Positions 1-64,000 of a DNA stretch of 64,000 nucleotides are shown piece after piece. Source of the stretch: Betaproteobacteria bacterium (GTDB lineage Bacteria > Pseudomonadota > Gammaproteobacteria > Burkholderiales > SG8-41); NCBI GenBank assembly GCA_016868035.1, contig VGID01000009.1, forward strand, positions 23,881 through 87,880, in the 5' to 3' direction. Each line of letters starts with the position of its first letter. The stretch's first letter is position 1. The position numbers and the translations under genes were made by a program. The notes beneath the pieces are model-generated. The model was not told where the DNA came from, made no database searches, and saw nothing but the letters and a program-made list of their open reading frames with translations.

Positions 1-147
1 CAACCCCTCGCGGGCTGGCGCGATTTTGGCCTCGGGCGCGGTGCTCGGAGGGATCGTTCGCCCAGCCCAGCGGACGGCTTGAACTGCGCACCGCGCCAAA
101 ATCGTGACAGCGCAGCGTGTGTTTCATTGTGTTAGGGGCTCTTAACG

Positions 148-765
148 ATGTCCGGCCTGCCTCCCGTCACGCAAGCCCTGCTCATCCTGAACGCGGCGAT
201 GTTCGCCGGGCAGATGCTCGCCGGCGACGGATTCACCCTGAACCTCGCGCTCTGGCCGGTGGGCACGCCGAGCGTGTTCGGCGGGCACCTGGGCTTCCAG
301 CCGTGGCAGATCGTCACCTACAGCTTCGTGCACGGGAGCCTGCTGCATCTCTTCGTGAACATGTTCGCGCTCTACATGTTCGGCTCGGAGCTCGAGCGGG
401 TGTTCGGGCGCAAGCGCTACGTCAACCTCTACTTCGCGAGCGTGATCGCGGCGGCGGCCTCGCAGCTCGTGGTGCAGGCCTACTTGGGCGGTGCGCCGTA
501 CCCGACCGTCGGGGCCTCGGGCGGGGTATTCGGGCTGCTCCTCGGCTACGCGATCTACTTTCCGAACCGCATGGTGATGCTGATCTTCCCGCCGATCCCG
601 ATGCGGGCGCGGGTCTTCGTGATCCTCTACGGGACGCTCGAGCTCTACCTCGGGGTGACCGGGACACAGAGCGGGGTGGCGCACTTCGCGCACCTCGGGG
701 GGATGCTCGGCGCGTGGCTGATCATCCAGAACTGGCGGGGGCGCTGGCCGTTTCGAAAGCGGTGA
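148..765 (+). CDS. rhomboid family intramembrane serine protease
   Basis: 205-aa multi-TM ORF with rhomboid catalytic motifs GASGG (Ser) and AHLGG (His). Confidence 0.8.
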   Translation: MSGLPPVTQALLILNAAMFAGQMLAGDGFTLNLALWPVGTPSVFGGHLGFQPWQIVTYSFVHGSLLHLFVNMFALYMFGSELERVFGRKRYVNLYFASVIAAAASQLVVQAYLGGAPYPTVGASGGVFGLLLGYAIYFPNRMVMLIFPPIPMRARVFVILYGTLELYLGVTGTQSGVAHFAHLGGMLGAWLIIQNWRGRWPFRKR

Positions 766-854
766 TTCCTTGTCACTCCCGCCTCGCCACCGCGCCCGCC
801 GCGGCCGTGTGCTAGGCTACCCGGGAAACGACCGCCTTACCCGGACGACTTTCC

Positions 855-1739
855 GTGAGCGAGAACGCCAAGCTGCTGCGCCTGGGCATCCCCAAGGGCA
901 GCCTCCAGGACACGACGCAGAAACTGTTCGAGCGTGCGGGCTACGACCTGCGCATCTCCGGCCGGTCCTATTACCCCGACATCGACGACGCGCAGATGCA
1001 GTGCATACTCATCCGGCCGCAGGAGATGCCGCGCTACGTGGGACAGGGCATCCTCGATTGCGCCATCACCGGCCTCGACTGGATCCTCGAGAACGACGCG
1101 GACGTCGCCGAGCTCGCCGACCTGCGCGCGCCGTGGCCGAACTACGGCGTCGTGCGCTGGGTGCTCGCGGCGAAAGACGATTCCCCCTTCCGCGCCGTGA
1201 AGGACCTCGAGGGCCGGCGCATCGCGACCGAGGCAGTGGGCATGACCCGGCGCTTCCTCGCGAAGCACGGCGTGAAGGCGAGCGTGGAATTCTCCTGGGG
1301 CGCGACGGAGGTCAAGCCGCCGATCCTCGCCGACGCGATCGTGGACGTTTCCGAGACCGGCTCGTCGCTGCGCGCGAACAACCTGAGGATCCTCGACGTC
1401 GTGCTGGAGAGCACCCCGCGCCTGATCGCCCACCGCGAGGCTCTCAAGGATGCGTGGAAGAACGCCAAGATCGAGCGCCTGCTGATGATGTTGAAGGGCG
1501 CCATCGCCGCCGCGACGCGCGTCCTGCTCTCGATGAATGTGCCGCGCAAGAACGTCGACGACGTGCTGAAGATCCTTCCCGCGCTCGCCACCCCCACGGT
1601 CTCCACGCTCGCCGACCCCGAGTGGGTCGAGATGAGCACCGTGGTCGAGGAGAAAACGGTGCGCGAGTTGATCCCGCGGCTCTACGTCGCCGGCGCGCGT
1701 GGCATCATCGAGCTGCCGATCAACAAGATCGTCGAATAA
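855..1739 (+). CDS. hisG: ATP phosphoribosyltransferase, long form
   Basis: 294-aa ORF with GTG start; LRLGIPKGSL N-terminus, SETGSSLRANNL motif and a C-terminal regulatory domain typical of long HisG. Confidence 0.9.
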   Translation: MSENAKLLRLGIPKGSLQDTTQKLFERAGYDLRISGRSYYPDIDDAQMQCILIRPQEMPRYVGQGILDCAITGLDWILENDADVAELADLRAPWPNYGVVRWVLAAKDDSPFRAVKDLEGRRIATEAVGMTRRFLAKHGVKASVEFSWGATEVKPPILADAIVDVSETGSSLRANNLRILDVVLESTPRLIAHREALKDAWKNAKIERLLMMLKGAIAAATRVLLSMNVPRKNVDDVLKILPALATPTVSTLADPEWVEMSTVVEEKTVRELIPRLYVAGARGIIELPINKIVE

Positions 1740-1774
1740 ATCCGCAGACTGCGAATGCAGAATGGTGCGCGCAG

Positions 1775-2024
1775 CTTAGAGCCGGTAACAAAATCAAGAA
1801 AGATTAGCCGCGGATAAACGCCGATACACGCCGACGAAAAACAGGGAAATGGACAGGATTTACAGGATTTCACAAGATTAACAGGATTAAAGCCGATCGA
1901 ATAATCATGTAAATCCTGTTTTCATCCTGTTAATCCTGTCTATTTTGGTCTTGATCTTATCTGCGTCCATCTGCGTTCATCGGCGGTTTCATGCTCTTTG
2001 GATCTTTGTGATACGGGCTGCTAG
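1775..2024. repeat. ~250-bp modular intergenic element, copy 1 (conserved ends, ACAGGATT-type palindromic core)
   Basis: Ends match the copies at 20478-20693 and 59067-59294; imperfect terminal inverted repeat CTWAGRRC; 10-bp phased sub-repeats; right end overlaps the SDR stop codon at 2021-2023. Confidence 0.6.
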
Positions 2025-2818
2025 AACAATGAGCGCACCATGCCTCCGTCGGCGCGCGCCGCGGCGCCGTTGATGGCAGAGGCCAGAGGCGAGCACAGGA
2101 AAGCAACGACGGCCGCGATTTCCCCGGGCCGCGCCCAGCGCGCAAGCAGTGAGGTGCTGCCCTCGCCTCCGGCAAAATAGGCCTTGCTCATCTCCTCCGG
2201 CGTGGAGCCTTCGATCGCGGCCATCCGCCGCATGAAGGCGTCGACGCCGTCGGTCCAGGTCGGCGCTGCCTGTACCGTGTTGACGGTCACGGCGGTCCCG
2301 CGCGTGCGCTCGGCGAGGCTGCGCGCGATCGACACCAGCGCCGTCTTGGTCATCGCGTAGTGCGCCATCGCCGGATTCGGCTTCGAGCTCTGGTCGGAGC
2401 CGATGAACACGATGCGGCCCCAGCCGCGCCCGAGCATCTCCGGCATGAGCGCGCGCGACAGGCGCACCGCGCTCATCACGTTCAACTCGAACATCGCCTG
2501 CCAGTCGGCATCCTCGATGTCGAAGAACTCCTTCACCGTGAACGTCCCTGCATTGTTGACCAGGATGTCCACGGGTCCGCCTTGCGCCGCGAACCCGATC
2601 AGCGTCCGCGCGCCCGCTGCGGTCGAGAGGTCGGCGGCGCATCCGGTCACCGGCCCGCGCGCCGAAATGTCGCGCACGGCCTTTGCCACGCGGCCCGGAT
2701 CGCGGCCGTTGACGATGACGGCCGCCCCTTCGGCGGCCAGCGCTTCGGCGATTGCCCGGCCGATGCCGGCAGTCGATCCGGTAACGAGCGCGCGTTTTCC
2801 CGCAAGATCGAGGTCCAT
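2021..2818 (-). CDS. SDR family oxidoreductase
   Basis: TGSTAGIGRAIA cofactor motif, NNAG, and YxxxK (HYAMTK); start placed at MDLDLAGKRALVTG. Confidence 0.85.
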   Translation of the reverse strand: MDLDLAGKRALVTGSTAGIGRAIAEALAAEGAAVIVNGRDPGRVAKAVRDISARGPVTGCAADLSTAAGARTLIGFAAQGGPVDILVNNAGTFTVKEFFDIEDADWQAMFELNVMSAVRLSRALMPEMLGRGWGRIVFIGSDQSSKPNPAMAHYAMTKTALVSIARSLAERTRGTAVTVNTVQAAPTWTDGVDAFMRRMAAIEGSTPEEMSKAYFAGGEGSTSLLARWARPGEIAAVVAFLCSPLASAINGAAARADGGMVRSLF

Positions 2819-3048
2819 GATGCTTTCTCCTGATTGATTCCGGGCACGGACGGGAAGCGTGCCGGTTCCGCCCGGATTTGTCACCTGTATCGGCAGCGCT
2901 CAAGGCGGCTGCAGCCGACCCGCAGGGTGGAAAGATCGGGGCCGTCCCCATCCCGTTCTCCCCGAGGATCGCGCACCGCTTGCGTCGCGAGCGGCTTTTC
3001 TCCAGTATGACGAACCGCCGACCAATAATCCTTCGAGGAAGCAACGTC

Positions 3049-4020
3049 ATGCGCATGAACTGCCGTCTCCTGAATTCCCTGCTGGCTTTCTGCCTCGCTT
3101 TCGCCACGGTTGCGGCAACGGCCGCGGAGTGGCCGTCGCGGCCGATCCGCTTCGTCACGCCCGCGGCGCCGGGCGGCACTACCGACGGCCTTGCCCGCAT
3201 CTTCAGCGCGCGGCTGACCGAGACGCTCGGGGCGCAGGTGATCGTGGACAACCGCGCGAGCGCCTCCGGCGTGCTCGCCGCAGAGATCGTCAAGGCCGCG
3301 GCGCCGGACGGCAACACGCTGTTCCTCGCCTACCACCAGCACACGGTCAACGCGGCGCTGCTGAAGCTCCCGTACCACCCGGTCAACGACTTCACGGCGA
3401 TCACGCAACTGACCGAGGCGGGCCTGGTGCTGATCATCAATCCGGCCTCGCCCGCGAAGAACTTCAAGGAGTTCCTCGACTGGACGCGCAACTACAAGGG
3501 CGCGCTCAACTTCGGCTCCGCGGGCCACGGCAGCGGCGGCCATCTCGCCGGCGAGCTCTTCAAGCTCCAGGCCGGCGTCAAGGCGCAGCACATCCCGTAC
3601 AAAGGCACCGGGCCGGCGCTGATCGCCCTGATGGGGGGCGAATACCAGTTCAACTTCGCGGGTCTGCTCGGCGCGCTGCCGCAGGCGCGCGCGGGGAAGA
3701 TCCGCGCGCTCGCGGTGACCACTTCCAAACGCATCCCCGGCTACGAGGACATCCCGACCGTGAAGGAGTCAGGCCTGCCCGACTTCGAGGTGGTCGGCTG
3801 GTACGGGGTTATGACGCCGCCGAAGATGCCGAAGGCGCTGCTCGCGCGCCTGCACACCGAGCTCATCAAGGTGCTGAAGGAGCCGGAAACCACCAAGCGC
3901 ATCGTCGCCGTCGGCGGCACGCCGATCGGGAGCGATCCGGAGACGTTCCGCAAGTTCCTGCTCGCCGACATGGCAAAGTGGGCGGACGTGGTGAAGCGGA
4001 GCGGCGCGAAAGCCGAGTGA
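3049..4020 (+). CDS. Bug family tripartite tricarboxylate transporter substrate-binding protein (TctC-like)
   Basis: Signal peptide followed by WPSRPIRFVTPAAPGGTTD Bug-family N-terminal motif; ~320 aa. Confidence 0.9.
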   Translation: MRMNCRLLNSLLAFCLAFATVAATAAEWPSRPIRFVTPAAPGGTTDGLARIFSARLTETLGAQVIVDNRASASGVLAAEIVKAAAPDGNTLFLAYHQHTVNAALLKLPYHPVNDFTAITQLTEAGLVLIINPASPAKNFKEFLDWTRNYKGALNFGSAGHGSGGHLAGELFKLQAGVKAQHIPYKGTGPALIALMGGEYQFNFAGLLGALPQARAGKIRALAVTTSKRIPGYEDIPTVKESGLPDFEVVGWYGVMTPPKMPKALLARLHTELIKVLKEPETTKRIVAVGGTPIGSDPETFRKFLLADMAKWADVVKRSGAKAE

Positions 4021-4023
4021 CCT

Positions 4024-4050
4024 CCGGACGCGGACTACCACCGCGTCCGG
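4024..4050 (+). terminator. perfect 10-bp GC-rich hairpin just after the Bug stop codon (no U-tract)
   Basis: ccggacgcgg / actacca / ccgcgtccgg. Confidence 0.35.
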
Positions 4051-4051
4051 C

Positions 4052-4190
4052 GTTCAAGGTTCAAGGTTCAAGGTTCAAGGTTCAAGGTTCAAGGTTCAAG
4101 GTTCAAGGTTCAAGGTTCAAGGTTCAAGGTTGGAGCGCTACGCGCTTCAGCCGTTCTCACTTTGAACTTTGAACCTTGAACTTTGAACGC
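4052..4190 (+). repeat. heptad palindrome: (GTTCAAG)x11 perfect tandem array plus an inverted arm of ~4 CTTGAAC-like units
   Basis: Tandem units counted directly at 4052-4128; inverted arm ctttgaactttgaaccttgaactttgaac at ~4160-4190. Confidence 0.9.
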
Positions 4191-4213
4191 GGAACGCGCC
4201 GGCGGCGCGTTCC
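4191..4213 (-). terminator. GC-rich hairpin abutting the aldo/keto reductase stop codon (no U-tract)
   Basis: ggaacgcgcc ggc ggcgcgttcc. Confidence 0.35.
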
Positions 4214-5188
4214 TCAACGGAAATCCGTTCCGTAGAGCGCCTCGAGCCGCGCGAGCACTTCCGGCGGCAGCGGTCCCATCTTCTGCGCCTCGAGCGCCTC
4301 GTCGATGTGACTGAGCTCCGCGCTGCCGATGATCGCGCACGAGACGTCCGGGTTCGACAGCACGAAGCGCAGCGCGACCTGCGCGCGCGTGCCCTCGCCC
4401 GCGCCGATCGCGTCGAACACCGCCTTCGTCTTGCGCTCCTCCTCGGCGAGGCCCGTGTTCGCCGTGAGCACGCTTTCGCGCCCGGTGCGCTCGTCCGTGG
4501 CGATGACGCCGGCGCCGAAGATGCGGATCGCCATCACCGCGACCTTGCTCGCACGGCAGGCCGCGATCACTCCGGAGAAGTCGTGCCCGGTCCACGACCC
4601 GGGCATCGCCCGGCCCGCGCTCGGATTGAGCAGGTTGTAATAGACCTGCGCCGAATCGAAACGTCCGCTCCGGATCACCTCGCAAATGGGTGCGGCTTCC
4701 CCGATGGCGGTAATGCCCATGTGGCGGATCAGCCCCTTCTCGCGCAGCCGCTCGAGCCCGTCGGCGACGCCGTTCCGGCCGAGGATCCGCTCCACCGTCA
4801 TCACCCGGCCGCCGGCCTTCGACCCGATCCGGTTGTGAAGCTGCAGCAGGTCCACCGACGAGCGCTTCAGCCGCGCGAGGCTCGCCTTCAGGCGCGCCTC
4901 GATCTGCGCCGGGGTGTCTTCCAGTTTCTCGACATCGAGACCGAACTTGGTCGAGAGATAATGCTTCCCCCCGGCCTCGGGCAGCAGCCGGCCAAGCGCC
5001 TCTTCGGACTTGCCGTTGCCGTATTGCGCGGCGGTGTCGAACCAGTTGATCCCGCCTGCGAGCGCGCGGCGGATCGCTTCGCGCTTTGTCGCGTCATCCT
5101 TGTGGATGAGAATGCCGCCGACACTGCCGGCGCCGAAGACGACTTCCGAGACCTCGATGCCGGTGCGGCCGAAGGTGCGGTATTTCAT
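4214..5188 (-). CDS. aldo/keto reductase
   Basis: MKYRTFGRTGIEVSEVVFGAG N-terminus and overall AKR-like sequence; start moved to the internal Met. Confidence 0.85.
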   Translation of the reverse strand: MKYRTFGRTGIEVSEVVFGAGSVGGILIHKDDATKREAIRRALAGGINWFDTAAQYGNGKSEEALGRLLPEAGGKHYLSTKFGLDVEKLEDTPAQIEARLKASLARLKRSSVDLLQLHNRIGSKAGGRVMTVERILGRNGVADGLERLREKGLIRHMGITAIGEAAPICEVIRSGRFDSAQVYYNLLNPSAGRAMPGSWTGHDFSGVIAACRASKVAVMAIRIFGAGVIATDERTGRESVLTANTGLAEEERKTKAVFDAIGAGEGTRAQVALRFVLSNPDVSCAIIGSAELSHIDEALEAQKMGPLPPEVLARLEALYGTDFR

Positions 5189-5237
5189 GGGGCTTCTCCC
5201 TGGCGGGGCGGAAGCATACATGAGCGCAGGCCATAAA

Positions 5238-5350
5238 CACGAGTGGCTCGCTACCCGAAGGCAAAAGTCCAAAGTCGGACGTCGAAAACATAGGCCGGTA
5301 ACGTAGCCTCACTTTCGCCTTTCGCCTTGCCTTCGGACTTCTGCCTTTGG
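5238..5350 (+). repeat. family-B intergenic repeat (CGAAAGT-type heptads around the core GGTAACGTAGCCTCAC), copy 1
   Basis: About 90% identical by eye to the reverse complement of 34645-34762 over the central ~90 nt. Confidence 0.75.
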
Positions 5351-5444
5351 GCCGCCCCCGATTGACCCGCCGCGCGGTATCCGTCAACCTTTACCGGTCA
5401 CGCGTATCTCGATTCACGCAGTTTTCGCCGCGGGGGAGGAAAAC

Positions 5445-6413
5445 ATGGACCGATTTCGCTGGATAGCAGGATCGTTGTGTCTGGCAACAGCGGGGGCGGC
5501 GCTCGCGCAGGCGCCGAAGTTCCCGGTCAAGCCGGTGCGCATGCTGGTGGGCTTCGCGCCGGGGGGCGCAACCGACATCATCGCGCGGCTGCTCGCGCCG
5601 AGCCTGGGCGAATCGCTCGGCCAGTCCGTGGTGGTCGAGAACCGCCCCGGGGCGAGCAGCCAGATCGCGGGCGAACTGGTCGCGCGCAGCACCCCCGACG
5701 GTCATACGCTGCTCATGACGACGCAGACGCTCATGACCTCGCAGATGATCGAGGGCAAGACCTTCCCCGACCTGACGAAGGACTTCGTAGCGGTATCGCT
5801 CTCCGCCACGAGCCCCCTCATCCTTGTCGTGAATCCATCGCTGCCGGTGAAAACGGCAAAAGAGCTGATCGCGCTCGCCCGCTCGCGCCCCGGCGAGATG
5901 AACTACGGCACCGGCGGGATCGGCACCACGCCGCACATGTCGGGCGAGCTGCTCGCGACGATGGCGAAGCTCAAGCTCGTGCACGTGCCGTTCAAGGGCG
6001 AGGCGCCGGCGCTCGTGGACGTCATCGCGGGGCACGTGCCGATGATGTTCTCGAACATCACCGCCTCGCTTCCCTACGTGCGGGCAGGGCGGCTGCGGAT
6101 GATCGCGCAGACCGGCCTGACACGCTCGCCGGTCCTGCCCGAGGTGCCGACGATGGCCGAATCGGGCCTGCCCGGATTCGAGATCATCGGGTTCTTCGGC
6201 GTGATGGCACCCGCGGGCACGCCGCGCGAGATCGTCGCGCGGCTGAACGGCGAGCTTGCGAAGTCGCTCGCCCGCCCCGACGTGCGGGAGAAATTCACCG
6301 GGCAGGCGCTCGACCCGGGGACGCTCACCGCCGACCAGTTCACCGCCTTCATCAAGGAGCAGGCCGTCAAGTTCGGGAAGGTGATCCGCGATGCGCACAT
6401 CACCGCCAAGTAA
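5445..6413 (+). CDS. Bug family substrate-binding protein (TctC-like)
   Basis: Signal peptide plus FPVKPVRMLVGFAPGGATD motif; 322 aa. Confidence 0.9.
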   Translation: MDRFRWIAGSLCLATAGAALAQAPKFPVKPVRMLVGFAPGGATDIIARLLAPSLGESLGQSVVVENRPGASSQIAGELVARSTPDGHTLLMTTQTLMTSQMIEGKTFPDLTKDFVAVSLSATSPLILVVNPSLPVKTAKELIALARSRPGEMNYGTGGIGTTPHMSGELLATMAKLKLVHVPFKGEAPALVDVIAGHVPMMFSNITASLPYVRAGRLRMIAQTGLTRSPVLPEVPTMAESGLPGFEIIGFFGVMAPAGTPREIVARLNGELAKSLARPDVREKFTGQALDPGTLTADQFTAFIKEQAVKFGKVIRDAHITAK

Positions 6414-6430
6414 CCGCCGACAGTCAGCCG

Positions 6431-7180
6431 TCACGCTCGTCCAGGGCCGCCGTCCTTGCCGGCCGCCCGCGCAACGTACTCGCAGTGCTCGCAGCCGCGG
6501 GCCGGCGGCGGCGGCCCGGGCGCCATGAGCGTCGCGCGGATCGCCGAGAGGGTCTCCTCCACCCAGCCGTCGTCCCCGTCGTGGGGCAGCAGGCTGATCT
6601 TGAACTCGAGCCGGGCGTCGAACCCGGGCCGGTCCTTGCGCCCGTTGCAGTAAACGAACCAGCCCCGCCGGGCGACGGCGAGCCCCTGGCGGCGCAGGAG
6701 CCACTGGTAGAACTCCATCTGCCGCTTGTAGGGGATCTGCCAGTCGGCGTCGATGTCCACCTCGCCGTTCTTCGAGGTGGCTTTGTAGTCGGCGACGATC
6801 AACTCCCCGGTCGCAAGATCGCGCCACAGATCGTCTATGGCCCCGGAGAGCTCGAGCTTGGTCGCCTCGTGCACCGTGCGCACGCCCTTGAAGTTGCTGC
6901 GCCAGGTCTCGAGCTGCGGATGCGCGTGCGGCACGGCGTTGAGCTCCGCCTCGGTCATGAGCGGGTGCGGCCTGCCCTCCTTCCGGTAGCGGTCGAACTC
7001 GCGCTTCAAGAGCTCGTCCACCGCCGAGTTGAGGGTGAACGGGAACCCGGCGGGGCGCCCGATCCCGAGCCGGCGGTCGAGGTAGAAGCAGCGCGGGCAC
7101 TCCATGAATAGCTCAACCTTCGACCGGCTGAGCGGGAAAGGCCGGTCGGCCGCCGGATCGAACAGCTTCGCGCGCGCCAT
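6431..7180 (-). CDS. PD-(D/E)XK (RecB/Cas4-like) nuclease family protein
   Basis: N-terminal CPRC and C-terminal CEHC cysteine pairs; IVADYK (D/ExK) and QMEFYQWLL (QxxxY) motifs; start at MARAKLF. Confidence 0.6.
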   Translation of the reverse strand: MARAKLFDPAADRPFPLSRSKVELFMECPRCFYLDRRLGIGRPAGFPFTLNSAVDELLKREFDRYRKEGRPHPLMTEAELNAVPHAHPQLETWRSNFKGVRTVHEATKLELSGAIDDLWRDLATGELIVADYKATSKNGEVDIDADWQIPYKRQMEFYQWLLRRQGLAVARRGWFVYCNGRKDRPGFDARLEFKISLLPHDGDDGWVEETLSAIRATLMAPGPPPPARGCEHCEYVARAAGKDGGPGRA

Positions 7181-7349
7181 GGCGGATAGTGTAGCCCTTG
7201 TCCGGGCGCCGCAGGCCCTACCTTCCTCTCGCCTTGCCGTCGAGCCTGGTTCCGCCTTCCGGCTCAGGGTCCCGCCGTCACTGCGTCGCCCCACCCGCAA
7301 AAAGACGAATACACTATCGGCCACATACCATGAACTGAGGAACAACATC

Positions 7350-8399
7350 ATGCACGCTGTGCTCACTTACGGCCCCGGCGACATGCGCTACGAGGAGATC
7401 GAGACCCCGAAGCCCGGGCCGGGCGAGGTTCTCGTAAAAGTCGCGCGCGTCGGCATGGGCATCAACGATCCGACGATCGCCGAAGGCCATTGGCCCACCC
7501 GCAGCGACCGGCCCACGGTCGCGGGGCATGAGTTCGCGGGTGTAGCGGTGGCGCTGGGCAAAGGCGCAGAGCGGCACCACGGCATCGCAAGCGGCGACCG
7601 CGTGCTCGCCGAACAGGTCGCATTCTGCCGCGCCTGCTTCTACTGCAGGCGCGGCTGGTACCACCTGTGCGAACGCCCGCAGCTGTTCGGTCTCAACCTC
7701 GACGGCGGCTGGGCCGACTACATGATCTTCCCGGAGAACTCGATCGTCCACCGCCTGCCCGCCGAGATTTCCGACGGGGCCGCGATCGCGCTCGAGTCCA
7801 CCTCGTGCGGGATCTACACCGTGGAGCGCGGCGGCCTGCGCATGGGCGAGACCGTGGTCGTGCTCGGCGGGGGCTTTCTCGGGCTGATCATGGTCCAAGT
7901 GTGCACGATCATGGGCGCGGGGCTCGTCGTGTACTGCGAGGACGACGACCACCGCCTACAGGTGGGCAGCTCGCTCGGGGCGCACGTGACGCTGAGCCTT
8001 CGGCGCGACGACGTGGTGGCGGAAGTACGGCGCCTGACCGGCGGTCTCGGTTGCGATCTCGTCGTGGACCACGGCCAGACCGAGGCGATCGAGCTCGGCT
8101 CGAGGATGCTGCGGAAACGCGGCCGCTTCGTCGTGGGCGCGGCCTACGCCAGCACGAATGCGCCGAAGATCGAGTTCGGCGCGATCTGCAACCAGAACGA
8201 GCTCACGTTCATCGGCAGGACGATGTCCGGTGGCGCGGACGCGGCCTGCTTCGCCCGCGCCATCGAATACGTGCGCCGCGGCGCCATCAAACTCGATCCC
8301 GTCGTGACGCACAACCTGCCGCTCGCGGATTTCCAGCGCGCACTCGATATTTCACGCCGCCGGATCGAGCATGCCATCAAGGTATCGATGACACCGTAA
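7350..8399 (+). CDS. zinc-dependent alcohol dehydrogenase family (MDR) protein
   Basis: GHEFAG motif, structural-zinc Cys cluster CRACFYCRRGWYHLC, and GGGFLG Rossmann motif. Confidence 0.85.
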   Translation: MHAVLTYGPGDMRYEEIETPKPGPGEVLVKVARVGMGINDPTIAEGHWPTRSDRPTVAGHEFAGVAVALGKGAERHHGIASGDRVLAEQVAFCRACFYCRRGWYHLCERPQLFGLNLDGGWADYMIFPENSIVHRLPAEISDGAAIALESTSCGIYTVERGGLRMGETVVVLGGGFLGLIMVQVCTIMGAGLVVYCEDDDHRLQVGSSLGAHVTLSLRRDDVVAEVRRLTGGLGCDLVVDHGQTEAIELGSRMLRKRGRFVVGAAYASTNAPKIEFGAICNQNELTFIGRTMSGGADAACFARAIEYVRRGAIKLDPVVTHNLPLADFQRALDISRRRIEHAIKVSMTP

Positions 8400-8483
8400 A
8401 CGGTGAATGGGGATAATGGGAGACGGCCCGGTCTGTCCCCGCTTACTATCGTCGCAGTCCATCCCCCAGGAAAGGCCGGCACC

Positions 8484-8930
8484 ATGATCGACATTCAGGC
8501 AGTGGATCACATCGGCATCCGGGTCGCGGACCTGGACCGCGCGCTCGCTTTCTACGGCCTGTTCGGCTTCGCCGCCGAGCACCGGGCCAAGAACGACGCC
8601 GTGGTGGTGATCAAGAACCGCCACGACGTCGAGATCAACCTGGTCTACAACGCCGACAACGACAACGCCGGCAAGAACATCCTGATCGACGTCGCCGAAA
8701 AATATCCCGGCTATACCCACGTTGCGTTCCGCGTGGGCTCGATCGCCCATGCAGTTGAGATGTTGCGCGAGAAGAACATCCGGATCACGCAGGGCCCGGT
8801 GTCGTTCGGGCGCGACGGCCACGTTTCAGTGTTCCTGCGCGACCCCGACCGCAATGTCATCGAGCTGCGCGGCCGCGAGGAGGATTTGTCGCACCTCGGC
8901 GGGGTCGAGCGCTACGAGCCGGAAAACTGA
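8484..8930 (+). CDS. VOC/glyoxalase family protein
   Basis: VDHIGIRVADLDRALAFY and HVAFRV motifs; ~148 aa. Confidence 0.8.
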   Translation: MIDIQAVDHIGIRVADLDRALAFYGLFGFAAEHRAKNDAVVVIKNRHDVEINLVYNADNDNAGKNILIDVAEKYPGYTHVAFRVGSIAHAVEMLREKNIRITQGPVSFGRDGHVSVFLRDPDRNVIELRGREEDLSHLGGVERYEPEN

Positions 8931-9036
8931 GGGGTGAGCGGGGAATTCGAAGGACGCACCTGCGTGCGTCCGAGCCCGCGAACGCCCGACGCGATGCAGC
9001 GCGGCGGGACGGGAGAGGGATGCGCAGCCAGCGTGT

Positions 9037-9157
9037 GTTCCGGGTTCCGAGCTCAAAGTTCCGCGTTCAAAATCATGATCCTTCGTCAAGAACGTTGAAC
9101 CTTGAACTCCGAACGGGCGAAGCCCCCTTCGGAGTCACGACCCACGACTCACGATTC
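9037..9157 (+). repeat. family-A heptad palindrome (GTTC arms, loop, TTGAAC arms, CACGA tail)
   Basis: gttccgggttccgagctcaaagttccgcgttcaaaa / loop ..ccttcgtcaagaa / cgttgaaccttgaactccgaac / tail gtcacgacccacgactcacgattc. Confidence 0.75.
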
Positions 9158-9166
9158 CCGCGTTGG

Positions 9167-10051
9167 TCAGACCAGCGTCACCTCGAGCACGCCGCACTTC
9201 TCGACCTCGGTCACAACCTTGTCGCCGGGTTTGAGCCACACCTGCTTCTCGGGCGGATAGCCCAGAATCACGCCCTGCGGCGTCCCGGTATAGATGATGT
9301 CGCCGGGCAGCAGCGTCATGTGGCGTGAACAGTAGCTTACGATCTGCGCGCAGCTGAAGATCATGTCGGCGGTGTTCGAGTTCTGGCGCTGCTCGCCGTT
9401 CACGTAGGTGGCGATTTTCAGGTTCTGCGGATCGGCGATCTGGTCCGCGGTGACGACGTAGGGACCGAGCGGCGCAAAACCATCGCAGGTCTTGCCGAGC
9501 ATGAGCTGGCTGCTGGCCCGCATCAAGTCGCGCGCCGAGAAGTCATTTCCGTTCGCGTAGCCGAAGACGTATGACAGCGCCTTCTCCTCGGGCACGTCGC
9601 GCGCCTTCCGGCCCATCACCAGCACCAGCTCGACCTCGTAGTCGAACTTCGTGGAGACTTTCGTCGGCAGCGGAATCCTGCCGCGGTGGCCGAGGAGCGA
9701 GTTGTTGTACTTGTTGAACAGGACCGGCACCGGCGGGATCGGGTTGCCGGTCTCTTGCGCATGCTGGCGGTAGTTGAGCCCGACGCAGATGATCTTCTCG
9801 GGACGCGGCACCGCCGGGCCGAATGCGGCGCGCGATTCAGGGATCAGCACGCTCCTGCCGCGCTTGTCGTCGAGCGCCTTCCCGGCGAGCTTCACGAGCG
9901 GCGCGCAGTCGGCCCCTTCGATCACGGCGTGAATATCGGCAGGCGCCTTGATGCGGAACAGCCGGGACGCCTTGGCCACGTCCAGGATACCGCGCTCCGT
10001 CTTCACGCCCAGGGTGCCGCCGTCGCGTCCGGCGAGCGTGCAGAACGTCAT
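9167..10051 (-). CDS. fumarylacetoacetate hydrolase (FAH) family protein
   Basis: FAH-domain sequence (KIICVGLNY, DYEVELVLVMG, GDIIYTGTPQGV); the start could instead be 10066 or 10102. Confidence 0.85.
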   Translation of the reverse strand: MTFCTLAGRDGGTLGVKTERGILDVAKASRLFRIKAPADIHAVIEGADCAPLVKLAGKALDDKRGRSVLIPESRAAFGPAVPRPEKIICVGLNYRQHAQETGNPIPPVPVLFNKYNNSLLGHRGRIPLPTKVSTKFDYEVELVLVMGRKARDVPEEKALSYVFGYANGNDFSARDLMRASSQLMLGKTCDGFAPLGPYVVTADQIADPQNLKIATYVNGEQRQNSNTADMIFSCAQIVSYCSRHMTLLPGDIIYTGTPQGVILGYPPEKQVWLKPGDKVVTEVEKCGVLEVTLV

Positions 10052-10254
10052 ATTGCGCGCGCGCATGGATCTCGCCGCCGTCTTCTTCGTCTTCTTTGTC
10101 ATCTTTCTCCCTTCGTCCCGGCCACTATGTCCAACCCGCGAGTCGACCGTACCCTTTGCGAAGCGTCCATGCCGGAAAAACGACCAGCACTTTTTTCCAG
10201 GCCCTCTTCGCCCGCCCGCAGATCAGAAAATGTGCGCGTCCCCTATTTTCGATT

Positions 10255-10890
10255 CTAGCGTTGCCCGAGCAGCATGATTCCGAAGTTGCCCATCATGAGC
10301 AGGGAGGCTGCCGTGATGACCACGCCGGCGCGCCGGGGATTGGCCGTGACCCATTTGTCGAGCGACACGTTCATCATGTCCGCGCCTTTTAACAGCTGCC
10401 GTCCCGAATACCACCGGCTGCCGCCGGCTTCGAGCACGGCCAACGCAGCCGGGAAAAAGGCGAGCAGGATTCCGACCACGACCGCAACCACGTTGCCCGC
10501 GATCAGGATCCACCTGCCGCTATCGACGATCCAGGAAGCAACCGGTGTGCGCACAGCAGTAAGGTTGAGCCCGAGAATGGTCGCATTGGCGTCAAATTTC
10601 GTGACAAGGATGAATATCGAAAATGCGCCACCGGCGATGAAGGCCGCCGCGAGCCAGCGCCTGTGCTTTTGTATTACCCGGGTGGTATCGCGCGGGATCT
10701 CGAGCGGCCGGGAAGCGCGGCGCACGGACACCCAGCGATTCATGGAGTTGAAAAACCGCAGCGTCCGCTCGCTGTTCATAATCAGGCTCACGCCAACGGC
10801 GATTCCCGCGAACCCCCCGACGAGGAAAAACAGGGCCAGAACCTCCGCGACCCACTGCCGGAATGCGCTGCTGCTCAGTATCGATTCCAT
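10255..10890 (-). CDS. hypothetical membrane protein
   Basis: 211-aa ORF with ~5 hydrophobic segments; no family recognised. Confidence 0.5.
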   Translation of the reverse strand: MESILSSSAFRQWVAEVLALFFLVGGFAGIAVGVSLIMNSERTLRFFNSMNRWVSVRRASRPLEIPRDTTRVIQKHRRWLAAAFIAGGAFSIFILVTKFDANATILGLNLTAVRTPVASWIVDSGRWILIAGNVVAVVVGILLAFFPAALAVLEAGGSRWYSGRQLLKGADMMNVSLDKWVTANPRRAGVVITAASLLMMGNFGIMLLGQR

Positions 10891-11264
10891 ACGCCCCCCT
10901 CGGCTGACAGGTAACGAACGGCCCCCGAATGCCGGAGATTAGCATGCGCGGGATCAGCTTCCTATGAAATTGTCCCCTGTCGCGTGAAAATCGGCGGCGA
11001 TCTCCAGCATCGCGCGCCGGAGTTTGGGAGCCACGCGATCCTGACCGAGGAAAACACGCGCCGGGTGAGCGCCACGTACCGAGAACAGTCGCGGCTCGGG
11101 AAGGTGCTTGCCAAGCTCTTGCCATTCGAATAGATTGTTCGGCAAGTTACTGATCATCGCGCCCAAGACCCGCCTTGGTCGCAGATTTCTCCCGGGGAGA
11201 AGCAAGCCAGCATGAACACAGGAATCATTCTGCGCGTCCGGTGCGCACTTTCGCGCCGGCTCCC

Positions 11265-11420
11265 GGAGCGCGGGCTCGGTGCGGAGAAATCGCGGACCGA
11301 TTGATTTTCCTATCCTTCGTTCAACTCACCGGCATCATCGGGTACTACAGCGTGCTGGCCATGACGGCCATCGCCCGTGAGCTGGAAGCCGGCCCGGGCG
11401 CCGAGGCCCTCCAGTCCTAG
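11265..11420 (+). pseudogene. possible C-terminal remnant of a carboxymuconolactone decarboxylase (AhpD-like) family gene
   Basis: FVQLTGIIGYYSVLAMTA resembles the conserved C-terminal helix of that family; no matching N-terminal part lies upstream. Confidence 0.3.
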
Positions 11421-11463
11421 CCACGGGCGCTCGCAACGCCCGGTCAGAAAGCAAAAGCAGGGT

Positions 11464-12282
11464 ATGCTCATCGTCGACGCGCAGGTTCACATCTGGGCCA
11501 ACAACAAACCCACGAGTCCGGCCCATCGGCAGGTCGCCACCTTCTCGAAGGACGATCTTCTGAAAGAGATGGACGCCGCCGGGGTCAACGCGGCCGTCAT
11601 CCATCCCCCGCATTGGGACCCCAATTCCAGCGCGGCCGCGGTCGAGGCGGCCCGCCAGCACCCCAACCGGCTCGCCATCCTCGGCAATTTCCCGCTCGAT
11701 CGCCCGGAGAGCCGCGCGCTCATCGACGGCCGGAAGCGCCAGCCCGGGATGCTCGGGCTGCGCTTTACGTTCTTCGAACCGCATCAGCAGACCTGGACGA
11801 CCGACGGCACGATGGAGTGGCTCTGGCCGGCGGCCGAGCGCGCCGGCATCCCCGTCGCGCTGATGGCCGGAGCCTTCCTGCCGGTGCTGGGACCGATCGC
11901 GGCCCGGTATCCAGGGCTGAAGCTGATCGTCGATCACATGGGGAGAACACGGGGAGCGAAGGACGCCGCCGGCTGGGCCAATCTCTCCGAGCTGCTGGCC
12001 CTCGCCAAGCATCCGAACGTCGCAGTCAAGGCCAGCGGCGCGCCGAGCTACTCCAGCGAGCCCTATCCCTGCCGCAACCTCCATGGCTACATCCGCCAGG
12101 TCTACGACGCCTTCGGGCCCCGGCGGATGTTCTGGGGGAGCGACATTACGCGCATGCCCTGCCCGTGGCGGCAATGCGTGACGATGTTCACCGAGGAGCT
12201 GCCGTGGCTGTCGGACGCGGACAAGGAGCTGATCATGGGCCGCGCCCTCTGCGAGTGGCTCGACTGGAAGCTGCCGGGATAG
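11464..12282 (+). CDS. amidohydrolase family protein (amidohydrolase_2-like)
   Basis: MLIVDAQVHIW N-terminus and IVDHMG motif. Confidence 0.8.
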   Translation: MLIVDAQVHIWANNKPTSPAHRQVATFSKDDLLKEMDAAGVNAAVIHPPHWDPNSSAAAVEAARQHPNRLAILGNFPLDRPESRALIDGRKRQPGMLGLRFTFFEPHQQTWTTDGTMEWLWPAAERAGIPVALMAGAFLPVLGPIAARYPGLKLIVDHMGRTRGAKDAAGWANLSELLALAKHPNVAVKASGAPSYSSEPYPCRNLHGYIRQVYDAFGPRRMFWGSDITRMPCPWRQCVTMFTEELPWLSDADKELIMGRALCEWLDWKLPG

Positions 12283-12370
12283 GAGAGCCGGTCGGGAAGC
12301 GAAAAATGGGTGGTCAGCGACGGGCAGAATTGTCTGTCCCTGATCGCCGGATCCGGACGAAAGGAATCTC

Positions 12371-14068
12371 ATGCCCAGAATGACGGGATCACGCCTGTTC
12401 GCGGAAATGCTGAAGGGCTACGGGGTCACGCACGTGTTCTTCGTGCCCACGATCCTGATGGAAGCGCTTGCGGAGATGGACGCCCTGAACATCCGCAAGA
12501 TCCTGACGCACGGCGAGAAGGCGGCAGCCTACATGGCCGACGGCTATGCGCGCGCAGCCGGCAGGCCAGGCGTGTGCATGGCCCAGCAGATCGGCGCGTC
12601 GAATCTCGTGGCCGGCCTTCGCGACGGCCACATGGCCTGTTCGCCGATGATCGCCGTTACCGGGGGACCCGACCCCGCGAGCCGTTACCGGCACGCCTAC
12701 CAGGAGGTGGAGGATTTCACCCAGTTCGATTCGGTGACGAAGCTCAACATGCAGCTCGACGATTTGGCGCGTTTTCCGGCACTGGTGCGCCAGATGTTCC
12801 GCGAAGCGACCTCGGGAGCGCCGAGGCCCGTCCATCTGCGGTTGCCCGGCTCGCACGGCCAGGGCGTCGAGAGCGAAGCCGATCTGCAGCCGCAGGTGGA
12901 GGCGCAGTTCTCGCGCGTGCCGGCGTTCCGTCCCGGCGCCGACATGGAACGTGTGCGCGAGGCCGTCGCGGCGCTCTCCAAGGCACAGAAGCCGGTCATC
13001 GTCGCGGGCGGGGGCGTGGTCGCCTCCCAGGCACAGGCCGAGCTGGTGGCGCTCGCCGAGAAGCTCCAGATCCCCGTCGCCACTTCTCTCTCCGCCAAAG
13101 GCGCCATCCTCGATAACCATCCGCTGGCTGTCGGCGTGGTCGGGACGTATTCGCGCGAGTGCGCGAACCGCGTGGTGGCGGAAGCCGATCTCGTATTCTT
13201 CGTCGGCAACCACGCCGGCGGGCAGTTGACCGCCGGCTGGCGGATACCCGCCGCAGGAACGCCGGTGATCCAGCTCGACATCGACCCCGCGCAGCTCGGC
13301 AGGAACTATCCGAATGCGGTGTCGCTGCTGGGCGATGCCAAGGTGACGCTGCGTCAGTTGTGCGACGTGGCGCAGCCCAAGGCGCGGGTAAACGATAAAG
13401 GGTGGACGGAGCGCACGCGCAAGCTCGTCGCGGAGTGGCGTGCCGCGGCGGAATCCATGCTCGCATCGGAGGCCGTTCCGCTGCGGCCGGAGCGCCTCTG
13501 CCGGGAGCTGACACAGGCGCTGCCGGCGGACGGCGTGGTGGTCTCCGACACGGGGCACGCGGGTATGTGGACGGGCCAGATGCTGGACATCAACCATCCC
13601 GGCCAGCGTTATATCCGATGCGAGGGCTCGCTCGGCTGGGCGTTACCCGGCGCAATGGGGGTGAAGTGCGCGCTGCCCGGCCGGCCTGTGGTGTGCTTCA
13701 CCGGGGACGGCGGCATGTACTACCACCTGCCGGAGCTGGAGACCGCGGCGCGCCACGGCATCAACCTCGTGATCGTGGTCAACAACAACAGCTCGCTCAA
13801 CCAGGAGATCCCGCTGGTGAGGGCCGCGTACAAGGAGAAGCGCGACGACCGCTCCGGCGAAATCTGGCGGTTCCTGAAGAACGACCTTGCGAAAGTCGCG
13901 GGAGCGCTGGGCTGCGCCGGGTTCCGGGTGGAAAAGCCGGGGCAGTTGAAGGAGCTCCTGCCGCGCGCGCTCGCCATGGGCAAGCCTGTGCTGCTCGATT
14001 GCGTGAGCGATGAACAGGCCCTCGCGCCGAAAGCCTGGCTCCCGGACGGGTCCGCGCGCGGACACTGA
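12371..14068 (+). CDS. thiamine pyrophosphate-binding protein (acetolactate synthase-like)
   Basis: 565 aa; N-terminal TPP-pyrimidine domain and GDGGMYYHLPELETAARHGINLVIVVNNN TPP-binding motif. Confidence 0.85.
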   Translation: MPRMTGSRLFAEMLKGYGVTHVFFVPTILMEALAEMDALNIRKILTHGEKAAAYMADGYARAAGRPGVCMAQQIGASNLVAGLRDGHMACSPMIAVTGGPDPASRYRHAYQEVEDFTQFDSVTKLNMQLDDLARFPALVRQMFREATSGAPRPVHLRLPGSHGQGVESEADLQPQVEAQFSRVPAFRPGADMERVREAVAALSKAQKPVIVAGGGVVASQAQAELVALAEKLQIPVATSLSAKGAILDNHPLAVGVVGTYSRECANRVVAEADLVFFVGNHAGGQLTAGWRIPAAGTPVIQLDIDPAQLGRNYPNAVSLLGDAKVTLRQLCDVAQPKARVNDKGWTERTRKLVAEWRAAAESMLASEAVPLRPERLCRELTQALPADGVVVSDTGHAGMWTGQMLDINHPGQRYIRCEGSLGWALPGAMGVKCALPGRPVVCFTGDGGMYYHLPELETAARHGINLVIVVNNNSSLNQEIPLVRAAYKEKRDDRSGEIWRFLKNDLAKVAGALGCAGFRVEKPGQLKELLPRALAMGKPVLLDCVSDEQALAPKAWLPDGSARGH

Positions 14069-14142
14069 AAAGGCGGCGAAACGGAATTTCCCGTCGTTGC
14101 GCCCGGGCAACTCGCTGCGCGCGCAGGCGGTTGGCAGATCCT

Positions 14143-15150
14143 CTATTCGGCCTTGATTCCCGCCTTGCGGGCGAGCTGCGTGGTCATGGCGATCTCGCTC
14201 GCGATCATCTTGTCCAGCTGCGCCGGCGCGATCGGCGTGACTTCCGCGCCGATCGCCGCCATGCGCTGGTGCACATCCGGAAGGGCGAGGACGCGCACCA
14301 CCTCGCGGTGCAGCTGGTTGATGATCGGACGCGGCGTTTTCGCGGGCGCCAGCAGCGCAGTCCAGGCGTTCCACTCGTAGGCCGGCACGCCGGACTCGGC
14401 GATCGTCGGAATATCCGGGAACAGCGGAACGCGGCTCTTGGTGGATACCCCCAGCGCCAGCACCTTCCCGTCCTTGATGAGCCCGGTCACCGCGAACAGC
14501 GGGACCATGTAGAACTGCACCCTCCCCGCGATCACGTCGGTGAGCGCTTCGGGAGTGCCCTTGTAGGCCACGTGGACCAGGTTGATGTCGGCCTGGCTCT
14601 TGAACAGCTCTCCGGCGAAGTGCGTGCCGCTGCCGACGCCGGCGGAAGCGAAGTTGAGCTGCCCGGGCTTGGCCCTGGCGAGCGCGACCAGCTCCTTGAC
14701 GGACTTTGCGCTGAACGAAGGCGCAACCACCAGCGCGTAGGCGCCGCTCGACGTGAGCGTGATGCCGGCGAAATCCTTGATCGTATCGAACGGAAGCTTG
14801 GCGCGAACGGCGGGGGTCGCCGTATGGTTCGCCGACGCCGAAAGCAGCATATAGCCGTCGGGCGCGGCCTTCGCCACGATTTCGGTTGCCATCGTTCCGC
14901 CGGCGCCGGGGCGATTATCCACGACCACCGGGCGTTTCCACGCCTCGACGAGCTTCGGTCCGACGACGCGGGGCGCGATGTCGGCCACGCCTCCCGGGGG
15001 AAAGGGAACCACGATGCGTATCGGCCTGACGGGATAACCGGTGGCCTCCTTTGCGCTCTGAGCGGCAGCGAGGCCCGGCGCGCCGATGACGACGGCCAGG
15101 ATCATGAACGGAATCGCGGCTCGAATGCAAGGCAGGATCACGTTCGGCAT
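14143..15150 (-). CDS. Bug family substrate-binding protein (TctC-like)
   Basis: Signal peptide plus YPVRPIRIVVPFPPGGVAD motif. Confidence 0.9.
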   Translation of the reverse strand: MPNVILPCIRAAIPFMILAVVIGAPGLAAAQSAKEATGYPVRPIRIVVPFPPGGVADIAPRVVGPKLVEAWKRPVVVDNRPGAGGTMATEIVAKAAPDGYMLLSASANHTATPAVRAKLPFDTIKDFAGITLTSSGAYALVVAPSFSAKSVKELVALARAKPGQLNFASAGVGSGTHFAGELFKSQADINLVHVAYKGTPEALTDVIAGRVQFYMVPLFAVTGLIKDGKVLALGVSTKSRVPLFPDIPTIAESGVPAYEWNAWTALLAPAKTPRPIINQLHREVVRVLALPDVHQRMAAIGAEVTPIAPAQLDKMIASEIAMTTQLARKAGIKAE

Positions 15151-15345
15151 CGGTCATTCCCCCTAACGGATGGTTTGTGTCTTATGCGCCCACGTAGTGG
15201 ACCTGCGGGATCTCGTGGGCGAATCAAAGCTTATATCAGATCTTCTATTCAATGATCCGACGAATCACGTGCCCCGATTCGACTATCCTGTTGTCTGCGG
15301 GCACGGATCATCGTCGATACATCCGGATTTCTACCGGGAGGAAAA

Positions 15346-16337
15346 TTGAAATTAGCGACTTACGAACTGGCCACGCTGGTCGGCGCCATCCAGCGGGTCG
15401 GCGCGGTGGCAGCAGGCGGCAAAATCGTCGATTTGCGAGTGGCGTGCGCAACGCGATTGGCGCGCGAGTGCGATCCCGCGAACGCACGGCAGCGCGCGGA
15501 ATGGTTGATTCCGCTGGACATGGTGTCATTCCTCGGTCGAGGAGACGAGGCCCGGAAGGCCGCCGCGGAAGCGCTCGCGTTCGCCGAGTCCGCCAAGGAC
15601 CGCATTGGCCTCGATGGGCTGCGCATGATCTTCGAGGTCACCGAGATCCGGCTCGCCTCGCCGCTGCCGCGCCCGACGTCGATCCGGGACTTTAGCTGCA
15701 TCGAGGAGCACTACCTTGCCGCGATCAAGCGGCTCGGCACCGGCACCGTGGTGCCGCGGAGCTGGTACGAGTGGCCCCCGTACTACAAAGGCAATCCCCT
15801 GACCGTGATCGGACCCGAGACCGATGTAATCTGGCCGAAGTACGCGACCGAGGTGGACTACGAGCTCGAGGTCGCGATGGTCATCGGCAAGCGCGGCAAG
15901 GACATCCCGAAGGAGCGCGCGCGCGCACACACATCGCCGGCTTCACCATCTTCAACGACATTTCCATTCGAAACGTCCAGCCGGGCGAACAGGGTACGGG
16001 GGTCGGTCTGTCGAAGTCGAAGGATTTCGACACCGGGAACATCCCGGGGCCGTGGATCGTAACGGCGGATGAATTCGACGGGCGCAACGCGCGGGCAAGC
16101 GTGTCCGTCAATGGCGAAGTCCGCGGCGTGGCCAACCTCAACGCGATGTACCACTCCTGGGAAGACCTGATCGTGCACGCCTCGCAAAGCGAGACGCTTT
16201 ATCCGGGCGAGGTTTTCGCCTCGGGTTCATTGGGCAAAGGCTCCGGCATCGAATTCGGCCGTTACCTGCAGCCCGGCGACGTCGTCGAGCTCGAGGTCGA
16301 GGGCATCGGCGTGCTCCGCAACCGGATCAGAAAGTAG
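15346..16337 (+). pseudogene. FAH family hydrolase gene disrupted by a +2 (or -1) frameshift in a (CG)n(CA)n tract
   Basis: ORF 15346..16062 (TTG start) carries the N-terminal half up to KDIPKERARAH. ORF 15771..16337 continues with HIAGFTIFND... from 15930. Removing one CA or CG unit at 15915-15933 restores a single FAH-like ORF. Confidence 0.75.
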
Positions 16338-16428
16338 CACGGCCGGGGCGGGTTTCGCTTTCCCGCGCGCGGCACGCCCGGACGGTTCGCGCTGCGTTTG
16401 TCGCGGAGAAGCCCGGGCGGAGGCAGTC

Positions 16429-17370
16429 TCAGCCGAGCAGCAGGTCGGGACTGCCGATCTGCAGCAGAAATCCCAGCTCGTCGGCAAAGGTCCAGCTCTC
16501 CCGCCACTTGCCGCCGGCGAATGTCAGGATCTGCACCACCGATATCCCCACGCGCCGCCCCGCGGGCGCGATGCCGTAAAGGCTGCCCTGGTGCGTGCCG
16601 CCGGTCGTGAAGCGCATCCAGACTTCGTCGCCCTCCGCCATCAGCACTTCGACGTTGTCGCGCCGGTCCGGCACCGCCTGGTCGAGCGCGGGATCACCGA
16701 GGCCGTTTTTTCTCCCGTACTCGCGCAGATGATGGAAGCCGTAGCGCACGTGCCGGCAATCGGGCGCGTACTCCGCCTTCGGCACGCCGGACGGACGCAC
16801 GCGCGAGCGCACCGCGACGAGCTTGTTCCGGTGCTGCTGCGTGGGAGTCGGATGCGCAGCGAGCCGCGCGGCGAGCGCATCGGCGCCCTCCCCGCCCTGC
16901 GGCAGCGGCGGCGCAATCCGCTTGCCGTCGCTCCTCGGCGGGAGCGTCGCGCCCATCTGCTGCAGCAGCGCGATCTCGTCCATCATGAACCAGCCCTCGA
17001 CCATCTGGCCGTTCTCGATGCGGATCAGCGCGACCTCGTAGACATCGAGCTTCTTCCCGGTGGGCGGTATGCCGAAAAAGGTGCCGGTGTGCGTGCCGGT
17101 GACGCGAAAGAGCAAGCCGACGCGGTCGCCGTCGGCGATCACTTTCTCGATCACGTCGACGCGATCGGGGATGGCCTTGCGCAGGTACAGGCCGGGATGC
17201 CCCATGTCCTCGCCGCGCGCGTTGCTGGCGAGGTGGAGGTTGCCGCCGCGCGCCCGGTTGTAATGAGGCGCGAGCACCTCCTTCTCGACCTGCGGCATCT
17301 GCGGCGTGCCCTGGTTCTTCTTGAAGCGCAGCGCAATCGCCTTGTTGCGCTCGAGTTCCGCGCCGCTCAT
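16429..17370 (-). CDS. tandem SnoaL-like (ester cyclase / NTF2-like) domain protein
   Basis: Two internally similar halves, each with ...V(I/L)A(D/E)GD.V....T.GTH.G...GI.P.G......V... pattern; tentative family call. Confidence 0.55.
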   Translation of the reverse strand: MSGAELERNKAIALRFKKNQGTPQMPQVEKEVLAPHYNRARGGNLHLASNARGEDMGHPGLYLRKAIPDRVDVIEKVIADGDRVGLLFRVTGTHTGTFFGIPPTGKKLDVYEVALIRIENGQMVEGWFMMDEIALLQQMGATLPPRSDGKRIAPPLPQGGEGADALAARLAAHPTPTQQHRNKLVAVRSRVRPSGVPKAEYAPDCRHVRYGFHHLREYGRKNGLGDPALDQAVPDRRDNVEVLMAEGDEVWMRFTTGGTHQGSLYGIAPAGRRVGISVVQILTFAGGKWRESWTFADELGFLLQIGSPDLLLG

Positions 17371-17377
17371 AGGACGC

Positions 17378-17455
17378 GTGACGAGTAACGACTCACGAAT
17401 CACGACTCACGAACCACGAGTCACGAGTCACGAATGGCGACTGACGGCTGAGCGA
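17378..17455 (+). repeat. CACGAGT-type heptad tract
   Basis: gtgacgagtaacgactcacgaatcacgactcacgaaccacgagtcacgagtcacgaatgg. Confidence 0.75.
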
Positions 17456-17474
17456 TGGATTCGACACCCAACGC

Positions 17475-18446
17475 TCAATTGGCCTTGATGCCGGCCTGGC
17501 GGATGATGGCGCCAAAGCGGTCCCGCGCGCGTTGCTGGTGTGAAGCGAACTCCTCCGGCGTCATCGCCGGCACCGCATACGCCGCCATGGCGTCGAGGTG
17601 CGTTTTCGCTTCCGGGCCGTGCATGATCCGGCCGATCTCCTTGTTCAAGCGCGTGACGATCGCGCGCGGCGCACCCGCTGGAGCGTAGACGCCCGATATC
17701 CAGACGAGATCCACGCTCACTCCCTGCTCGATCAGCGTGGGGGTGTCGGGGAAGAGGGCCGAGCGCTTCTTGTCCGGCACGGCGAGCATGCGGATCTTCC
17801 CGCCCTTGATGTGCGGGATGGCGGCGCCGAGGTCCACCGTGAAATCCACCTGGCCGCCAAGCAGATCCACCAGCACCGCCTGAGAGCCCTTGTACGGCAC
17901 GTGGAGGGCCTTGAACTTGGCCTCGTGCATGATCATTTCGATCGCGATGTGCTGCAGGGTGCCGTTACCCGCGGAGCCGTAGCTCAGCTTGCCGGGATTG
18001 GCGCGGGCGTGCTCGAGGAACTCCGCCAGGTTGCGCGAGGGTATGCCCGGGCGCGCGATCACGAACAGCGCCGCGCCCCCCGTCGGGGCGACCGGCAAAA
18101 GGTCTTTCGCCACGTTCACCTCCATCTTGAAAAGATGCGGGTTGATGAGGATGGGGCCGTCCGACGAATGCAGCAGCGTGTAGCCGTCGTTCGCCGCCCG
18201 CGCGACGAGCTCGAGCCCGATGTTGCCGCTCGCGCCGACACGGTTATCGACGACCACCGGCTGGCCGAGCGTCTCGGCCAGCTTCTGCGCCATCGAGCGG
18301 GCAATTACGTCGGTGGCGCCGCTGGCGGCGAAGTTCACGACGAGCCGGACCGTCTTCGTCGGCCATGCCGGCGCCTGGGCCGAGGCGAGTGGGGCGGATG
18401 CGAGCGCGAATGCGGCGGCGATCAGGAAATGGATGAGTGGGCCCAT
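17475..18446 (-). CDS. Bug family substrate-binding protein (TctC-like)
   Basis: Signal peptide plus WPTKTVRLVVNFAASGATD motif. Confidence 0.9.
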   Translation of the reverse strand: MGPLIHFLIAAAFALASAPLASAQAPAWPTKTVRLVVNFAASGATDVIARSMAQKLAETLGQPVVVDNRVGASGNIGLELVARAANDGYTLLHSSDGPILINPHLFKMEVNVAKDLLPVAPTGGAALFVIARPGIPSRNLAEFLEHARANPGKLSYGSAGNGTLQHIAIEMIMHEAKFKALHVPYKGSQAVLVDLLGGQVDFTVDLGAAIPHIKGGKIRMLAVPDKKRSALFPDTPTLIEQGVSVDLVWISGVYAPAGAPRAIVTRLNKEIGRIMHGPEAKTHLDAMAAYAVPAMTPEEFASHQQRARDRFGAIIRQAGIKAN

Positions 18447-18624
18447 GAATTTCTCCCCGAGAGTTGGAACCGGCAATCCGTAACAGGTGATGGACGTTGA
18501 GCCTTCCACACCGCGGACTCCGGAGAACTGCTTGCGGCTTCCCGGAAGTATAGCGTTGCGCGTGCCGCGCCGCCAATGTAGCCTACGGTGCTCCCGCTCA
18601 TCGCCTTCGCGACAGGAAAACTCC

Positions 18625-19524
18625 ATGTTGAAGACCCACGGCAGGTACGATTACTCGGCGATCACGAAGCGCCCCGACTACAGCTGGCCGGACGGCAAGC
18701 GGCTCGCGGTGCATCTGTGCCTCAACGTCGAGCATTTTGCGTTCGGCGAGGGGCTGGGCAACGACTACTCGCTGCCGCAGCCGCAACCCAACGTCCGCAG
18801 CTACGCGTGGCGCGACTACGGCAACCGCGTCGGCGCCTGGCGGCTGCTCGAGTTCGCCGACGCCTACGACCTGCCGTACGCGATGCTGATCAACAGCGAG
18901 CTCTACGACTACTGCCCGGAGCTGGTGGCGGCCTACGCCGAGCGCGGGCACGAGATCGTCGGGCACGGCCGCACCAACGCCGAGCGGCAGTCCGACATGA
19001 AGCCGGACGAAGAGCGGCGCGCGATCTTCGAGGCGACGGCCGCGATCGAGAAGCACTGGGGCCGGAAGCCGCTGGGCTGGCTCGCGCCGTATATCGCGCA
19101 GACCCACGACTCGCTCGACTTGCTGAAGGAAGCCGGCTACCGCTACATGATGGACTGGTCGCTCGACGACCAGCCGGTGTGGTTCCGCACCAAGCACGGC
19201 CCCATTCTGTCCGTGCCCTACGCGCACGACCTCAATGACTCGGTGGAATGCGTGACGCGCCGCACGCCGTCGCAGCTGTTCTGCGACAACCTGATCGACC
19301 AGTTCGACGAGCTCTACGCGGAATCGGAGAGACGCCCGCTCGTGATGCCGATCGTGCTGCACAGCTTCATCCTCGGCCAGCCGCACCGCCTGCGCCAGTT
19401 CCGGCGCGTCATCGAGCACGTGCTCAGGCATCGCGAACGCATCTGGCTCACGCGGCCGGGCGACATCTGCCAGCACATCGAAAAACTGCCCGCGGGCATC
19501 GTCCCCGGCAGCACGAAAGCCTGA
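18625..19524 (+). CDS. polysaccharide deacetylase family protein (PuuE/allantoinase-like)
   Basis: RYDYSAITKRPDYSWPDGKRLAV N-terminus typical of PuuE-like deacetylases; HGRTN motif. Confidence 0.8.
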   Translation: MLKTHGRYDYSAITKRPDYSWPDGKRLAVHLCLNVEHFAFGEGLGNDYSLPQPQPNVRSYAWRDYGNRVGAWRLLEFADAYDLPYAMLINSELYDYCPELVAAYAERGHEIVGHGRTNAERQSDMKPDEERRAIFEATAAIEKHWGRKPLGWLAPYIAQTHDSLDLLKEAGYRYMMDWSLDDQPVWFRTKHGPILSVPYAHDLNDSVECVTRRTPSQLFCDNLIDQFDELYAESERRPLVMPIVLHSFILGQPHRLRQFRRVIEHVLRHRERIWLTRPGDICQHIEKLPAGIVPGSTKA

Positions 19525-20465
19525 TGAAACCGCAGATGCGTATTGCCATCATGGGCGCCGGCGGAGTCGGCGGATACTACGGCGGGCGGCTCGCCCAGGC
19601 CGGCCACGACGTGACCTTCATTACGCGCGGCGAGCATCTGCGCGCGATCCAGGAGAAAGGGCTGTCCCTGGCCGGCCCGGGCGGCGACTCGGTCGTCACC
19701 GGAGCGAAGGCGACCGCCGACCCTGGCCGGATCGAGCCGGTGGACGTCGTGCTGTTCTGCGTGAAGCTGTTCGATACCGAGGAGGCGGCGCGCGCCATCC
19801 AGCCGCTGCTGTCGAAAGGCGGGGTGTGCATCACGCTGCAGAACGGCGTGGACGGGCAGCAGCGCATCGCCGCGGTGGTCGGCGACGACCGCGTGATCGG
19901 CGGCATCGCGTTCGTCTCGGCCCTGATCGAATCGCCCGGCGTGATCCGCTACAGCTCAAAGGCGCCCTCGATCAAGTTTGGCGAGGCGGACGGCCGGATG
20001 TCGGAACGCGCCGTCCGCTTCCGCGACGCCTGCAAGGCCGCGGGCATCGACGCGGAAGTCGTCGCGGACATCCGCTCCGCGCTGTGGCACAAGTTCGTCG
20101 GCCTGGCGGTGAACGCGGCGCTGACCAGCCTTGTACGCAAGCCCGCGGGCGTCTGCTACCACGACCCCGATCTGCTGGCGCTGGCGCGCTCGGGATTCGA
20201 GGAAGGCGCCGCGGTAGCCCGGGCAATGGGCATCCAGCTGCCCGGTGACATCGCGGAGTGGCAGGTCCAGAACCACCGCAAATTCCCGCCGCAGATGTAC
20301 GCGTCCATGTACCACGACCTCGCGCGCGGCCGGCGGCTCGAGCTGGACAGCCTGTCGGGGCTGATCGTCAGGAAGGGGCGCGAGCTCGGCGTGCCGACGC
20401 CGTTTCACTCGATGGCCTACGCCTGCCTGAAGCCCTACTTGAACGGCAGCCCAGTGAGCGAGTGA
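19524..20465 (+). CDS. 2-dehydropantoate 2-reductase (ketopantoate reductase) family protein
   Basis: MRIAIMGAGGVGGYYGGRLA Rossmann N-terminus; ApbA/PanE-like C-terminus; start overlaps the upstream stop (TGATG). Confidence 0.8.
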   Translation: MKPQMRIAIMGAGGVGGYYGGRLAQAGHDVTFITRGEHLRAIQEKGLSLAGPGGDSVVTGAKATADPGRIEPVDVVLFCVKLFDTEEAARAIQPLLSKGGVCITLQNGVDGQQRIAAVVGDDRVIGGIAFVSALIESPGVIRYSSKAPSIKFGEADGRMSERAVRFRDACKAAGIDAEVVADIRSALWHKFVGLAVNAALTSLVRKPAGVCYHDPDLLALARSGFEEGAAVARAMGIQLPGDIAEWQVQNHRKFPPQMYASMYHDLARGRRLELDSLSGLIVRKGRELGVPTPFHSMAYACLKPYLNGSPVSE

Positions 20466-20477
20466 CGAGATGAATCA

Positions 20478-20693
20478 TTAAGAACCGTTAACAAAATCAA
20501 GAAAAACTAGCCGCAGATACGCGCCGATCAAAATCGAGTAAGGCGTGAGCCGCAAGCAGTGAGCGGAAGAAAGTTGAAACTGGCATTCTCCTCACCGCTT
20601 ACCCCTTACCGCTTACCGGCTTTTTTATCTGCGTCCATCTGGGTGCGTTCATCGGCGGTTTCGAGCTTTCTGGGTTTTTTGATCGCGCTCTAA
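20478..20693. repeat. ~215-bp modular intergenic element, copy 2 (same ends, CGCTTAC-type palindromic core)
   Basis: Ends align with copies 1 and 3, but the core is replaced by a gtaaggcgtgag...ctcaccgcttac hairpin followed by a T-run. Confidence 0.6.
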
Positions 20694-21290
20694 ATGCCGG
20701 ACTGGGAGAAAAACCGGTTACCCGAAATCGGAGGCCGGGTTCCGCGCAGGAACTACGGCCCGCTCGAATCCGTCGGCCGGATCGTGTTGCGCAAAATGGG
20801 CTGGCGCATCGAGGGAGAGCTTCCCGATTCTCCGCGGGTGGTTGCAGCGCTGGCTCCGCATTCGTCCAATTGGGATTTCGTGATCGGGGCTTCCGTGGTC
20901 TTTGCCCTGAGACTGCACGTGTCCTTCATCGGCAAGCACACCCTGTTCAAGGGGCCGATGGGATATTTCATGCGATGGCTGGGCGGCATCCCCGTCGACC
21001 GGGCGCGCCCCGACGGATTCGTCGATGCGATGATCGAGGAATCCGGCAAGCGCGGCCGGCTCTGGCTCGCCATCGCTCCCGAAGGCACCCGCACCGGCGG
21101 CGCCCAGTTCAAATCCGGGTTCTACCGGATCGCCCAGGCCACCGGGATGCCCATCCTGCCGGTCTATTTCAATTACCCGCGCAAGGTCATCGGTTTCCTG
21201 CCGCTGGTCCAGCCGGAGCCGGACACGGCACAAGGCGTCGCGAAAATCCGCGAATTGCTGGAACATCGTGGCGGCCGCAAGCCCGGATGA
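20694..21290 (+). CDS. lysophospholipid (1-acyl-sn-glycerol-3-phosphate) acyltransferase family protein
   Basis: HX4D motif (HSSNWD) and APEGTR motif. Confidence 0.75.
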   Translation: MPDWEKNRLPEIGGRVPRRNYGPLESVGRIVLRKMGWRIEGELPDSPRVVAALAPHSSNWDFVIGASVVFALRLHVSFIGKHTLFKGPMGYFMRWLGGIPVDRARPDGFVDAMIEESGKRGRLWLAIAPEGTRTGGAQFKSGFYRIAQATGMPILPVYFNYPRKVIGFLPLVQPEPDTAQGVAKIRELLEHRGGRKPG

Positions 21291-21440
21291 CCCGGTCGGC
21301 ATCGTTCCATCAGGGGAAAGACCGTGAACTTGACATAGCGCAATGCCCGCTGCACGGCAAACGGTTAGCTTTGCGTATCGATTTCCAGCACTTTCCATGC
21401 GCATGAGCTCACTCCGGCGCGGAGCTAGCGCCGACCGTCG

Positions 21441-22676
21441 ATGAGCCCGGATCGCAACGCATCTGCGACGGCGCTCGCGGAAGGATCCATGACCCGCGAC
21501 GGAGTGCGAAACTCCGCGCTCGTGGTGTTCTGCCAGGTCGTGCACTGGCTGACCATCACCGCCATTCCCCTTCTGCTGCCGCTGATCCGCGAGGATCTGC
21601 AGATCAGTTTCACGCAGGCCGGGATGCTCTCGGTCGCGGCGACGCTGAGCTACGCCCTTATGCAGATCCCGGCGGGCTATCTTTCCGACCGCTTCGGCCC
21701 CGCGCGCCTGTTCTTCATCGGGTTACTCGGCTGGTCGGCGCTGTCGCTCGCCTTCGGGCTCATCCACGCGTTCTGGCTCGCGCTGCTCACGCAGTTCGTC
21801 GCGGGTTTCTTCCGCGCGCTGCTGTTCGCGCCGGGGCTCGCGCTGCTCGCGTCGTGGTTCCCGCCGGGACGGCGTGCAACGGCCATGAGCCTGTTCATGC
21901 TGGGGGGCTTCACCGGCAGCATCGTGCTGGCGCTCGTGGGGCCGCTGCTCGCCGCGCTCTACGGGTGGCGCGCCGCGTTCATCTTCTTCTCCGCGCTGGG
22001 CATCGGCGCAGCGCTCATCTACAAGGCATACGCGAAGGAGAACCCGCGCGCGCCGCAGCAGCTCGCGCTGCTCGACGTGTTCCGGCTCGCACGCTACCCG
22101 GTCCTGTGGGTCTGCAGCGGGCTGCAGTTCGTGCGCTTCACGGTGGTCACGGCGTTCAACTTCTGGCTGCCCTCGCTGCTCGTAGCCGATCGCGGGCTCT
22201 CGGTGCAGGAGGCGGGACTGGTAATGGCAATGAGCGCCGCGCTCATGGCGCCGTCGAGCACGCTCGGCGGCTACGTGTCCGACCGCCTCGGCAACCCGCC
22301 GCTGGTGATCGGCGCGGCGCTCGCGATCCTCGCGTGCACGTCAACGCTTCTGGTGGCGGTCGAATCGGTCCCGCTGCTGCTGCTCGTCATCGCGGTCAAT
22401 TCGATCTTCCTTCAGTTCTATTTCGGTCCGCTCTTTCTGGTGCCGATGGAAGTTCTGGGGCCGCGCACGGCCGGCACTGCGACCGGCTTCACGAACCTGT
22501 TCGCCAATATCGGCGGCCTGCTCACGGCCTACGCGCTGGGGGTGGTCAAGGACCAGACCGGCGCTTTCACCTGGGGTTTTTTCGGAGTGAGCGGCGTGTG
22601 CCTGATCGGCGTTGCGCTGGCCGTGATCCTCGCGCGCGTGCGCCAGCGCGGGCTCGCCGCGCGGGCCAGGCCGTGA
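21441..22676 (+). CDS. MFS transporter
   Basis: ~12 hydrophobic segments and DRFGPAR-type loop motif; the start may be 21489. Confidence 0.85.
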   Translation: MSPDRNASATALAEGSMTRDGVRNSALVVFCQVVHWLTITAIPLLLPLIREDLQISFTQAGMLSVAATLSYALMQIPAGYLSDRFGPARLFFIGLLGWSALSLAFGLIHAFWLALLTQFVAGFFRALLFAPGLALLASWFPPGRRATAMSLFMLGGFTGSIVLALVGPLLAALYGWRAAFIFFSALGIGAALIYKAYAKENPRAPQQLALLDVFRLARYPVLWVCSGLQFVRFTVVTAFNFWLPSLLVADRGLSVQEAGLVMAMSAALMAPSSTLGGYVSDRLGNPPLVIGAALAILACTSTLLVAVESVPLLLLVIAVNSIFLQFYFGPLFLVPMEVLGPRTAGTATGFTNLFANIGGLLTAYALGVVKDQTGAFTWGFFGVSGVCLIGVALAVILARVRQRGLAARARP

Positions 22677-22705
22677 ATGAAGCCGGATTTCGCCAGAACG
22701 GCAGC

Positions 22706-23020
22706 CTACTGCCGTTCGAAATGCCTCAACGCATCGAGGTTGACCGGGTGACCGGGCGAGGTCTGCTCGTAGCGCACGAGGCATCCGCGAGCGCAGTCCT
22801 TCTTTTCGGGCCACAAATCGCACCGTCGGACCGTGAGTTCCGGCGCCTTCCCGTCGGGGCGCGAAACAACCTCCACGCCGACGAAATTGATCGATCCCGT
22901 TTCGGGGCACCGCATCAGCCGGTCTTTCGAAACCAGGTCGATCAGCCAGTACACGAATCCGGCAAACAGCACCAAGGCCACGATCACCACCGTCCATCCC
23001 ACTGTCGAGATGTCCATCAT
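22706..23020 (-). CDS. hypothetical membrane-anchored Cys-rich small protein
   Basis: 104 aa; one N-terminal TM helix, then 4 Cys (C..C..C...C); no family recognised. Confidence 0.4.
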   Translation of the reverse strand: MMDISTVGWTVVIVALVLFAGFVYWLIDLVSKDRLMRCPETGSINFVGVEVVSRPDGKAPELTVRRCDLWPEKKDCARGCLVRYEQTSPGHPVNLDALRHFERQ

Positions 23021-23537
23021 ATGGCCTCCTTATCAGGGGTCCCGTGGAATCGCCAGTCTGCGGCCGCAGGCGAGCCTCAGTATTGAGAAAGATCAAGAAA
23101 TCCGCGAATAGGCCGGGGAACGGCCCCGTCGAAGATCCGTGATGGATGACCGGTTACGCGCGGCTTCCGGGATCAGGCGGAGTTTCAGGCGCGGCAGCAG
23201 CCTGTGCTTGACGTCTACTTCGCGGGAAGCCGGACGCTCGCGAGATCGGTCCCGACGACGATGTTCCCGGTAAAACCGCCGGCTTCGGCCGCCTTGCGGT
23301 TTTAGCAACTCGCCCGGCATTGGACAAGCCTCTACGCGACGCCCACCTCCGTGCTCTGCGGCGATGAACCACCGCATCCGCCCCCTTGTGGCTTGCCCCG
23401 GTGAGTGAGGTATTCCCATTGGTGTACCCGCGACGTATCCCACATCACCCGTTCCTGGAGCGACAAAAAACGATTTCACATGCACGCAGTGTGGTTGATT
23501 GCTAGAATTCCGTCCGAACCCGGGAGCCCGCTCGACC

Positions 23538-24497
23538 ATGCGGCGCAATGACTTCGACGTTACCGACAAGATCCGCACAACCGATGCGATCGACGTCGGC
23601 GACGAGGTCATGCGTCTGTTCCAGGAGGTGTACCAGGGCCGTGCGTCTTCCCGGATCGAGCGCGCCTTCCGGGACATGTCGACGATGTATCACGGGAAGC
23701 ACCGCAACTACCATCCCTGCGACACCGAATACCACGACATCCAGCACGTGCTCGACGTGACGCTCGCGATGGCGCGCCTGCTCGCAGGCTACGAACGCGG
23801 CCGCGAGGGCTACGCGCCGCTGCCGGCGGATTACTTCACCGTCGGGATCATCACCACGCTGTTCCACGACGTCGGGTATCTCCGGCGCCGCCACGACCGC
23901 ACGCACCGCTTCGGCGCCGAATACACGCTCATCCACGTGACGCGGGGATCGCGTTTCCTGCGCCACTATCTCCCGCGAGCCGGATTGACCCGGTATGCGA
24001 AGGCCGCTACGCAGTTGGTGCACTTCACGGGCTACGAGCGCGACCTCGACACGATACGGGTGGACGACCCGGTGCTGCGCCGCGTCGGCGAGATGATCGG
24101 CACCGCCGACATCATTGCGCAGATGTCCGACCGTTGCTACCTGGAGAAGGTGCGGGAGCGCCTCTACCCGGAGTTCGTACTGGGCGGAGTTGCCCGCCGC
24201 AAGCTGCCCGGCGGCAAGACCGTCGTCGTGTTCGAGTCCGCCGACGATCTGGTGCGAAAGACGCCCGAGTTCTTTCGCAACGCCGCGAAACGCCTCGACG
24301 AGAAGCTGCACCGCGCGTATATCTACGCGGAGCGGTACTTCGGCGGCCAGAACCTGTACCTCGAGGAGATGGACAAGAACGTGAAGCATGCCGCGACGGC
24401 GGCCAACACCTCCAGACACCGGCTGCTGCGCCGGACGCCGCCGAGCACGCTGGAGCCGAGCGTGCGCGCGTATCCCGACGACCTCGTCATCTATTGA
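23538..24497 (+). CDS. HD domain-containing protein
   Basis: H..HD signature (YHDIQHVLDV ... TTLFHDVGY); ~320 aa. Confidence 0.6.
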   Translation: MRRNDFDVTDKIRTTDAIDVGDEVMRLFQEVYQGRASSRIERAFRDMSTMYHGKHRNYHPCDTEYHDIQHVLDVTLAMARLLAGYERGREGYAPLPADYFTVGIITTLFHDVGYLRRRHDRTHRFGAEYTLIHVTRGSRFLRHYLPRAGLTRYAKAATQLVHFTGYERDLDTIRVDDPVLRRVGEMIGTADIIAQMSDRCYLEKVRERLYPEFVLGGVARRKLPGGKTVVVFESADDLVRKTPEFFRNAAKRLDEKLHRAYIYAERYFGGQNLYLEEMDKNVKHAATAANTSRHRLLRRTPPSTLEPSVRAYPDDLVIY

Positions 24498-24540
24498 GCG
24501 CGCTCGATAGACGAGGGATGAGGGACCCTCGCCCAGCGCG

Positions 24541-24655
24541 GGTTCCGGGTTTCGGGTTCAAAGTTCCGGGTCCAAGGGCGTGAGCCTTCCTCTGGAGCTT
24601 TGAACCTTGAACGTTGAACTCGCTACGGACCGAAGCACCCTCGCGAGTCACGAGC
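24541..24655 (+). repeat. family-A heptad palindrome
   Basis: ggttccgggtttcgggttcaaagttccgggtccaagg / loop / ctttgaaccttgaacgttgaac / tail gagtcacgagcac. Confidence 0.75.
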
Positions 24656-24664
24656 ACCGCGAAA

Positions 24665-25396
24665 CTAGCGGTGCAGATCCCGGCTGATGAACTCCCCGTT
24701 CAGCGGGGCCGACAGGTCGCTCGCGAGGAAGACGACGATGTTCGAGAAATCATCGGGCTGATACACGTAGCCCGCACCGAGCAGGCGCCGGATGTCCTCC
24801 TCGCTCTTGCCGATCCGCCACATTGGCGTGTCGGTCGCGCCCGGCCCGAAGCAGTTGATGCGCACGCCCGTGTCCTTCAGCTCGAGCGAGACCGCGCGCG
24901 TGAAGCCGATGATCGCGGCCTTGGAGGCCGAATAGGCGGATCCCTTGGGCTGGCCCCGGATTCCCGTGCCCGAGGCCGCGCTCACGACGACGCCCCGCTT
25001 GCGCGGCAGCATGCGCCGGATCGCCGCACGCGCGCCCAGGAACACGCTCTTCAGATTGATCGCGATCACCGCGTCCCACTGCTCCTCCGGCATCTCCACG
25101 AGCGCGACGCGCGGAAATATGCCGGCGATGTTCACCAGGACATCGAGCGGGCCGAATTCCGCCTCGGCGCGGTCGAAGAGCTCCTCGAACGACTGCGCCC
25201 TGGTGACATCTGTCTTGACCGCGATCGCCCGGCCGCCGGCCTGGATGATGGCGTCCCTGGTCGCTTGCGCCGCCCCGAGGTTGATATCGGACACGGCGAT
25301 GGCCGCTCCGGCCCTCGCCATGGCGAGGCCGTAGCAGCGTCCCAGCCCGCCCCCGCCGCCCGTCATCGCGACGGTCTTTCCTTCGAGCAGTTTCAT
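24665..25396 (-). CDS. SDR family oxidoreductase
   Basis: MTGGGGGLGR glycine motif, NIAG, and YSASK catalytic motif. Confidence 0.85.
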   Translation of the reverse strand: MKLLEGKTVAMTGGGGGLGRCYGLAMARAGAAIAVSDINLGAAQATRDAIIQAGGRAIAVKTDVTRAQSFEELFDRAEAEFGPLDVLVNIAGIFPRVALVEMPEEQWDAVIAINLKSVFLGARAAIRRMLPRKRGVVVSAASGTGIRGQPKGSAYSASKAAIIGFTRAVSLELKDTGVRINCFGPGATDTPMWRIGKSEEDIRRLLGAGYVYQPDDFSNIVVFLASDLSAPLNGEFISRDLHR

Positions 25397-25663
25397 GCGT
25401 TTTCCTTCCGGTTTCCTGCAATTCGTCCCGCGGCTATCTTAAGGCACGAAGCGGGCGCGGCACGAACGGGGCGCTTTGCGTTGCCGGAAGCGGTGTTGTT
25501 GACACAGAATCAAGCGGGGTTCTACCATGAATTCATCGCACGCCGGTTCCGTAGGCGCTGCGCCACGCGGGCAAGCCGGCCGGATGACGATTGCGGCGGA
25601 CGCGGCTCTCGCAGATCCGCCCCGAGCAGAACGGCCCGACACAGCAATCCAGGAGGAGAGGCG

Positions 25664-26635
25664 ATGAAAGCCATCAAAGCCCCATGCGTGCTGCTCGCCG
25701 CGATGTTTCTGGCAGCACCCCTGTTCGTGAGCGCCCAGCAATATCCGACGAAATCGATCCGGCTGGTCGCTCCGTGGCCTCCTGGCGGCATCACCGATGT
25801 GATCTCCCGCGCGCTGGGCGCCACCCTCTCCGAATCGCTCGGGCAGCCGGTGATCGTGGACAACCGCCCGGGCGCCGCGGGCACGCTCGGCGTTGCCATC
25901 GTCGCGCAGGCGCAGCCCGACGGCTACACGCTGATGATGACCGACGTGCCGAGTCATGCCATCAGCGCGAGCCTCTACACGAAGCTGCCCTACAATCCGA
26001 TCAAGGACATCGAGCCGGTCGCGCTGCCGTCGCGCTCGCCGCTGGTGCTCGTCGTTCATCCGAAATTCGGCATCAACTCGATCCCGAGACTGATCGAGTA
26101 TGCCAAGGCGCGCCCGGGCGAGTTCGCGTTCGCCTCTTCGGGCCCCGGCTCGATCACGCACCTCACGGGGGAGCGCTTCATCCGCGACACCGGGGTGAAG
26201 CTGCTGCACGTACCCTACAAGGGAGGCGCACCCGCCACGGCCGCTCTGGTCGCGGGAGAAACCGGCATGTATTTCTCGTGCATTTCCGCCGCCATTCCCC
26301 ACATCAAGGCGGGAAGGCTGACGCTGCTGGGGATCACCTTGCCGAAGCGCTCGCCGCTCTATCCCGATACTCCGACCGTCTCGGAAGTCATCCCCGGGTT
26401 CGAAATGGGATGCAACACGGGGTTTTTCGCGCCCGGCGGCACGCCGCGGCAAATCGTCGAGCGTCTGCACACCGAAGTGATGAAGGCGGTGCAACAGCCG
26501 AAAATGAAGGACATCCTCACCGCGAACTCGGCGGAACCGGCGCCCTACACGCAGGTGCAGTTCAAGGAGCACGTGGCGAGGGAAATCCGCGACTGGGGCG
26601 CGGTGGTGCGCTCGGCGGGGCTCAAGGTCGACTAG
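25664..26635 (+). CDS. Bug family substrate-binding protein (TctC-like)
   Basis: Signal peptide plus YPTKSIRLVAPWPPGGITD motif. Confidence 0.9.
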   Translation: MKAIKAPCVLLAAMFLAAPLFVSAQQYPTKSIRLVAPWPPGGITDVISRALGATLSESLGQPVIVDNRPGAAGTLGVAIVAQAQPDGYTLMMTDVPSHAISASLYTKLPYNPIKDIEPVALPSRSPLVLVVHPKFGINSIPRLIEYAKARPGEFAFASSGPGSITHLTGERFIRDTGVKLLHVPYKGGAPATAALVAGETGMYFSCISAAIPHIKAGRLTLLGITLPKRSPLYPDTPTVSEVIPGFEMGCNTGFFAPGGTPRQIVERLHTEVMKAVQQPKMKDILTANSAEPAPYTQVQFKEHVAREIRDWGAVVRSAGLKVD

Positions 26636-26660
26636 AGCCTATTCCATATATAGGCGCGTG
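26635..26660 (+). repeat. solo terminal-repeat-like sequence related to the ends of the 29478-29743 MITE
   Basis: gagcctattccatatataggcgcgtg versus gaacctRtttcatatataggcRcatg (about 22/26); starts at the G of the Bug TAG stop codon, as the full element does. Confidence 0.45.
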
Positions 26661-26801
26661 GCCGCGGGTTCGACCCGCGCCCCGGGCGCCGCGAAGACCG
26701 ATACGGTCGCGTGCACGCGGTAGCAGCGGGCTCCGCGGGAAGGTCTGATCATGTCCGCTCGCCGCGCATCCAATTCAACCGTTACACACACCCGATCACC
26801 C

Positions 26802-27248
26802 ATGAACAAATCCTTTGCGCGCCGCATCGCCGCAATGAACGCGATGTACCGGCTCTCCGCCCACGACCGCCCGACCCTGCCCGTGGACGTGGCAGACCGC
26901 CTGGTCAAATTCAAGGCCACGCTCCTCGACGAGGTGCATGAGATCGACCAGATCGTCGAGCTCTCGAAAAGCGGTGCGCCTGCAATCGACCTCGCCGTCG
27001 CAGTGGCGGACCTGCTGGGCGACATCGTGGTCTACTGCCGGTCCGAAGCGCTGAAGTACGGCCTGCCGCTGGAGGAAGTGCTCGACATCATCATGGACAG
27101 CAACGAGAGCAAGCTCGGCGCGGACGGCAGCCCGATCTACGACGCGAACGGCAAGTTCCTCAAGGGGCCGAATTACTGGAAGCCGGAACCGAGGATCAAG
27201 GCGCTGCTCGAGCAGCGCGGCCTTCCAGGGCGGAGGGATGAGGATTGA
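26802..27248 (+). CDS. MazG-like all-alpha NTP pyrophosphohydrolase family protein (tentative)
   Basis: ~148 aa helical protein with LLDEVHE and acidic motifs resembling MazG-like/phage pyrophosphatase proteins; its last codons and stop lie in the GAGGATT array. Confidence 0.45.
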   Translation: MNKSFARRIAAMNAMYRLSAHDRPTLPVDVADRLVKFKATLLDEVHEIDQIVELSKSGAPAIDLAVAVADLLGDIVVYCRSEALKYGLPLEEVLDIIMDSNESKLGADGSPIYDANGKFLKGPNYWKPEPRIKALLEQRGLPGRRDED

Positions 27249-27302
27249 GGATTGAGGATTGAGGATTGAGGATTGAGGATTGAGGATTGAGGATTGAGGA
27301 TT
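27240..27302 (+). repeat. (GAGGATT)x9 perfect tandem heptanucleotide array
   Basis: Counted directly; the first unit contains the TGA stop of the upstream CDS (27246-27248). Confidence 0.95.
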
Positions 27303-27340
27303 GAGGGTCGACAGTTCACGAGAACAGCTACGCTTTGTCA

Positions 27341-27400
27341 GTCACGCTCACGATACACGAACATCGAATCACGAGTCACGAGTCACCAGTCACGAGTCAC
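27341..27400 (+). repeat. CACGAGT-type heptad tract
   Basis: gtcacgctcacgatacacgaacatcgaatcacgagtcacgagtcaccagtcacgagtcac. Confidence 0.75.
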
Positions 27401-27437
27401 ATCGTCCGAACGGACGAAATCAAGAAAGAGGCACGGA

Positions 27438-28193
27438 ATGAATGAATTGAACGGAAAGGCGGCGCTCGTCACGGGCGCGTCGCGCGGGATCGGCAAGGCG
27501 GTCGCCCTGCGGCTCGCCTCGGAGGGCGCCGCGATCTACCTTGCGGCGGATGGCACCGAGGCGGAACTCGCGGAAGGCATCCGGGAGTGCCGCAAGGCAG
27601 GCGCCCCGGACGCCGCGTGGGGCATGCACGATCTCGCGCGCGCGGGAGAGGCCGAGACGATGGTCGCATCGGCTCACCGGCGCATGGGCCGCATCGATAT
27701 CCTGGTGAACAATGCCGGCATCCGGGTGCGCAAGCCGTTCGGGGAGTTTACGCACGAGGAATACGACCGGGTGATGGCGGTGAACTTGCACGCTCCTTTC
27801 TTTGCGAGCCAGGCGGTAGTGCCCATCATGCGCGCGCAGGGCGCAGGGCACGTCGTTCACATCGCAAGCCAGCTCGGCATGGTCGCCGCGCGCTACGGGG
27901 CCGTCTACGGCCTCACCAAGGCCGCACTCATCCAGCTCACCCGTGCGATGGCTCTCGAATTGTCCGGCGACGGCATCCGCGTCAACGCCGTCTGCCCCGG
28001 GCCGGTCTCCACCGAGGGGTTCCTCGCCGGCCGGAACCCGGGAGAGCTGGAGCAGCGCGCACGCGACGTTCCGCTCGGGCGTTTCGGAACCGTCGAAGAG
28101 GTCGCCGGCGTGGTTGCGTTCCTGGTATCCGGGGACGCCGCCTACGTGGCCGGCCACGCGCTGGTCATGGACGGCGGATACATCGTCCACTAG
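27438..28193 (+). CDS. SDR family oxidoreductase
   Basis: TGASRGIGKAVA, NNAG, and YGLTK motifs. Confidence 0.85.
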   Translation: MNELNGKAALVTGASRGIGKAVALRLASEGAAIYLAADGTEAELAEGIRECRKAGAPDAAWGMHDLARAGEAETMVASAHRRMGRIDILVNNAGIRVRKPFGEFTHEEYDRVMAVNLHAPFFASQAVVPIMRAQGAGHVVHIASQLGMVAARYGAVYGLTKAALIQLTRAMALELSGDGIRVNAVCPGPVSTEGFLAGRNPGELEQRARDVPLGRFGTVEEVAGVVAFLVSGDAAYVAGHALVMDGGYIVH

Positions 28194-28217
28194 CGCGCGA
28201 AGCGTGATGACCGCGCT

Positions 28218-28340
28218 TTGTTCAGGGTTCAGGGCTCAAGGTTCCGGGTTCAAAGTCACGAGCCTTCGTCGGAAATGTTGAACTTTGAGCCTCGAACGTT
28301 GAACGTTGAACGGCGGACAAGGCAAAGGCCCCGCCGAGCC
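28218..28340 (+). repeat. family-A heptad palindrome
   Basis: ttgttcagggttcagggctcaaggttccgggttcaaag / loop tcacgagccttcgtcggaaa / tgttgaactttgagcctcgaacgttgaacgttgaac / spacer hairpin / cgtcacgggtcacg. Confidence 0.75.
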
Positions 28341-28503
28341 GCCCGTCACGGGTCACGTCCAGAAGTTTCACATGGTTGACCGGACGCCCCTGTCGGCGGC
28401 ATGATTTTCCTTTGGCCCGTAGCCGGGCACCGAACATCAATAGGCCGGGTCCAAGTATCGGCGGAGAACTCGGCCCGCCAGCCGATTCTGAAGGAGGATC
28501 AAG

Positions 28504-29478
28504 ATGCGTACCCACAAACTGTTAGCCGCAATCGCCATTCCGGTCGCTCTGACCCTGTCGGCGGCGCATGCCCAGCAGGCGTCCACTTTCCCGGACAGAC
28601 CGATCCGGCTCATCATCGGCAGCGCGCCGGGATCGGGCCCAGACATCCTCTCGCGCGTCCTCGCCGAGAGCCTGTACAAGGTGTGGGGCCAGCGGATCGT
28701 CGTGGATTCGCGGCCCGGCGTGGCCGGCATCATCAGCGCGGAACTGGCGCTGCGCGCGAACCCGGACGGCTACACCTGGATGATGCTGACCTCGCAGCTG
28801 TTCGTCGCAACCTCCGTCTATCCCGATCTCAAGTTCAATCTGGACAAGGATTTCGTCTCGATCGCGCTGATCGGAACGGTGCCGTTCGTGCAGATGGTCA
28901 ACCCGCAGGTCCCGGCGAAGTCGATACCCGAGCTGATCGCGCTCGCGAAAAAGTCCCCGGGGCAACTGCGCTACGGATCGGCCGGCGCCGGGGCGAGCGA
29001 GCATCTCTCCGGGGTCATGTTCGCACGCATGACGGGGACCGAAATGCTGCACGTGCCCTACAAGGGCATCGCCCAGGCCATCGCCGACACGCTGTCGAAT
29101 GAGGTGCAGCTCACTTACGCCGTGCTTCCGGCCGCGCGGCCCCACATCGATGCGGGAAGGCTAAGACCGCTCGGCGTCACCACACCCAAGCGCGCCCCGC
29201 TGTTCCCCGACGTGCCGTCCATCTCGGAAGCGGTGCCCGGCTACGCGATGTTCGGCTGGTACAGCCTCGTCGCCCCGAACGGTACGCCCAACGGGATACT
29301 AGCCAAGGTAAGCGCCGAAGTTGTGAAAGCGGTAAGGGAGCCCGAGTTTGCCGAACGGCACAAAGGGCTGGGGGTCGAAGTCCTCGGCGGCGGGCGCCCG
29401 GAGCTCGATAAGTTCCGCTCTGCGGAGAGAAAGCGGATCACCGAACTCGTCAAGGCGGCGGGGGTGCAGATCAAGTAG
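28504..29478 (+). CDS. Bug family substrate-binding protein (TctC-like)
   Basis: Signal peptide plus FPDRPIRLIIGSAPGSGPD motif. Confidence 0.9.
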   Translation: MRTHKLLAAIAIPVALTLSAAHAQQASTFPDRPIRLIIGSAPGSGPDILSRVLAESLYKVWGQRIVVDSRPGVAGIISAELALRANPDGYTWMMLTSQLFVATSVYPDLKFNLDKDFVSIALIGTVPFVQMVNPQVPAKSIPELIALAKKSPGQLRYGSAGAGASEHLSGVMFARMTGTEMLHVPYKGIAQAIADTLSNEVQLTYAVLPAARPHIDAGRLRPLGVTTPKRAPLFPDVPSISEAVPGYAMFGWYSLVAPNGTPNGILAKVSAEVVKAVREPEFAERHKGLGVEVLGGGRPELDKFRSAERKRITELVKAAGVQIK

Positions 29479-29743
29479 AACCTGTTTCATATATAGGCGC
29501 ATGATGCGTTGCGGCCAGGACGGACCGGATGCAAGGCACCCGACGAAGGCCATATGTCGATATGGTCCAGGAGGGCAACGACGCAGCCGGCCGTCCTGGC
29601 CGCAACCCGCAGGGACGGGGCGATCTGGGCGCATTTCTTCGTCGGGGACCCTCGAAATATCGACATATTCCTTCGGGCCCTCCTCCTTGAACTGCATCCC
29701 ACATCGCCTCCGTCGCACATGTGCCTATATATGAAATAGGTTC
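29478..29743. mobile_element. 266-bp MITE-like element with 26-bp terminal inverted repeats, flanked by TA on both sides
   Basis: Left end gaacctgtttcatatataggcgcatg; the reverse complement of the right end is gaacctatttcatatataggcacatg (24/26). TA at 29476-77 and 29744-45. Nested internal inverted repeats: 16-bp 29508-23/29591-606 and 12-bp 29552-63/29657-68. No credible ORF. Confidence 0.7.
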
Positions 29744-29816
29744 TAGTCACGGCTGGCAGCCTTGACCCGAGTGATGGGCGATGAGTGACGGCTGACGCTA
29801 TAATCGGGTAACCCAT

Positions 29817-29856
29817 TGACGGAGTGGCGCAGCGCGTCACTCCGTCACATTTTTTG
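29817..29856 (+). terminator. intrinsic terminator (10-bp stem plus T6)
   Basis: tgacggagtg / gcgcagcgcgt / cactccgtca followed by cattttttg; probably the Bug gene terminator, displaced by the MITE. Confidence 0.6.
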
Positions 29857-29869
29857 CAGGGAGATACTC

Positions 29870-30694
29870 TTGAAAATCCGGTCTGTTGCATCTCAATTGC
29901 TGCTGGCGCTGTGCTTGATCCCGTTCGCCGGCGCCACGGAATTCGTCGAGACCGCCCCGAAGCCGTACGTTCCGGTCGAGGGTCAGGCGGGCAAGGACGT
30001 GGTCTGGGTGCCCACGCCCTCTGTGCTGGTCGAGAAGATGCTCGACATGGCGAGCGTGACCCCGCAGGACCTGGTCGTGGATCTCGGCTCGGGCGACGGG
30101 CGCAACGTGATCGCGGCGGCCAAGCGCGGGGCCCGGGCGCTCGGCGTGGAATACAACCCGGACCTTGTGGAACTGTCGAAGCGCGCCGCCGCCCAGGAGG
30201 GCGTGGCCGACAAGGCGACGTTCGTGCACGGCGACATGTTCGAGGCCGACATTTCGCAGGCCACGGTCCTCGCGCTGTTCCTGCTGCCCGAAAACCTCAA
30301 GAGGCTCGCCCCGAAGTTCCTCGACCTGAGGCCCGGCGCCCGCATCGTCGCGAATCACTTCGGGATCGAAGGCTGGGAAGCCGACGAGACCGGACGGGCC
30401 GACGGGGAATGCGGGGCCTGGTGCACCGCCCTCCTCTATATCGTGCCGGCGAAAGTCGCGGGCACCTGGCGCCTGCCCGAAGGCGAGCTTACGCTCGAGC
30501 AGAGCTACCAGAAGCTCTCCGGCACGCTCTCCTCGGACGGCACCAGCGCATCGATCACCAACGGACGGCTGCGTGGCGAAGAGATCCGTTTCATGGTGGG
30601 CAGCGCCGAGTACGTGGGCCGCGTGCAAGGGGATATGATGTTCGGCGCGGACGGGACGTGGAACGCGGTGCGCGTTGCGCCCGGTCCCCAGTAA
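29870..30694 (+). CDS. class I SAM-dependent methyltransferase with N-terminal signal sequence
   Basis: VVDLGSGDGRNVI SAM-binding motif; TTG start after GGGAGA; hydrophobic N-terminus. Confidence 0.7.
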   Translation: MKIRSVASQLLLALCLIPFAGATEFVETAPKPYVPVEGQAGKDVVWVPTPSVLVEKMLDMASVTPQDLVVDLGSGDGRNVIAAAKRGARALGVEYNPDLVELSKRAAAQEGVADKATFVHGDMFEADISQATVLALFLLPENLKRLAPKFLDLRPGARIVANHFGIEGWEADETGRADGECGAWCTALLYIVPAKVAGTWRLPEGELTLEQSYQKLSGTLSSDGTSASITNGRLRGEEIRFMVGSAEYVGRVQGDMMFGADGTWNAVRVAPGPQ

Positions 30695-30723
30695 CGGATG
30701 ACGATTCACGACTCACGACTGAC
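30691..30723 (+). repeat. short CACGAGT-type heptad tract filling the intergenic spacer
   Basis: gtaacggatgacgattcacgactcacgactgac; contains the upstream TAA stop. Confidence 0.6.
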
Positions 30724-30729
30724 AAAGAT

Positions 30730-31761
30730 ATGACCATGCGCTGGCTGGCTGCGGTCCGGATTTGCTTGCTGTCAGCTCTGCAACTGTTCGCGGGATCGGC
30801 CGGCATGGCGGTCGTCGTCGCGCCTCTGCTCTGGCTATGGCCGGATGCCGCATCCGCGCAGAAGTTCCCTTCCAAGCCGCTGCGCATCGTCGTCAGGGCT
30901 CCCCCCGGCGGTGCCGACGATCTGCATGCGCGCGTGATGGCGCCGAGGCTGGGAGACGTCCTCGGCCAGCGGGTGATTCCCGATTACCGCCCCGGCGCGG
31001 GCGGTCTGGTCGCGTGGGAGATCGTCGCGAAGTCGCCGCCCGACGGCTACACGCTGCTGCTCGCCGCTTCGGGGCTCGCCGCGATCCGCAGCCTGCGCGC
31101 CGACGCGACCGCCGTGGATCCATGGCGCGATTTCGCATGGGTCTCGCAGGTCGCGAACTTCCCGCTGGTGCTCACGGTACACCCTTCGCTGCCGACGAAA
31201 ACGCTCAAGGATCTCGTTGCGCTCGCGCGCAAGCGGCCGGGCGAGCTCAACTACGGCTCATCGGGCGTCGGCGCCACGCCGCACCTGGCGGCCGAGTACT
31301 TCAAGGCCGTCGCCAAGATCGACATCCGCCACGTTCCGTACAAGGGCGCGTCCCCGATGTATCTCGACCTGCTGGGCGGGCGCATCGAGATGGGTGCCTC
31401 GGTCATCGGGAGCGCGATCCCGCACATCCGCAACGGCAAGCTGCGCGCGATGGGAGTCACGTCGGTGACGCGCTCCGCGCAGCTGCCGGAGGCCCCGACC
31501 ATCGCGGAAGGGGGATTCCCCGGATTCGAGTTTTTGCCGTTCTACGCGCTGGTGGTGGCCGCCGGCACCCCGCGTGAGATCGTCTCTACGCTCTCCGAAG
31601 CGATCGGGAAGACCATTTCGACGCCGGAAGTGCGCGAGCAGATCATCAGGGCCGGCTCCGAGCCCGCATCCAACACGCCGGAGCAGATGCTGCAACTGGC
31701 GAGAAAAGGCGCCGCGCAGATCGAAGAGATCGTGCGCACGGCCAACATCAAGCCGGAGTAG
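30730..31761 (+). CDS. Bug family substrate-binding protein (TctC-like)
   Basis: Signal/TM N-terminus plus FPSKPLRIVVRAPPGGADD motif. Confidence 0.9.
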   Translation: MTMRWLAAVRICLLSALQLFAGSAGMAVVVAPLLWLWPDAASAQKFPSKPLRIVVRAPPGGADDLHARVMAPRLGDVLGQRVIPDYRPGAGGLVAWEIVAKSPPDGYTLLLAASGLAAIRSLRADATAVDPWRDFAWVSQVANFPLVLTVHPSLPTKTLKDLVALARKRPGELNYGSSGVGATPHLAAEYFKAVAKIDIRHVPYKGASPMYLDLLGGRIEMGASVIGSAIPHIRNGKLRAMGVTSVTRSAQLPEAPTIAEGGFPGFEFLPFYALVVAAGTPREIVSTLSEAIGKTISTPEVREQIIRAGSEPASNTPEQMLQLARKGAAQIEEIVRTANIKPE

Positions 31762-31920
31762 AGCGGAAGACAGCCGCGGCGCGCGCATGATCCGCCCGCC
31801 GTCCGCCCGGCGCGATGCCGGACCGCATCGCGCTTCCAACCCGCGATTGCCGATCCGCGCTGCGGAGGGAGCGCCGCGGCAGGGCGGCCCGGCCTATATT
31901 CTGATCAGACGGGAGCACCC

Positions 31921-33423
31921 ATGGCACGCATCGCTGTCGGCGGATTTCACCACGAGACGAATTGCTTCGTGCCGGCACGCACCGATTTCGAGTATTTCGC
32001 CGCTCACCGCGACCGCCCTCCCCTGGTGCGCGGACCCGACGTGATCAAGTGGCTGTCCAACACCAGCTTTGCGCTTTCAGGCTTCCTCGCGCAGATGGGA
32101 TCCGCGCACGACTACGTGCCGCTGGTATGGGCGAGCGGAGGCGCGGGAGGCTATGTGACGCGCGACGCGTTCGAGCGCATCACCGGCGAGCTGGTCGGAA
32201 CCCTGTCGAGGGGCATGCCGGTGGATGCCGCTTACCTCGACCTGCACGGCGCAATGGTCACCGAGGACTTCGAGGACGCGGAGGGCGAGCTCCTGCGGCG
32301 GGTGCGCGCTGCCGTGGGCGAGCGCGTTCCGATCGTGATCAGCCTCGACTACCATGCCAACGTGACCCCGGAGATGGTGCGCTACACCGACGGGCTCGTC
32401 GGCTACCAGACCTACCCGCACGTCGACCGCAAGGAAACCGGGCAGCGCGCGGCGAAGGTGCTTGCGGCGGTGATCTCGCGCGGGCGCCCGGGCGGGCGGG
32501 CGCTGCACAAGACGTCGTTCCTGATTCCTCTGAATGCGCAATGCACGATGATGGAGCCGTCGAAAACGATCATCGAGAAAGCCGCGCGCCTCGAGGGCGG
32601 CGACGTGCTCAACGTGTCGTATCTCGCGGGCTTCCCGCCTTCGGACCTCTACCATTGCGGGCCCTCGGTGGTGGTGCACGCCTACACGCAGGCGCAGGCG
32701 GACGCGGCGGCCGACGCGCTCGCGCGGGAGGTTGCGCTGCGGGAACCCGAGTTTGCGCAGCCGCTGCTCGAGCCGGACGACGCGGTGCGCGAGGCGATGC
32801 GCATCGCCGCCGACGCGCGCCGCCCGGTAGTCCTCGCGGACACGCAGGATAACCCGGGCGCCGGGGGCAGCGGGGACACCACGGGCCTGCTCGAAGCGCT
32901 GGTGCGCAACGGGGCGCAGCAGGCCGCGCTCGGGATCTTCTGCGATGCGGAAGCCGCGGCGGCCGCGCACCGCGCCGGAGAGAATGCCGAGGTCTCGATC
33001 GCGCTCGGCGGCAAGTCCGGACCCGAAGGCGTCATGCCCTACGCTGCGAAATTTCGCGTGGCGCGGCTCGGCGACGGCCGCATGCGCACCACCGGCCCCT
33101 CGGTGGGCGGCCGGGACATCGACCTGGGCCCGATGGCGCTGCTGCGCGTCGGCGGCGTGAGCGTCGTGGTGAGCAGCAAGCGCATGCAGGCGCACGACCA
33201 GGCTCCGTTCCGCCATCTCGGCGTCGAGCCGAAAGAGCAGAAAATCCTGGCGCTCAAGAGCACGGTGCACTTCCGCGCCGATTTCCAGCCGATCGCGCAG
33301 GAAGTCCTGGTCGTTCTGGCGCCGGGCGGGTACGTCGCGGACGCCACGAAATACCCGTTCAAGAGGCTGCGTCCCGGCGTGCGCCTTTACCCACTGGGAC
33401 CGGAGTTCGCCGGCCCGCGCTGA
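31921..33423 (+). CDS. M81 family metallopeptidase (MlrC-like)
   Basis: MARIAVGGFHHETNCF N-terminus characteristic of MlrC-like proteins; 500 aa. Confidence 0.85.
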   Translation: MARIAVGGFHHETNCFVPARTDFEYFAAHRDRPPLVRGPDVIKWLSNTSFALSGFLAQMGSAHDYVPLVWASGGAGGYVTRDAFERITGELVGTLSRGMPVDAAYLDLHGAMVTEDFEDAEGELLRRVRAAVGERVPIVISLDYHANVTPEMVRYTDGLVGYQTYPHVDRKETGQRAAKVLAAVISRGRPGGRALHKTSFLIPLNAQCTMMEPSKTIIEKAARLEGGDVLNVSYLAGFPPSDLYHCGPSVVVHAYTQAQADAAADALAREVALREPEFAQPLLEPDDAVREAMRIAADARRPVVLADTQDNPGAGGSGDTTGLLEALVRNGAQQAALGIFCDAEAAAAAHRAGENAEVSIALGGKSGPEGVMPYAAKFRVARLGDGRMRTTGPSVGGRDIDLGPMALLRVGGVSVVVSSKRMQAHDQAPFRHLGVEPKEQKILALKSTVHFRADFQPIAQEVLVVLAPGGYVADATKYPFKRLRPGVRLYPLGPEFAGPR

Positions 33424-33424
33424 A

Positions 33425-33465
33425 GAGTAACGGGGCACGATTCACCAGTCACCAGTCACGATTTT
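33425..33465 (+). repeat. short CACGAGT-type heptad tract
   Basis: gagtaacggggcacgattcaccagtcaccagtcacgatttt. Confidence 0.6.
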
Positions 33466-33482
33466 GAAGGAAAGCGCTGCCT

Positions 33483-33842
33483 ATGCCCATTACCGGACAA
33501 TGGATCTTTACGGCCGCCATGGACGTGGACCCGGACAAGGAGGCTCTGTTCAACGAGGTCTACGACAAGGAGCACCTGCCGTCCATCAAGAAGGTGCCGG
33601 GCGTGATCTCGGCCACGCGCGTGAAGCTCGATACGCTACGCGTCACCATCGGCGGCGAGACCCGGACCGTCGAGCCGCAAGGCGCGCCCCGGTATGCCGC
33701 GATCTTCGAGCTCGAGAGCCCGGACGTGCTGGTGAGCGCCGCGTTCGCACATGCGGTCGAGCAGGGACGCTGGCCGACGCAGGTGCGGCCCTATACGCGC
33801 AACCGGCGGCATACGCTGCACCGCGTGATCAGCAGCGAGTGA
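33483..33842 (+). CDS. small conserved hypothetical protein (EthD/DUF4286-like, tentative)
   Basis: 119-aa ORF with good coding character; family assignment uncertain. Confidence 0.4.
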   Translation: MPITGQWIFTAAMDVDPDKEALFNEVYDKEHLPSIKKVPGVISATRVKLDTLRVTIGGETRTVEPQGAPRYAAIFELESPDVLVSAAFAHAVEQGRWPTQVRPYTRNRRHTLHRVISSE

Positions 33843-33851
33843 CGGGCGCCC

Positions 33852-33980
33852 CGTTCCATGTTCGGAGTTCCGAGTTCAAGGTGATGGGTCTTCGTCGGAA
33901 ACTCTGAACATCGGACGTTGAACCTTGAACGTTGAACCTTGAACTACGAGCCGGGCAGAGACCGCTGGCGAGTCACGATT
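33852..33980 (+). repeat. family-A heptad palindrome
   Basis: cgttccatgttcggagttccgagttcaagg / loop tgatgggtcttcgtcggaaa / ctctgaacatcggacgttgaaccttgaacgttgaaccttgaac / tail gagtcacgattcacg, which overlaps the exonuclease stop. Confidence 0.75.
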
Positions 33981-34584
33981 CACGCCGTTCCGGCAGCAGT
34001 CCCAGGCTCTTGAAACGCAGGAACAATTCGCGGCAGGCCCAGGCATCCGTGGCGGCGTAGGTAATCTGCGCCGCAGAGAGCTGGCGCGCGGCCCAGTTCG
34101 ACGTACGGTTGCCTTTGGGTATCCGGAACCCGAGAAACATCCCCGCGAGATTGCGCACTCCTGTCTGGCCGAGGCCGCGGCGGCGCGCGACCACGCCCAG
34201 GTCGAGCACATTCTCCACCGTGAACGGGAATACCAGCTGGAGCTGGCGCAGATCGTGCGCCAGCCCGACGCCGACCTTGATGATGGCCGGCGACGCCAAC
34301 AGCTCGACGAGGGCGGGGAAAACATCCAGGCGATGGAGCTGGAACAGATACACCGCCCGGGCCGTGGCCGCTTGCACCAGGCACGGAAGATGGCTCTCGC
34401 CCTTCCGGAACGAGGGCCGCGTCTCCGTATCGAGCCCGACGACGCGTTCCTGGCGGATGTCCGCCCGCGCCTGCTCCAGGTCGCGCAACGTCGCCACCAG
34501 GGACACCCTGCCCTCATACCGGCGGATCGGCAGGTTCGCGATTTCCTCCCTGGAAATAGAGCGCGGGTTTCCGGCTTGCGACAT
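33973..34584 (-). CDS. 3'-5' exonuclease (DEDDy, RNase D/WRN-like) domain protein
   Basis: VVGLDTETRP (Exo I), NVLDLG region, and YAATDAW (Exo III) motifs. Confidence 0.8.
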   Translation of the reverse strand: MSQAGNPRSISREEIANLPIRRYEGRVSLVATLRDLEQARADIRQERVVGLDTETRPSFRKGESHLPCLVQAATARAVYLFQLHRLDVFPALVELLASPAIIKVGVGLAHDLRQLQLVFPFTVENVLDLGVVARRRGLGQTGVRNLAGMFLGFRIPKGNRTSNWAARQLSAAQITYAATDAWACRELFLRFKSLGLLPERRES

Positions 34585-34644
34585 CAGATGAATATGGGGC
34601 AGCCGTCCGTTTTTTGCAATGTAGTGACGGGAGACGAGAGGGCG

Positions 34645-34795
34645 AACCCCAAGTCGGAAGGCGAAAGTCGAAAGGCGAAAGTGAGGCTACGTTACCGCAC
34701 TATACTTTCGACTTCCGACTTTCGACTTTTCCCTTCGGGTAGCGAGTCACTCGTCACCAGTCACCAGTCACGAGCAACGGGCAACGAGAAGTGCT
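34645..34795 (-). repeat. family-B intergenic repeat, copy 2 (inverted relative to copy 1), followed by a CACCAGT/CACGAG heptad tract
   Basis: The reverse complement of 34645-34762 aligns with 5238-5350; the tract is gtcaccagtcaccagtcacgagcaacgggcaacgag. Confidence 0.75.
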
Positions 34796-34833
34796 AGACT
34801 AGCGCCTGGTCAATTTCGAAAGGAGGTGATCCC

Positions 34834-34917
34834 GTGAGAGACCTACAAGGCAGCACCGACCTGCACGGCTCGAACCGCGGATCCACCCGCACCGAAAGGA
34901 AGTTCGACCGGCGCTAG
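34834..34917 (+). CDS. 27-codon micro-ORF (MRDLQGSTDLHGSNRGSTRTERKFDRR) with an extended Shine-Dalgarno; the locus may instead be an sRNA
   Basis: AAAGGAGGTGATCC lies 3 nt upstream of the GTG; an intrinsic terminator follows 23 nt after the stop; not in the ORF track (too short). Confidence 0.3.
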   Translation: MRDLQGSTDLHGSNRGSTRTERKFDRR

Positions 34918-34939
34918 GCCGGCGTGCCTGAGTAACACG

Positions 34940-34978
34940 GACGCCCCGCGGACCTTGTGTCCCCGGGGCGTCTTTTTT
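34940..34978 (+). terminator. intrinsic terminator (9-bp GC stem plus T6)
   Basis: gacgccccg / cggaccttgtgtccc / cggggcgtc / tttttt. Confidence 0.65.
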
Positions 34979-35013
34979 GGGGATTGAGGATCCGCACCCG
35001 AGCACAACGAACC

Positions 35014-35781
35014 ATGCCCGCGCTCTACAAGAAATGCCCGAAGTGCGGCCACGAGCGCGCACCGGACGAGACCGCACCCGACGATACCTGCCCCGCGTGC
35101 GGGCTGATCTTCGCGAAGTATCTCAAGTCGAAATTCGCGTCACCGGACGACCCGCGGGTGCAGAGCGGGCCGACCCTCGTGGACGAGACGACGCTGCCTG
35201 CCCGCGCGAAGGCGCTGCTGTTTCACGTGCCCGATGAAGTCAACCCGCTCCACGTCTACGCGCGCGCCGCGCTGCTCGCCGCGCTCGTCGCCTACGGGGG
35301 GAAGCTCGCCGCGATGGACATCCCGTCGTGGGAAATGGCCTCGTCGCTGATCCACGCGACGATGGTACCGTTCCACGAATTCGGCCACATCCTGTTCCGC
35401 CCGTTCGGGGAATTCCTGATGCTGCTCGGAGGCTCGCTGTTCCAGGCCGGGCTTCCGCTCGTGCTCGGCGGCATCTTCCTCGTGAAGAACCGCGACCCGT
35501 TCGCCGCCGCGGTGATGTTGTGGTGGTCGGCCGTGGCGGTCATGGACACTGCGCCCTATATCTACGACGCGCAGCAGCCGCAGCACGTGCTGCTCACCGG
35601 CCGCACCGGTGACACCGGAGCCCACGATTTCATCGACGTGCTGGGCGATCTGGGGCTCCTGGACCGCGCGCAGGCCGTCGGGCGCGCGACGCACGCGTTC
35701 GGCGTCGTGATGCTCCTCGCCTCTTTCGCATGGGCGGGTGCGATGGTGTGGATGCAGCACCAGCGCAGATCCGGGCGCTGA
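35014..35781 (+). CDS. zinc-ribbon domain membrane protein, function unknown
   Basis: N-terminal CPKCG...CPACG zinc ribbon, then several TM segments. Confidence 0.55.
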   Translation: MPALYKKCPKCGHERAPDETAPDDTCPACGLIFAKYLKSKFASPDDPRVQSGPTLVDETTLPARAKALLFHVPDEVNPLHVYARAALLAALVAYGGKLAAMDIPSWEMASSLIHATMVPFHEFGHILFRPFGEFLMLLGGSLFQAGLPLVLGGIFLVKNRDPFAAAVMLWWSAVAVMDTAPYIYDAQQPQHVLLTGRTGDTGAHDFIDVLGDLGLLDRAQAVGRATHAFGVVMLLASFAWAGAMVWMQHQRRSGR

Positions 35782-35971
35782 CCGCATCACCTCCGATTCT
35801 CGTCACTCGTCACGCGCACCAGGCATGCACGGCCCCCGCGCTATTCCGCATTTCCGTGCGCTAGATCAATTCCCGTCGGCGCCCGCCGGATACAACGAAA
35901 AAGTAAGCTGCCCTGGGTGCGGCGCGGTGAATGCTTTTGTTTAGACCGCACCCGCATTTCCAACAACCGTC

Positions 35972-37093
35972 ATGAGGTGTACTGTGAAAAAGCTGCTGGT
36001 TCTGGTACTGACGAGTCTCATCCCCGCCCTCGGCCTCGCCGCCGGCGGCGGGCTCGAAGGCTACGAAGTCGGCAAGCAGGCGAACATCAAAGGGCTGAAG
36101 CGGGTCGTGCAGGAGCTCGCGCCCCCGCCGGGCGTGCCAAAGCACGAGCAGACCGCCACCGGCGGCCCGAAGATGGTGCAGGTGCGCATGGTCATGGAGG
36201 AGAAGGAGATCGAGATCGAGCCGGGCGTGTTCCTGTGGGCGTTCACCTACAACGGCAGCGTTCCGGGTCCGCTCATCATCGCGCACGAGGGCGACTACAT
36301 CGAGCTCACCCTCGTCAACGCCAAGACCAACCACCTCCCGCACAACATCGACTTCCACGCCGCAACCGGCGCGCTGGGTGGCGGGGAGCTCACGCTCATC
36401 AACCCGGACGAGGAGGTCGTCCTGCGCTGGAAGGCGGTGAAGACCGGCGTCTTCATCTACCACTGCGCACCGGGCGGTGCGATGGTGCCATGGCACGTGG
36501 TGCACGGCATGAACGGCGCGATCATGATTTTGCCGCGCGACGGGCTGAAGGACGGTGCGGGCAAGCGAATCAGGTACGATCGCGCCTACTACATTGGCGA
36601 GCAGGGCTATTACGTGCCCAAGGACGCGCAGGGCAAGTACAAGCGCTACGCGAGCCCCACCCTCTCGCTCAACGACGATCTCAACGCGATGCGCGGCCTC
36701 ATACCCACGCACGTCGTCTTCGGCGACAAAGTGGGCGCCCTCACCGGAAAGAACGCGATGACGTCGAAGGTCGGCGAGACCGTGCTCTTCATCCACTCGC
36801 AGGCGAACCGCCCGTCGTACCCGCGTCTCATCGGCGGCCACGCCGAATACGTGTGGGAGCGCGGCAACTTCATCGACCCGCCGCAACGCGGCCTTGAGAG
36901 CTGGGTGATTGCGGCAGGCTCGGCCGGCGCGTTCGTCTACACGTTCCGCCAGCCCGGGACCTACGTGTACCTGTCGCACAACCTGATCGAGGCGTTCCTG
37001 CTCGGCGCGATCTCCCACGTCAAGGTCGAGGGCAAGTGGGACAACGATCTCATGGAGCAGGTCCGCAAGCCCGGGCCGATCAGGAGCAAGTAG
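35972..37093 (+). CDS. nirK: copper-containing nitrite reductase
   Basis: Signal peptide; HNIDFHAATG and CAPGGAMVPWHVVHGMNGAIMILP copper-ligand motifs. Confidence 0.9.
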   Translation: MRCTVKKLLVLVLTSLIPALGLAAGGGLEGYEVGKQANIKGLKRVVQELAPPPGVPKHEQTATGGPKMVQVRMVMEEKEIEIEPGVFLWAFTYNGSVPGPLIIAHEGDYIELTLVNAKTNHLPHNIDFHAATGALGGGELTLINPDEEVVLRWKAVKTGVFIYHCAPGGAMVPWHVVHGMNGAIMILPRDGLKDGAGKRIRYDRAYYIGEQGYYVPKDAQGKYKRYASPTLSLNDDLNAMRGLIPTHVVFGDKVGALTGKNAMTSKVGETVLFIHSQANRPSYPRLIGGHAEYVWERGNFIDPPQRGLESWVIAAGSAGAFVYTFRQPGTYVYLSHNLIEAFLLGAISHVKVEGKWDNDLMEQVRKPGPIRSK

Positions 37094-37143
37094 CGCGTGC
37101 GTCGCGGCAGGACACCGCCGCGCGTTTGCGCTAGTGTAGGCGC

Positions 37144-38034
37144 ATGGATGCGCCGATCACGGTGGTCGGGGGCACGGGCTACATCGGGCGGCGGCTGGTC
37201 GAGCGCCTCGTCGGCCGCGGAGCGTCCGTGCGCATCGTGTCGCGCCAGGCGCGGAAAAAAGGCGATCTCGCACCGACGATCGAGCACGTCACCGGCGACA
37301 TCGAGGACGCGGTCACGGCCGGGCGCGCAGTCGAGGGCGCATCAGCCGTCGTGTATCTCGTGGGAACCACCTCCGCGCGAAGCGAGCGCGAATTCTACGC
37401 GTTGCATCGCGACGCGCCCGCCCGGCTCGCGGCCGCTGCACGGCGCGCCGGGGCGCGACGCTTTCTCTACGTCTCGGCGATGGGCGTCGCGCCCGATGCG
37501 CCGTCCATGGCAGATCGCTCCAAAGCCGCCGGAGAGGCAGCGGTGAGCGAGGCTTTCCCCGGTGCAAACGCCATCCGGCCCGCACTCGTTTACGGCCCCG
37601 GCGACCATTTCTTCACCCTGTTCTCCCAGCTCGTGCGCAGCGCACCGGCGATTCCGCTCATCGGCGGCGGCCGCACGCGCTTCCAGCCGATGCATGTCGA
37701 GGATGCGGCCGAGGCGATGGCGCGCGTGCTCGAAGACGCGCGCACCGCAGGCTGCGCATTCGAACTCGGCGGGAGCGAGATCTACAGCTTCCGCGAGTTG
37801 ATCGAGCGCATGTGCGCGGCGATCGGGCGCCGGCCGTGGCTCGTTCCGGTGCCGTTCCTGCTCGCGGAAGCGGGGGCGCTCGCGACGCAGTGGCTGCCGA
37901 ACGCGCCGCTCACCGTGGACCAGGTCCGCCTGCTCAAGACCGACAAGGTGATCCGCGATCCGGGCGGCGCCCCGGTTGTCCTGGGCGTGCGGGCGCGGGG
38001 TCTCGAGGATTTTCTCGCCGGGCTGTCACGATGA
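37144..38034 (+). CDS. NAD(P)H-binding NDUFA9/NmrA-like SDR family protein
   Basis: VVGGTGYIGRRLVERL Rossmann motif; atypical-SDR length. Confidence 0.75.
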   Translation: MDAPITVVGGTGYIGRRLVERLVGRGASVRIVSRQARKKGDLAPTIEHVTGDIEDAVTAGRAVEGASAVVYLVGTTSARSEREFYALHRDAPARLAAAARRAGARRFLYVSAMGVAPDAPSMADRSKAAGEAAVSEAFPGANAIRPALVYGPGDHFFTLFSQLVRSAPAIPLIGGGRTRFQPMHVEDAAEAMARVLEDARTAGCAFELGGSEIYSFRELIERMCAAIGRRPWLVPVPFLLAEAGALATQWLPNAPLTVDQVRLLKTDKVIRDPGGAPVVLGVRARGLEDFLAGLSR

Positions 38035-38074
38035 CGGAGGCTGCGCCCGACGTGCGCTTACTTACGGGTGTATC

Positions 38075-38554
38075 GTGCAAAGCTTAAGCGGTCCGCTCCG
38101 ATCGATGCTCGCCCTCGCCGCGTGGGTGGCTCTCAGCTTCGCCGCCGCCGCCCCGGGCATTGCGTGGCCGCCGGGCGAGTGGTACGCGCAGCTCGCCAAG
38201 CCCGCATGGACGCCACCCAATTGGGTGTTCGGGCCGGTATGGACTGCACTCTACGCGATGATGGGGGTTGCCGCGTGGCGCGTGTGGCGCCGCGGCGGCT
38301 TCGCGAAGGCGCGCGGCGCGCTGCCGCTGTTCCTCGCGCAGCTTGCGCTCAACGCGGCGTGGACGCCGGCGTTCTTCGGTCTGCACCTGCCGGGCGTCGC
38401 GTTCGCCATCATCGCGGTGCTGTGGCTGGCGATCGCCGCCACCGCCCGGGCGTTTCTGCGCCACGACCGCGTGGCCTCGTTGCTGCTGCTGCCCTACCTC
38501 GTATGGGTGAGCTACGCGGCCGCGCTCAACCTCGCGCTGTGGCGGATGAATTGA
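38075..38554 (+). CDS. tspO: TspO/MBR family tryptophan-rich sensory protein
   Basis: PAWTPPNWVFGPVWTALYAMMGVAAW and LNAAWTPAFF motifs; GTG start assumed. Confidence 0.85.
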   Translation: MQSLSGPLRSMLALAAWVALSFAAAAPGIAWPPGEWYAQLAKPAWTPPNWVFGPVWTALYAMMGVAAWRVWRRGGFAKARGALPLFLAQLALNAAWTPAFFGLHLPGVAFAIIAVLWLAIAATARAFLRHDRVASLLLLPYLVWVSYAAALNLALWRMN

Positions 38555-38579
38555 CGGGCGACGGGGCGTCACGCGACGC

Positions 38580-39308
38580 TCAGCCCGCCTTGCGCACCGG
38601 TTCCTTCTCGCCGCCGCGCAGCCCCCCGAGGATCGCCAGCGCGCGCTCCATGGAGTAGTCGCGCGCCGTCTGGTCGAATGCCTTCGGGTTCCCGCGCATC
38701 ATGTAGCCGTGCACGACGCCGGGAAAGATCTTGAGCTCCACGTTCTTCATGCGCGAGTCCACCGCGCGGTACGCGTCGAGCACCGGGGCGGGTGCCTGGT
38801 GATCCTGGTCGCCCCAAACGATGCACACGGGCTGCGTGACGCCGTCGAGCTCCTTGATGTAGTCCTGCATATTCGTGCCGTGGCACGAGATGCCGGCGTC
38901 GTAGCCGAGGCGCTTCGGCCCGCTGATCGCGTAGGGACCTCCGTAGCAGAAGCCCATCGCCGCGGCGCGGCCATTGAACTGCGGCTGCTTGCGCAGCTCG
39001 GCCAGGGTATCGGCCATGTCGGCCTCGCCGGTCTTGACCTTCTCGAGGCGCGGCTGCGAGCGCTCCTTCGTGCGGTTGTCATCGCGCCCGAGCGGCCCCG
39101 GGATCGTGCGCCAGAACAGATCCGGCGCGGCCGCGATATAGCCGTGCGAGCCGAACTCGTCGGCGATCGCGCGAATGTCCTGGTCCACGCCGTGCACCGC
39201 GCAGGCGAGCACCACGGCCGGCACCTTGCCAGGGCCCTCGGGCGTCACCAGGTAGCAATCGAACTCCCCGCCCCCGCTCGAGCGGACCTTGATGTCCTTG
39301 CCTTTCAT
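38580..39308 (-). CDS. dienelactone hydrolase family protein
   Basis: FDCYLVTPEG.. N-terminus, GFCYGG nucleophile motif, and C-terminal HGY. Confidence 0.85.
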   Translation of the reverse strand: MKGKDIKVRSSGGGEFDCYLVTPEGPGKVPAVVLACAVHGVDQDIRAIADEFGSHGYIAAAPDLFWRTIPGPLGRDDNRTKERSQPRLEKVKTGEADMADTLAELRKQPQFNGRAAAMGFCYGGPYAISGPKRLGYDAGISCHGTNMQDYIKELDGVTQPVCIVWGDQDHQAPAPVLDAYRAVDSRMKNVELKIFPGVVHGYMMRGNPKAFDQTARDYSMERALAILGGLRGGEKEPVRKAG

Positions 39309-39338
39309 ATCGTGCTCCCTATTGGGTGATATGTGATG

Positions 39339-39395
39339 GATGACGAACTACGACTCACGATTCACGATTCACGAGTAACGAGTAACGAACGATCG
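39339..39395 (+). repeat. CACGAGT-type heptad tract
   Basis: gatgacgaactacgactcacgattcacgattcacgagtaacgagtaacgaacg. Confidence 0.75.
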
Positions 39396-39399
39396 GCAA

Positions 39400-40395
39400 T
39401 CAGTGCAGCACGAGGTTCAGCGCCTGCGCGAGCTTCTGCCACTTCGCGATCTCGGCCTTGACGTGCGCGCCGAATTGTTCCGCGCTCGAGCCTACCGGCG
39501 TCGAACCGTCGGCCGCAAGCCGCTTCGCCACGTCCGGGACCTTGAGCGACTCCACGATCGCCGCGTTGAGCTTCTGCACGATCGGCTTCGGCACCCTGGA
39601 TGAGGTGATCACGCCGTACCACTGATCCACTTCGTAGCCGGACACGCCGGCCTCCGCGACCGTCGGCACGTCCGGGATCACGGGCGAGCGCTTGGCCGCG
39701 CTCATCGCGAGCACCTTCAGCCGCCCGCTCGCCATGTGAGGCCGCACGCCGAACAGCGTCCCGAATCCGACCTGCACGTCGCCGGCCAGCATCGCGGGAA
39801 TCACCGCGGCCGTGCCCTTGTACGGCACGTGCACGAGACCCGCGCCGCTCATGTGGTTGAACAACTCACCCGCGAAGTGCTGCAGGCCGCCCGTGCCCGA
39901 AGAGCCGAAATGGACCCTGCCGGCGTTCGCCTTTGCGTGCGCGATCAGCTCCTTGATCGAGTTCACCGGCACCACGGGACTGTGGTAGACGACATAAAAG
40001 AGCGAGGTCGCCTGTGTGATCGCCTGCAGGTCCTTCACGAGATCGTAAGGCAGCTTCGGGTTGGTCGCGGAGTTGACAGCGCTGGAAGCGGAGATAAGGC
40101 AGATCGTGTATCCGTCCGGAATCGCCTTCGCCGTGAGATCGACGCCGATCGCACCGGCCGCGCCGGTGCGGTTGTCCACGACAACCTGGTGCGGCCAGGC
40201 TTCCGACAGCTTCTGGGCGATGGTGCGCGCCGTGGTGTCGGTGCCCGCGCCCGGCACAAAGGGCACGATGAAGCGGACCGGCTTGTTGGGATAGGAGGGC
40301 GCGGGATCTGGTTTCGCGGCGAGCAGCGGTTGCGCAAGGCAGGCCGCGGTAACGCACGCTGCCGCCATGCGGAAAACGGTGCCGGGTCTGGTCAT
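39400..40395 (-). CDS. Bug family substrate-binding protein (TctC-like)
   Basis: Signal peptide plus YPNKPVRFIVPFVPGAGTD motif. Confidence 0.9.
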   Translation of the reverse strand: MTRPGTVFRMAAACVTAACLAQPLLAAKPDPAPSYPNKPVRFIVPFVPGAGTDTTARTIAQKLSEAWPHQVVVDNRTGAAGAIGVDLTAKAIPDGYTICLISASSAVNSATNPKLPYDLVKDLQAITQATSLFYVVYHSPVVPVNSIKELIAHAKANAGRVHFGSSGTGGLQHFAGELFNHMSGAGLVHVPYKGTAAVIPAMLAGDVQVGFGTLFGVRPHMASGRLKVLAMSAAKRSPVIPDVPTVAEAGVSGYEVDQWYGVITSSRVPKPIVQKLNAAIVESLKVPDVAKRLAADGSTPVGSSAEQFGAHVKAEIAKWQKLAQALNLVLH

Positions 40396-40499
40396 CGTTT
40401 TTTCCTCCACGGCCGTTATGTTACGCCGAGTCAACAGGAAAAGTGGCGCGGCGGCGATTCCTCCCGCAGTCTCCCCACCCGTCGCCAACCACGGTCCGT

Positions 40500-40793
40500 T
40501 CAGACTCCCTCGACTATTCTCAGCTCCCGCTCCACGTTCCCCTGGCCGAGCGCCTTCAACGCCTCCTGGTACGCGGAGCTGTCGTGCGCGGCGATTGCCT
40601 GCGCCACGCTCTCGAACTCGATCACGACCACGCGCTGGCTGATCCCCATCTCGTAGACCTTCCCCGGATTGCCGCGCGCGAGAAACCGCCCGCCGCCAGC
40701 CTGAACCGCCGGGCCCGCGAGCTTAGCGTACGCCGCCAGCGCGTCGGGGTTCTTGATCGAACGGTAGAACGCGATCCAGTATGCTTTAGCCAT
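40500..40793 (-). CDS. DUF1330 domain-containing protein
   Basis: MAKAYWIAFYRSIKNPDALAAY...GGRFLARG pattern typical of DUF1330. Confidence 0.7.
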   Translation of the reverse strand: MAKAYWIAFYRSIKNPDALAAYAKLAGPAVQAGGGRFLARGNPGKVYEMGISQRVVVIEFESVAQAIAAHDSSAYQEALKALGQGNVERELRIVEGV

Positions 40794-40873
40794 AAGGGTT
40801 TGCCTCCATCCTTCGTTGGTGATCACTCGTCACTCGCGGGTCCCCACCTTTCCCCTCCGCGTCCGCCTTCGTA

Positions 40874-41215
40874 TCAGCCGACGCCTAGGAGCTCGACCTC
40901 GAAAACCAGCGTCGCGTTCGGCGGAATGACGCCGCCCGCGCCGCGCGCGCCATAGCCCAGCGCGGGCGGGATGGTGAGCTTGCGCTTGCCGCCCACCTTC
41001 ATGCCCTGCACGCCCTCGTCCCAGCCCCGGATGACGCGGCCCGCGCCGAGCGAAAAGACGAACGGATCGTTGCGGTCCTTGCTGGAATCGAACTTGGTGC
41101 CGTCGGTAAGCCGGCCAGTGTAGTGCACCTTGACCGGTTGCCCGGCCGCGGCAACCGCGCCTTCACCGACGACGAGGTCCTCGATGGTCAATCCGCTCGG
41201 AGTGGTGGTGGTCAT
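40874..41215 (-). CDS. FKBP-type peptidyl-prolyl cis-trans isomerase
   Basis: [24 protein letters not shown], and [14 protein letters not shown] motifs. Confidence 0.9.
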
Positions 41216-41314
41216 GACGATCCTTTCTCGAAATTGTGAATGGTGCTCGCGGCTGGTGCCGTCACTTCGTCGTTGTGCCTGCCGTCAGCCGTGCGTCTTC
41301 GCTTCGCCGCCGCC

Positions 41315-42892
41315 TCACTCAACGCGCAGCCCGCTCAGGAGATCCAGCGCGAGATACTGCTGCCGGAAGGTCTCGAAGTCCACCGTGTCGCCGGCCTCGG
41401 CCTTGCGCTGCGCGGCGATGGATTCCTCGGCCATGCGCTGGTAGCGCGCCTGCGCCTCGGGGGAAAACGGGAGCCCCAGCATCTCGCTGCGGTAGCGCGA
41501 AGAGCGCCCCAGGGCGAACCCGACGTACGAAGAGTTGTCGCGGGCCCGCTCGATCTCGCGCAGCATGCGTGCCGAAGGCGTCGCAGACGGATCCCTGACC
41601 GCGACGGCGGCGGCCGACACGGCATCACGGTGCGCGCTGGCGCGATGCGCCGCGTCGAGGGCTTCGGCGATCGGCTCGAACTCGCGGAGCAGCGCCGCGC
41701 CCCACGCGGCCGGGCTGACCTCACTGCCGCCCCGCTCCAGCCGCAGCTGCGAGTCCCGGCCGCGTTCGGCCACGCGGTGCTGGTTGCGCGAGAGCGCGGC
41801 GATCTCCTCCGGCGTGTCCGGAGGGCTCCTGGCGAGCAGGCAGTGCAGCAGGAACACATCGAGGAAGCGCATCGTGCCGGCGCTGATGCCGACAGGAGAG
41901 AACGGGTCGAGATCCAGGCAGCGCACCTCCACGTACTCCACGCCGCGCTCGTTCAACGCATGCAGCGGGCGCTCGCCTGCGCGCACCGGCCGCTTCGCGC
42001 GGATCATTCCGTAGAACTCGTTCTCGATCTGGAGCAGCGTGGTGGCGAGCTGCCGGTAGTTCGCGCCGTCGCGAATGCCGATTGCGGCGTACGGCGGATA
42101 GGGATCCGTGAGCGCGCGGTAGAGCGAGCGCGCGTAGCTCTCCAGGCTGTTGTAGCTCACGGCGAGCGCCGCCTGCGCCTCGCTCTGGTATCCGAGCCGG
42201 CCCATGCGCAGCGAGGTCGCCCCGGGCAGGTACAGGGTGCCCGCCTTCAGTTCCTGCAGCCTGTGCGTGCGGCCGGCGACGAAGCTCTCGCACACCGCGG
42301 GCGAAGCCCCGAACAGGTAAAGCAGCAGCCACGAATGCCGGCGGAAGTTGCGGATGAGCGCGAAGTACGCGTCGTCCCGGTAGGCGCGCTCCGTTCCGCC
42401 GTGCCCGTCGCCTCGCTGCAGCGCCGGCCAGGCGGCGTCCGGAAGGGAGAAGTTGTAGTGCACGCCGGATATCGTCTGCATGCGCCGCCCGTAGCGGTGC
42501 GCGAGGCCGATCCGGTACACGGTCTTGGCCCTGCCGATGTTGGAGGTGCCGTACTGGCCGATCGGGATGTCGTCCTCGCCGGGCAGGCCGCACGGCATAC
42601 TGGCGCACCAGAGCATCTCGTCGCCGATATTGCGGTAGACGAATTGGTGGATCGCGGTGAGCTCCGCCACGCACGCCTCCGGGTCGGTATGCACGCCGGT
42701 GATGAGCTCGAGCTGGGCCTCGCTGTAATCCGTGGTGATGTGCTCGTGCATGAGCGCCGATCCGAGAGCCGGCGGATGCGGCGTCGTCGCCAGCTTTCCG
42801 TCGGACCGGACGCGAAGACTTTCCTTTTCGACGCCGCGGCGGATGCCCCTCAGCATTTCCGGCGCGAGCGCGCGCAGGCGTTCAAGCATCAT
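41315..42892 (-). CDS. gshA: glutamate--cysteine ligase (proteobacterial type)
   Basis: GIRRGVEKESLRV and HITTDYSEAQLELITGVH motifs matching GshA. Confidence 0.9.
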   Translation of the reverse strand: MMLERLRALAPEMLRGIRRGVEKESLRVRSDGKLATTPHPPALGSALMHEHITTDYSEAQLELITGVHTDPEACVAELTAIHQFVYRNIGDEMLWCASMPCGLPGEDDIPIGQYGTSNIGRAKTVYRIGLAHRYGRRMQTISGVHYNFSLPDAAWPALQRGDGHGGTERAYRDDAYFALIRNFRRHSWLLLYLFGASPAVCESFVAGRTHRLQELKAGTLYLPGATSLRMGRLGYQSEAQAALAVSYNSLESYARSLYRALTDPYPPYAAIGIRDGANYRQLATTLLQIENEFYGMIRAKRPVRAGERPLHALNERGVEYVEVRCLDLDPFSPVGISAGTMRFLDVFLLHCLLARSPPDTPEEIAALSRNQHRVAERGRDSQLRLERGGSEVSPAAWGAALLREFEPIAEALDAAHRASAHRDAVSAAAVAVRDPSATPSARMLREIERARDNSSYVGFALGRSSRYRSEMLGLPFSPEAQARYQRMAEESIAAQRKAEAGDTVDFETFRQQYLALDLLSGLRVE

Positions 42893-42940
42893 CCGCCGGA
42901 TGATAGCAGGTGGCCCGGAGAGGGCCACGAGCGCCGTGCC

Positions 42941-43048
42941 CGTTCAGGGTGCGGGGTTCGGAGTCCGGTGTTAACAAACCCACCGCGGCAATTTCGAACG
43001 CTGAACCCCGAACGCCGCCAGGCCCCTTCCGAGCCACGAGTCACGAGC
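42941..43048 (+). repeat. family-A heptad palindrome (degenerate), in a divergent promoter region
   Basis: cgttcagggtgcggggttcggagtccgg / loop / cgaacgctgaaccccgaacg / tail gagccacgagtcacgagcc. Confidence 0.65.
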
Positions 43049-43147
43049 CGGCGCGGCCCGCCCCCCCAATTGACCGGCTTAGTGGTAGGCTACTGCCCGC
43101 CGCTCGCGCCCCACCCCGGGTGGCGCGACAACAGAGGAGAACAGGCC

Positions 43148-44128
43148 ATGCCGACCGCATCACACCGTTACTCGTTTGCGTTCCTGGCCGCGCTCCTCGC
43201 GTGTGCGCCGTCCGCGCTCGCGCAGAAGGCGGACTGGCCGGTGAGGCCGATCCGCTACGTCGTGCCGTTCCCGCCCGCGGGCGCGACGGACATCCTCGCG
43301 CGCTTCGTGGCGGAGAAGGTGAGCCCCATGCTGGGCCAGACGGTCGTCGTGGAGAACCGCGCGGGCGCGGCCGGCGCGGTGGGCACCGAGTTCGTCGTGA
43401 AGAGCGCCTCTGACGGCTACACCATATTGATGGCGACCGCCGCCCAGGCGATCAGCGAGACGCTCTACACCAAGCAGCCGTTTTCGTTCGCGCGGGATCT
43501 CGCGCCGGTCGCGCAGGTTGCGCGCGTGCCCAACGTCATGGTGGTCCATCCGTCGCTGCCGGTGAAGAACGTGAAGGATTTCATCGCGCTCGCGAAGTCA
43601 CGGCCGGGCCAGATCAACTTCGCTTCCTCCGGGCCCGGAACGACGCTGCACATGTCGGGCGAGATGTTCAAGCTGATGACCGGGGTGGACATCGTGCACG
43701 TTCCCTACAAGGGCAGTGCCCCGGCGCTGACAGACCTCATCGCGGGGCACGTCTCCGTGATGTGGGACAACTTGCCGGCCGCGATGCCGCACATCAAGAG
43801 CGCGCGGCTGCGCCCGATTGCGATCACCACCGCGGCGCGCTACGCGGGGATGCCGGAACTGCCCACGGTCGCGGAATCCGGCGTGCCCGGCTTCGAGGCG
43901 AGCGCGTGGTTCGGGGTGATGGCGCCGGCAGCGACGTCGAAGGATGTTATTACACGGCTCAACACGGCGATCAACCGCGCGGTCGCACTGCCCGACATGC
44001 GCGAGCGCTTCGAGCAGCAGGGCGCGATTCCCGTGAGCGCGACCCCCGAGGAATTCGGCGCCTTCATCCGCGCCGAGATCGCGAAGTGGGCCAAGGTGGT
44101 GAAGGCATCGGGGGCCAAGGTTGACTGA
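43148..44128 (+). CDS. Bug family substrate-binding protein (TctC-like)
   Basis: Signal peptide plus WPVRPIRYVVPFPPAGATD motif. Confidence 0.9.
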   Translation: MPTASHRYSFAFLAALLACAPSALAQKADWPVRPIRYVVPFPPAGATDILARFVAEKVSPMLGQTVVVENRAGAAGAVGTEFVVKSASDGYTILMATAAQAISETLYTKQPFSFARDLAPVAQVARVPNVMVVHPSLPVKNVKDFIALAKSRPGQINFASSGPGTTLHMSGEMFKLMTGVDIVHVPYKGSAPALTDLIAGHVSVMWDNLPAAMPHIKSARLRPIAITTAARYAGMPELPTVAESGVPGFEASAWFGVMAPAATSKDVITRLNTAINRAVALPDMRERFEQQGAIPVSATPEEFGAFIRAEIAKWAKVVKASGAKVD

Positions 44129-44171
44129 AGCCGGGGGCGGCCTCGTTTACGCGCGCTGCGCGCGCGGGGAG

Positions 44172-44957
44172 CTACGAGGGATCGTTCGCGACGGCGGCGA
44201 GCGTGCCCGCGCCGTTCACGCGCGACGGGCCGATGCGCCCGATCCCCGGCAGCTTCAGCGCCGGGGAGAACGGATCGATTCCGAATGTGAGCCCGAGCAC
44301 GTTCACCTCGAAGCCCTCCACGCCGCTTGCCGTCACGCCGAGCAGTCCCAGAAGCGAGAGCTGGAAGCCGCTGCCGCTCGGCGCGGCGGCAACGATCCGG
44401 TCCCCCAGATAGTCCTTGCCGATCGCGGTCGGCGGCAGGTCCACCTCGAGCTCGGGAACCGCGCGCGCGACCCACGCGGTGAACGTGTTCGAGTTCGGCC
44501 CCGGCCACAGCGCGTATTCCTCGGCGTAAGGGTAGGCGCGCGCCGCCCGGTCGATGCGCTCGATCAGCGCGTCCACTCCTGCTCCGCGCTTGTCGGCGAA
44601 AAGCTCGGGCGCGTTTCCGAACCAGCGCGCGTCGGGCGCGCGCTCGCGGATCGCGAGCGCGGAATCGCTCCAGCGCAGGCGCCAGCCGATGACCTCGTAG
44701 ACCGTGTATGCGCGGGCGCCCGCGGGCTTGACCGCGATCCAGCTGTGGATGCCGAAATAACCGCGCCAGCGCAGCGCGCGCGCGCCGTAGACCTGGACGA
44801 CGGCCTCGGGGGTCGTCGCCGGGTCGGGGGCTAGCCCCACCGGCTCGCGGCTCGCACTGCGCCAGTCTTGCGCCGCCCCGCCCGGGGCGAGCAGCAGCGC
44901 CACGACCGCCGCGACCAGCAGAAGCGTAAGCAGAGTCATGCCACGCGGTGCTCTCAT
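44172..44957 (-). CDS. DUF3750-like exported protein (tentative)
   Basis: Signal peptide; RWRGYFGIHSWIAVK and WPGPNSNTF motifs recalled from DUF3750 proteins. Confidence 0.55.
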   Translation of the reverse strand: MRAPRGMTLLTLLLVAAVVALLLAPGGAAQDWRSASREPVGLAPDPATTPEAVVQVYGARALRWRGYFGIHSWIAVKPAGARAYTVYEVIGWRLRWSDSALAIRERAPDARWFGNAPELFADKRGAGVDALIERIDRAARAYPYAEEYALWPGPNSNTFTAWVARAVPELEVDLPPTAIGKDYLGDRIVAAAPSGSGFQLSLLGLLGVTASGVEGFEVNVLGLTFGIDPFSPALKLPGIGRIGPSRVNGAGTLAAVANDPS

Positions 44958-45003
44958 ATCGCGCTGTCTGCCTCCATGGTAACAAATGGGCCGCGCGGCG
45001 CGC

Positions 45004-46350
45004 TCATCGCATCGTCACCAGCTCTTCCGCGCTCGTGGGATGGATCGCCACCGTGTCGTCGAAGTCGCGCTTGCTCGCGCCCATGCGGATCGCCACGGCA
45101 AAGCCCTGCAGCATCTCGTCCGAGCCCGGACCGAACAGGTGCGCGCCGACGATGCGCTGCTCGTCCCCGACGGTCACGAGCTTCATCGCGGACTTCACCT
45201 TGCGCCGCGTGAAGGCGTAGTAGAGCGGAGTGAATTCCGTGCGGTAGGCGCGCACGGTGTCGCCGTAGCGGCTGCGCGCCTGTGCTTCGGTCAGCCCGAC
45301 CGTGCCCAGCGGCGGGTGGCTGAAGATGACGGTGGGGATGTTCGCGTACTCGAGCTTGCGGTCGGGCTGCCCGCCGAAGAGCCGGTCGCCGAGCCGGCGG
45401 CCGGCGGCGATCGCGACCGGCGTCAGCGCTTCGCGCCCCGTCACGTCGCCTACCGCGTAGATGCCCGGAATGCTGGTGTTCTGCAGCTCGTCGGTGAGGA
45501 CGTGCCCCGCCTCGTCGGTCTGCACCCCGGCGGCCGGGAGGCCGAGCGCTCCGGTATTGGGCGCGCGCCCGACCGCCCACAATACGCAGTCGAGCCCGGA
45601 GATCTCGAGCCCTTCCGCGCAGCGGAGCGTGAGGCCCGCGTCCGCTCGCGCGAGCTCGCGCACGTGGGCGTTGGTGTGGATCTCGATGCCGTCGGCGGCC
45701 ATCTCGCGCATCACCGCCTGCTGGAGCATCTCGTCGAAGCTGCGCAGCACACTCTCCTTGCGCAGCACCAGCGCGACTTCGCTCCCGAGCGCGCGGAACA
45801 CCCCGGCAAGCTCCACCGCGACGTAGCCCGCGCCCACGACCGCGACTCGCCGCGGCTGGCGCTCGAGCTCGAAGAAGCCGTCGGAGGTGATGCCGAGCCC
45901 GGCGCCCTTCCACGCCGGGACAACGGGCCGGCCCCCGGTCGCGATCGCGACGTGCGCAGCCTGCAGGCGCTCGCCGTTCACCGCCACCTCGTTCGCACCG
46001 CCGAGGCGGCCTTCCCCGCGGATCCAATCCACCCGGTTCTTCTCCAGCCCTGCCTGGTAGCGTCCGTTCAGCCACGCAACGTAATCGTCGCGGCTCTTCT
46101 TCAGCGCGCCCCAGTCGAAGCGCTCGACGCGGGCGGTGAACCCGTAGTCGCCGGCTTCGTGGAATACATGCGCGATGGAAGCCGTGTTCCACATGATCTT
46201 CTTCGGCACGCAGCCCACGTTGACGCACGTCCCGCCGAGGCGTCCGGCCTCGACGAGCGCCACTTTCACGCCGTGGGAGGCTGCGCGGTTGGCGAGCGCG
46301 ATGCCGCCGCTGCCGCCGCCGAGCACGATCAGATCGAATTGTCTGGCCAC
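45004..46350 (-). CDS. gor: glutathione-disulfide reductase
   Basis: GGGSGG FAD motif, redox-active [13 protein letters not shown], and C-terminal HPTSAEE. Confidence 0.9.
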
Positions 46351-46386
46351 TTCGTCGCTCCTTGGTCGCCGCCGCCGGGGCGCGCC

Positions 46387-47277
46387 TTACGGCCGCGCGT
46401 AGACCGGCAGCAAAAATATCCCGTGGTAATCGATGCCGGGAACCGCCGCGCTCACTTCGAGCTCCCAGTAGCGCGGGCGCTCGCCGTCCTTGACGGCGAA
46501 GCGCGTCCCCGGCGCGTGCGCCGGGACCTGGAATTCCAGCATTGCGGCGCCGGACGCATCGGTCGCGAACTCGCGCGCGTCGCGGTAGAGCGCCTCGTGC
46601 ACGACGTGCTGGCTTCGGTCCTTGCCCGAGCCTCGCGTCTCGTAGTACTCCTCGATGCACACGAGCTCGGCTTTCATCCCTTGCCGGTTCTGCAGCGGCC
46701 GGCCTCCGTGGAAGCGCAACGGCAAGGTGCTGCCGGTGAGCAGGGGAAAGCCGCTGAAGGCGACGCGGGTCCGGCCGAACTTTAGATGGCGCAGCAGCAA
46801 ATAGGTTGCATATCCCAGACCGATCGCCAGCGCGACGTCGAAGAGGCCGATGACCAGCCACAGAATCCAGTCCGGCTCGCTCAGCGCGATCAAATGGAAC
46901 GGCGCGAGGAAAAATCCGATCGCTGCGATCGCCGCAAACGCGTGGAGCGCGCGCCCGCGCGTGCCGTCGTCCGCCTCCCGCCGCGCCCACGCGTGCTCGT
47001 AGAGCCACGGCGACGAATGACGCTTGCCCGCGGCCCGGGCGCGGTACGCGGCCGAGCGCAGCGCGAGCAGCGCGAGATAGCCGCCGAGGATCAGGAAGTT
47101 GATGCCAACGAGCAGCGCCGCCAGCGCGTGTTGCCGGGGACGCGCTTCGCCGTGATACCAGACGATTCCCGCGCCGGCGGCGGCGAGCGCCAGGCCCAGC
47201 AGCGCGGCCCAGCCGGGGTAAGTGTGCCGCACGCGCGGGGCGTCGCGGTGCACGCGCGCGTGCCCCGGTGAAGACAT
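46387..47277 (-). CDS. hypothetical membrane protein
   Basis: ~296 aa; 4-5 TM segments then a soluble C-terminal domain; no family recognised. Confidence 0.45.
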   Translation of the reverse strand: MSSPGHARVHRDAPRVRHTYPGWAALLGLALAAAGAGIVWYHGEARPRQHALAALLVGINFLILGGYLALLALRSAAYRARAAGKRHSSPWLYEHAWARREADDGTRGRALHAFAAIAAIGFFLAPFHLIALSEPDWILWLVIGLFDVALAIGLGYATYLLLRHLKFGRTRVAFSGFPLLTGSTLPLRFHGGRPLQNRQGMKAELVCIEEYYETRGSGKDRSQHVVHEALYRDAREFATDASGAAMLEFQVPAHAPGTRFAVKDGERPRYWELEVSAAVPGIDYHGIFLLPVYARP

Positions 47278-47354
47278 CGTTTCGGGTGCGGCCACGTCCT
47301 CTCCCCCGCCGGCAGGCGGCGCCTGCGATCCAAGTGCCGGTATAATAACGCCTT

Positions 47355-50300
47355 TTGATGCTCCATCCCCAGCCGCTCCCGGTGCCGGGGAGCCGTGCAT
47401 GTACCACGCCGTTGCACGGCTCCTCCGACGCGCTCGCACTCGCGCAAATCGCGCGTGCGCGGCGTCCGCTCGCCGTGCTCACCGCCACGGCGCAAGACGC
47501 GCAGCGCCTGCTCGAGGAGCTGCCTTTCTTCGACCCGGGGCTGAAGGTCCGTCTGTTCCCCGACTGGGAAACGCTGCCCTACGACCAGCTCTCGCCCCAT
47601 CACGACCTGGTCTCCGAGCGGCTTGCCACCCTCTACGAGCTCACGCAGCGAGCGCTCGACGTCGCGCTCGTGCCGGTGACGACCGCGCTCTACCGTCTTG
47701 CACCCGCCGATTACCTTGCCGCGCGCTCATTTCACTTCCGCCAGGGCGCGCGGCTTGCACCGGAAGCGCTGCGCGCCCAGTTCGTGACCGCGGGCTACAC
47801 GCACGTGACGCAGGTCGTCGCACCGGGCGAATACTGGGTGCGCGGGGGACTCATCGACCTCTTCCCGACGGGCAGCGCGGTGCCCTACCGCATCGAGCTC
47901 GACGACGAGCTCGTGGCGAGCATTCGCAGCTTCGACGTGGACACCCAGCGCTCGATCTACAAGGTGAACGAGGTGCGGCTGCTGCCCGCGCGCGAGTTTC
48001 CGTTGGACGAGGAGGGCCAGACGCGGTTCCGCCGCAACTTCCGGGAGCGGTTCGAGGGCGACCCCTCCAGGAGCCGCGTCTACAAGGACGTCTCCAAGGG
48101 CGTGCCCTGCGCGGGAATCGAGTACTACCTTCCGCTCTTCTTCGAGAGCACCGCGCGCATCACCGATTACCTGCCGCCGGAGACGCTGCTTTGCGTGCAG
48201 CCGGGGCTGCAGCACGCGATCGAGCAGTTCTGGAGCGACACGCATGCGCGCTACGCGATGCTGCGCGGCGACCGCGCCAGCCCGGTGCTCCCGCCGAATG
48301 ATCTGTTCCTCACCACCGACGAATTCTTCGGCGCGATCAAGCCCTACGCGCGCATAGAGCTGCGCACCGTTCAAGGTTCCACGTTCAATGTTCAAGGTTC
48401 AACATTCAAAGATCGAGATTCGAACGCGCAACCCGCAACCCTGGACCTTGAACCCGGAACCTTGAACCTTGAACCCGGAACTGCGGCGGGCGCGGCGACG
48501 GCCGCGTTGCCGCCGCTGGCGGTCGAGCGTCGGGCGGACGACCCGCTGCACCGGCTGCGCGCGTTCGCCGCCGCATTTCCCGGGCGCGTGCTGGTGCTCG
48601 CGGAAGGCGCCGGGCGGCGCGAGACCATGCTCGAGTACTTCCGCGAGTACCGCCTCGAGCCCGCGCCGGTCGAGGGCTACGCGCAGGCGCTCGCCCGCGC
48701 CGAGCGCCTGCTGCTCGCCGTGGGCCCGCCGCACGCGGGCTTCGTGCTTCCCGATCCCGCGCTTGCGGTCGTCACCGAGAACGAGCTCTACGCCCACCAG
48801 GCGCGCCCGCGGCGCGAGCGCGACGGGGCGCGCCGCGTATCCGCCGAGAACATGCTGCGCGACCTCTCCGAGGTCAAGGTAGGCGACCCGGTGGTGCATG
48901 AAATCCACGGCGTGGGCCGCTACCAGGGCCTCGTCACTCTGGACCTCGGCGAAGGCGAGACCGAGTTCCTTCAGCTCGAGTACGCCGGCGCCGACCGGCT
49001 CTACGTGCCGGTCTCGAGCCTGCATCTCGTCGGCCGCTACAGCGGCGCGCCCGCGGATGCCGCGCCCCTGCACCAGCTCGGCAGCGGGCAATGGGAGAAG
49101 GCGCGCCGCAAGGCGGCGCGGCAGGTGCGCGACACGGCGGCGGAGCTGCTCGAGCTCTACGCGCAGCGCGCGGCGCGGCGCGGCCATGCGTTCAACGTGA
49201 CGCCGCACGACTTCGAGGCATTCTGCGACGACTTCCCGTTCGAGGAGACCCACGACCAGGCCTCGGCGGTGAACGCCGTGGTGGAGGACCTGCGCAGCGG
49301 CAAGCCGATGGATCGGCTGATCTGCGGCGACGTCGGCTTCGGCAAGACCGAGGTCGCGCTGCGCGCGGCGTTCGTGGCGGTGGACGACGGCAAGCAGGTG
49401 GTGGTGCTGGTGCCGACCACGCTGCTCGCCGAGCAGCATTTCAACACCTTTTCCGACCGCTTCGCCGAGTGGCCGGTGAGAATCGCGGAGCTCTCGCGCT
49501 TCCGCTCCGGCAAGGAGACGGCCGAGGCCCTCTCCGGGCTCGCCGAAGGCCGCATCGACATCGCGATCGGCACCCACAAGCTGCTCTCGCGTGACGTGAA
49601 GCTGAAGAACCTGGGGCTGGTGATCGTGGACGAGGAGCACCGCTTCGGCGTGCGGCACAAGGAGCGGTTGAAGGCGCTGCGCGCCGAAGTGGACGTGCTC
49701 ACCCTCACCGCGACGCCGATCCCGCGCACGCTCGCGATGGCGCTCGAGGGCCTGCGTGATTTCTCGGTGATCGCCACCGCTCCCGAGCGGCGGCTCGCGA
49801 TCAAGACCTTCGTGGCGCGCCACAGCAGGGCGTTGATCCGCGAGGCGGCGCTGCGCGAATTGAAGCGCGGCGGGCAGATCTACTATCTGCACAACGACAT
49901 CGATACCATCGGTCAGGCCGAGCAGATGCTCGCGAAGCTGCTGCCGGAAGCGCGCATCCGCGTCGCGCACGGCAGGATCCGCGAGCGCGAACTCGAGCAC
50001 GTGATGCGCGACTTCTACCAGGGCCGCTTCAACGTCCTCCTGTGCACGACCATCATCGAGAGCGGCATCGACGTTCCGGCCGCCAACACCATCATCATCC
50101 ACCGCGCCGACAAGTTCGGGCTCGCGCAATTGCACCAGCTGCGCGGGCGCGTCGGGCGCTCGCACCACCAGGCCTACGCCTACCTGCTGCTGCCCGACGA
50201 GGGCGCCATCACCGCGCAGGCAAAGAAGCGGCTGGACGCGATCCAGATGATGGAGGAGCTCGGCTCGGGCTTTTTCCTCGCGATGCACGACCTCGAGATC

Positions 50301-50882
50301 CGGGGCGCGGGCGAGGTGCTGGGCGAAGCGCAAAGCGGGGAGATGCACGAAGTGGGCTTCAGCCTCTACTGCGCGATGCTCGACACCGCGGTGCGCGCGC
50401 TGAAGCAGGGCGCAGAGCCCGATCTCGCCGCGCCGCTTGGCGTCACCACCGAGATCAACCTGCACGTGCCGGCGCTGCTCCCTGCCGATTACTGCGGCGA
50501 TGTGCACGAGCGGCTCGTGCTCTACAAGCGGTGCGCCAATTGCGGCACGCCCGAGGAGCTCGACGCGCTGCGCGAGGAGCTCGTGGACCGCTTCGGTCTG
50601 CTGCCCGAGCCCGCGCGCACGCTGCTCGAGACCCACCGGCTGCGCATCCTCGGCAAGCCGCTCGGGATCGCGCGCATCGACGCGACCGACTCGGCGATCC
50701 AGCTGCAGTTCGTGAAGCAGCCCCCGATCGAGCCGGTCAAGGTGCTCGACCTCGTGCAAAGCCGCCGCAACTACCGCCTCGCCGGGCAGGACCGGCTGCG
50801 CATCGAGCTCGCGCTGCCCGACGTGCGCGCGCGGGTGGCGGCGATCCGCAAGGTGTTCTCGGAGCTCGCGCCCTCCGGCTGA
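47355..50882 (+). CDS. mfd: transcription-repair coupling factor
   Basis: 1175 aa; RID region (HGVGRY..LEYA..D.LYVP), superfamily-2 helicase motifs (GDVGFGKTEVA, DEEHRFG, TATPIPRT), and TRG/C-terminal domain. Confidence 0.95.
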   Translation: MMLHPQPLPVPGSRACTTPLHGSSDALALAQIARARRPLAVLTATAQDAQRLLEELPFFDPGLKVRLFPDWETLPYDQLSPHHDLVSERLATLYELTQRALDVALVPVTTALYRLAPADYLAARSFHFRQGARLAPEALRAQFVTAGYTHVTQVVAPGEYWVRGGLIDLFPTGSAVPYRIELDDELVASIRSFDVDTQRSIYKVNEVRLLPAREFPLDEEGQTRFRRNFRERFEGDPSRSRVYKDVSKGVPCAGIEYYLPLFFESTARITDYLPPETLLCVQPGLQHAIEQFWSDTHARYAMLRGDRASPVLPPNDLFLTTDEFFGAIKPYARIELRTVQGSTFNVQGSTFKDRDSNAQPATLDLEPGTLNLEPGTAAGAATAALPPLAVERRADDPLHRLRAFAAAFPGRVLVLAEGAGRRETMLEYFREYRLEPAPVEGYAQALARAERLLLAVGPPHAGFVLPDPALAVVTENELYAHQARPRRERDGARRVSAENMLRDLSEVKVGDPVVHEIHGVGRYQGLVTLDLGEGETEFLQLEYAGADRLYVPVSSLHLVGRYSGAPADAAPLHQLGSGQWEKARRKAARQVRDTAAELLELYAQRAARRGHAFNVTPHDFEAFCDDFPFEETHDQASAVNAVVEDLRSGKPMDRLICGDVGFGKTEVALRAAFVAVDDGKQVVVLVPTTLLAEQHFNTFSDRFAEWPVRIAELSRFRSGKETAEALSGLAEGRIDIAIGTHKLLSRDVKLKNLGLVIVDEEHRFGVRHKERLKALRAEVDVLTLTATPIPRTLAMALEGLRDFSVIATAPERRLAIKTFVARHSRALIREAALRELKRGGQIYYLHNDIDTIGQAEQMLAKLLPEARIRVAHGRIRERELEHVMRDFYQGRFNVLLCTTIIESGIDVPAANTIIIHRADKFGLAQLHQLRGRVGRSHHQAYAYLLLPDEGAITAQAKKRLDAIQMMEELGSGFFLAMHDLEIRGAGEVLGEAQSGEMHEVGFSLYCAMLDTAVRALKQGAEPDLAAPLGVTTEINLHVPALLPADYCGDVHERLVLYKRCANCGTPEELDALREELVDRFGLLPEPARTLLETHRLRILGKPLGIARIDATDSAIQLQFVKQPPIEPVKVLDLVQSRRNYRLAGQDRLRIELALPDVRARVAAIRKVFSELAPSG
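48369..48482 (+). repeat. family-A heptad palindrome embedded in frame (38 codons) within mfd
   Basis: gttcaaggttccacgttcaatgttcaaggttcaacattcaaa ... ccttgaacccggaaccttgaaccttgaacccgg; translated as VQGSTFNVQGSTFKDRDSNAQPATLDLEPGTLNLEPGT. Confidence 0.75.
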
Positions 50883-50946
50883 ACCGCGTCCGCGATTCCG
50901 CACGCCCGCCGCCTGTGAAACAATGAGGCGGGCGGCCTTGCAAACG

Positions 50947-53721
50947 ATGAGTCAACCGACGACAGCTGCGGCCCCGGCAGAGCACGAGCAACTGCGCGAA
51001 GACATCCGGCTGCTCGGGGGCGTGCTCGGGCGCGTGTTGCGCGAGCAGAAAGGCGAGGAAGGCTATGCCTGCATCGAAACGGTGCGCCAGACCGCGGTGC
51101 GCTTCCGCCGCGGGAAGGACACGGAGGTCGCGGCCGCGCGTGCCGAGCTCGAGCGCCTGCTGAACAGCCTGCCGATCGAGCGCGTGCTCGACGTGGTGCG
51201 CGCCTTCAGCTACTTCCTGCAGTTCGTGAACCTGTGCGAGGACGCGCATGCGGCGCGGCAGCTGCGGGAGCAGGCCGGCGCACGGCCCGCACCCGGCACG
51301 CTCGCACGGACGCTCGAGGCGCTGCACCGCGCGGGCGTGGACGGGGCGGCGCTCCTCGCGTGGAGCGGGCGGGCGCAAATCTGCCCGGTGCTCACCGCGC
51401 ACCCGACCGAGGTGTAGCGCAAGAGCATTCTCGACTGCCAGCGCGAGATCAACCGGCTCATGCAGTGGCGCGAGCGCGTCGCCCTGACCGCCCGCGAGAT
51501 GGAGGAGCTCGATGCCGAGCTCCACCACCAGATCCTCACGCTGTGGCAGACCGCGATGCTGCGGCTCAACAAGCTGCGCGTCATGGACGAGATCGAGAAC
51601 GGGCTCGCCTACTACCGCTACACGTTCTTCGAGCAGCTGCCGCGGCTCTACGCCGAGCTCGAAGACCGGCTGCGCGCCGCCGGGGTGCTCGCGGCCGGTG
51701 CGGAGCTGCCGGGCTTTCTCACCATGGGCTCGTGGATCGGCGCCGACCGCGACGGAAATCCCTACGTGACCGCGGAGGTGCTGCGCACGGCATCCGACCG
51801 GCATGCGCGGCTCGCCTTCGGGCACCTGCTCGATGAGGTGCACCGGCTCGGCGCGGAGCTCTCGCTTTCGTCGCGGCTGGTAGCGGTGTCCGCGGAGCTG
51901 GCCGCGCTCGCGAAGCGCGCCCAGGACCGCTCCCCCTTCCGCCGCGACGAGCCCTACCGGCAGGCGCTGATCGGCGTCTACGCGCGGCTCGCCGCCACCG
52001 CGCGCGCGCGCGCGGATCTCGCCCCGGCGCGAGAACCGCATGCGCAAGCGCCTCCCTATGCCGGAGCGGACGAGCTCCTCGCCGATCTCGACGTCATCCG
52101 CGACTCGCTCCTCGCCAACGGCTCGGCCGATCTGGCGAACCGGAGGCTGCGCCGGCTGCGCCGTGCCGTGCGCGTGTTCGGATTTCACCTCGCCGCCCTC
52201 GACATGCGCCAGAGCGCGAACGTGCACGAAGCGGTGGTGGCGGAGCTGCTCGCGCGCGCAGGAACGCACCCGGACTACGCGCAGGCGCCCGAGGCCGAGC
52301 GCATTGCGCTGCTCGCCCGCGAGCTCGCGAGCCCGCGCCCGCTCGCATCTCCTCACCTCGCCTATTCGGAGCAAACGCGGAGCGAGCTCGACATCCTGAC
52401 GGTGGCCGCCGGGGTGCACCGGCGCTTCGGCGGCGCGGCGCTGCCCAACTATGTCATCTCCCAATGCAATGCGGTGAGCGATCTGCTCGAGGTCGCCGTG
52501 CTGCTGAAGGAAGCGGGTCTCATGCGGCCCGGGTCCCCGCCCCAGATCGCGCTCAACATCGTGCCGCTGTTCGAGACCATAGACGACCTGCGGCACTGCG
52601 GGCGCATCATGAACGAGGCGCTCGAACACCCGGCCTATCGCGGCCTGGTCGCCGCGCGCGACGGGCTGCAGGAAGTCATGCTCGGCTACTCCGACAGCAA
52701 CAAGGACGGCGGCTACCTCGCCTCGAACTGGGCGCTCAACGTCGCGCAAAGGGAGCTCGTCGAGGTGTTCAGCCACCATGGCGTTCGGCTGTGCCTGTTT
52801 CACGGGCGCGGCGGCACGATCGGGCGCGGCGGCGGCCCGACCTACGAGGCGATCCTCGCCCAGCCGAAAGGCAGTGTCACCGGCGCGATCCGCGTAACCG
52901 AGCAGGGCGAGACCATCGCGAGCAAGTATTCCGACCCGGAACTCGGACGCCGCAGTCTCGAGGCGCTCGTCGCCGCCACGATCGAGGCGAGCCTGCTGGA
53001 AGAGCCGGCGCCCGGCGGGCGCAGGGCCGAGTTCCGCGACGCGATGGAGCAGCTCGCCGAGCATGCGCGCCGCGCCTATCGGGAGCTCGTTTACGAGACG
53101 CCGGGATTCAGCGATTACTTCCGCGCCGCAACGCCGATCACCGAGATCGCGGAGCTCAACATCGGCAGCCGGCCCGCCTCGCGCAAGCCCTCGCGCCGCA
53201 TCGAGGAGCTGCGCGCGATTCCCTGGGTATTCAGCTGGGGGCAGTGCCGCGTCCTGCTGCCCGGCTGGTTCGGTTTCGGCGCCGCGGTCGAGCGCTTCCT
53301 CGCGGAGGATCGCGGAGGACTCGCCCTGCTCAAGGCGATGTACCGCGAATGGCTCTTCTTCCGCACCGTGCTCGACAACATGGAGATGGTGCTCGCCAAG
53401 GCCGACCTGGGAGTCGCATCGCGCTACGCCGCGTTGGTGAAGGACGAGGCACTGCGCGAGCGCGTGTTCAGGCGCATCCGGGCCGAATACGAGCTGACGG
53501 TCGCGCACCTGCGCGCAATCACGGGGCACGCCGCTCTGCTCGAAACCAACCCGGGCCTCGCGCGCAGCATCCGCGACCGCACGCCCTACCTCGATCCGCT
53601 CAACCACCTGCAGATCGAGCTGCTGCGCCGCTACCGCCAGGGACAGACCGACGAGCTCACGCAACGCGGCATCCACCTCACGATCAACGGCCTCGCGGCG
53701 GGGCTTCGGAACAGCGGCTGA
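50947..53721 (+). pseudogene. ppc: phosphoenolpyruvate carboxylase with a single in-frame TAG (51415-51417)
   Basis: ORFs 50923..51417 and 51460..53721 are in the same frame. The TAG falls in VLTAHPTEV*RKSILD, directly after the catalytic TAHPTE motif. The downstream motifs GYSDSNKDGG, FHGRGGTIGRGGGP and C-terminal INGLAAGLRNSG are intact. Confidence 0.85.
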
Positions 53722-53723
53722 AC

Positions 53724-54617
53724 ATGGCTACGCTCCTGCCGTGCCAGCCACGCGGCTTCCGCCTGCCCGGGTGCGCTCGTGCGCTTGCATTCATCGCGGC
53801 CGTCGTCGTCTGCCCTCCCGGGCTCGCCTCAGAGGACTGGCGGCCCAGGCTCATCGAAATTCCCGCCGGCGCGTTCATCACAGGGTCGGACGCCGCGGAG
53901 CGCGAGTACGCGTACCGGCTCGACGAGGCGGCCTATGGTTCGCCGGTGACGCGCGAGCAAGGCTGGTATGACTCGGAGGCGCCGCGCGCCGAGCAGAGCA
54001 CTGCGGCGTACTTCATTACCGCTACCCCAATCACCAACCGGCAGTACGCCGCGTTCGTGCGCGCCACCGGGCACCGCGCTCCCGGCGTGGACCGCGCGAC
54101 CTGGCAGTCGTACGGGCTGATCCATCCGTACGGGCGCACGCTGCGCCACGCGTGGGTGAAAGGACGCCCGCCCGCGGGCCGCGACGAACATCCGGTCGTG
54201 CTCGTCAACCATGCCGATGCGGTGGCGTACTCCGCGTGGCTGACGAAACGCACGGGTAAGCGCTGGCGGCTTCCCACGGAAGCGGAGTGGGAGAAGGCCG
54301 CGCGCGGGCGCGACGGGCGCTATTTTCCGTGGGGCAACGACTACGACCCGGCCCGGCTCAACAGCCACGACCGCGGACCGTTCGACACGCAGCCGGTAGG
54401 CAGCTACCCGCAGGGTGCGAGCCCGTTCGGGCTGCTCGACGCGGCGGGCCAGGTCTTCGAGTGGACCGCCACTCGCGCGGGCGACGGTCACGCGATCGTG
54501 AAAGAAGGCTCATGGGACGACAAGGGCTGCGGGGTGTGCCGGTCCGCAGCGCGGCACCCGCGCCCGCTCGCGATCAAGCACATCCTGATCGGATTGCGCC
54601 TGGTGCGCGAGCCATAG
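53724..54617 (+). CDS. formylglycine-generating enzyme (SUMF1/FGE-sulfatase) family protein with signal peptide
   Basis: RLPTEAEWEKAARG and GSWDD motifs; hydrophobic N-terminus. Confidence 0.8.
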   Translation: MATLLPCQPRGFRLPGCARALAFIAAVVVCPPGLASEDWRPRLIEIPAGAFITGSDAAEREYAYRLDEAAYGSPVTREQGWYDSEAPRAEQSTAAYFITATPITNRQYAAFVRATGHRAPGVDRATWQSYGLIHPYGRTLRHAWVKGRPPAGRDEHPVVLVNHADAVAYSAWLTKRTGKRWRLPTEAEWEKAARGRDGRYFPWGNDYDPARLNSHDRGPFDTQPVGSYPQGASPFGLLDAAGQVFEWTATRAGDGHAIVKEGSWDDKGCGVCRSAARHPRPLAIKHILIGLRLVREP

Positions 54618-54642
54618 CGGTGCCGGCAGGTACAATGGCGCG

Positions 54643-56073
54643 ATGGGAAAGGAAATCGCGATCACCCGCTTCACCGCGGAGGATTTTTTGCGCGCGCGGG
54701 AGCGCCTCGCCGCCGAAACGAAGCTGCTCGGCGAGGAACTCGCCGCGGGGAAATTCAGCGCGGGCGATTATGTCGCGGGTTTCGAGCTCGAAGCCTGGAT
54801 CATCGACCGCAATTACTATCCGGCGCCGATCAACGAGCCCTTGTTCGAGCGGGTGGCGAGCGCGCTCGTCGTGCCCGAGCTCTCGCGCTTCAACATCGAG
54901 GTGAACGGCGCCTCGCAGCACCTCTCCGGCCGCGCACTCTCCGTCCTGCACGCGGAGCTGGAGGCGACGTGGAAGCGCTGCCTGGAAGCGGCGAACGAGC
55001 TCGAGGCATGGCCGATCGTCATCGGCATCCTGCCGACCATCGCCGAGAAGGACCTCTGCCTCGCCAACATGTCCCCGCGCAACCGCTTCTTCGCGCTCAA
55101 CCAGCAAGTGCTCAAGCAGCGGCACGGCGAGCCGCTGCACATCCACATCGAGGGGCACGAGCGTCTCGAGCTCGATCACCGCGACGTGATGCTGGAGGCG
55201 GCGACGACCTCGTTTCAGCTGCACCTGCAGGTTCCGGCAGACCGCGTGCCGCGCTACTACAACGCTTCCGTGATCGCGGCCGCGCCGCTCGTCGCCGCAT
55301 CGGCGAATTCCCCGTTCCTGTTCGGGCGCGCCCTGTGGGAAAAGACGCGCATCCCGCTCTTCGAGCAGGCGATCGAGATCGGCGGCTACGGCGGGCTCGA
55401 AGGCTCCGAGGTGCGGCGCGTGACGCTCGGCACCGGCTACCTCAAGGACTCGGCGTTCGAGCCCTTCGTCGAGAACCTCAACACCTACCCGGTGCTGCTG
55501 CCGACGCAGCTCGAGGAACCCGCAAGGCACTATCCCCATTTGAGGCTGCATAACGGCACGATCTGGCGGTGGGTACGGCCTCTGGTCGGTTTCGGCGAAG
55601 ACGGCACCCGCCATATTCGCATCGAGCAGAGGGTGATACCGTCGGGGCCGACGCTCGTCGACCAGATGGCGAACGCCGCGCTCTACTACGGTCTCGCGCG
55701 CCATCTCGCGGACCTGCCGCAGGCGCCCGAGCGGGCGCTGCCGTTCAAGCAGGCGCGGGAGAACTTCTACGCGGCCGCGACGCACGGGCTCGAGGCGGAG
55801 CTGGTGTGGCTCGACGGGCACCGCATTCCAGCCACTACGCTTCTGCTGGAAGAGCTCGTGCCCCGGGCGCACGAAGGGCTGCTGCGCTTCGGGCTCGAGC
55901 GCGCCGACGCCGAGCGCTATCTCGGCATCCTCGCCGCGCGGGTGCGCACCGGCCAGACGGGCGCAGCATGGCAGCGCGCCCACGCCGAGCGCCACGGGCG
56001 CGACTTCCTCAAGCTCACCGCGGACTATCTGCATCACCAGCGGCGCGGCGAGCCCGTGCACGAGAAGGTCTAG
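54643..56073 (+). CDS. glutamate--cysteine ligase family 2 (GCS2, carboxylate-amine ligase) protein
   Basis: 476 aa; GFELEAWIID, ELSRFNIEVNG, and TSFQLHLQV motifs typical of the GCS2 superfamily. Confidence 0.8.
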   Translation: MGKEIAITRFTAEDFLRARERLAAETKLLGEELAAGKFSAGDYVAGFELEAWIIDRNYYPAPINEPLFERVASALVVPELSRFNIEVNGASQHLSGRALSVLHAELEATWKRCLEAANELEAWPIVIGILPTIAEKDLCLANMSPRNRFFALNQQVLKQRHGEPLHIHIEGHERLELDHRDVMLEAATTSFQLHLQVPADRVPRYYNASVIAAAPLVAASANSPFLFGRALWEKTRIPLFEQAIEIGGYGGLEGSEVRRVTLGTGYLKDSAFEPFVENLNTYPVLLPTQLEEPARHYPHLRLHNGTIWRWVRPLVGFGEDGTRHIRIEQRVIPSGPTLVDQMANAALYYGLARHLADLPQAPERALPFKQARENFYAAATHGLEAELVWLDGHRIPATTLLLEELVPRAHEGLLRFGLERADAERYLGILAARVRTGQTGAAWQRAHAERHGRDFLKLTADYLHHQRRGEPVHEKV

Positions 56074-56079
56074 CCGCCC

Positions 56080-57102
56080 TTGCTCGCGATTCTCGACCAG
56101 CTTCCGGACGGCTTCCTCGGCGCGAGCCCCGCGACGCTGCACGAGGTGCTGCCTTCGCCCACGCTGATCGAGCTGCCCGGGCAGCGCGAGGACTGGCTGT
56201 TCGTCTCGGCGCTGCTGCACGGCAATGAGAATACGGGGCTCAAGGCCGTGCAGAACGTGCTCCGGGCCTGGCACGGGCATCCCCTGCCGAGAGGATTGGC
56301 GGTGTTCGTGGGCAATCCCGCCGCGGCGCGGCTCGGCGTGCGCCATCTTCCCGGCCAACCGGACTACAACCGCGTGTGGCCCGGTGCGCCGGAGTCGGGA
56401 TCGCCCGAGCAGGCGATGGTGCGCGCGGTGGTCGAGCGCATGCGGGGCCGGCGCCTGTTCGCGAGCGTGGACATACACAACAGCACCGGCCTCAATCCGC
56501 ACTACGCGTGCGTGACGCGCCTCGGACACGATTTCCTCCACCTCGCTGCGCTGTTCTCGCGCACGGTCGTTCACTACACGCGCCCGCTCGGCGTGCAGAC
56601 AGCGGCCTTCTCGGCGCTGTGCCCGACGGTCACGATCGAATGCGGCAAGGCGGGCAAGGCCGCGAGCGAGAAGCACGCGAGCGATTTTCTCGACGCGTGC
56701 CTGCGCCTGCGGCGGTTTCCCGCGCGCGACATCGAGCCGCGCGAGCTCGATCTCTACCACAGCGTGGCCACCGTCACGGTCGCGCCCGATACGCGCTTCT
56801 CGTTCGACGGCGACGAGGCCGACCTCATGTTCGTGCCCGATCTCGACCACATGAATTTCCGGGAGCGGCCGCCCGGCACCCCGTGGGCCAGCGTGGGCGA
56901 GCAGGGACTCGCTTGCCTGCGCGTCACCGACGAGCGCGGCCGCGAGGTGCGCGAGGAATTCTTCGAGCTCCGGGACAGGCGGCTCGTCACCCGGCGCGCC
57001 GCCATTCCGGCGCTGCTCACCCGGGACGCGCACGTGATCCGCCAGGACTGCCTGTGCTATCTGATGGAGCGGCTCGCGCTGCGGCCCGACGCCGGCAGGT
57101 AG
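56080..57102 (+). CDS. succinylglutamate desuccinylase/aspartoacylase (M14-like) family protein
   Basis: LLHGNENTG zinc-binding HxxE motif near the N-terminus; TTG start 7 nt after the upstream stop. Confidence 0.7.
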   Translation: MLAILDQLPDGFLGASPATLHEVLPSPTLIELPGQREDWLFVSALLHGNENTGLKAVQNVLRAWHGHPLPRGLAVFVGNPAAARLGVRHLPGQPDYNRVWPGAPESGSPEQAMVRAVVERMRGRRLFASVDIHNSTGLNPHYACVTRLGHDFLHLAALFSRTVVHYTRPLGVQTAAFSALCPTVTIECGKAGKAASEKHASDFLDACLRLRRFPARDIEPRELDLYHSVATVTVAPDTRFSFDGDEADLMFVPDLDHMNFRERPPGTPWASVGEQGLACLRVTDERGREVREEFFELRDRRLVTRRAAIPALLTRDAHVIRQDCLCYLMERLALRPDAGR

Positions 57103-57166
57103 GGCGGAGAATCATGGCGCAACTTGGGTATCATACGTCGGCTGCCGTTGCTGATCGCATCCCGTC

Positions 57167-57718
57167 ATGAACCCCGTGCTTATCCGCGGCTTCATACTCG
57201 CCGCCGAAATCCTCACCTTCCTCGTCGTTACCGTCGCGGGCGCGAACTTCATTTCCCACGCCGCGGCCGAGCATTTCGGCGAATCGGATCCGCCGGGCCA
57301 GGAATTCCCGGTCCTCGTATTCGAGGGCGACCGCGGCCGGCCGGAGGAGAAGCAATACTCGGTGATAACCTGGAACGAGTGGCAGAGCGCCGCCGGCAGG
57401 CGTCCGAACGCAAGCCTGCTCGCGCCCGAGCGCAGCCGCAGCCTGCAGCTCGCCGACGGCGCGCGTGCGAAATTCACCGTGGTCGAGAGCGGAGACACGC
57501 AGCAGACGATCGAGCTCAATTGGGCGAGCGGGGAGCGCGAGCAGGTCGCGATCTACACCGCGCGCTCGCGCGAAATCACGCCGCGCTACCTGCGCAAGAG
57601 CGGCACGAATACGTTCCTACTCGCCGCGCTGCTCGGATTTTTCACCGGAATGATGACGGGCAAGGCGCTGCGCCGCAGTCTGCTTCCGCCGCGCGGACCG
57701 TACCTGCCGCCGAAATAA
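57167..57718 (+). CDS. hypothetical membrane protein (N- and C-terminal TM helices)
   Basis: 183-aa ORF; no family recognised. Confidence 0.45.
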   Translation: MNPVLIRGFILAAEILTFLVVTVAGANFISHAAAEHFGESDPPGQEFPVLVFEGDRGRPEEKQYSVITWNEWQSAAGRRPNASLLAPERSRSLQLADGARAKFTVVESGDTQQTIELNWASGEREQVAIYTARSREITPRYLRKSGTNTFLLAALLGFFTGMMTGKALRRSLLPPRGPYLPPK

Positions 57719-57926
57719 TGGTGAGCAGTAGGAAGTACGCGGGGAACCGTAACGGCCTCCAGCGGACGTCCCCCTCGCCCGGTAGCGCCTGGCCCCTGGC
57801 GCGTACCACTCACCGCTCGCACGTGTTTGATTCATATGTATATTTCCAGACCCTCTGGTCCGGGGAAAGCGTTAGGTAGAATCTCGGCTGGCCTTGCCAG
57901 CGGGCACTTGCCCGAGAATCGCATCC

Positions 57927-58493
57927 ATGCCAGCGCGCAAAGGAATCATCTGCCTCGAAGGGCCGTGGTCGCGCGACCTGCGCAGCCCGGACTCGGTGCG
58001 CTCGATGGTGCAGTTCCTGGCGGAGAACGGCCCCTACGAGCTGATCTACCGCCAGGTCGCCAGCGCGGCCGATCTGCGCCTGCTGCTGCGCACGCTGCGC
58101 CGCTCGGCGTATCACCGGTTCCGCGTCCTCTACTTCGCGTTCCACGGCGATCCCGGCGTCATCAAGTTCGGGAGCTACGACATGCCCCTGCGCGCGGTGG
58201 CCGCGGCGATGGGCGGCTCCTGGCGCGGCCGCGATGTGATTTTCGGGACGTGCGAAACGCTCCAGGCCACGCCCGCGACCCTGCGCACATTCATGAAATC
58301 CACGCGCGCGAGGAGCATCTCAGGCTACGTGAAGGAGCCGGACTTCATCGAGGCCACCGCGCTCGATCTGCTCGTCATGCGGCTGCTGCTGCGCGGTCTC
58401 AGTCCGAGCCGCGTCAGGGCCGAGCTGATGCGCGTGTGCCCGGGGCTCGTCGCAGATTACGGGTTTCAGATCCACAACGCGCGGGGCGCCTGA
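57927..58493 (+). CDS. hypothetical alpha/beta protein with caspase/CHAT-like His...Cys signature
   Basis: 188 aa with alternating predicted strands and helices; YFAFHGDPG and VIFGTCETL follow hydrophobic strands. Confidence 0.45.
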   Translation: MPARKGIICLEGPWSRDLRSPDSVRSMVQFLAENGPYELIYRQVASAADLRLLLRTLRRSAYHRFRVLYFAFHGDPGVIKFGSYDMPLRAVAAAMGGSWRGRDVIFGTCETLQATPATLRTFMKSTRARSISGYVKEPDFIEATALDLLVMRLLLRGLSPSRVRAELMRVCPGLVADYGFQIHNARGA

Positions 58494-58546
58494 CGCGCCC
58501 GCACGCCTCGCCGCGCAAGCAGCGTGTCGCGCGCACGGAGGTCCCG

Positions 58547-58945
58547 GTGGAGCACGAAAAGGCACTCGCGGAACTGCGTCTGATCTGGGTCGCGCTCATC
58601 GCGGTGATACCCGTCGCGCCGATTGCCGTCGTGTTCGCGCTCGCATCCGCGCCCGCGCCCGCCCCTGCCCCGTGGAGCGATTGGCTGCTCTGGGTCGCGG
58701 TGCTGAGCTCGGCGGCTTCGTGGCCGCAGATCACGCGTTTCCGAAGGCTGCGGGAGCGGACCCCGAGATCGCTGGAAAACCTCGCTCGGCTGCGGCAGAC
58801 CCTGCTCATCGGCGTCGGGCTCGCCGAGCTGCCCGTGATGCTGGGCATCTTGCATTACGCGCTGACGAAGGACCTCCAGGTCCTCGCCGGGTTGGTCGCG
58901 TTGAGCATGCTGCTCGCGTTTGCATTCCGGCCGCCGAAAGCCTGA
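58547..58945 (+). CDS. hypothetical membrane protein
   Basis: GTG start after GGAGG; ~132 aa with 4 hydrophobic segments. Confidence 0.4.
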   Translation: MEHEKALAELRLIWVALIAVIPVAPIAVVFALASAPAPAPAPWSDWLLWVAVLSSAASWPQITRFRRLRERTPRSLENLARLRQTLLIGVGLAELPVMLGILHYALTKDLQVLAGLVALSMLLAFAFRPPKA

Positions 58946-59066
58946 TCGCATGCGCGCCGCGTGCACGCTTCGGCTATAATCCGCCCTTCCTTTTTTCCAC
59001 CCGCACCCGCACTTCGCCGTCCAGGGCCTCGCGGCGGCGACCCGAGGCCCGGAACAAGCGAAATTT

Positions 59067-59294
59067 CTTAGGACCGGTAACAAAATCAAGAAGTATTAAC
59101 CGCAGATAAACGCCGATACACGCCGATGAAAAACAGGAAAATGGACAGGATTTTCAGGATTAACGAGATTCGATCGAGGGCTTTGATCTCGTAAATCTTG
59201 TTAATCCTGTCTGTTTTGGTTTGATCTTATCCGCGTCCATCTGCGTTCATCGGCGGTTTCAAGCCTTTTGGGTCTTTTTAATACGAGCTCTTAG
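59067..59294. repeat. ~230-bp modular intergenic element, copy 3 (ACAGGATT-type core)
   Basis: Aligns end to end with copy 1. Has 10-bp phased units cgcagataaa/cgccgataca/cgccgatgaa, with the complementary set on the right arm. Confidence 0.6.
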
Positions 59295-59307
59295 ACGGGA
59301 ACTTTAC

Positions 59308-60549
59308 ATGCACCTGATCCGACCCTTCGCCGGCCTGCGCCCCGCTTCCGGCCGCGCCGCCGAAGTCATCGCACCCCCTTACGATGTGCTCTCCACCGAG
59401 GAGGCACGCGCGCGCGCCGCCGGAAGACCGTGGAGTTTCCTGCACATCTCCAAGCCGGAGATCGACCTGCCGGCGGGCACCGACCCGCACGCGCCCGAAG
59501 TCTATGCCAGGGCCGCCGAAAACCTCCGCCGCATGACGCGTGAGGACGTGCTCGCCAGCGACCCGGCGCCGAGCTACTACGTCTACCGCCTGGTCATGGG
59601 CGCGCACACGCAGACCGGCCTGGTGGCGGCGGCCTCGCTCGCGGACTACGACACCAACCGCATCCGCAAACACGAGCACACGCAGACGGACAAGGAAAAC
59701 GACCGCGTGCGCCAGATCGACGCACTGAATGCCCAGACCGGACCGGTGATTGTCGCTTATCCGCACGCGCCGGGGATAGACGAAATCCTGGCCGGCTGCT
59801 CGGCCGGAGCACCCGACGCGGACGCCACCGCCGACGATGGCGTCCGCCACTCCCTGTGGGTGGTGCGCGACGCCCAGATCCACGGGCGACTGACCCGGGC
59901 CTTCGATGCGTTGCCCGCCCTCTACATCGCCGACGGGCACCACCGCACGGCGGCTGCCTCGCGCGTCGCCGCTGCACGCCGCAAGGGCAATCCGCGCCAC
60001 ACCGGAGAGGAAAGCTACAACTATTTCCTCGCGGTGATCTTCCCTCACCACCAGATGCAGATACTCGACTACAACCGTGTCGTCGCCGACCTGAACGGCA
60101 TGGACGCCGGAGCTTTCCTGGCGCGCGTGGGAGAGAGATTTTCAGTGGAGAAGAGCCCCAAGCCGGTGAAGCCGGCGAAGCCGGCCGAACTCGGCCTGTA
60201 TCTGCCAGGCCAGTGGTATCGCCTGGCGCTGCACCGGGAGCGGATTCCCGCCAGCGATCCCCTGGCTCGCCTCGACGTGAGGTTGCTATCCGACCACTTG
60301 CTCGGGCCGGTTCTGGGCATCAAGGACTTGCGCCGCGACAAGCGGATCGACTATGTCGGCGGCATCCGCGGCCTGACGGAGCTGGAGAAGCGCGTCAACG
60401 GCGGCGGGATGGCCGCCGCATTCGCACTTTATCCCACGCGCATGGAAGACTTGATGGCGGTCGCCGAAGCGGGCGACGTCATGCCGACGAAGTCCACCTG
60501 GTTCGAACCCAAGCTGGCGGACGGGCTCGTGTCGCACGTGCTGGATTGA
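59308..60549 (+). CDS. DUF1015 domain-containing protein
   Basis: MHLIRPFAGLRPASGRAAEVIAPPYDVLSTEEAR N-terminus characteristic of DUF1015. Confidence 0.8.
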   Translation: MHLIRPFAGLRPASGRAAEVIAPPYDVLSTEEARARAAGRPWSFLHISKPEIDLPAGTDPHAPEVYARAAENLRRMTREDVLASDPAPSYYVYRLVMGAHTQTGLVAAASLADYDTNRIRKHEHTQTDKENDRVRQIDALNAQTGPVIVAYPHAPGIDEILAGCSAGAPDADATADDGVRHSLWVVRDAQIHGRLTRAFDALPALYIADGHHRTAAASRVAAARRKGNPRHTGEESYNYFLAVIFPHHQMQILDYNRVVADLNGMDAGAFLARVGERFSVEKSPKPVKPAKPAELGLYLPGQWYRLALHRERIPASDPLARLDVRLLSDHLLGPVLGIKDLRRDKRIDYVGGIRGLTELEKRVNGGGMAAAFALYPTRMEDLMAVAEAGDVMPTKSTWFEPKLADGLVSHVLD

Positions 60550-60620
60550 GCCCGGAAAACCGCGGCTCGCTTCATCCGGGTTGAATTGCCGCTGGCGGCG
60601 CGCGACGAGCCCGCGCCCGC

Positions 60621-61559
60621 TCACGTGCGGACGACGTTCGTCGCGCGGCCGGCGAGGAAGTTCTCCACGTTCTCCACCGTGCGCAGCAGGCCATCGCGCC
60701 GCACCTCCGGAGTCTGCCCGGCGTTGTGCGGGGAAAGCACCACGTTCGCCAGGCCGCGCAACGGGTCGTTCTCCGCGAGCGGCTCGTCGTGGAAGACGTC
60801 GAGGCCGGCGCCCGCGATGCGCTCCTCGGAGAGCACGGCGAGCAGTGCGGAGCGCTCGACGAGCGCCCCGCGGCCGGTATTGACGAGGATCGCCGCGGGC
60901 TTCATCAGCGCGAACTCCGCCGCGCCGATGAAGTCCCGGGTTTCGGGCGTAAGCCGCAGGTTGAGCGAGACCACGTCGGCGCGGCACAGGAGTTCCTGCT
61001 TCGCTCCCGCGCCGGCTGCGCCCGCCTGGCCACGCGCGCTCCACGTCAGCACCTCCATGCCGAGCGCGCGGCCGAGCGCGGCCACGCGCGCGCCGATGTG
61101 CCCGGTGCCGAACACGCCGAGCGTCTTGCCGTAGAGCTGGGTGAGCATCTCGCGCGGCCAGTCGCCTTTGCGCATCCTGCGGTCGATGGCGGGAATCTTG
61201 CGCGCGACCGCAAGCATGAGCGCGATCGCGTGCTCGGCCACAGCATATGCGTTGGCGCCGGGAATGTTGCACACCGTGACCCCGCGCCGCGCCGCGGCCG
61301 CGAGATCGATATTGTCGGTGCCGGTGCCCCATACCGAGATCATTTCGAGCCGCGGGCACGCGCACAGCGCCGCGTCCGTGAAGCGGGCGTGCGCGCGGAT
61401 GTTGATCGCGACGCGCGCCTGCCCGATGCGGCGGGCGAGCTCGGATTCGTCGTCCGCGCCGCGCTCCGTGTACACGCGCACCTCTCCGAGCGCCCTCGCG
61501 CGCTCGTGCGCGGCCGAGCCCTCGAACACCGACGGAAAATCGTCCGGAACTACGATCAC
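60621..61559 (-). CDS. D-2-hydroxyacid dehydrogenase family protein (PGDH-like)
   Basis: GVFGTGHIGARVA NAD motif and C-terminal SPHNAG; GTG start chosen so that the CDS excludes the upstream repeat. Confidence 0.85.
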   Translation of the reverse strand: MIVVPDDFPSVFEGSAAHERARALGEVRVYTERGADDESELARRIGQARVAINIRAHARFTDAALCACPRLEMISVWGTGTDNIDLAAAARRGVTVCNIPGANAYAVAEHAIALMLAVARKIPAIDRRMRKGDWPREMLTQLYGKTLGVFGTGHIGARVAALGRALGMEVLTWSARGQAGAAGAGAKQELLCRADVVSLNLRLTPETRDFIGAAEFALMKPAAILVNTGRGALVERSALLAVLSEERIAGAGLDVFHDEPLAENDPLRGLANVVLSPHNAGQTPEVRRDGLLRTVENVENFLAGRATNVVRT

Positions 61560-61564
61560 GGGAA

Positions 61565-61707
61565 GGCGGTACGCAGTAAGCAGTGAGCGGTCAGCAGCAG
61601 CTTCACAAGAATCATAGCAAAACCACCTCAACGGCCCGCCTCGGATTGGCGAGCACCTCATCCAGGTCGAACAGGGATTTTACCGCTTACCGCTTACCGC
61701 TCACGGC
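61565..61707. repeat. GTAAGCG/CGCTTAC heptad inverted-repeat element
   Basis: Left arm ggtacgcagtaagcagtgagcgg; right arm ttaccgcttaccgcttaccgctcac; ~85-nt interior; arms resemble the core of copy 2 at 20530-20625. Confidence 0.6.
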
Positions 61708-61742
61708 TAACCAGCCTGGTAGAGCGGCATCACGCGGGCCGA

Positions 61743-61841
61743 CTAGTCCTGCAGGGCGCGTGCGCGGTCCTCGGGCGAGGGATGCGTCGAGAGGAATTGC
61801 GGCATCCTGCCCCCGTCCGCCTGCGCCATCTACTGCCACGG
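61743..61841 (-). pseudogene. C-terminal remnant of an M48 family metallopeptidase gene
   Basis: The minus strand reads ..SPWQ*MAQADGGRMPQFLSTHPSPEDRARALQD*. FLSTHPS..(D/E)R is the typical M48 C-terminal motif. There is an in-frame TAG and no upstream body. Confidence 0.4.
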
Positions 61842-61957
61842 GCTAATTGTTAATCCAGCGGAGACCGTCTCGCAGCGCCGCACCGCTTCCGCGTCCAGCT
61901 CTAGACATTCATCATGATATCGTTAACGATTTGCGGTCGAATCCGAGAAACTGTCAA

Positions 61958-63865
61958 GTCGGAGTAGGAATGGCCATTGCTGATCACCCCCTCCACAGAT
62001 CCGGACGTGCGGCTTTCCCGCATCCGGCTCTTGCCTCAGGGGATGACGCCAAGGCGGCGGAGAGGATAGGGATGACAGAGGCGGACCGGAGGAAGCCAGA
62101 GCTCGAGCAGGCGGTACATACGCTCCCAGCCCGGACGACCTTTGTGGCTGCGCCGGCACAGCGCGCGATACCACAGCCACCCGATGCGGAAGCGAAACAG
62201 CCGCAACGCCGGGCCGTTCATGGGCACCCCGTAGTAGGCAAAGTGTCCACGCACGACTGCACCCAACCACTGTCCCACCGTCGGAATGGGCTCATGCAGG
62301 CGTCGGCGCAGTTCGGTTTTCACCTCAGCGAGCTTCGCCTGCAAGCGCTTGCGCATCGTCTGCCGCAGGACCGTGAAACGGCCATTGCTTCGCTTGGTCG
62401 CGCAGATGTGCGTGAAGCCAAGGAAGTTGAACGTCTCAGGCTTGCCCAAGCCGGCCTTCGTGCGGCGTTTGGCCGCATAGGGACCAAACTCCAGCAGCCG
62501 GGTCTTTTCGGGATGCAGCTCCAAGCTGAACTTGGCCAATCGCTCGGCCAGCTCGGCACGAAACCGCTCGGCATCGGACTTCACCCGGAATCCGAGCACG
62601 ATGTCGTCGGCGTAGCGCACGACGATCATCTCGCCGCGCGCATGCTTGCGACGCCACGCCCGCACCCACAGGTCAAACGCGTAGTGAAGGTAGATATTGG
62701 CCAGAAGCGGCGATGCGCTGCCGCCCTGCGGCGTACCTTCCTCCACGCGCGTGCGCTTGCCACCCTCCAGCACACCGGCGTTCAGCCACTTCTGGATGAG
62801 CCGCACGATGCGCCGATCCGCAATGCGATGCTCGATGAACTTCACCAGCCATCCGTGATCGATCGAATCGAAGAAACCACGGATGTCCACATCGAGCACC
62901 CAGTTCACCGGTCTCGTGAGCAGTCCCGCGTAGAGCGCGTCCAAGCAATCGTGCTGGCTGCGTCCGGGGCGAAACCCATACGAGAACCCGAGGAAGTCCG
63001 TTTCGTAGATGGCGTTCAACACCTCGACGGCGGCGCGCTGGACGATCTTGTCCTCCAGCGCGGTAACGCCCAGCGGGCGCTGCCCGCCACCGTCTTTGGC
63101 GATGTAGACCCTGCGAACGGGCTTGGCCCGGTACGCACCGCGCTTCAAGCGCGCAGCGAGATTCTGGAGGTGCTCTTCCAGCGCCTCGCCGTACCGCCAC
63201 CACGTCTGCCCGTCCACGCCCGGGGCGGCTTCCTTCTTGAGACTGAAGTAAGCCTCCCGCAGTGTGTCGAGGCTGTAGACATGGTGCAGCAGTGCGGTGA
63301 ACCGCATCGTCCTATCTTTCTTTGCTGCCTGACGCACCCGCTCGAGCGCACTGCGCACGCTCACCCGGCTTTGCATCCGGAGCGCGTTTTGCTCGCTCAG
63401 GTTCCCTTTGGCCAGACCCCTTCCCTCCATCCCCTCCGCCGCCGGTCGCCCGGCATTGTCCGGAGACTTCTGCGGTACTGCGGGTCTGTCCGACTTCCCC
63501 TGTCCGTTCATCATCGGCGTACGTCCTTGGACTTCCCGATGCGGCCCGCTGCTCTGGGCAGACAAGGGACCTCCCGGCTCCCGCGCAAGGTGTTTCCATG
63601 CGTGCACGGGGTCTTTGACCGCGCAGGGTCCGTCCGTCTCTCGCGATATCGAGACAGCCGGTGTTGCCTTCCGCTTCTCCTTACAGCGTCGGCACCCCGA
63701 AGGGAGTTGCTTTCGCGGCTGAATACCCAGCCCGCACGTACCCCTGTCAACGCTTCGGCGCCGCCCTCGCGAGCGGCTCCGCATGACTCAGGGCCGGTGT
63801 GGGTCGCTACACCTTCACCGTATGACTCTTTCATTCACAACATCTCGCCGGTTTAGCCGGCGCAC
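61958..63865 (-). mobile_element. group II intron (~1.9 kb) with intron-encoded protein
   Basis: 5' end GTGCGCC.. on the minus strand at 63865. Domain V GAGCCGGATGCGGGAAAGCCGCACGTCCGG is at ~61999-62030. A domain VI-like hairpin with a bulged A precedes ..GAC at ~61958 (3' boundary approximate). Confidence 0.85.
62036..63514 (-). CDS. group II intron reverse transcriptase/maturase (no endonuclease domain evident)
   Basis: RT motifs including RYADDIVLGF (YADD) and the X/maturase region FLGFTH; start at MMNGQGKSDRP. Confidence 0.9.
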   Translation of the reverse strand: MMNGQGKSDRPAVPQKSPDNAGRPAAEGMEGRGLAKGNLSEQNALRMQSRVSVRSALERVRQAAKKDRTMRFTALLHHVYSLDTLREAYFSLKKEAAPGVDGQTWWRYGEALEEHLQNLAARLKRGAYRAKPVRRVYIAKDGGGQRPLGVTALEDKIVQRAAVEVLNAIYETDFLGFSYGFRPGRSQHDCLDALYAGLLTRPVNWVLDVDIRGFFDSIDHGWLVKFIEHRIADRRIVRLIQKWLNAGVLEGGKRTRVEEGTPQGGSASPLLANIYLHYAFDLWVRAWRRKHARGEMIVVRYADDIVLGFRVKSDAERFRAELAERLAKFSLELHPEKTRLLEFGPYAAKRRTKAGLGKPETFNFLGFTHICATKRSNGRFTVLRQTMRKRLQAKLAEVKTELRRRLHEPIPTVGQWLGAVVRGHFAYYGVPMNGPALRLFRFRIGWLWYRALCRRSHKGRPGWERMYRLLELWLPPVRLCHPYPLRRLGVIP

Positions 63866-63879
63866 AAGGAGAAGAACCG

Positions 63880-64000
63880 ATGCCTGGGATTACGGAAAAA
63901 CGCCTTGCGGACCTTGACATCAGCCTGCCAGCGCCGGCTCCATCGGAGGGCAATTACATCCCGACGGTAACCGTCGGTTCACTGGTCTTCGTGGCCGGCC
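63880..64000 (+). CDS. RidA/YjgF family protein (5' partial, continues beyond the window)
   Basis: AAGGAG SD then ATG; MPGITEKRLADLDISLPAPAPSEGNYIPTVTVGSLVFVAG resembles RidA-family N-termini. Confidence 0.7.
   Translation, partial: MPGITEKRLADLDISLPAPAPSEGNYIPTVTVGSLVFVAG

Follow-up and report, generated by a model that had tools for sequence, protein, structure and literature searches.

What are the palindromes of tandem 7-nt units that lie dispersed through this region, and did each arise where it stands or do they belong to one kind of element? We give a probability of roughly 0.55 to the reading that the elements of the window (the whole 64,000-nt stretch analysed) belong, without an ORF of their own, to a widespread class of STRR/LSSR-type repeats in which tandem heptads form hairpins. 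The host is a freshwater betaproteobacterium.

Self-similarity at period 7 is found in 16 regions of the window, totalling 727 nt, and the periods from 4 to 12 otherwise yield 0–2 regions each. Relaxing the threshold raises the number of period-7 regions to 37, whereas the 20 second-order Markov simulations that define the chance level for this count average 6.05 and reach at most 11. The repeats are mostly intergenic and of several heptad types (GTTCAAG, CACGAGT, GAGGATT, CGAAAGT and CGCTTAC). Seven GTTCAAG/CTTGAAC hairpins had been listed in the initial annotation; all seven were recovered in place, and a motif inventory of both strands of the whole window found no others. TRF reports 4052–4131 as (GTTCAAG)x11.4 at 100% identity. 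An assembly artefact, which had been raised as a possibility, is ruled out by the ENA and JGI assemblies of other samples, in which the elements are 99.985–100% identical. The sole indel across samples is one 7-nt GTTCAAG unit of the array at 4052 (10 units elsewhere versus 11 here), and over 10.7 kb another sample matches at every base (0 mismatches) apart from one 7-nt gap, which falls in this same perfect array. The arms gain and lose length in 7-nt steps, and because a single GTTCAAG unit is the only between-sample difference of this type, it points to replication slippage behind the change in array length. The GTTCAAG-type copies (A-type, composite hairpins) are:

A1, 4048–4215, + strand: left arm of (GTTCAAG)x11, loop of 27 nt, then four NTTGAAC units and a perfect 10-bp GC hairpin, with no CACGAGT tail; flanking genes convergent.
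A2, 9037–9160, + strand: heptad hairpin with loop CCTTCGTCAAGAA, GC hairpin and CACGAC/CACGAT tail; convergent region.
A3, 24537–24660, + strand: heptad hairpin, spacer and tail GAGTCACGAGCAC; convergent region.
A4, 28218–28356, + strand: heptad hairpin with loop CCTTCGTCGGAAA, GC hairpin and degenerate tail GTCACGGGTCACG; both neighbours are + strand genes.
A5, 33852–33985, + strand: heptad hairpin with loop TCTTCGTCGGAAA, spacer and tail GAGTCACGATTCACG, the tail overlapping the end of a − strand gene; convergent region.
A6, 42941–43050, + strand: hairpin of GC-shifted heptads (GGGGTTC / GAACCCC) followed by a spacer and tail CCACGAGTCACGAG; flanking genes divergent; sequence identical in an independent assembly.
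A7, 48369–48482, + strand: heptad palindrome in frame within the mfd ORF.

The layout first proposed for these copies, in which a heptad-arm hairpin is followed by GC spacer and CACGAST tail, stands as the family pattern but does not extend to every member: the tail is missing from the 4048 copy, and both spacer and tail from the mfd copy. A loop common to three copies was correctly noted, YCTTCGTCRRRAA being present in those at 9037, 28218 and 33852; the 4048 copy has a different loop, TTGGAGCGC...GTTCTCAC, which recurs in another copy upstream of the window. Gene calls also bear out the varied context described for the family, with four copies in convergent, one in co-directional and one in divergent intergenic regions, and one inside mfd. 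This last copy lengthens a variable linker between Mfd domains by ~38 residues, and the Mfd gene of another locus (L119, 78% identical) has a GTTTCAA/CTGAAAC palindrome at the equivalent position. A-type copies have no terminal inverted repeats at all, and nothing indicative of mobility was identified for them, be it a transposase, a related autonomous IS or a target-site duplication. These copies are supported as a real dispersed family, and since unrelated intergenic sites have the non-heptad loop, spacer and tail in common, the elements are multi-copy dispersed DNA spread by copying, without a separate origin at each site.

The CACGAGT unit also forms arrays away from the composite hairpins:

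B1, 17373–17451, + strand: solo CACGAGT-type array of ~9 units; both neighbours are − strand genes.
B2, 27333–27402, + strand: solo CACGAGT array, with a + strand start codon (27438) 36 nt downstream.
B3, 30698–30726, + strand: short CACGACT array with a + strand gene directly downstream.
B4, 33435–33464, + strand: CACGATT/CACCAGT array; + strand genes on both sides.
B5, 34745–34790, + strand: CACCAGT/CACGAGC tail following a CGAAAGT palindrome.
B6, 39348–39392, + strand: solo CACGATT/AACGAGT array; − strand genes on both sides.

Throughout the window CACGAnnCACGA occurs 13 times on the + strand and 0 times on the − strand, the matches forming 11 separate arrays (two-sided binomial p about 0.001). 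The earlier proposal of a common orientation irrespective of flanking-gene direction is thus upheld for 11 of 11 CACGAGT arrays in the window; B1 and B6 lie within runs of − strand genes and B2–B4 within runs of + strand genes. The 10 kb upstream of the window contain two further + strand arrays and, 3 kb upstream, one array of the reversed type. CACGAGT arrays are strongly strand-biased in this region, independently of the direction of neighbouring genes. Orientation can be read only from the loop and the CACGAGT tail, because a hairpin of inverted arrays looks alike on both strands. In other genomes the CACGAGT arrays are mostly inverted pairs, so the solo arrays on one strand seen here are no general property of the unit, and 94 loci from such genomes show no overall relation between the orientation of arrays and GC skew.

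CACGAGT repeats, and perhaps other units, could instead be platforms of multiple sites for a DNA- or RNA-binding protein, with the hairpins incidental; this protein might be a regulator, might be associated with the nucleoid or with replication, or might bind single strands over a reach of ~7 nt, as a cold-shock or S1 domain would. Several solo arrays do lie 6–45 nt 5′ of start codons, a position similar to that of the TAACTGA repeats of Beggiatoaceae, for which cold-shock, S1 and CsrA proteins have been proposed as binders (PMC4679880), and a strand bias independent of transcription suits a replication-oriented DNA motif. We nevertheless consider this unlikely, as about half of the arrays adjoin stop codons in convergent regions, relative to neighbouring genes they are in some cases sense and in others antisense, unit sequence drifts inside single arrays, and a candidate binding protein was not identified.

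Other heptad types had been reported elsewhere in the window; GAGGATT, CGAAAGT and CGCTTAC were found as such, but ACAGGAT has a period of 9–10 nt rather than 7. These and the larger nested palindromes (shells) are:

S1 shell, 1775–2025, + strand: nested palindrome of ~250 nt; folding z −5.4.
CGAAAGT-type palindrome, 5264–5332, − strand: loop is the reverse complement of that at 34651–34731.
S2 shell, 20481–20690, + strand: shell as in S1, with inner arms of GTGAGCG / CCGCTTA heptads.
TGAGGAT array, 27232–27312, + strand: (TGAGGAT)x9.7, perfect, overlapping the upstream gene's stop codon; no inverted partner.
CGAAAGT-type heptad palindrome, 34651–34731, + strand: AAGTCGA arm and ACTTTCG arm; folding z −3.6.
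S3 shell, 59067–59295, + strand: 84–91% identical to S1; an independent assembly is identical.
AAGCGGT / ACCGCTT heptad arms, 61564–61711, no strand assigned: loop of ~80 nt.

The reverse-complementary loop marks 5264–5332 as an inverted copy of the CGAAAGT palindrome at 34651–34731, and its RNA folds better from the − strand. In S1 the conserved outer arms consist of 10-nt units with CTTAGAGCC-type terminal inverted repeats and the inner arms of ACAGGATT units; among four shell copies the outer arms are conserved and the inner heptads are swapped.

Such swapping bears on whether the arrays are independent simple-sequence repeats, immobile and functionless, generated by slippage in place on chance heptamer duplications. 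Heptamers are the commonest long SSR unit in bacteria according to the survey of Mrazek 2007 as reported in PMC4679880, dozens of distinct units are seen in other genomes, and polymorphism of a 7-nt unit is observed directly here. Independent origins are nonetheless improbable, given that module order is constant in every copy, unrelated sites have common non-repetitive loops and spacers, shell copies are 84–91% identical outside the heptads, left and right arms are invariably inverted complements, and the CACGAGT arrays are strand-biased.

The proposed hairpin-forming arms are predicted in all copies; however, they clearly beat shuffled sequences only at 4080–4225 (z −9.8) and in the mfd copy (z −3.4), the remaining A-type copies having folding z-scores of −0.4 to −1.9, and no compensatory covariation was detected between the arms (p = 0.31). 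No Rfam family matches the elements at the gathering score; Rfam matches otherwise comprise a group II intron, and the shell hairpins are sub-threshold to a miRNA-precursor model. In seven of the eight intergenic A-type copies a + strand gene ends 10–107 nt ahead of the left arm, so transcription may set the orientation of the hairpins alone. This position, together with RNA folding that is better on the + than on the − strand in 7/9 A-type copies, would be expected of unconventional terminators or 3′-end stabilisers selected at gene ends and oriented by the upstream + strand gene. We regard these too as improbable: a divergent promoter region holds one copy and mfd another, and the solo CACGAGT arrays are wrongly oriented in − strand operons. 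Intrinsic terminators, with a GC-rich stem and then a T-tract, are rejected, since every copy lacks a 3′ T-tract; terminator-like sites do not outnumber those in shuffled sequences and none coincides with a copy, in agreement with the earlier statement that the elements are not simply terminators.

Since no IVP gene lies in the window, a link to cargo genes rests on other genomes. There, inverted heptad arrays, GTTCAAG and CACGAGT arms among them, directly flank genes for 23S-rRNA-intervening-sequence proteins (IVP), and these heptad hairpins enclose a small gene for the four-helix-bundle, Avd-like protein. In a controlled comparison such inverted arrays flank 20 of 64 IVP ORFs versus 3 of 161 control small ORFs. 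Loci selected by their heptads include 13 IVP genes, most with inverted-complement arrays within about 30 nt, and among 80 metagenome loci picked by IVP protein alone, two-sided arrays are present in 28/67 and inverted in 24 of those 28. One Chloroflexia contig has an IVP gene within GTTCAAG arms and also two solo GTTCAAG hairpins with a common loop. IVP hairpins show no asymmetry between sense and antisense folding. GxxExxY genes, which encode a nuclease fold, are located between comparable arms, flanked by inverted tandem units of 8–10 nt; one such gene, 8 kb upstream of the window (L420), lies in the ispF–ispD interval between tandem-unit arms. No window element contains an IVP (PF05635) or GxxExxY (TIGR04256) gene. 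In other bacteria, then, the loop of such hairpins often holds a small selfish-looking gene, and the association of IVP genes with heptad arms, and of GxxExxY genes with similar tandem-unit arms, is a new lead.

If the window copies are indeed ORF-less members of the tandem-heptad class, they may be empty derivatives of the cargo hairpins or else their landing pads, and would behave as selfish or near-neutral DNA. Copies transcribed within UTRs would form long imperfect stems, which by analogy with the action of RNase III on rRNA intervening sequences might serve in RNA processing or RNA stability and not in intrinsic termination. The CACGAGT strand bias could reflect insertion or retention coupled to the direction of replication, a direction that we infer for the window from weak hints.

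Y1 transposases use single-stranded DNA at the replication fork, so that their insertions are biased by replication direction. Mobilization of REP/REPIN-like elements by a RAYT (a Y1 transposase of the IS200/IS605 type) whose gene lies elsewhere in the genome would in this way account for the shared orientation of palindromic, intergenic, high-copy elements with a one-strand bias across about 74 kb, but is very unlikely given variable-number tandem heptad arms, the absence of a conserved 20–40-nt REP core and fixed flanking tetranucleotide, the lack of any transposase or RAYT (Y1_Tnp) gene in about 74 kb (window and upstream), and the association in other genomes with IVP and GxxExxY genes instead of RAYTs. 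The window elements do resemble REP, BIME and REPIN sequences in being short, abundant, intergenic palindromes, often at gene 3′ ends. Unlike REP/BIME elements they have conserved loops and tails only, rather than an imperfect palindrome with a fixed flanking motif. The shells resemble MITEs in their terminal inverted repeats, their length (230–250 nt) and their dispersed copies, but differ in that inner arms are swapped between copies and that neither a parent IS nor a clear target-site duplication was found.

The initial annotation recognised no named family with a heptad-periodic architecture, which was overstated, as STRRs, heptameric LSSRs and the Beggiatoaceae TAACTGA repeats had already been described. 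No description was found in the literature of the composite of heptad hairpin, small GC hairpin and one-strand CACGAGT tail. The cyanobacterial STRRs are described as tandem 7-bp repeats, intergenic, hairpin-forming and of unknown function, with several unit types per genome and inverted arrays, for example between hupS and hupL (PMC2670836); they also occur inside a structural RNA gene, to go by the title of Vioque 1997 (cited in PMC4046671), a location paralleled by the in-frame mfd insertion. Of all long SSR classes, that of heptamers is reported to be the most frequent in many bacteria, and Burkholderia genomes rank among the richest (Mrazek 2007 via PMC4679880, PMC4692102). Heptameric LSSRs are reported from Burkholderia, Xanthomonas (GGGAATC), Nostoc (GGGGATT) and Geobacter (four- and five-heptamer elements), mostly intergenic, some as inverted pairs and with lengths varying among relatives (PMC4692102, PMC2700814, PMC4679880). 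The window likewise has above-chance 7-nt arrays, intergenic units of multiple types, inverted arrays capable of forming hairpins and variation in unit number, and its TGAGGAT array is similar to the GGGAATC/GGGGATT type. The elements are not STRRs in the strict sense, since the host is a betaproteobacterium rather than a heterocystous cyanobacterium with STRR1–3 units and the unit sequences differ. The STRR description consulted includes neither the composite module order nor the strand bias, and the heptameric LSSR reports concern single arrays or G-quadruplex potential, without conserved loops or tails, nested shells or cargo genes. The intervening sequence of Coxiella is viewed as selfish; it has an S23p ORF, and RNase III excises it (PMC4990558). 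Window copies differ from such 23S rRNA intervening sequences in being ORF-less and outside rRNA, whereas the IVP genes within heptad hairpins of other genomes have the same stem-plus-ORF layout and encode the same protein family (S23p, PF05635).

The window has a G+C content of 66% and its sequence recurs in several freshwater metagenome assemblies (JGI 3300020193, 3300020198 and 3300020200; ENA ERZ27247963). Among the species representatives searched, none has an Mfd more than 78% identical to that of this betaproteobacterium (the 78% match being a Burkholderiales MAG). All seven heptad-built palindromes described in the initial annotation were recovered where it had placed them (7/7), and the period of seven is borne out by 16 period-7 regions (727 nt) versus 0-2 for each other period between 4 and 12; relaxing the threshold gives 37 such regions versus ~6 expected from Markov simulations. 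The observation itself is confirmed and its interpretation is partly supported. The element families are as follows.

Heptad elements of the window and of the 10 kb upstream
4048, 9037, 24537, 28218, 33852, 42941 and 48369: seven A-type hairpins, numbered A1 to A7 along the window, the last within mfd
Upstream 10 kb: two further A-type copies, A0a and A0b
Window: six solo CACGAGT arrays (B type), B1 to B6
Window: one perfect (TGAGGAT)x10 array
5264-5332 and 34651-34731: two CGAAAGT palindromes
Window: CGCTTAC palindromes
Upstream (S0) and window (S1 to S3): shells, nested palindromes of 230-250 nt

The A type consists of a GTTCNNG arm, a loop, an NTTGAAC arm, a small GC-rich hairpin and two to four CACGAGT-like units, and this order of modules is constant across the copies. 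The loop YCTTCGTCRRRAA is common to A2, A4 and A5, and TTGGAGCGC...GTTCTCAC is common to A1 and the upstream copy A0a; these shared non-heptad parts and the constant order indicate that copies at unrelated intergenic sites were derived from common templates. Slippage in 7-nt steps alters the arms as well: a contig from another sample matches the window over 10.7 kb with no mismatches and a single 7-nt gap, corresponding to one GTTCAAG unit fewer in A1. The four shells are all in one orientation with conserved outer arms, and their inner arms are made of ACAGGATT units in two copies and of GGTGAGC/CCGCTTA heptads in the other two.

A hairpin of inverted arrays looks the same whichever strand is read, and only the loop and the CACGAGT tail therefore tell its orientation. 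The initial annotation reported a single orientation, and for the CACGAGT motif this stands, with CACGAnnCACGA present 13 times on the + strand of the window, in 11 separate arrays, and absent from the - strand. It does not extend to every element, as the two CGAAAGT palindromes are mutually inverted and the upstream 10 kb contain one long reversed-type array as well as two more + oriented tails; in window and upstream sequence together, ~19 of the 21 orientable elements share one orientation. B1 and B6 lie inside - strand gene runs and B2-B4 inside + strand gene runs, so the strand bias of these arrays does not follow transcription. For the A hairpins alone, orientation may be linked to transcription: 7/8 intergenic copies have the end of a + strand gene 10-107 nt upstream, and RNA folding favours the + strand over the - strand in 7/9 copies, both small counts.

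The bias of the CACGAGT arrays, in our preferred reading, would arise from insertion or retention coupled to replication. Weak hints point to the - strand as the leading one in the window, namely the replication component of the GC3 skew (-0.007 over the whole window), the distribution of GGGNAGGG (one on the + strand and eight on the - strand of the whole window) and the - strand position of a group II intron. Across 94 loci array orientation has no overall significant relation to GC skew, and a post hoc high-GC subset of these gives p = 0.025, confounded by gene orientation. Within-locus orientation of CACGAGT arrays in other genomes is evenly divided (22 concordant and 21 discordant pairs), because the arrays there mostly form inverted pairs. 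The intron itself is complete, a heptad palindrome (61564-61711) lies just beyond its 3' end, and an 86-kb JGI contig ends within it, near 62083.

Group II intron
61847-63856, - strand: complete intron
63609-63829: Rfam D1-D4
62036-63784: 582-residue ORF
61958-62032: Rfam D5-D6

The view that the elements are not simply terminators is upheld, as no T-tract follows any A copy and a terminator scan found nothing at the elements, terminator-like sites being no commoner than in shuffled sequence. Rfam searches at gathering and E-value thresholds gave no match at A-type elements, and no transposase or RAYT gene was found in the ~74 kb of window and upstream sequence. Folding is significantly better than that of shuffled sequence in A1 and A7 only, and compensatory covariation gave no signal when each arm was compared with its own partner and with the arms of other copies. 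Just downstream of a CGAAAGT palindrome and its CACCAGT tail is an uncalled 27-codon ORF (34834-34917, + strand) with a GTG start and a strong GGAGG ribosome-binding site, followed by a terminator-like hairpin with a T-run (34953-34978).

Assembly artefact, a possibility raised in the initial annotation, is ruled out by independent assemblies that agree across the elements, the identity of the remaining overlapping assemblies being 99.985-100% over A3-A7, the B arrays and S3. In other samples, short-read contigs terminate in or at the edge of heptad elements, as is expected of multi-copy repeats, and the practical consequence is that these elements break up short-read assemblies.

Contig ends at elements
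33944: end of contig L427, in A5
1842: end of contig L423, in shell S1

The A7 palindrome is in frame in mfd and adds ~38 residues (TVQGSTFNVQGSTFKDRDSNAQPATLDLEPGTLNLEPGT) to a variable inter-domain linker (approximately residues 327-376 of the Mfd of the window) whose length varies among betaproteobacteria. Three other betaproteobacterial mfd genes have different heptad repeats at the equivalent place, and heptad arrays seem to be tolerated in this linker. The fetched loci of relatives offered no usable synteny for comparing orthologous intergenic regions.

Heptad repeats in the mfd linker of other genomes
L119, 5687-5763: GTTTCAA/CTGAAAC palindrome, in the 78%-identical relative
L120, 11017-11057: other heptads
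L164, 10980-11030: other heptads

Two further features of the window were noted. One in-frame TAG (51415-51417), present in all assemblies compared, splits the PEP carboxylase gene just past the conserved ...TAHPTEV motif, leaving one ORF of 164 residues and one of 753. At least nine paralogous TctC (Bug-family) periplasmic binding-protein genes lie in ~74 kb and account for the long diverged direct repeats of the repeat scan.

TctC repeat segments
3222-3331
5612-5721
25834-25943
28680-28785
30957-31066
43327-43436
others

In a genome scan, exact (GTTCAAG)x4 and (CACGANT)x4 each occur in many phyla among the matches listed, and the two units co-occur in several MAGs, at loci where additional arrays with other heptad units are common and frequently paired in inverted orientation. 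The composite pattern TTGAACNTTGAAC...AGTCACGA has only 17 matches in 185,579 genomes, mostly a GTTCAAG hairpin with a chance AGTCACGA; one locus (L208) has the hairpin-plus-tail layout of the window and another (L212) also has a CACGA-type tail. CACGAGT arrays are essentially absent from 80 betaproteobacterial mfd loci (1.59 Mb) and are thus specific to the lineage of the window. A Bryobacterales chromosome (L264, 4380-5780) contains five CACGANT arrays in one orientation within 1.4 kb, interleaved with ~250-600-nt repeats and other short tandem arrays (TTGTTCACGA, ATTTCCC), which may be a tandemly duplicated composite element.

Hairpins of the same kind carry cargo genes in other genomes. 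A Burkholderiales MAG has a 120-residue gene directly between an ACTCGTG array and a CACGAAT array, which belongs to the 23S rRNA intervening sequence protein family (IVP; PF05635/TIGR02436, four helix bundle protein) and whose product is distantly similar to DGR Avd. An HMM search of the loci fetched by heptad pattern identified 13 IVP genes, most of them between inverted-complement heptad arrays; there are none in the 1.59 Mb of mfd loci by HMM. In the window, tblastn and HMM likewise gave no IVP gene, and solo copies of the CTTGGCG arms were also not found there. When 80 metagenome loci were chosen with a single IVP protein, 28 of the 67 with enough flank had two-sided arrays, which were inverted complements in 24 of the 28, and a control on the same loci gave 20/64 for IVP ORFs versus 3/161 for other small ORFs. 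The asymmetry between sense and antisense folding of the IVP hairpins is not significant. A second cargo type is GxxExxY (TIGR04256, PD-(D/E)XK fold; PDDEXK_3); one such gene, ~8 kb upstream of the start of the window, separates ispF from ispD.

GxxExxY gene
L420, 2199-2618, - strand: 139 residues

The L420 gene has a G+C content of 55% versus 67% for the locus and inverted CTTGGCGT tandem units on both sides, and two homologues in other genomes (L169 and L061) lie between inverted 9-10-nt tandem units. No published link of either family to tandem-repeat arms was found, in a literature coverage that is incomplete and no proof of novelty.

The elements of the window are dispersed, strand-biased copies whose arms slip by 7 nt. 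In the overall picture that we favour, with a probability of roughly 55%, they would be ORF-less derivatives of cargo hairpins, or their landing pads, presumably kept as near-neutral DNA in UTRs and one protein linker; once transcribed they would form long imperfect stems that undergo processing or stabilise the RNA, and the bias of the CACGAGT arrays would be replication-coupled. A broader reading, which we regard as rather unlikely, is that heptad-arm hairpins form a class of mobile cargo hairpins represented in several phyla, that its full members have an IVP or GxxExxY gene in the loop, that the abundant solo hairpins, those of the window included, are non-autonomous derivatives or homing targets, and that at the replication fork they spread via DNA in single-stranded or hairpin form. 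If so, spread at the fork would account for the one-strand orientation in the window, the excess of heptameric repeats in bacteria, long without explanation, would have a mechanism, and a role would emerge for two very large, uncharacterised families of small proteins.

The prominence of heptameric tandem repeats, the commonest long SSR class of bacteria, has been recognised since 2007, and STRR have been known since 1990; to our knowledge neither has an accepted origin or function. The association of heptad hairpins with IVP and GxxExxY genes, both encoding abundant small proteins, is testable and could join three puzzles: the heptamer excess, rRNA intervening sequences and stand-alone Avd-like proteins. 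The window is a clean study case, with several subfamilies that have conserved non-repeat parts, a slippage polymorphism that can be measured, an in-frame insertion in Mfd, itself a conserved protein, and a strong strand bias.

The initial annotation assigned the elements to no named family, which holds for the composite layout and strand bias, of which no description was found in the literature searched, and does not hold for the kind of repeat, which is already known as STRR and LSSR. Heptamers are the commonest long SSR class, and Burkholderia genomes rank with the richest in them (Mrazek 2007, as summarised in PMC4679880 and PMC4692102); cyanobacterial STRR form hairpins of 7-bp repeats of unknown function (PMC2670836), multi-heptamer elements occur in Geobacter (PMC2700814), and the TAACTGA repeats of Beggiatoaceae lie upstream of start codons (PMC4679880). 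A Chloroflexia contig has an IVP gene inside GTTCAAG arms together with two solo GTTCAAG hairpins with a common loop, the same situation as in the A family of the window. The rRNA intervening sequence is a known precedent for such an arrangement, with a stem around the S23p ORF; that of Coxiella is excised by RNase III and is seen as a selfish element (PMC4990558).

Follow-up and report, generated by a model that had tools for sequence, protein, structure and literature searches.

The mfd gene described here carries, inside its coding sequence, a palindrome of 114 nt that is built of seven-nucleotide units, keeps the reading frame open and belongs with repeats found between genes elsewhere in the same DNA. 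The block is best explained, with a probability of roughly 80%, as a tolerated in-frame insertion of a dispersed heptad palindrome into a permissive linker between domains D1b and D3 of Mfd. The DNA analysed, called the window below, is a stretch of 64,000 nucleotides, and all positions refer to it. The host gene and the parts of the palindrome are as follows.

47358..50882, + strand: coding sequence of mfd (transcription-repair coupling factor), the host gene, 1174 aa, assigned from the open reading frame list, Pfam and the E. coli match
48369..48482, + strand: in-frame heptad palindrome, 114 nt, 38 codons, Mfd residues 338-375
48369..48410, + strand: left arm, six GTTCNNN heptads that make up two 21-nt super-units, translation VQGSTFNVQGSTFK
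48411..48439, + strand: centre, forming the hairpin loop, with the degenerate heptads GATCGAG, ATTCGAA, CGCGCAA and CCCGCAA followed by C
48440..48481, + strand: right arm, six heptads, translation LDLEPGTLNLEPGT

The 7-nt units have the form GTTCNNN in the left arm and NNNGAAC in the right arm. The left arm consists of GTTCAAG, GTTCCAC, GTTCAAT, GTTCAAG, GTTCAAC and ATTCAAA, and repeats itself at a spacing of 21 nt with 86% identity. The right arm consists of CCTGGAC, CTTGAAC, CCGGAAC, CTTGAAC, CTTGAAC and CCGGAAC. Tandem Repeats Finder detects a period of 7 in both arms (75-77% matches) and a period of 21 at 90% matches; at most two identical heptads stand in a row within the arms. As inverted repeats, the two arms pair over 33-34 nt with a complementarity of 79-84%. 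The predicted RNA fold of positions 48360-48490 has an energy of -49.6 kcal/mol compared to a shuffle mean of -32.8 (z = -4.3), and none of 200 shuffles folded as well. The figure of 38 codons is the length of the palindrome; the insertion itself may have had a different length.

The open reading frame 47355-50882(+) reads through the block as ...ARIELRT VQGSTFNVQGSTFKDRDSNAQPATLDLEPGTLNLEPGT AAGAATAALPPLAVERR..., exactly the translation quoted when the 38-codon palindrome was first noticed, and tryptic cleavage of this translation is predicted to release the peptides TVQGSTFNVQGSTFK and DSNAQPATLDLEPGTLNLEPGTAAGAATAALPPLAVER. An identical 1174-aa Mfd is present in a protein collection (P0001). 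The frame is preserved and the downstream motifs are intact, as had been claimed: the full Mfd/TRCF domain set is present, comprising the UvrB-homology module, D3, the RNAP-interaction domain, the superfamily-2 translocase and the C-terminal TRCF domain. The corresponding Pfam matches, all above cut-offs, are UvrB_inter (residues 126-214), MFD_D3 (403-477), RID (CarD_TRCF_RID, 507-562), DEAD, Helicase_C and TRCF. HMMER matches the structures of E. coli Mfd, 2EYQ and 6X26, with E = 0 over query residues 8-339 and 381-1172, and the alignment breaks exactly at the block, with query residue 339 corresponding to E. coli residue 342 and residue 381 to E. coli residue 354. The D1b/D3 junction thus contains about 42 residues in the window protein and about 12 in E. 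coli Mfd, in agreement with the shorter E. coli linker of the preliminary description. The block had also been placed between the UvrB-homology module and the RNAP-interaction domain. This order is correct, but the position can be refined to the junction of D1b and D3, with D3 separating the block from the RNAP-interaction domain.

The composition of the block is foreign to mfd. Its GC content is 0.50 against 0.70 in the remaining gene, and its GC3 is 0.42 against 0.92; the minimum over the 1098 other 38-codon windows of mfd is 0.74. The block is probably translated as a low-complexity, disordered loop of 38 residues. In an AlphaFold model computed for the full-length protein with 60 homologues, residues 340-377 are coil and score a pLDDT below 50, and the adjoining D3 is confident at 84-92. 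The overall quality of this model is poor (mean pLDDT 56, pTM 0.37), with many real domains also low, and it therefore lends the disordered loop weak support.

A repeat-induced chimera of the assembly has to be considered, for mis-joining at dispersed repeats is possible with short-read assemblers. However, the block is base-for-base the same in two separately deposited assemblies: scaffold Ga0194131_10000254 of JGI 3300020193 is identical to the window across 9525 nt, and contig k141_378279 of ENA ERZ27247963 differs from it by one base, which lies outside mfd. Furthermore, the reading frame and the Mfd sequence continue without a seam on either side of the block, and analogous repeats occupy exactly the same codon position in dozens of independent MAGs. 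An artefact is therefore extremely improbable.

The block had been assigned to a family of palindromes with GTTCAAG-like and CTTGAAC-like arms, called family A, and sequence comparison confirms that it belongs with five intergenic copies in the window:

4048..4195, no strand assigned: family-A copy between convergent genes, eleven GTTCAAG units, a spacer and five CTTGAAC-like units; RNA fold z = -9.4
9040..9112, no strand assigned: family-A copy between convergent genes, recognized by heptad matches and alignment
24537..24622, no strand assigned: family-A copy between convergent genes; RNA fold z = -5.2
28218..28313, no strand assigned: intergenic family-A copy; RNA fold z = -4.1
33855..33946, no strand assigned: intergenic family-A copy downstream of a gene that ends at 33842, recognized by heptad matches and alignment

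With up to two mismatches, GTTCAAGGTTCAA has 37 matches in the window compared to 0.48 expected from 100 shuffles, among which the maximum was 3. Ten of the 37 lie in the mfd block and the remainder in the elements at 4052-4188, 9095, 24600, 28220-28311 and 33918-33944. The arms of the block also align with those of the intergenic copies at the nucleotide level. All five other copies in the window are intergenic and three of them lie between convergent genes. Each of the six copies starts with GTTC and finishes with GAAC, and has arms of 35-80 nt that are AT-richer than the genome. Among the copies compared, the loop motif YCTTCGTCRGAA is present in those at 9040, 28218 and 33855, occurs as a variant in that at 24537, and is absent from the mfd block, the copy at 4048 and the closest related orthologous locus, L083. 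On inspection, the six window copies have neither a target-site duplication or flanking direct repeat nor a terminal motif beyond GTTC...GAAC. No transposase was linked to the family, and neither a parent IS nor a RAYT gene was noticed in the 64-kb window. Rfam at gathering thresholds matches none of the heptad elements, its sole match being a group II intron, and a literature search returned no description of a GTTC heptad palindrome family.

The window also contains a second type of heptad palindrome, with copies at 5239-5328 and 34665-34754 that are 90% alike across 90 nt, including the loop. This degree of likeness fits dispersal of the second type as a unit.

The right arm of the mfd block bears a clear imprint of the reading frame. 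Every third unit is CCGGAAC, where CTTGAAC would give an in-frame TGA; CCGGAAC stands at both well-formed heptads of this phase, and CCGCAAC at a third that is degenerate. The CTTGAAC units are confined to the two safe codon phases. The use of CCGGAAC in place of CTTGAAC thus removes the in-frame TGA and at the same time creates the 21-nt super-period. The same stop-avoiding pattern is common to seven family-A orthologues. All six frames of the purest intergenic copy (4048-4195) are interrupted by stops, as are most frames of the other intergenic copies. In-frame stops are found in none of 37 translated orthologous inserts, and the mfd match is interrupted at the insert in none of 80 loci, the shortened matches being those that reach a contig end. 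Two homologues that are 98.8% identical, P0054 and P0056, differ in the left arm by an indel of 7 aa, or three heptads, a length difference that, judged from the two proteins, shows frame-preserving slippage.

Such slippage raises the question of whether mfd is phase-variable, with gain or loss of one heptad shifting the frame and switching Mfd off. Coding heptanucleotide tracts are known to act in this manner in neuO of E. coli K1 (PMC13001214), and the three-heptad difference indicates that slippage does occur. The units of the mfd block, however, are degenerate, so that slippage should be rare, and neither stops nor interruptions were encountered among the inserts and loci just mentioned. 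Phase variation of mfd is consequently very improbable.

The seven family-A orthologues have GTTC or GAAC invariant every 7 nt, and the three bases in between vary. Of the invariant third-codon positions, 7 of 10 in the block are A or T compared to none among 58 in the flanks (p = 3.8e-8). In a genome with a GC3 of 0.92, this invariance is at odds with a relic that decays purely passively, and it calls for nucleotide-level constraint, homogenisation with copies elsewhere, or a recent new insertion as candidate causes. The common phase of the orthologues cannot distinguish one ancient insertion from repeated ones, since only a single phase is stop-free. Clearly related sequence between the arms is shared only by the window and L083, and by L001 and L003.

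The invariance is an argument for supposing that the element is retained as nucleic acid and the protein tolerates it. It could serve as an mRNA hairpin that tunes stability, processing or translation, or as a 7-bp-phased GTTC array in DNA for a putative factor. The hairpins of L001 and L005 fold beyond their shuffles (z = -4.0 and -5.6), as does that of the window, and the same AT-rich units are retained in the intergenic copies of this 67% GC genome. In L083, however, which has a related centre (GATTCGA..GCGC), the left arm has decayed and the fold is poorer (z = -2.4, with 4 of 200 shuffles as good). Other lineages have one-armed arrays, unrelated repeats or an empty site, and homogenisation or repeated re-insertion in the sole stop-free phase would produce the same pattern without any function. 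Retention for a nucleic-acid role is thus considered unlikely.

The site has a varied history in the relatives of this bacterium. Among 120 homologues that are 73-81% identical, the D1b/D3 linker is 12-143 aa long with a median of 34, and about two thirds fit the peptide patterns of four heptad units and GC-rich REP-like hairpins, according to a rough by-eye classification with patterns of our own. In the DNA of 37 orthologues, the heptad palindromes at the mfd site are made of GTTCAAG, GTTCCGA, GTTTCCA, GTCACGA, GTGGATG or GGGACTA units, and the other occupants are one-armed arrays or GC-rich hairpins. Loci L024 and L028 have flanks that are 95.9% identical and linkers of 31 and 80 aa, respectively; L002 and L006, with flanks 85.8% identical, have unrelated inserts. 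In an alignment of 60 sequences, 52 of the 109 extra columns are at residues 343-375, and the rest of Mfd has a mean column identity of 77%. Synteny is not conserved with the closest relative in the protein comparison, P0002 (81% identity). These comparisons of orthologues show turnover at the site, with different repeat families in different lineages, apparently gained and lost between close relatives. The preliminary description had left it to an orthologue alignment to decide whether the block is specific to a lineage. The exact block occurs only in this genome, but most close relatives have other palindromic repeats at the site.

Linkers of only 12-21 aa are found in outgroups, namely Nitrosospira, most Usitatibacter and Casimicrobiaceae loci, and some Burkholderiales MAGs, suggesting that the long linker is the derived state. 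Given these short linkers and the similarity to intergenic repeats, the block is not an order-wide segment unrelated to the repeats. The peptide might nevertheless have been exapted, a longer flexible D1b-D3 linker being useful to the Mfd of this clade and the repeats its raw material. In favour of this, most relatives keep long linkers, compared to about 12 aa in E. coli (measured over a slightly different span) and to the outgroups. On the other hand, the peptide sequence itself is not conserved: the site holds unrelated repeat families of widely different length, and residues 351-375 have a mean column conservation of 0.18. The close relatives P0085, P0117 and P0100 have only 12-19 aa at this site, and the codon usage of the block is unadapted. 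Thus, of the earlier suggestion of a tolerated or exapted surface loop, toleration is supported and exaptation is quite improbable.

GTTCAAG palindromes are present in at least 120 metagenome contigs. Of 123 metagenome palindromes, 6 are within long open reading frames, five of them in real genes, which encode PriA, ArgRS, a terminase, a DNA methylase and a flavoprotein. A rough classification of the flanking genes of metagenome copies gave 21 tandem, 5 convergent and 3 divergent arrangements, and 5 copies inside open reading frames. A more far-reaching proposal is that the GTTC/GAAC 7-nt palindromes are an undescribed, cross-phylum class of active mobile DNA or factor-read cis-elements, which would repeatedly enter or be kept in the permissive linkers that occur in large enzymes acting on nucleic acids (Mfd, PriA, terminase, DNA methylase, ArgRS). 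The D1b/D3 junction would then be a specific landing pad, and not simply a site that tolerates insertions, and the mfd copy would be under nucleotide-level selection. This proposal is tentative and, as a whole, rather doubtful.

Under the preferred reading, a tolerated insertion, the origin of the block can be pictured as follows. The dispersed hairpin-forming family consists of copies that each have a GTTCNNN run, a spacer and a complementary NNNGAAC run. One copy would have landed, or been copied, in the DNA for the flexible D1b-D3 junction of Mfd. In a needed gene, only versions in frame and without a stop codon would survive, and the insert would be nearly neutral for the protein. Such a filter would account for CCGGAAC at every third unit of the right arm, for the super-period of 21 nt (three heptads, seven codons) in both arms, and for close relatives differing by whole multiples of three heptads. 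Throughout this uncultured Burkholderiales clade, the D1b/D3 junction has probably been a long-lived sink for palindromic repeats.

Palindromic repeats that lie in frame within housekeeping genes are known mostly from Rickettsia, along with a few MITEs. The same process, with a tandem-heptad repeat, now appears in free-living, high-GC Betaproteobacteria of soil and freshwater. It offers a clean natural experiment, in which one linker of a conserved 1174-residue enzyme has apparently taken up several repeat families in succession and changed its length with them (12-143 aa), and in which the reading-frame filter is directly visible in the CCGGAAC units, the super-period and the three-heptad steps in length. 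For annotation, VQGSxF..., LEPGTLN, HPSSLIPHPS and HESRITNH in proteins are to be regarded as translated repeats and not as domains. The capacity of the D1b/D3 junction of Mfd for large insertions could be useful for tagging. GTTC at 7-nt phasing against such a high GC3 suggests that the arrays are either read by something or continually homogenised.

Several known elements were compared with the heptads and rejected. Integron attC core sites have the form GTTRRRY / RYYYAAC, from which GTTCAAG departs in positions 4 and 7; moreover, attC sites do not form tandem arrays. The LexA box of alphaproteobacteria, GTTC-N7-GTTC, was considered as mfd is a repair gene, but here the GTTC motifs are separated by N3, the arrays extend genome-wide, and they belong to a betaproteobacterium. 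Neisseria-like paired DNA-uptake sequences do not agree with the tandem 7-nt arrays and the variable units.

Tandem heptanucleotide arrays dispersed in the genome are known in cyanobacteria as STRRs, and in this respect the family-A elements are similar to them. STRRs belong to another phylum and have other units, and the known intragenic case, to judge by the title of Vioque 1997 cited in PMC2858038, is in the RNase P RNA gene of heterocyst-forming cyanobacteria, not in a protein-coding frame. The neuO gene has 7-nt repeats in its coding region and, as in mfd, multiples of three keep the frame, full translation requiring a repeat number divisible by three (PMC13001214). However, neuO contains a perfect array of 3-53 units at its 5' end, which switches at a high rate, whereas the mfd arms are degenerate, palindromic and in mid-gene, with out-of-frame alleles in 0 of 37 orthologous inserts. 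A contingency locus has a near-perfect tract and OFF alleles; the mfd tract is degenerate and all 37 inserts are open.

A matching layout is that of the paired arrays of Geobacter metallireducens, in which tandem 7-8-nt units on one strand are followed, after a spacer of variable length, by the same units on the opposite strand. Their consensus units are different (MTYCTGA, GGACCGG, GTTGCTYN). The authors proposed putative regulatory RNAs or sites bound by regulators, and presented no analysis of frame or stop avoidance.

REPs, BIMEs, REPINs and MITEs are likewise short, hairpin-forming, high-copy repeats that are mostly intergenic, as are the five other copies in the window. In-frame fusions of MITEs and ERIC elements inside genes are known (PMC10969869, PMC2229807). 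The two large REP super-families are defined by a GTAG/CGTC tag (PMC3733652), which is at one end of a GC-rich palindrome of 20-40 nt. The heptad elements lack this tag, starting instead with GTTC and ending with GAAC. Their arms act as inverted repeats, with no flanking direct repeat on inspection of the six copies, and unlike those of REPs and MITEs they are microsatellite-like arrays.

The nearest analogy in behaviour is with Rickettsia palindromic elements (RPEs), which according to the review PMC10969869 are palindromic repeats of dispersed families, some 100-150 bp in length, that have entered unrelated housekeeping genes without breaking the frame and whose extra peptide is tolerated. 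The mfd block is a palindrome of such a length (114 nt), in frame in a protein gene, and sister copies sit within the reading frames of PriA, ArgRS, a terminase and a DNA methylase. There are three differences. The host is of a free-living, high-GC betaproteobacterial lineage and not Rickettsia; RPEs have a fixed consensus, whereas the heptad arms are tandem 7-nt units in variable number; and repeated occupation of one linker by several families does not figure in the RPE account considered here (PMC10969869). Homology to the RPE families is not expected in a betaproteobacterial host, and the block is not classed as an RPE; by analogy, however, its behaviour is RPE-like.

Positions 47355-50882 of the forward strand form a single open frame, and its product matches Mfd over the full length. 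The ORF is called from a TTG, versus an ATG at 47358 in an identical 1174-aa database protein. When aligned with solved structures by HMMER, residues 8-339 pair with residues 9-342 of E. coli Mfd, and residues 381-1172 with 354-1143. The gap between them coincides exactly with the palindromic block and comprises 42 residues here compared to 12 in E. coli, in line with the much shorter E. coli linker of the preliminary description. The block and the Pfam domains, all intact, including those downstream as anticipated, are:

48369-48482, forward strand: in-frame heptad palindrome of 114 nt (exactly 38 codons in one open frame, as first described), encoding VQGSTFNVQGSTFKDRDSNAQPATLDLEPGTLNLEPGT
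residues 126-214: UvrB_inter
residues 403-477: MFD_D3
residues 507-562: RNAP-interaction domain (RID)
residues 632-935: translocase
residues 1035-1127: TRCF

The HMMER break and the Pfam positions place the block (residues 338-375) at the D1b/D3 junction, in the domain names of the 2EYQ description. It had been located between the UvrB-homology module and the RID, which holds for the junction, but the block is not directly beside the RID. An AlphaFold model built with 60 homologues at most hints at a disordered loop, because it is poor overall (mean pLDDT 56); residues 340-377 are coil with pLDDT <50, and the neighboring D3 has pLDDT 84-92.

Read in sevens, the block consists of two arms and a center of degenerate heptads:

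left arm: GTTCAAG GTTCCAC GTTCAAT GTTCAAG GTTCAAC ATTCAAA
right arm: CCTGGAC CTTGAAC CCGGAAC CTTGAAC CTTGAAC CCGGAAC

Complementarity between the arms, which span 33-34 nt, is 79-84%. The long mRNA hairpin expected from the sequence is indeed predicted, with a folding energy of -49.6 kcal/mol (z = -4.3) that none of 200 shuffles reached. The GC and GC3 contents of the block are 0.50 and 0.42, compared to 0.70 and 0.92 in the remainder of mfd, where GC3 is at least 0.74 in all 1098 other 38-codon windows. The block is not peculiar to one assembly: identity to a JGI scaffold extends over 9525 nt, and an ENA contig carries the same sequence except for one base outside mfd.

The GTTCAAGGTTCAA dimer, allowing up to 2 mismatches, has 37 matches in the window against 0.48 expected. 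All are confined to the mfd block and five intergenic elements, which confirms that the block belongs to family A (GTTCNNN heptads, a spacer and NNNGAAC heptads). On a GC3-based gene map, convergent genes flank three of the intergenic copies and genes of the same strand flank the other two. The five copies are:

about 4048-4195
9040-9112
24537-24622
28218-28313
33855-33946

Of 101 tandem-repeat rows for the window, 43 have a period of 7, 14 or 21, which makes heptad arrays a hallmark of the source genome. The loop motif YCTTCGTCRGAA is common to the copies at 9040-9112, 28218-28313 and 33855-33946, occurs as a variant in copy 24537 and is absent from the mfd and 4048 copies. Another palindrome, AAGTCGA/TCGACTT, has two copies in inverted orientation to each other, at 34651-34729 and 5239-5328, with 90% similarity across 90 nt, loop included. 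These shared loops fit the dispersal of heptad palindromes as whole elements, not by local slippage alone. No target-site duplication was seen in the flanks of the six family-A copies in the window.

A second heptad family, CACGAGT / GTCACGA, forms one-armed intergenic arrays at 17381-17434, 27365-27400, 30701-30720, 33420-33473, 34745-34788, 39350-39388 and 43030-43049. Mfd linkers of other lineages are occupied by its unit too, as in locus L008 and the 'HESRITNH' peptides. A perfect TGAGGAT array (9.7 units; 27239-27306) directly follows the gene ending at 27248, with a spacer and then a CACGAGT array beyond it; the two arms are non-complementary. Several units found in Mfd linkers of relatives (CACGAGT, GGAT-type) thus recur as intergenic arrays in the window.

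An uninterrupted CTTGAAC array gives an in-frame TGA at each third unit. In the TGA-giving phase of the mfd block the two well-formed units are CCGGAAC and the third, degenerate, is CCGCAAC; the three CTTGAAC units all lie in the two harmless phases. Because the units in the TGA phase differ from CTTGAAC, the repeat matches better at period 21 (90%) than at period 7 (75-77%). The GGAAC of the variant CCGGAAC unit pairs with a left-arm GTTCC, but this is no proof of compensation, because intergenic copies have such variants too. Among the intergenic copies, stops occur in all six frames of the purest (4048-4195) and in most frames of the rest. A left-arm indel of 7 aa, or three heptads, separates two Mfd homologues of 98.8% identity, as frame-filtered slippage predicts.

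The source lineage, within Burkholderiales/Betaproteobacteria, is uncultured. Identity to the best other Mfd proteins is 73-81%, and the named ones are labeled Betaproteobacteria or Burkholderiales MAGs. At 37 orthologous loci the junction between ARIEL and LPPLAVERR varies greatly in length. Its DNA holds heptad palindromes (GTTCAAA, GTTCCGA, GTTCCAG, GTTTCCA, GTTTCAA, GTCACGA, GTGGATG, GGGACTA), one-armed arrays (CATCCCT, CTCAGCA, AATCACT, CGCCTCT, CTCAACA) and, as a third kind of occupant, GC-rich REP-like hairpins. Linker length in 120 homologues spans 12-143 aa (median 34), and about two-thirds fit repeat peptide patterns (e.g. HPSSLIPHPS, HESRITNH, SPVSGLQSPVS, GERVGVRG) in a rough classification by eye with ad hoc patterns. 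Outgroup junctions (Nitrosospira, most Usitatibacter and Casimicrobiaceae loci, some Burkholderiales MAGs) have 12-21 residues, and therefore the long linker is derived.

Linker turnover is fast compared with that of the protein. Between loci L024 and L028 the flanks are 95.9% identical, but the linkers measure 31 and 80 aa owing to added GC-rich hairpins, every time in frame; L002 and L006 have unrelated inserts despite flanks 85.8% identical. Occupant families are interspersed on a neighbor-joining tree of the flanks, which has low resolution, being built from only ~270 residues. In L022-L028, another Burkholderiales clade, the junction is an AT-rich segment (…NINKNNNLQ…) with 0-3 GC-rich hairpins (e.g. 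L028:3001-4038). The hairpins, CCCTCTCCCCGC…GCGGGGAGAGGG and GGGGTGAGGG…CCCTCACCCC, differ in presence between genomes with flanks 92-96% identical.

An alignment of 60 sequences has 109 columns missing from the source Mfd. Of these, 52 fall at residues 343-375, and a minor second site follows residue 466. Two Sulfuricellaceae-type MAGs carry an in-frame CCTCACT x4 array at this second site (L031:2615-2652, L033:1392-1423), in D3 between HGGF and FITE.ELYA, adding IPHSSLLTPH; the homologues P0041 and P0089 have indels there.

The most likely account (probability about 0.8) is that an intergenic-type heptad palindrome was inserted into a permissive interdomain linker of Mfd and is tolerated there. 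The reading frame would act as a filter that keeps in-frame, stop-free versions, and the junction would serve as a sink collecting the palindromic repeats of the clade. The first description had left the choice between tolerance and exaptation. The foreign GC3, the frame filter and the variable linker favor tolerance, and it is quite improbable that the peptide has been exapted as a surface loop.

The nucleotide sequence itself points to another alternative. In seven orthologues with family-A inserts (the window, L083 and L001-L005) the heptad-to-codon phase is identical, and GTTC and GAAC are invariant at every 7 nt while the three intervening bases vary. Invariant third-codon positions make up 58 of the 272 aligned ones in the flanks, and none has A or T; the block has 10 among 29, and 7 of them carry A or T (p = 3.8e-8, Fisher). 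Protein-level selection cannot explain this pattern, which possibly reflects a DNA/RNA motif constraint, continuing homogenization by copies elsewhere in the genome or re-insertion, more than once, in the sole stop-free phase. This A/T conservation makes nucleotide-level function or active homogenization a serious possibility, if clearly the less probable one. However, the left arm of the closest relative, L083, has partly decayed toward GC and folds weakly (z = -2.4). The centers are related between the window and L083, the inserts of L001 and L003 clearly resemble each other as peptides, and the centers of the remaining orthologue groups are unrelated.

The GTTCAAG unit extends beyond the source clade, because exact matches to GTTCAAGGTTCAAG-N15-45-CTTGAACCTTGAAC occur in at least 120 metagenome contigs of 37 to 71% GC. 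Among the matches listed, 6 of 123 elements lie inside frames that continue without a stop for 80 or more codons on either side, and five of the six have a recognizable host gene:

L173:7048-7093: PriA, immediately preceding the Walker A motif
L160:4032-4077: arginyl-tRNA synthetase
L128:8841-8908: terminase large subunit
L176:8613-8659: DNA methylase, an array of ~80 aa
L111:3056-3113: flavoprotein

These five contigs have 55-65% GC, and the in-frame copies have the same translations as the mfd block, VQGSRFK... and ...LNLEP....

The window has further features. In ppc (50923-53721, forward strand) an in-frame TAG at 51415-51417 interrupts the conserved ...LTAHPTEV*RKS... stretch of phosphoenolpyruvate carboxylase. 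It results in two called genes of 164 and 753 aa, both matching PF00311, is found in both metagenome assemblies and could indicate a pseudogene, a population variant or read-through. A group II intron occupies 61958-63829 on the reverse strand (Rfam group-II-D1D4-6, 63609-63829, 191 bits; domain V/VI model, 61958-62032, 55 bits), adjoined by a GCGGTAA/TTACCGC heptad palindrome at 61561-61712 with a spacer of ~85 nt. An AT-rich repeat of ~250 nt, with no relation to the heptad families, has copies at 1775-2025 and 59067-59295 (84-91% identity) and a fragment at 20481-20528. It looks MITE-like and contains 9-10-nt internal repeats, e.g. ACAGGATTT/TAATCCTGT.

No description of this heptad family or of the Mfd hotspot was found in the non-subscription literature searched, and such absence is not proof. 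A neuO-type contingency tract is unlikely, the mfd tract being too degenerate to look like one. Family A lacks the GTAG/CGTC tag that is the defining feature of the large REP super-families. Its architecture matches that of arrays in Geobacter metallireducens in which hepta- and octanucleotides are paired on opposite strands, some within genes, and which were noted but never explained (PMC2700814). The behavior of the mfd block matches that of Rickettsia palindromic elements and intragenic MITEs/ERIC, described as in-frame fusions that host proteins tolerate (PMC10969869).
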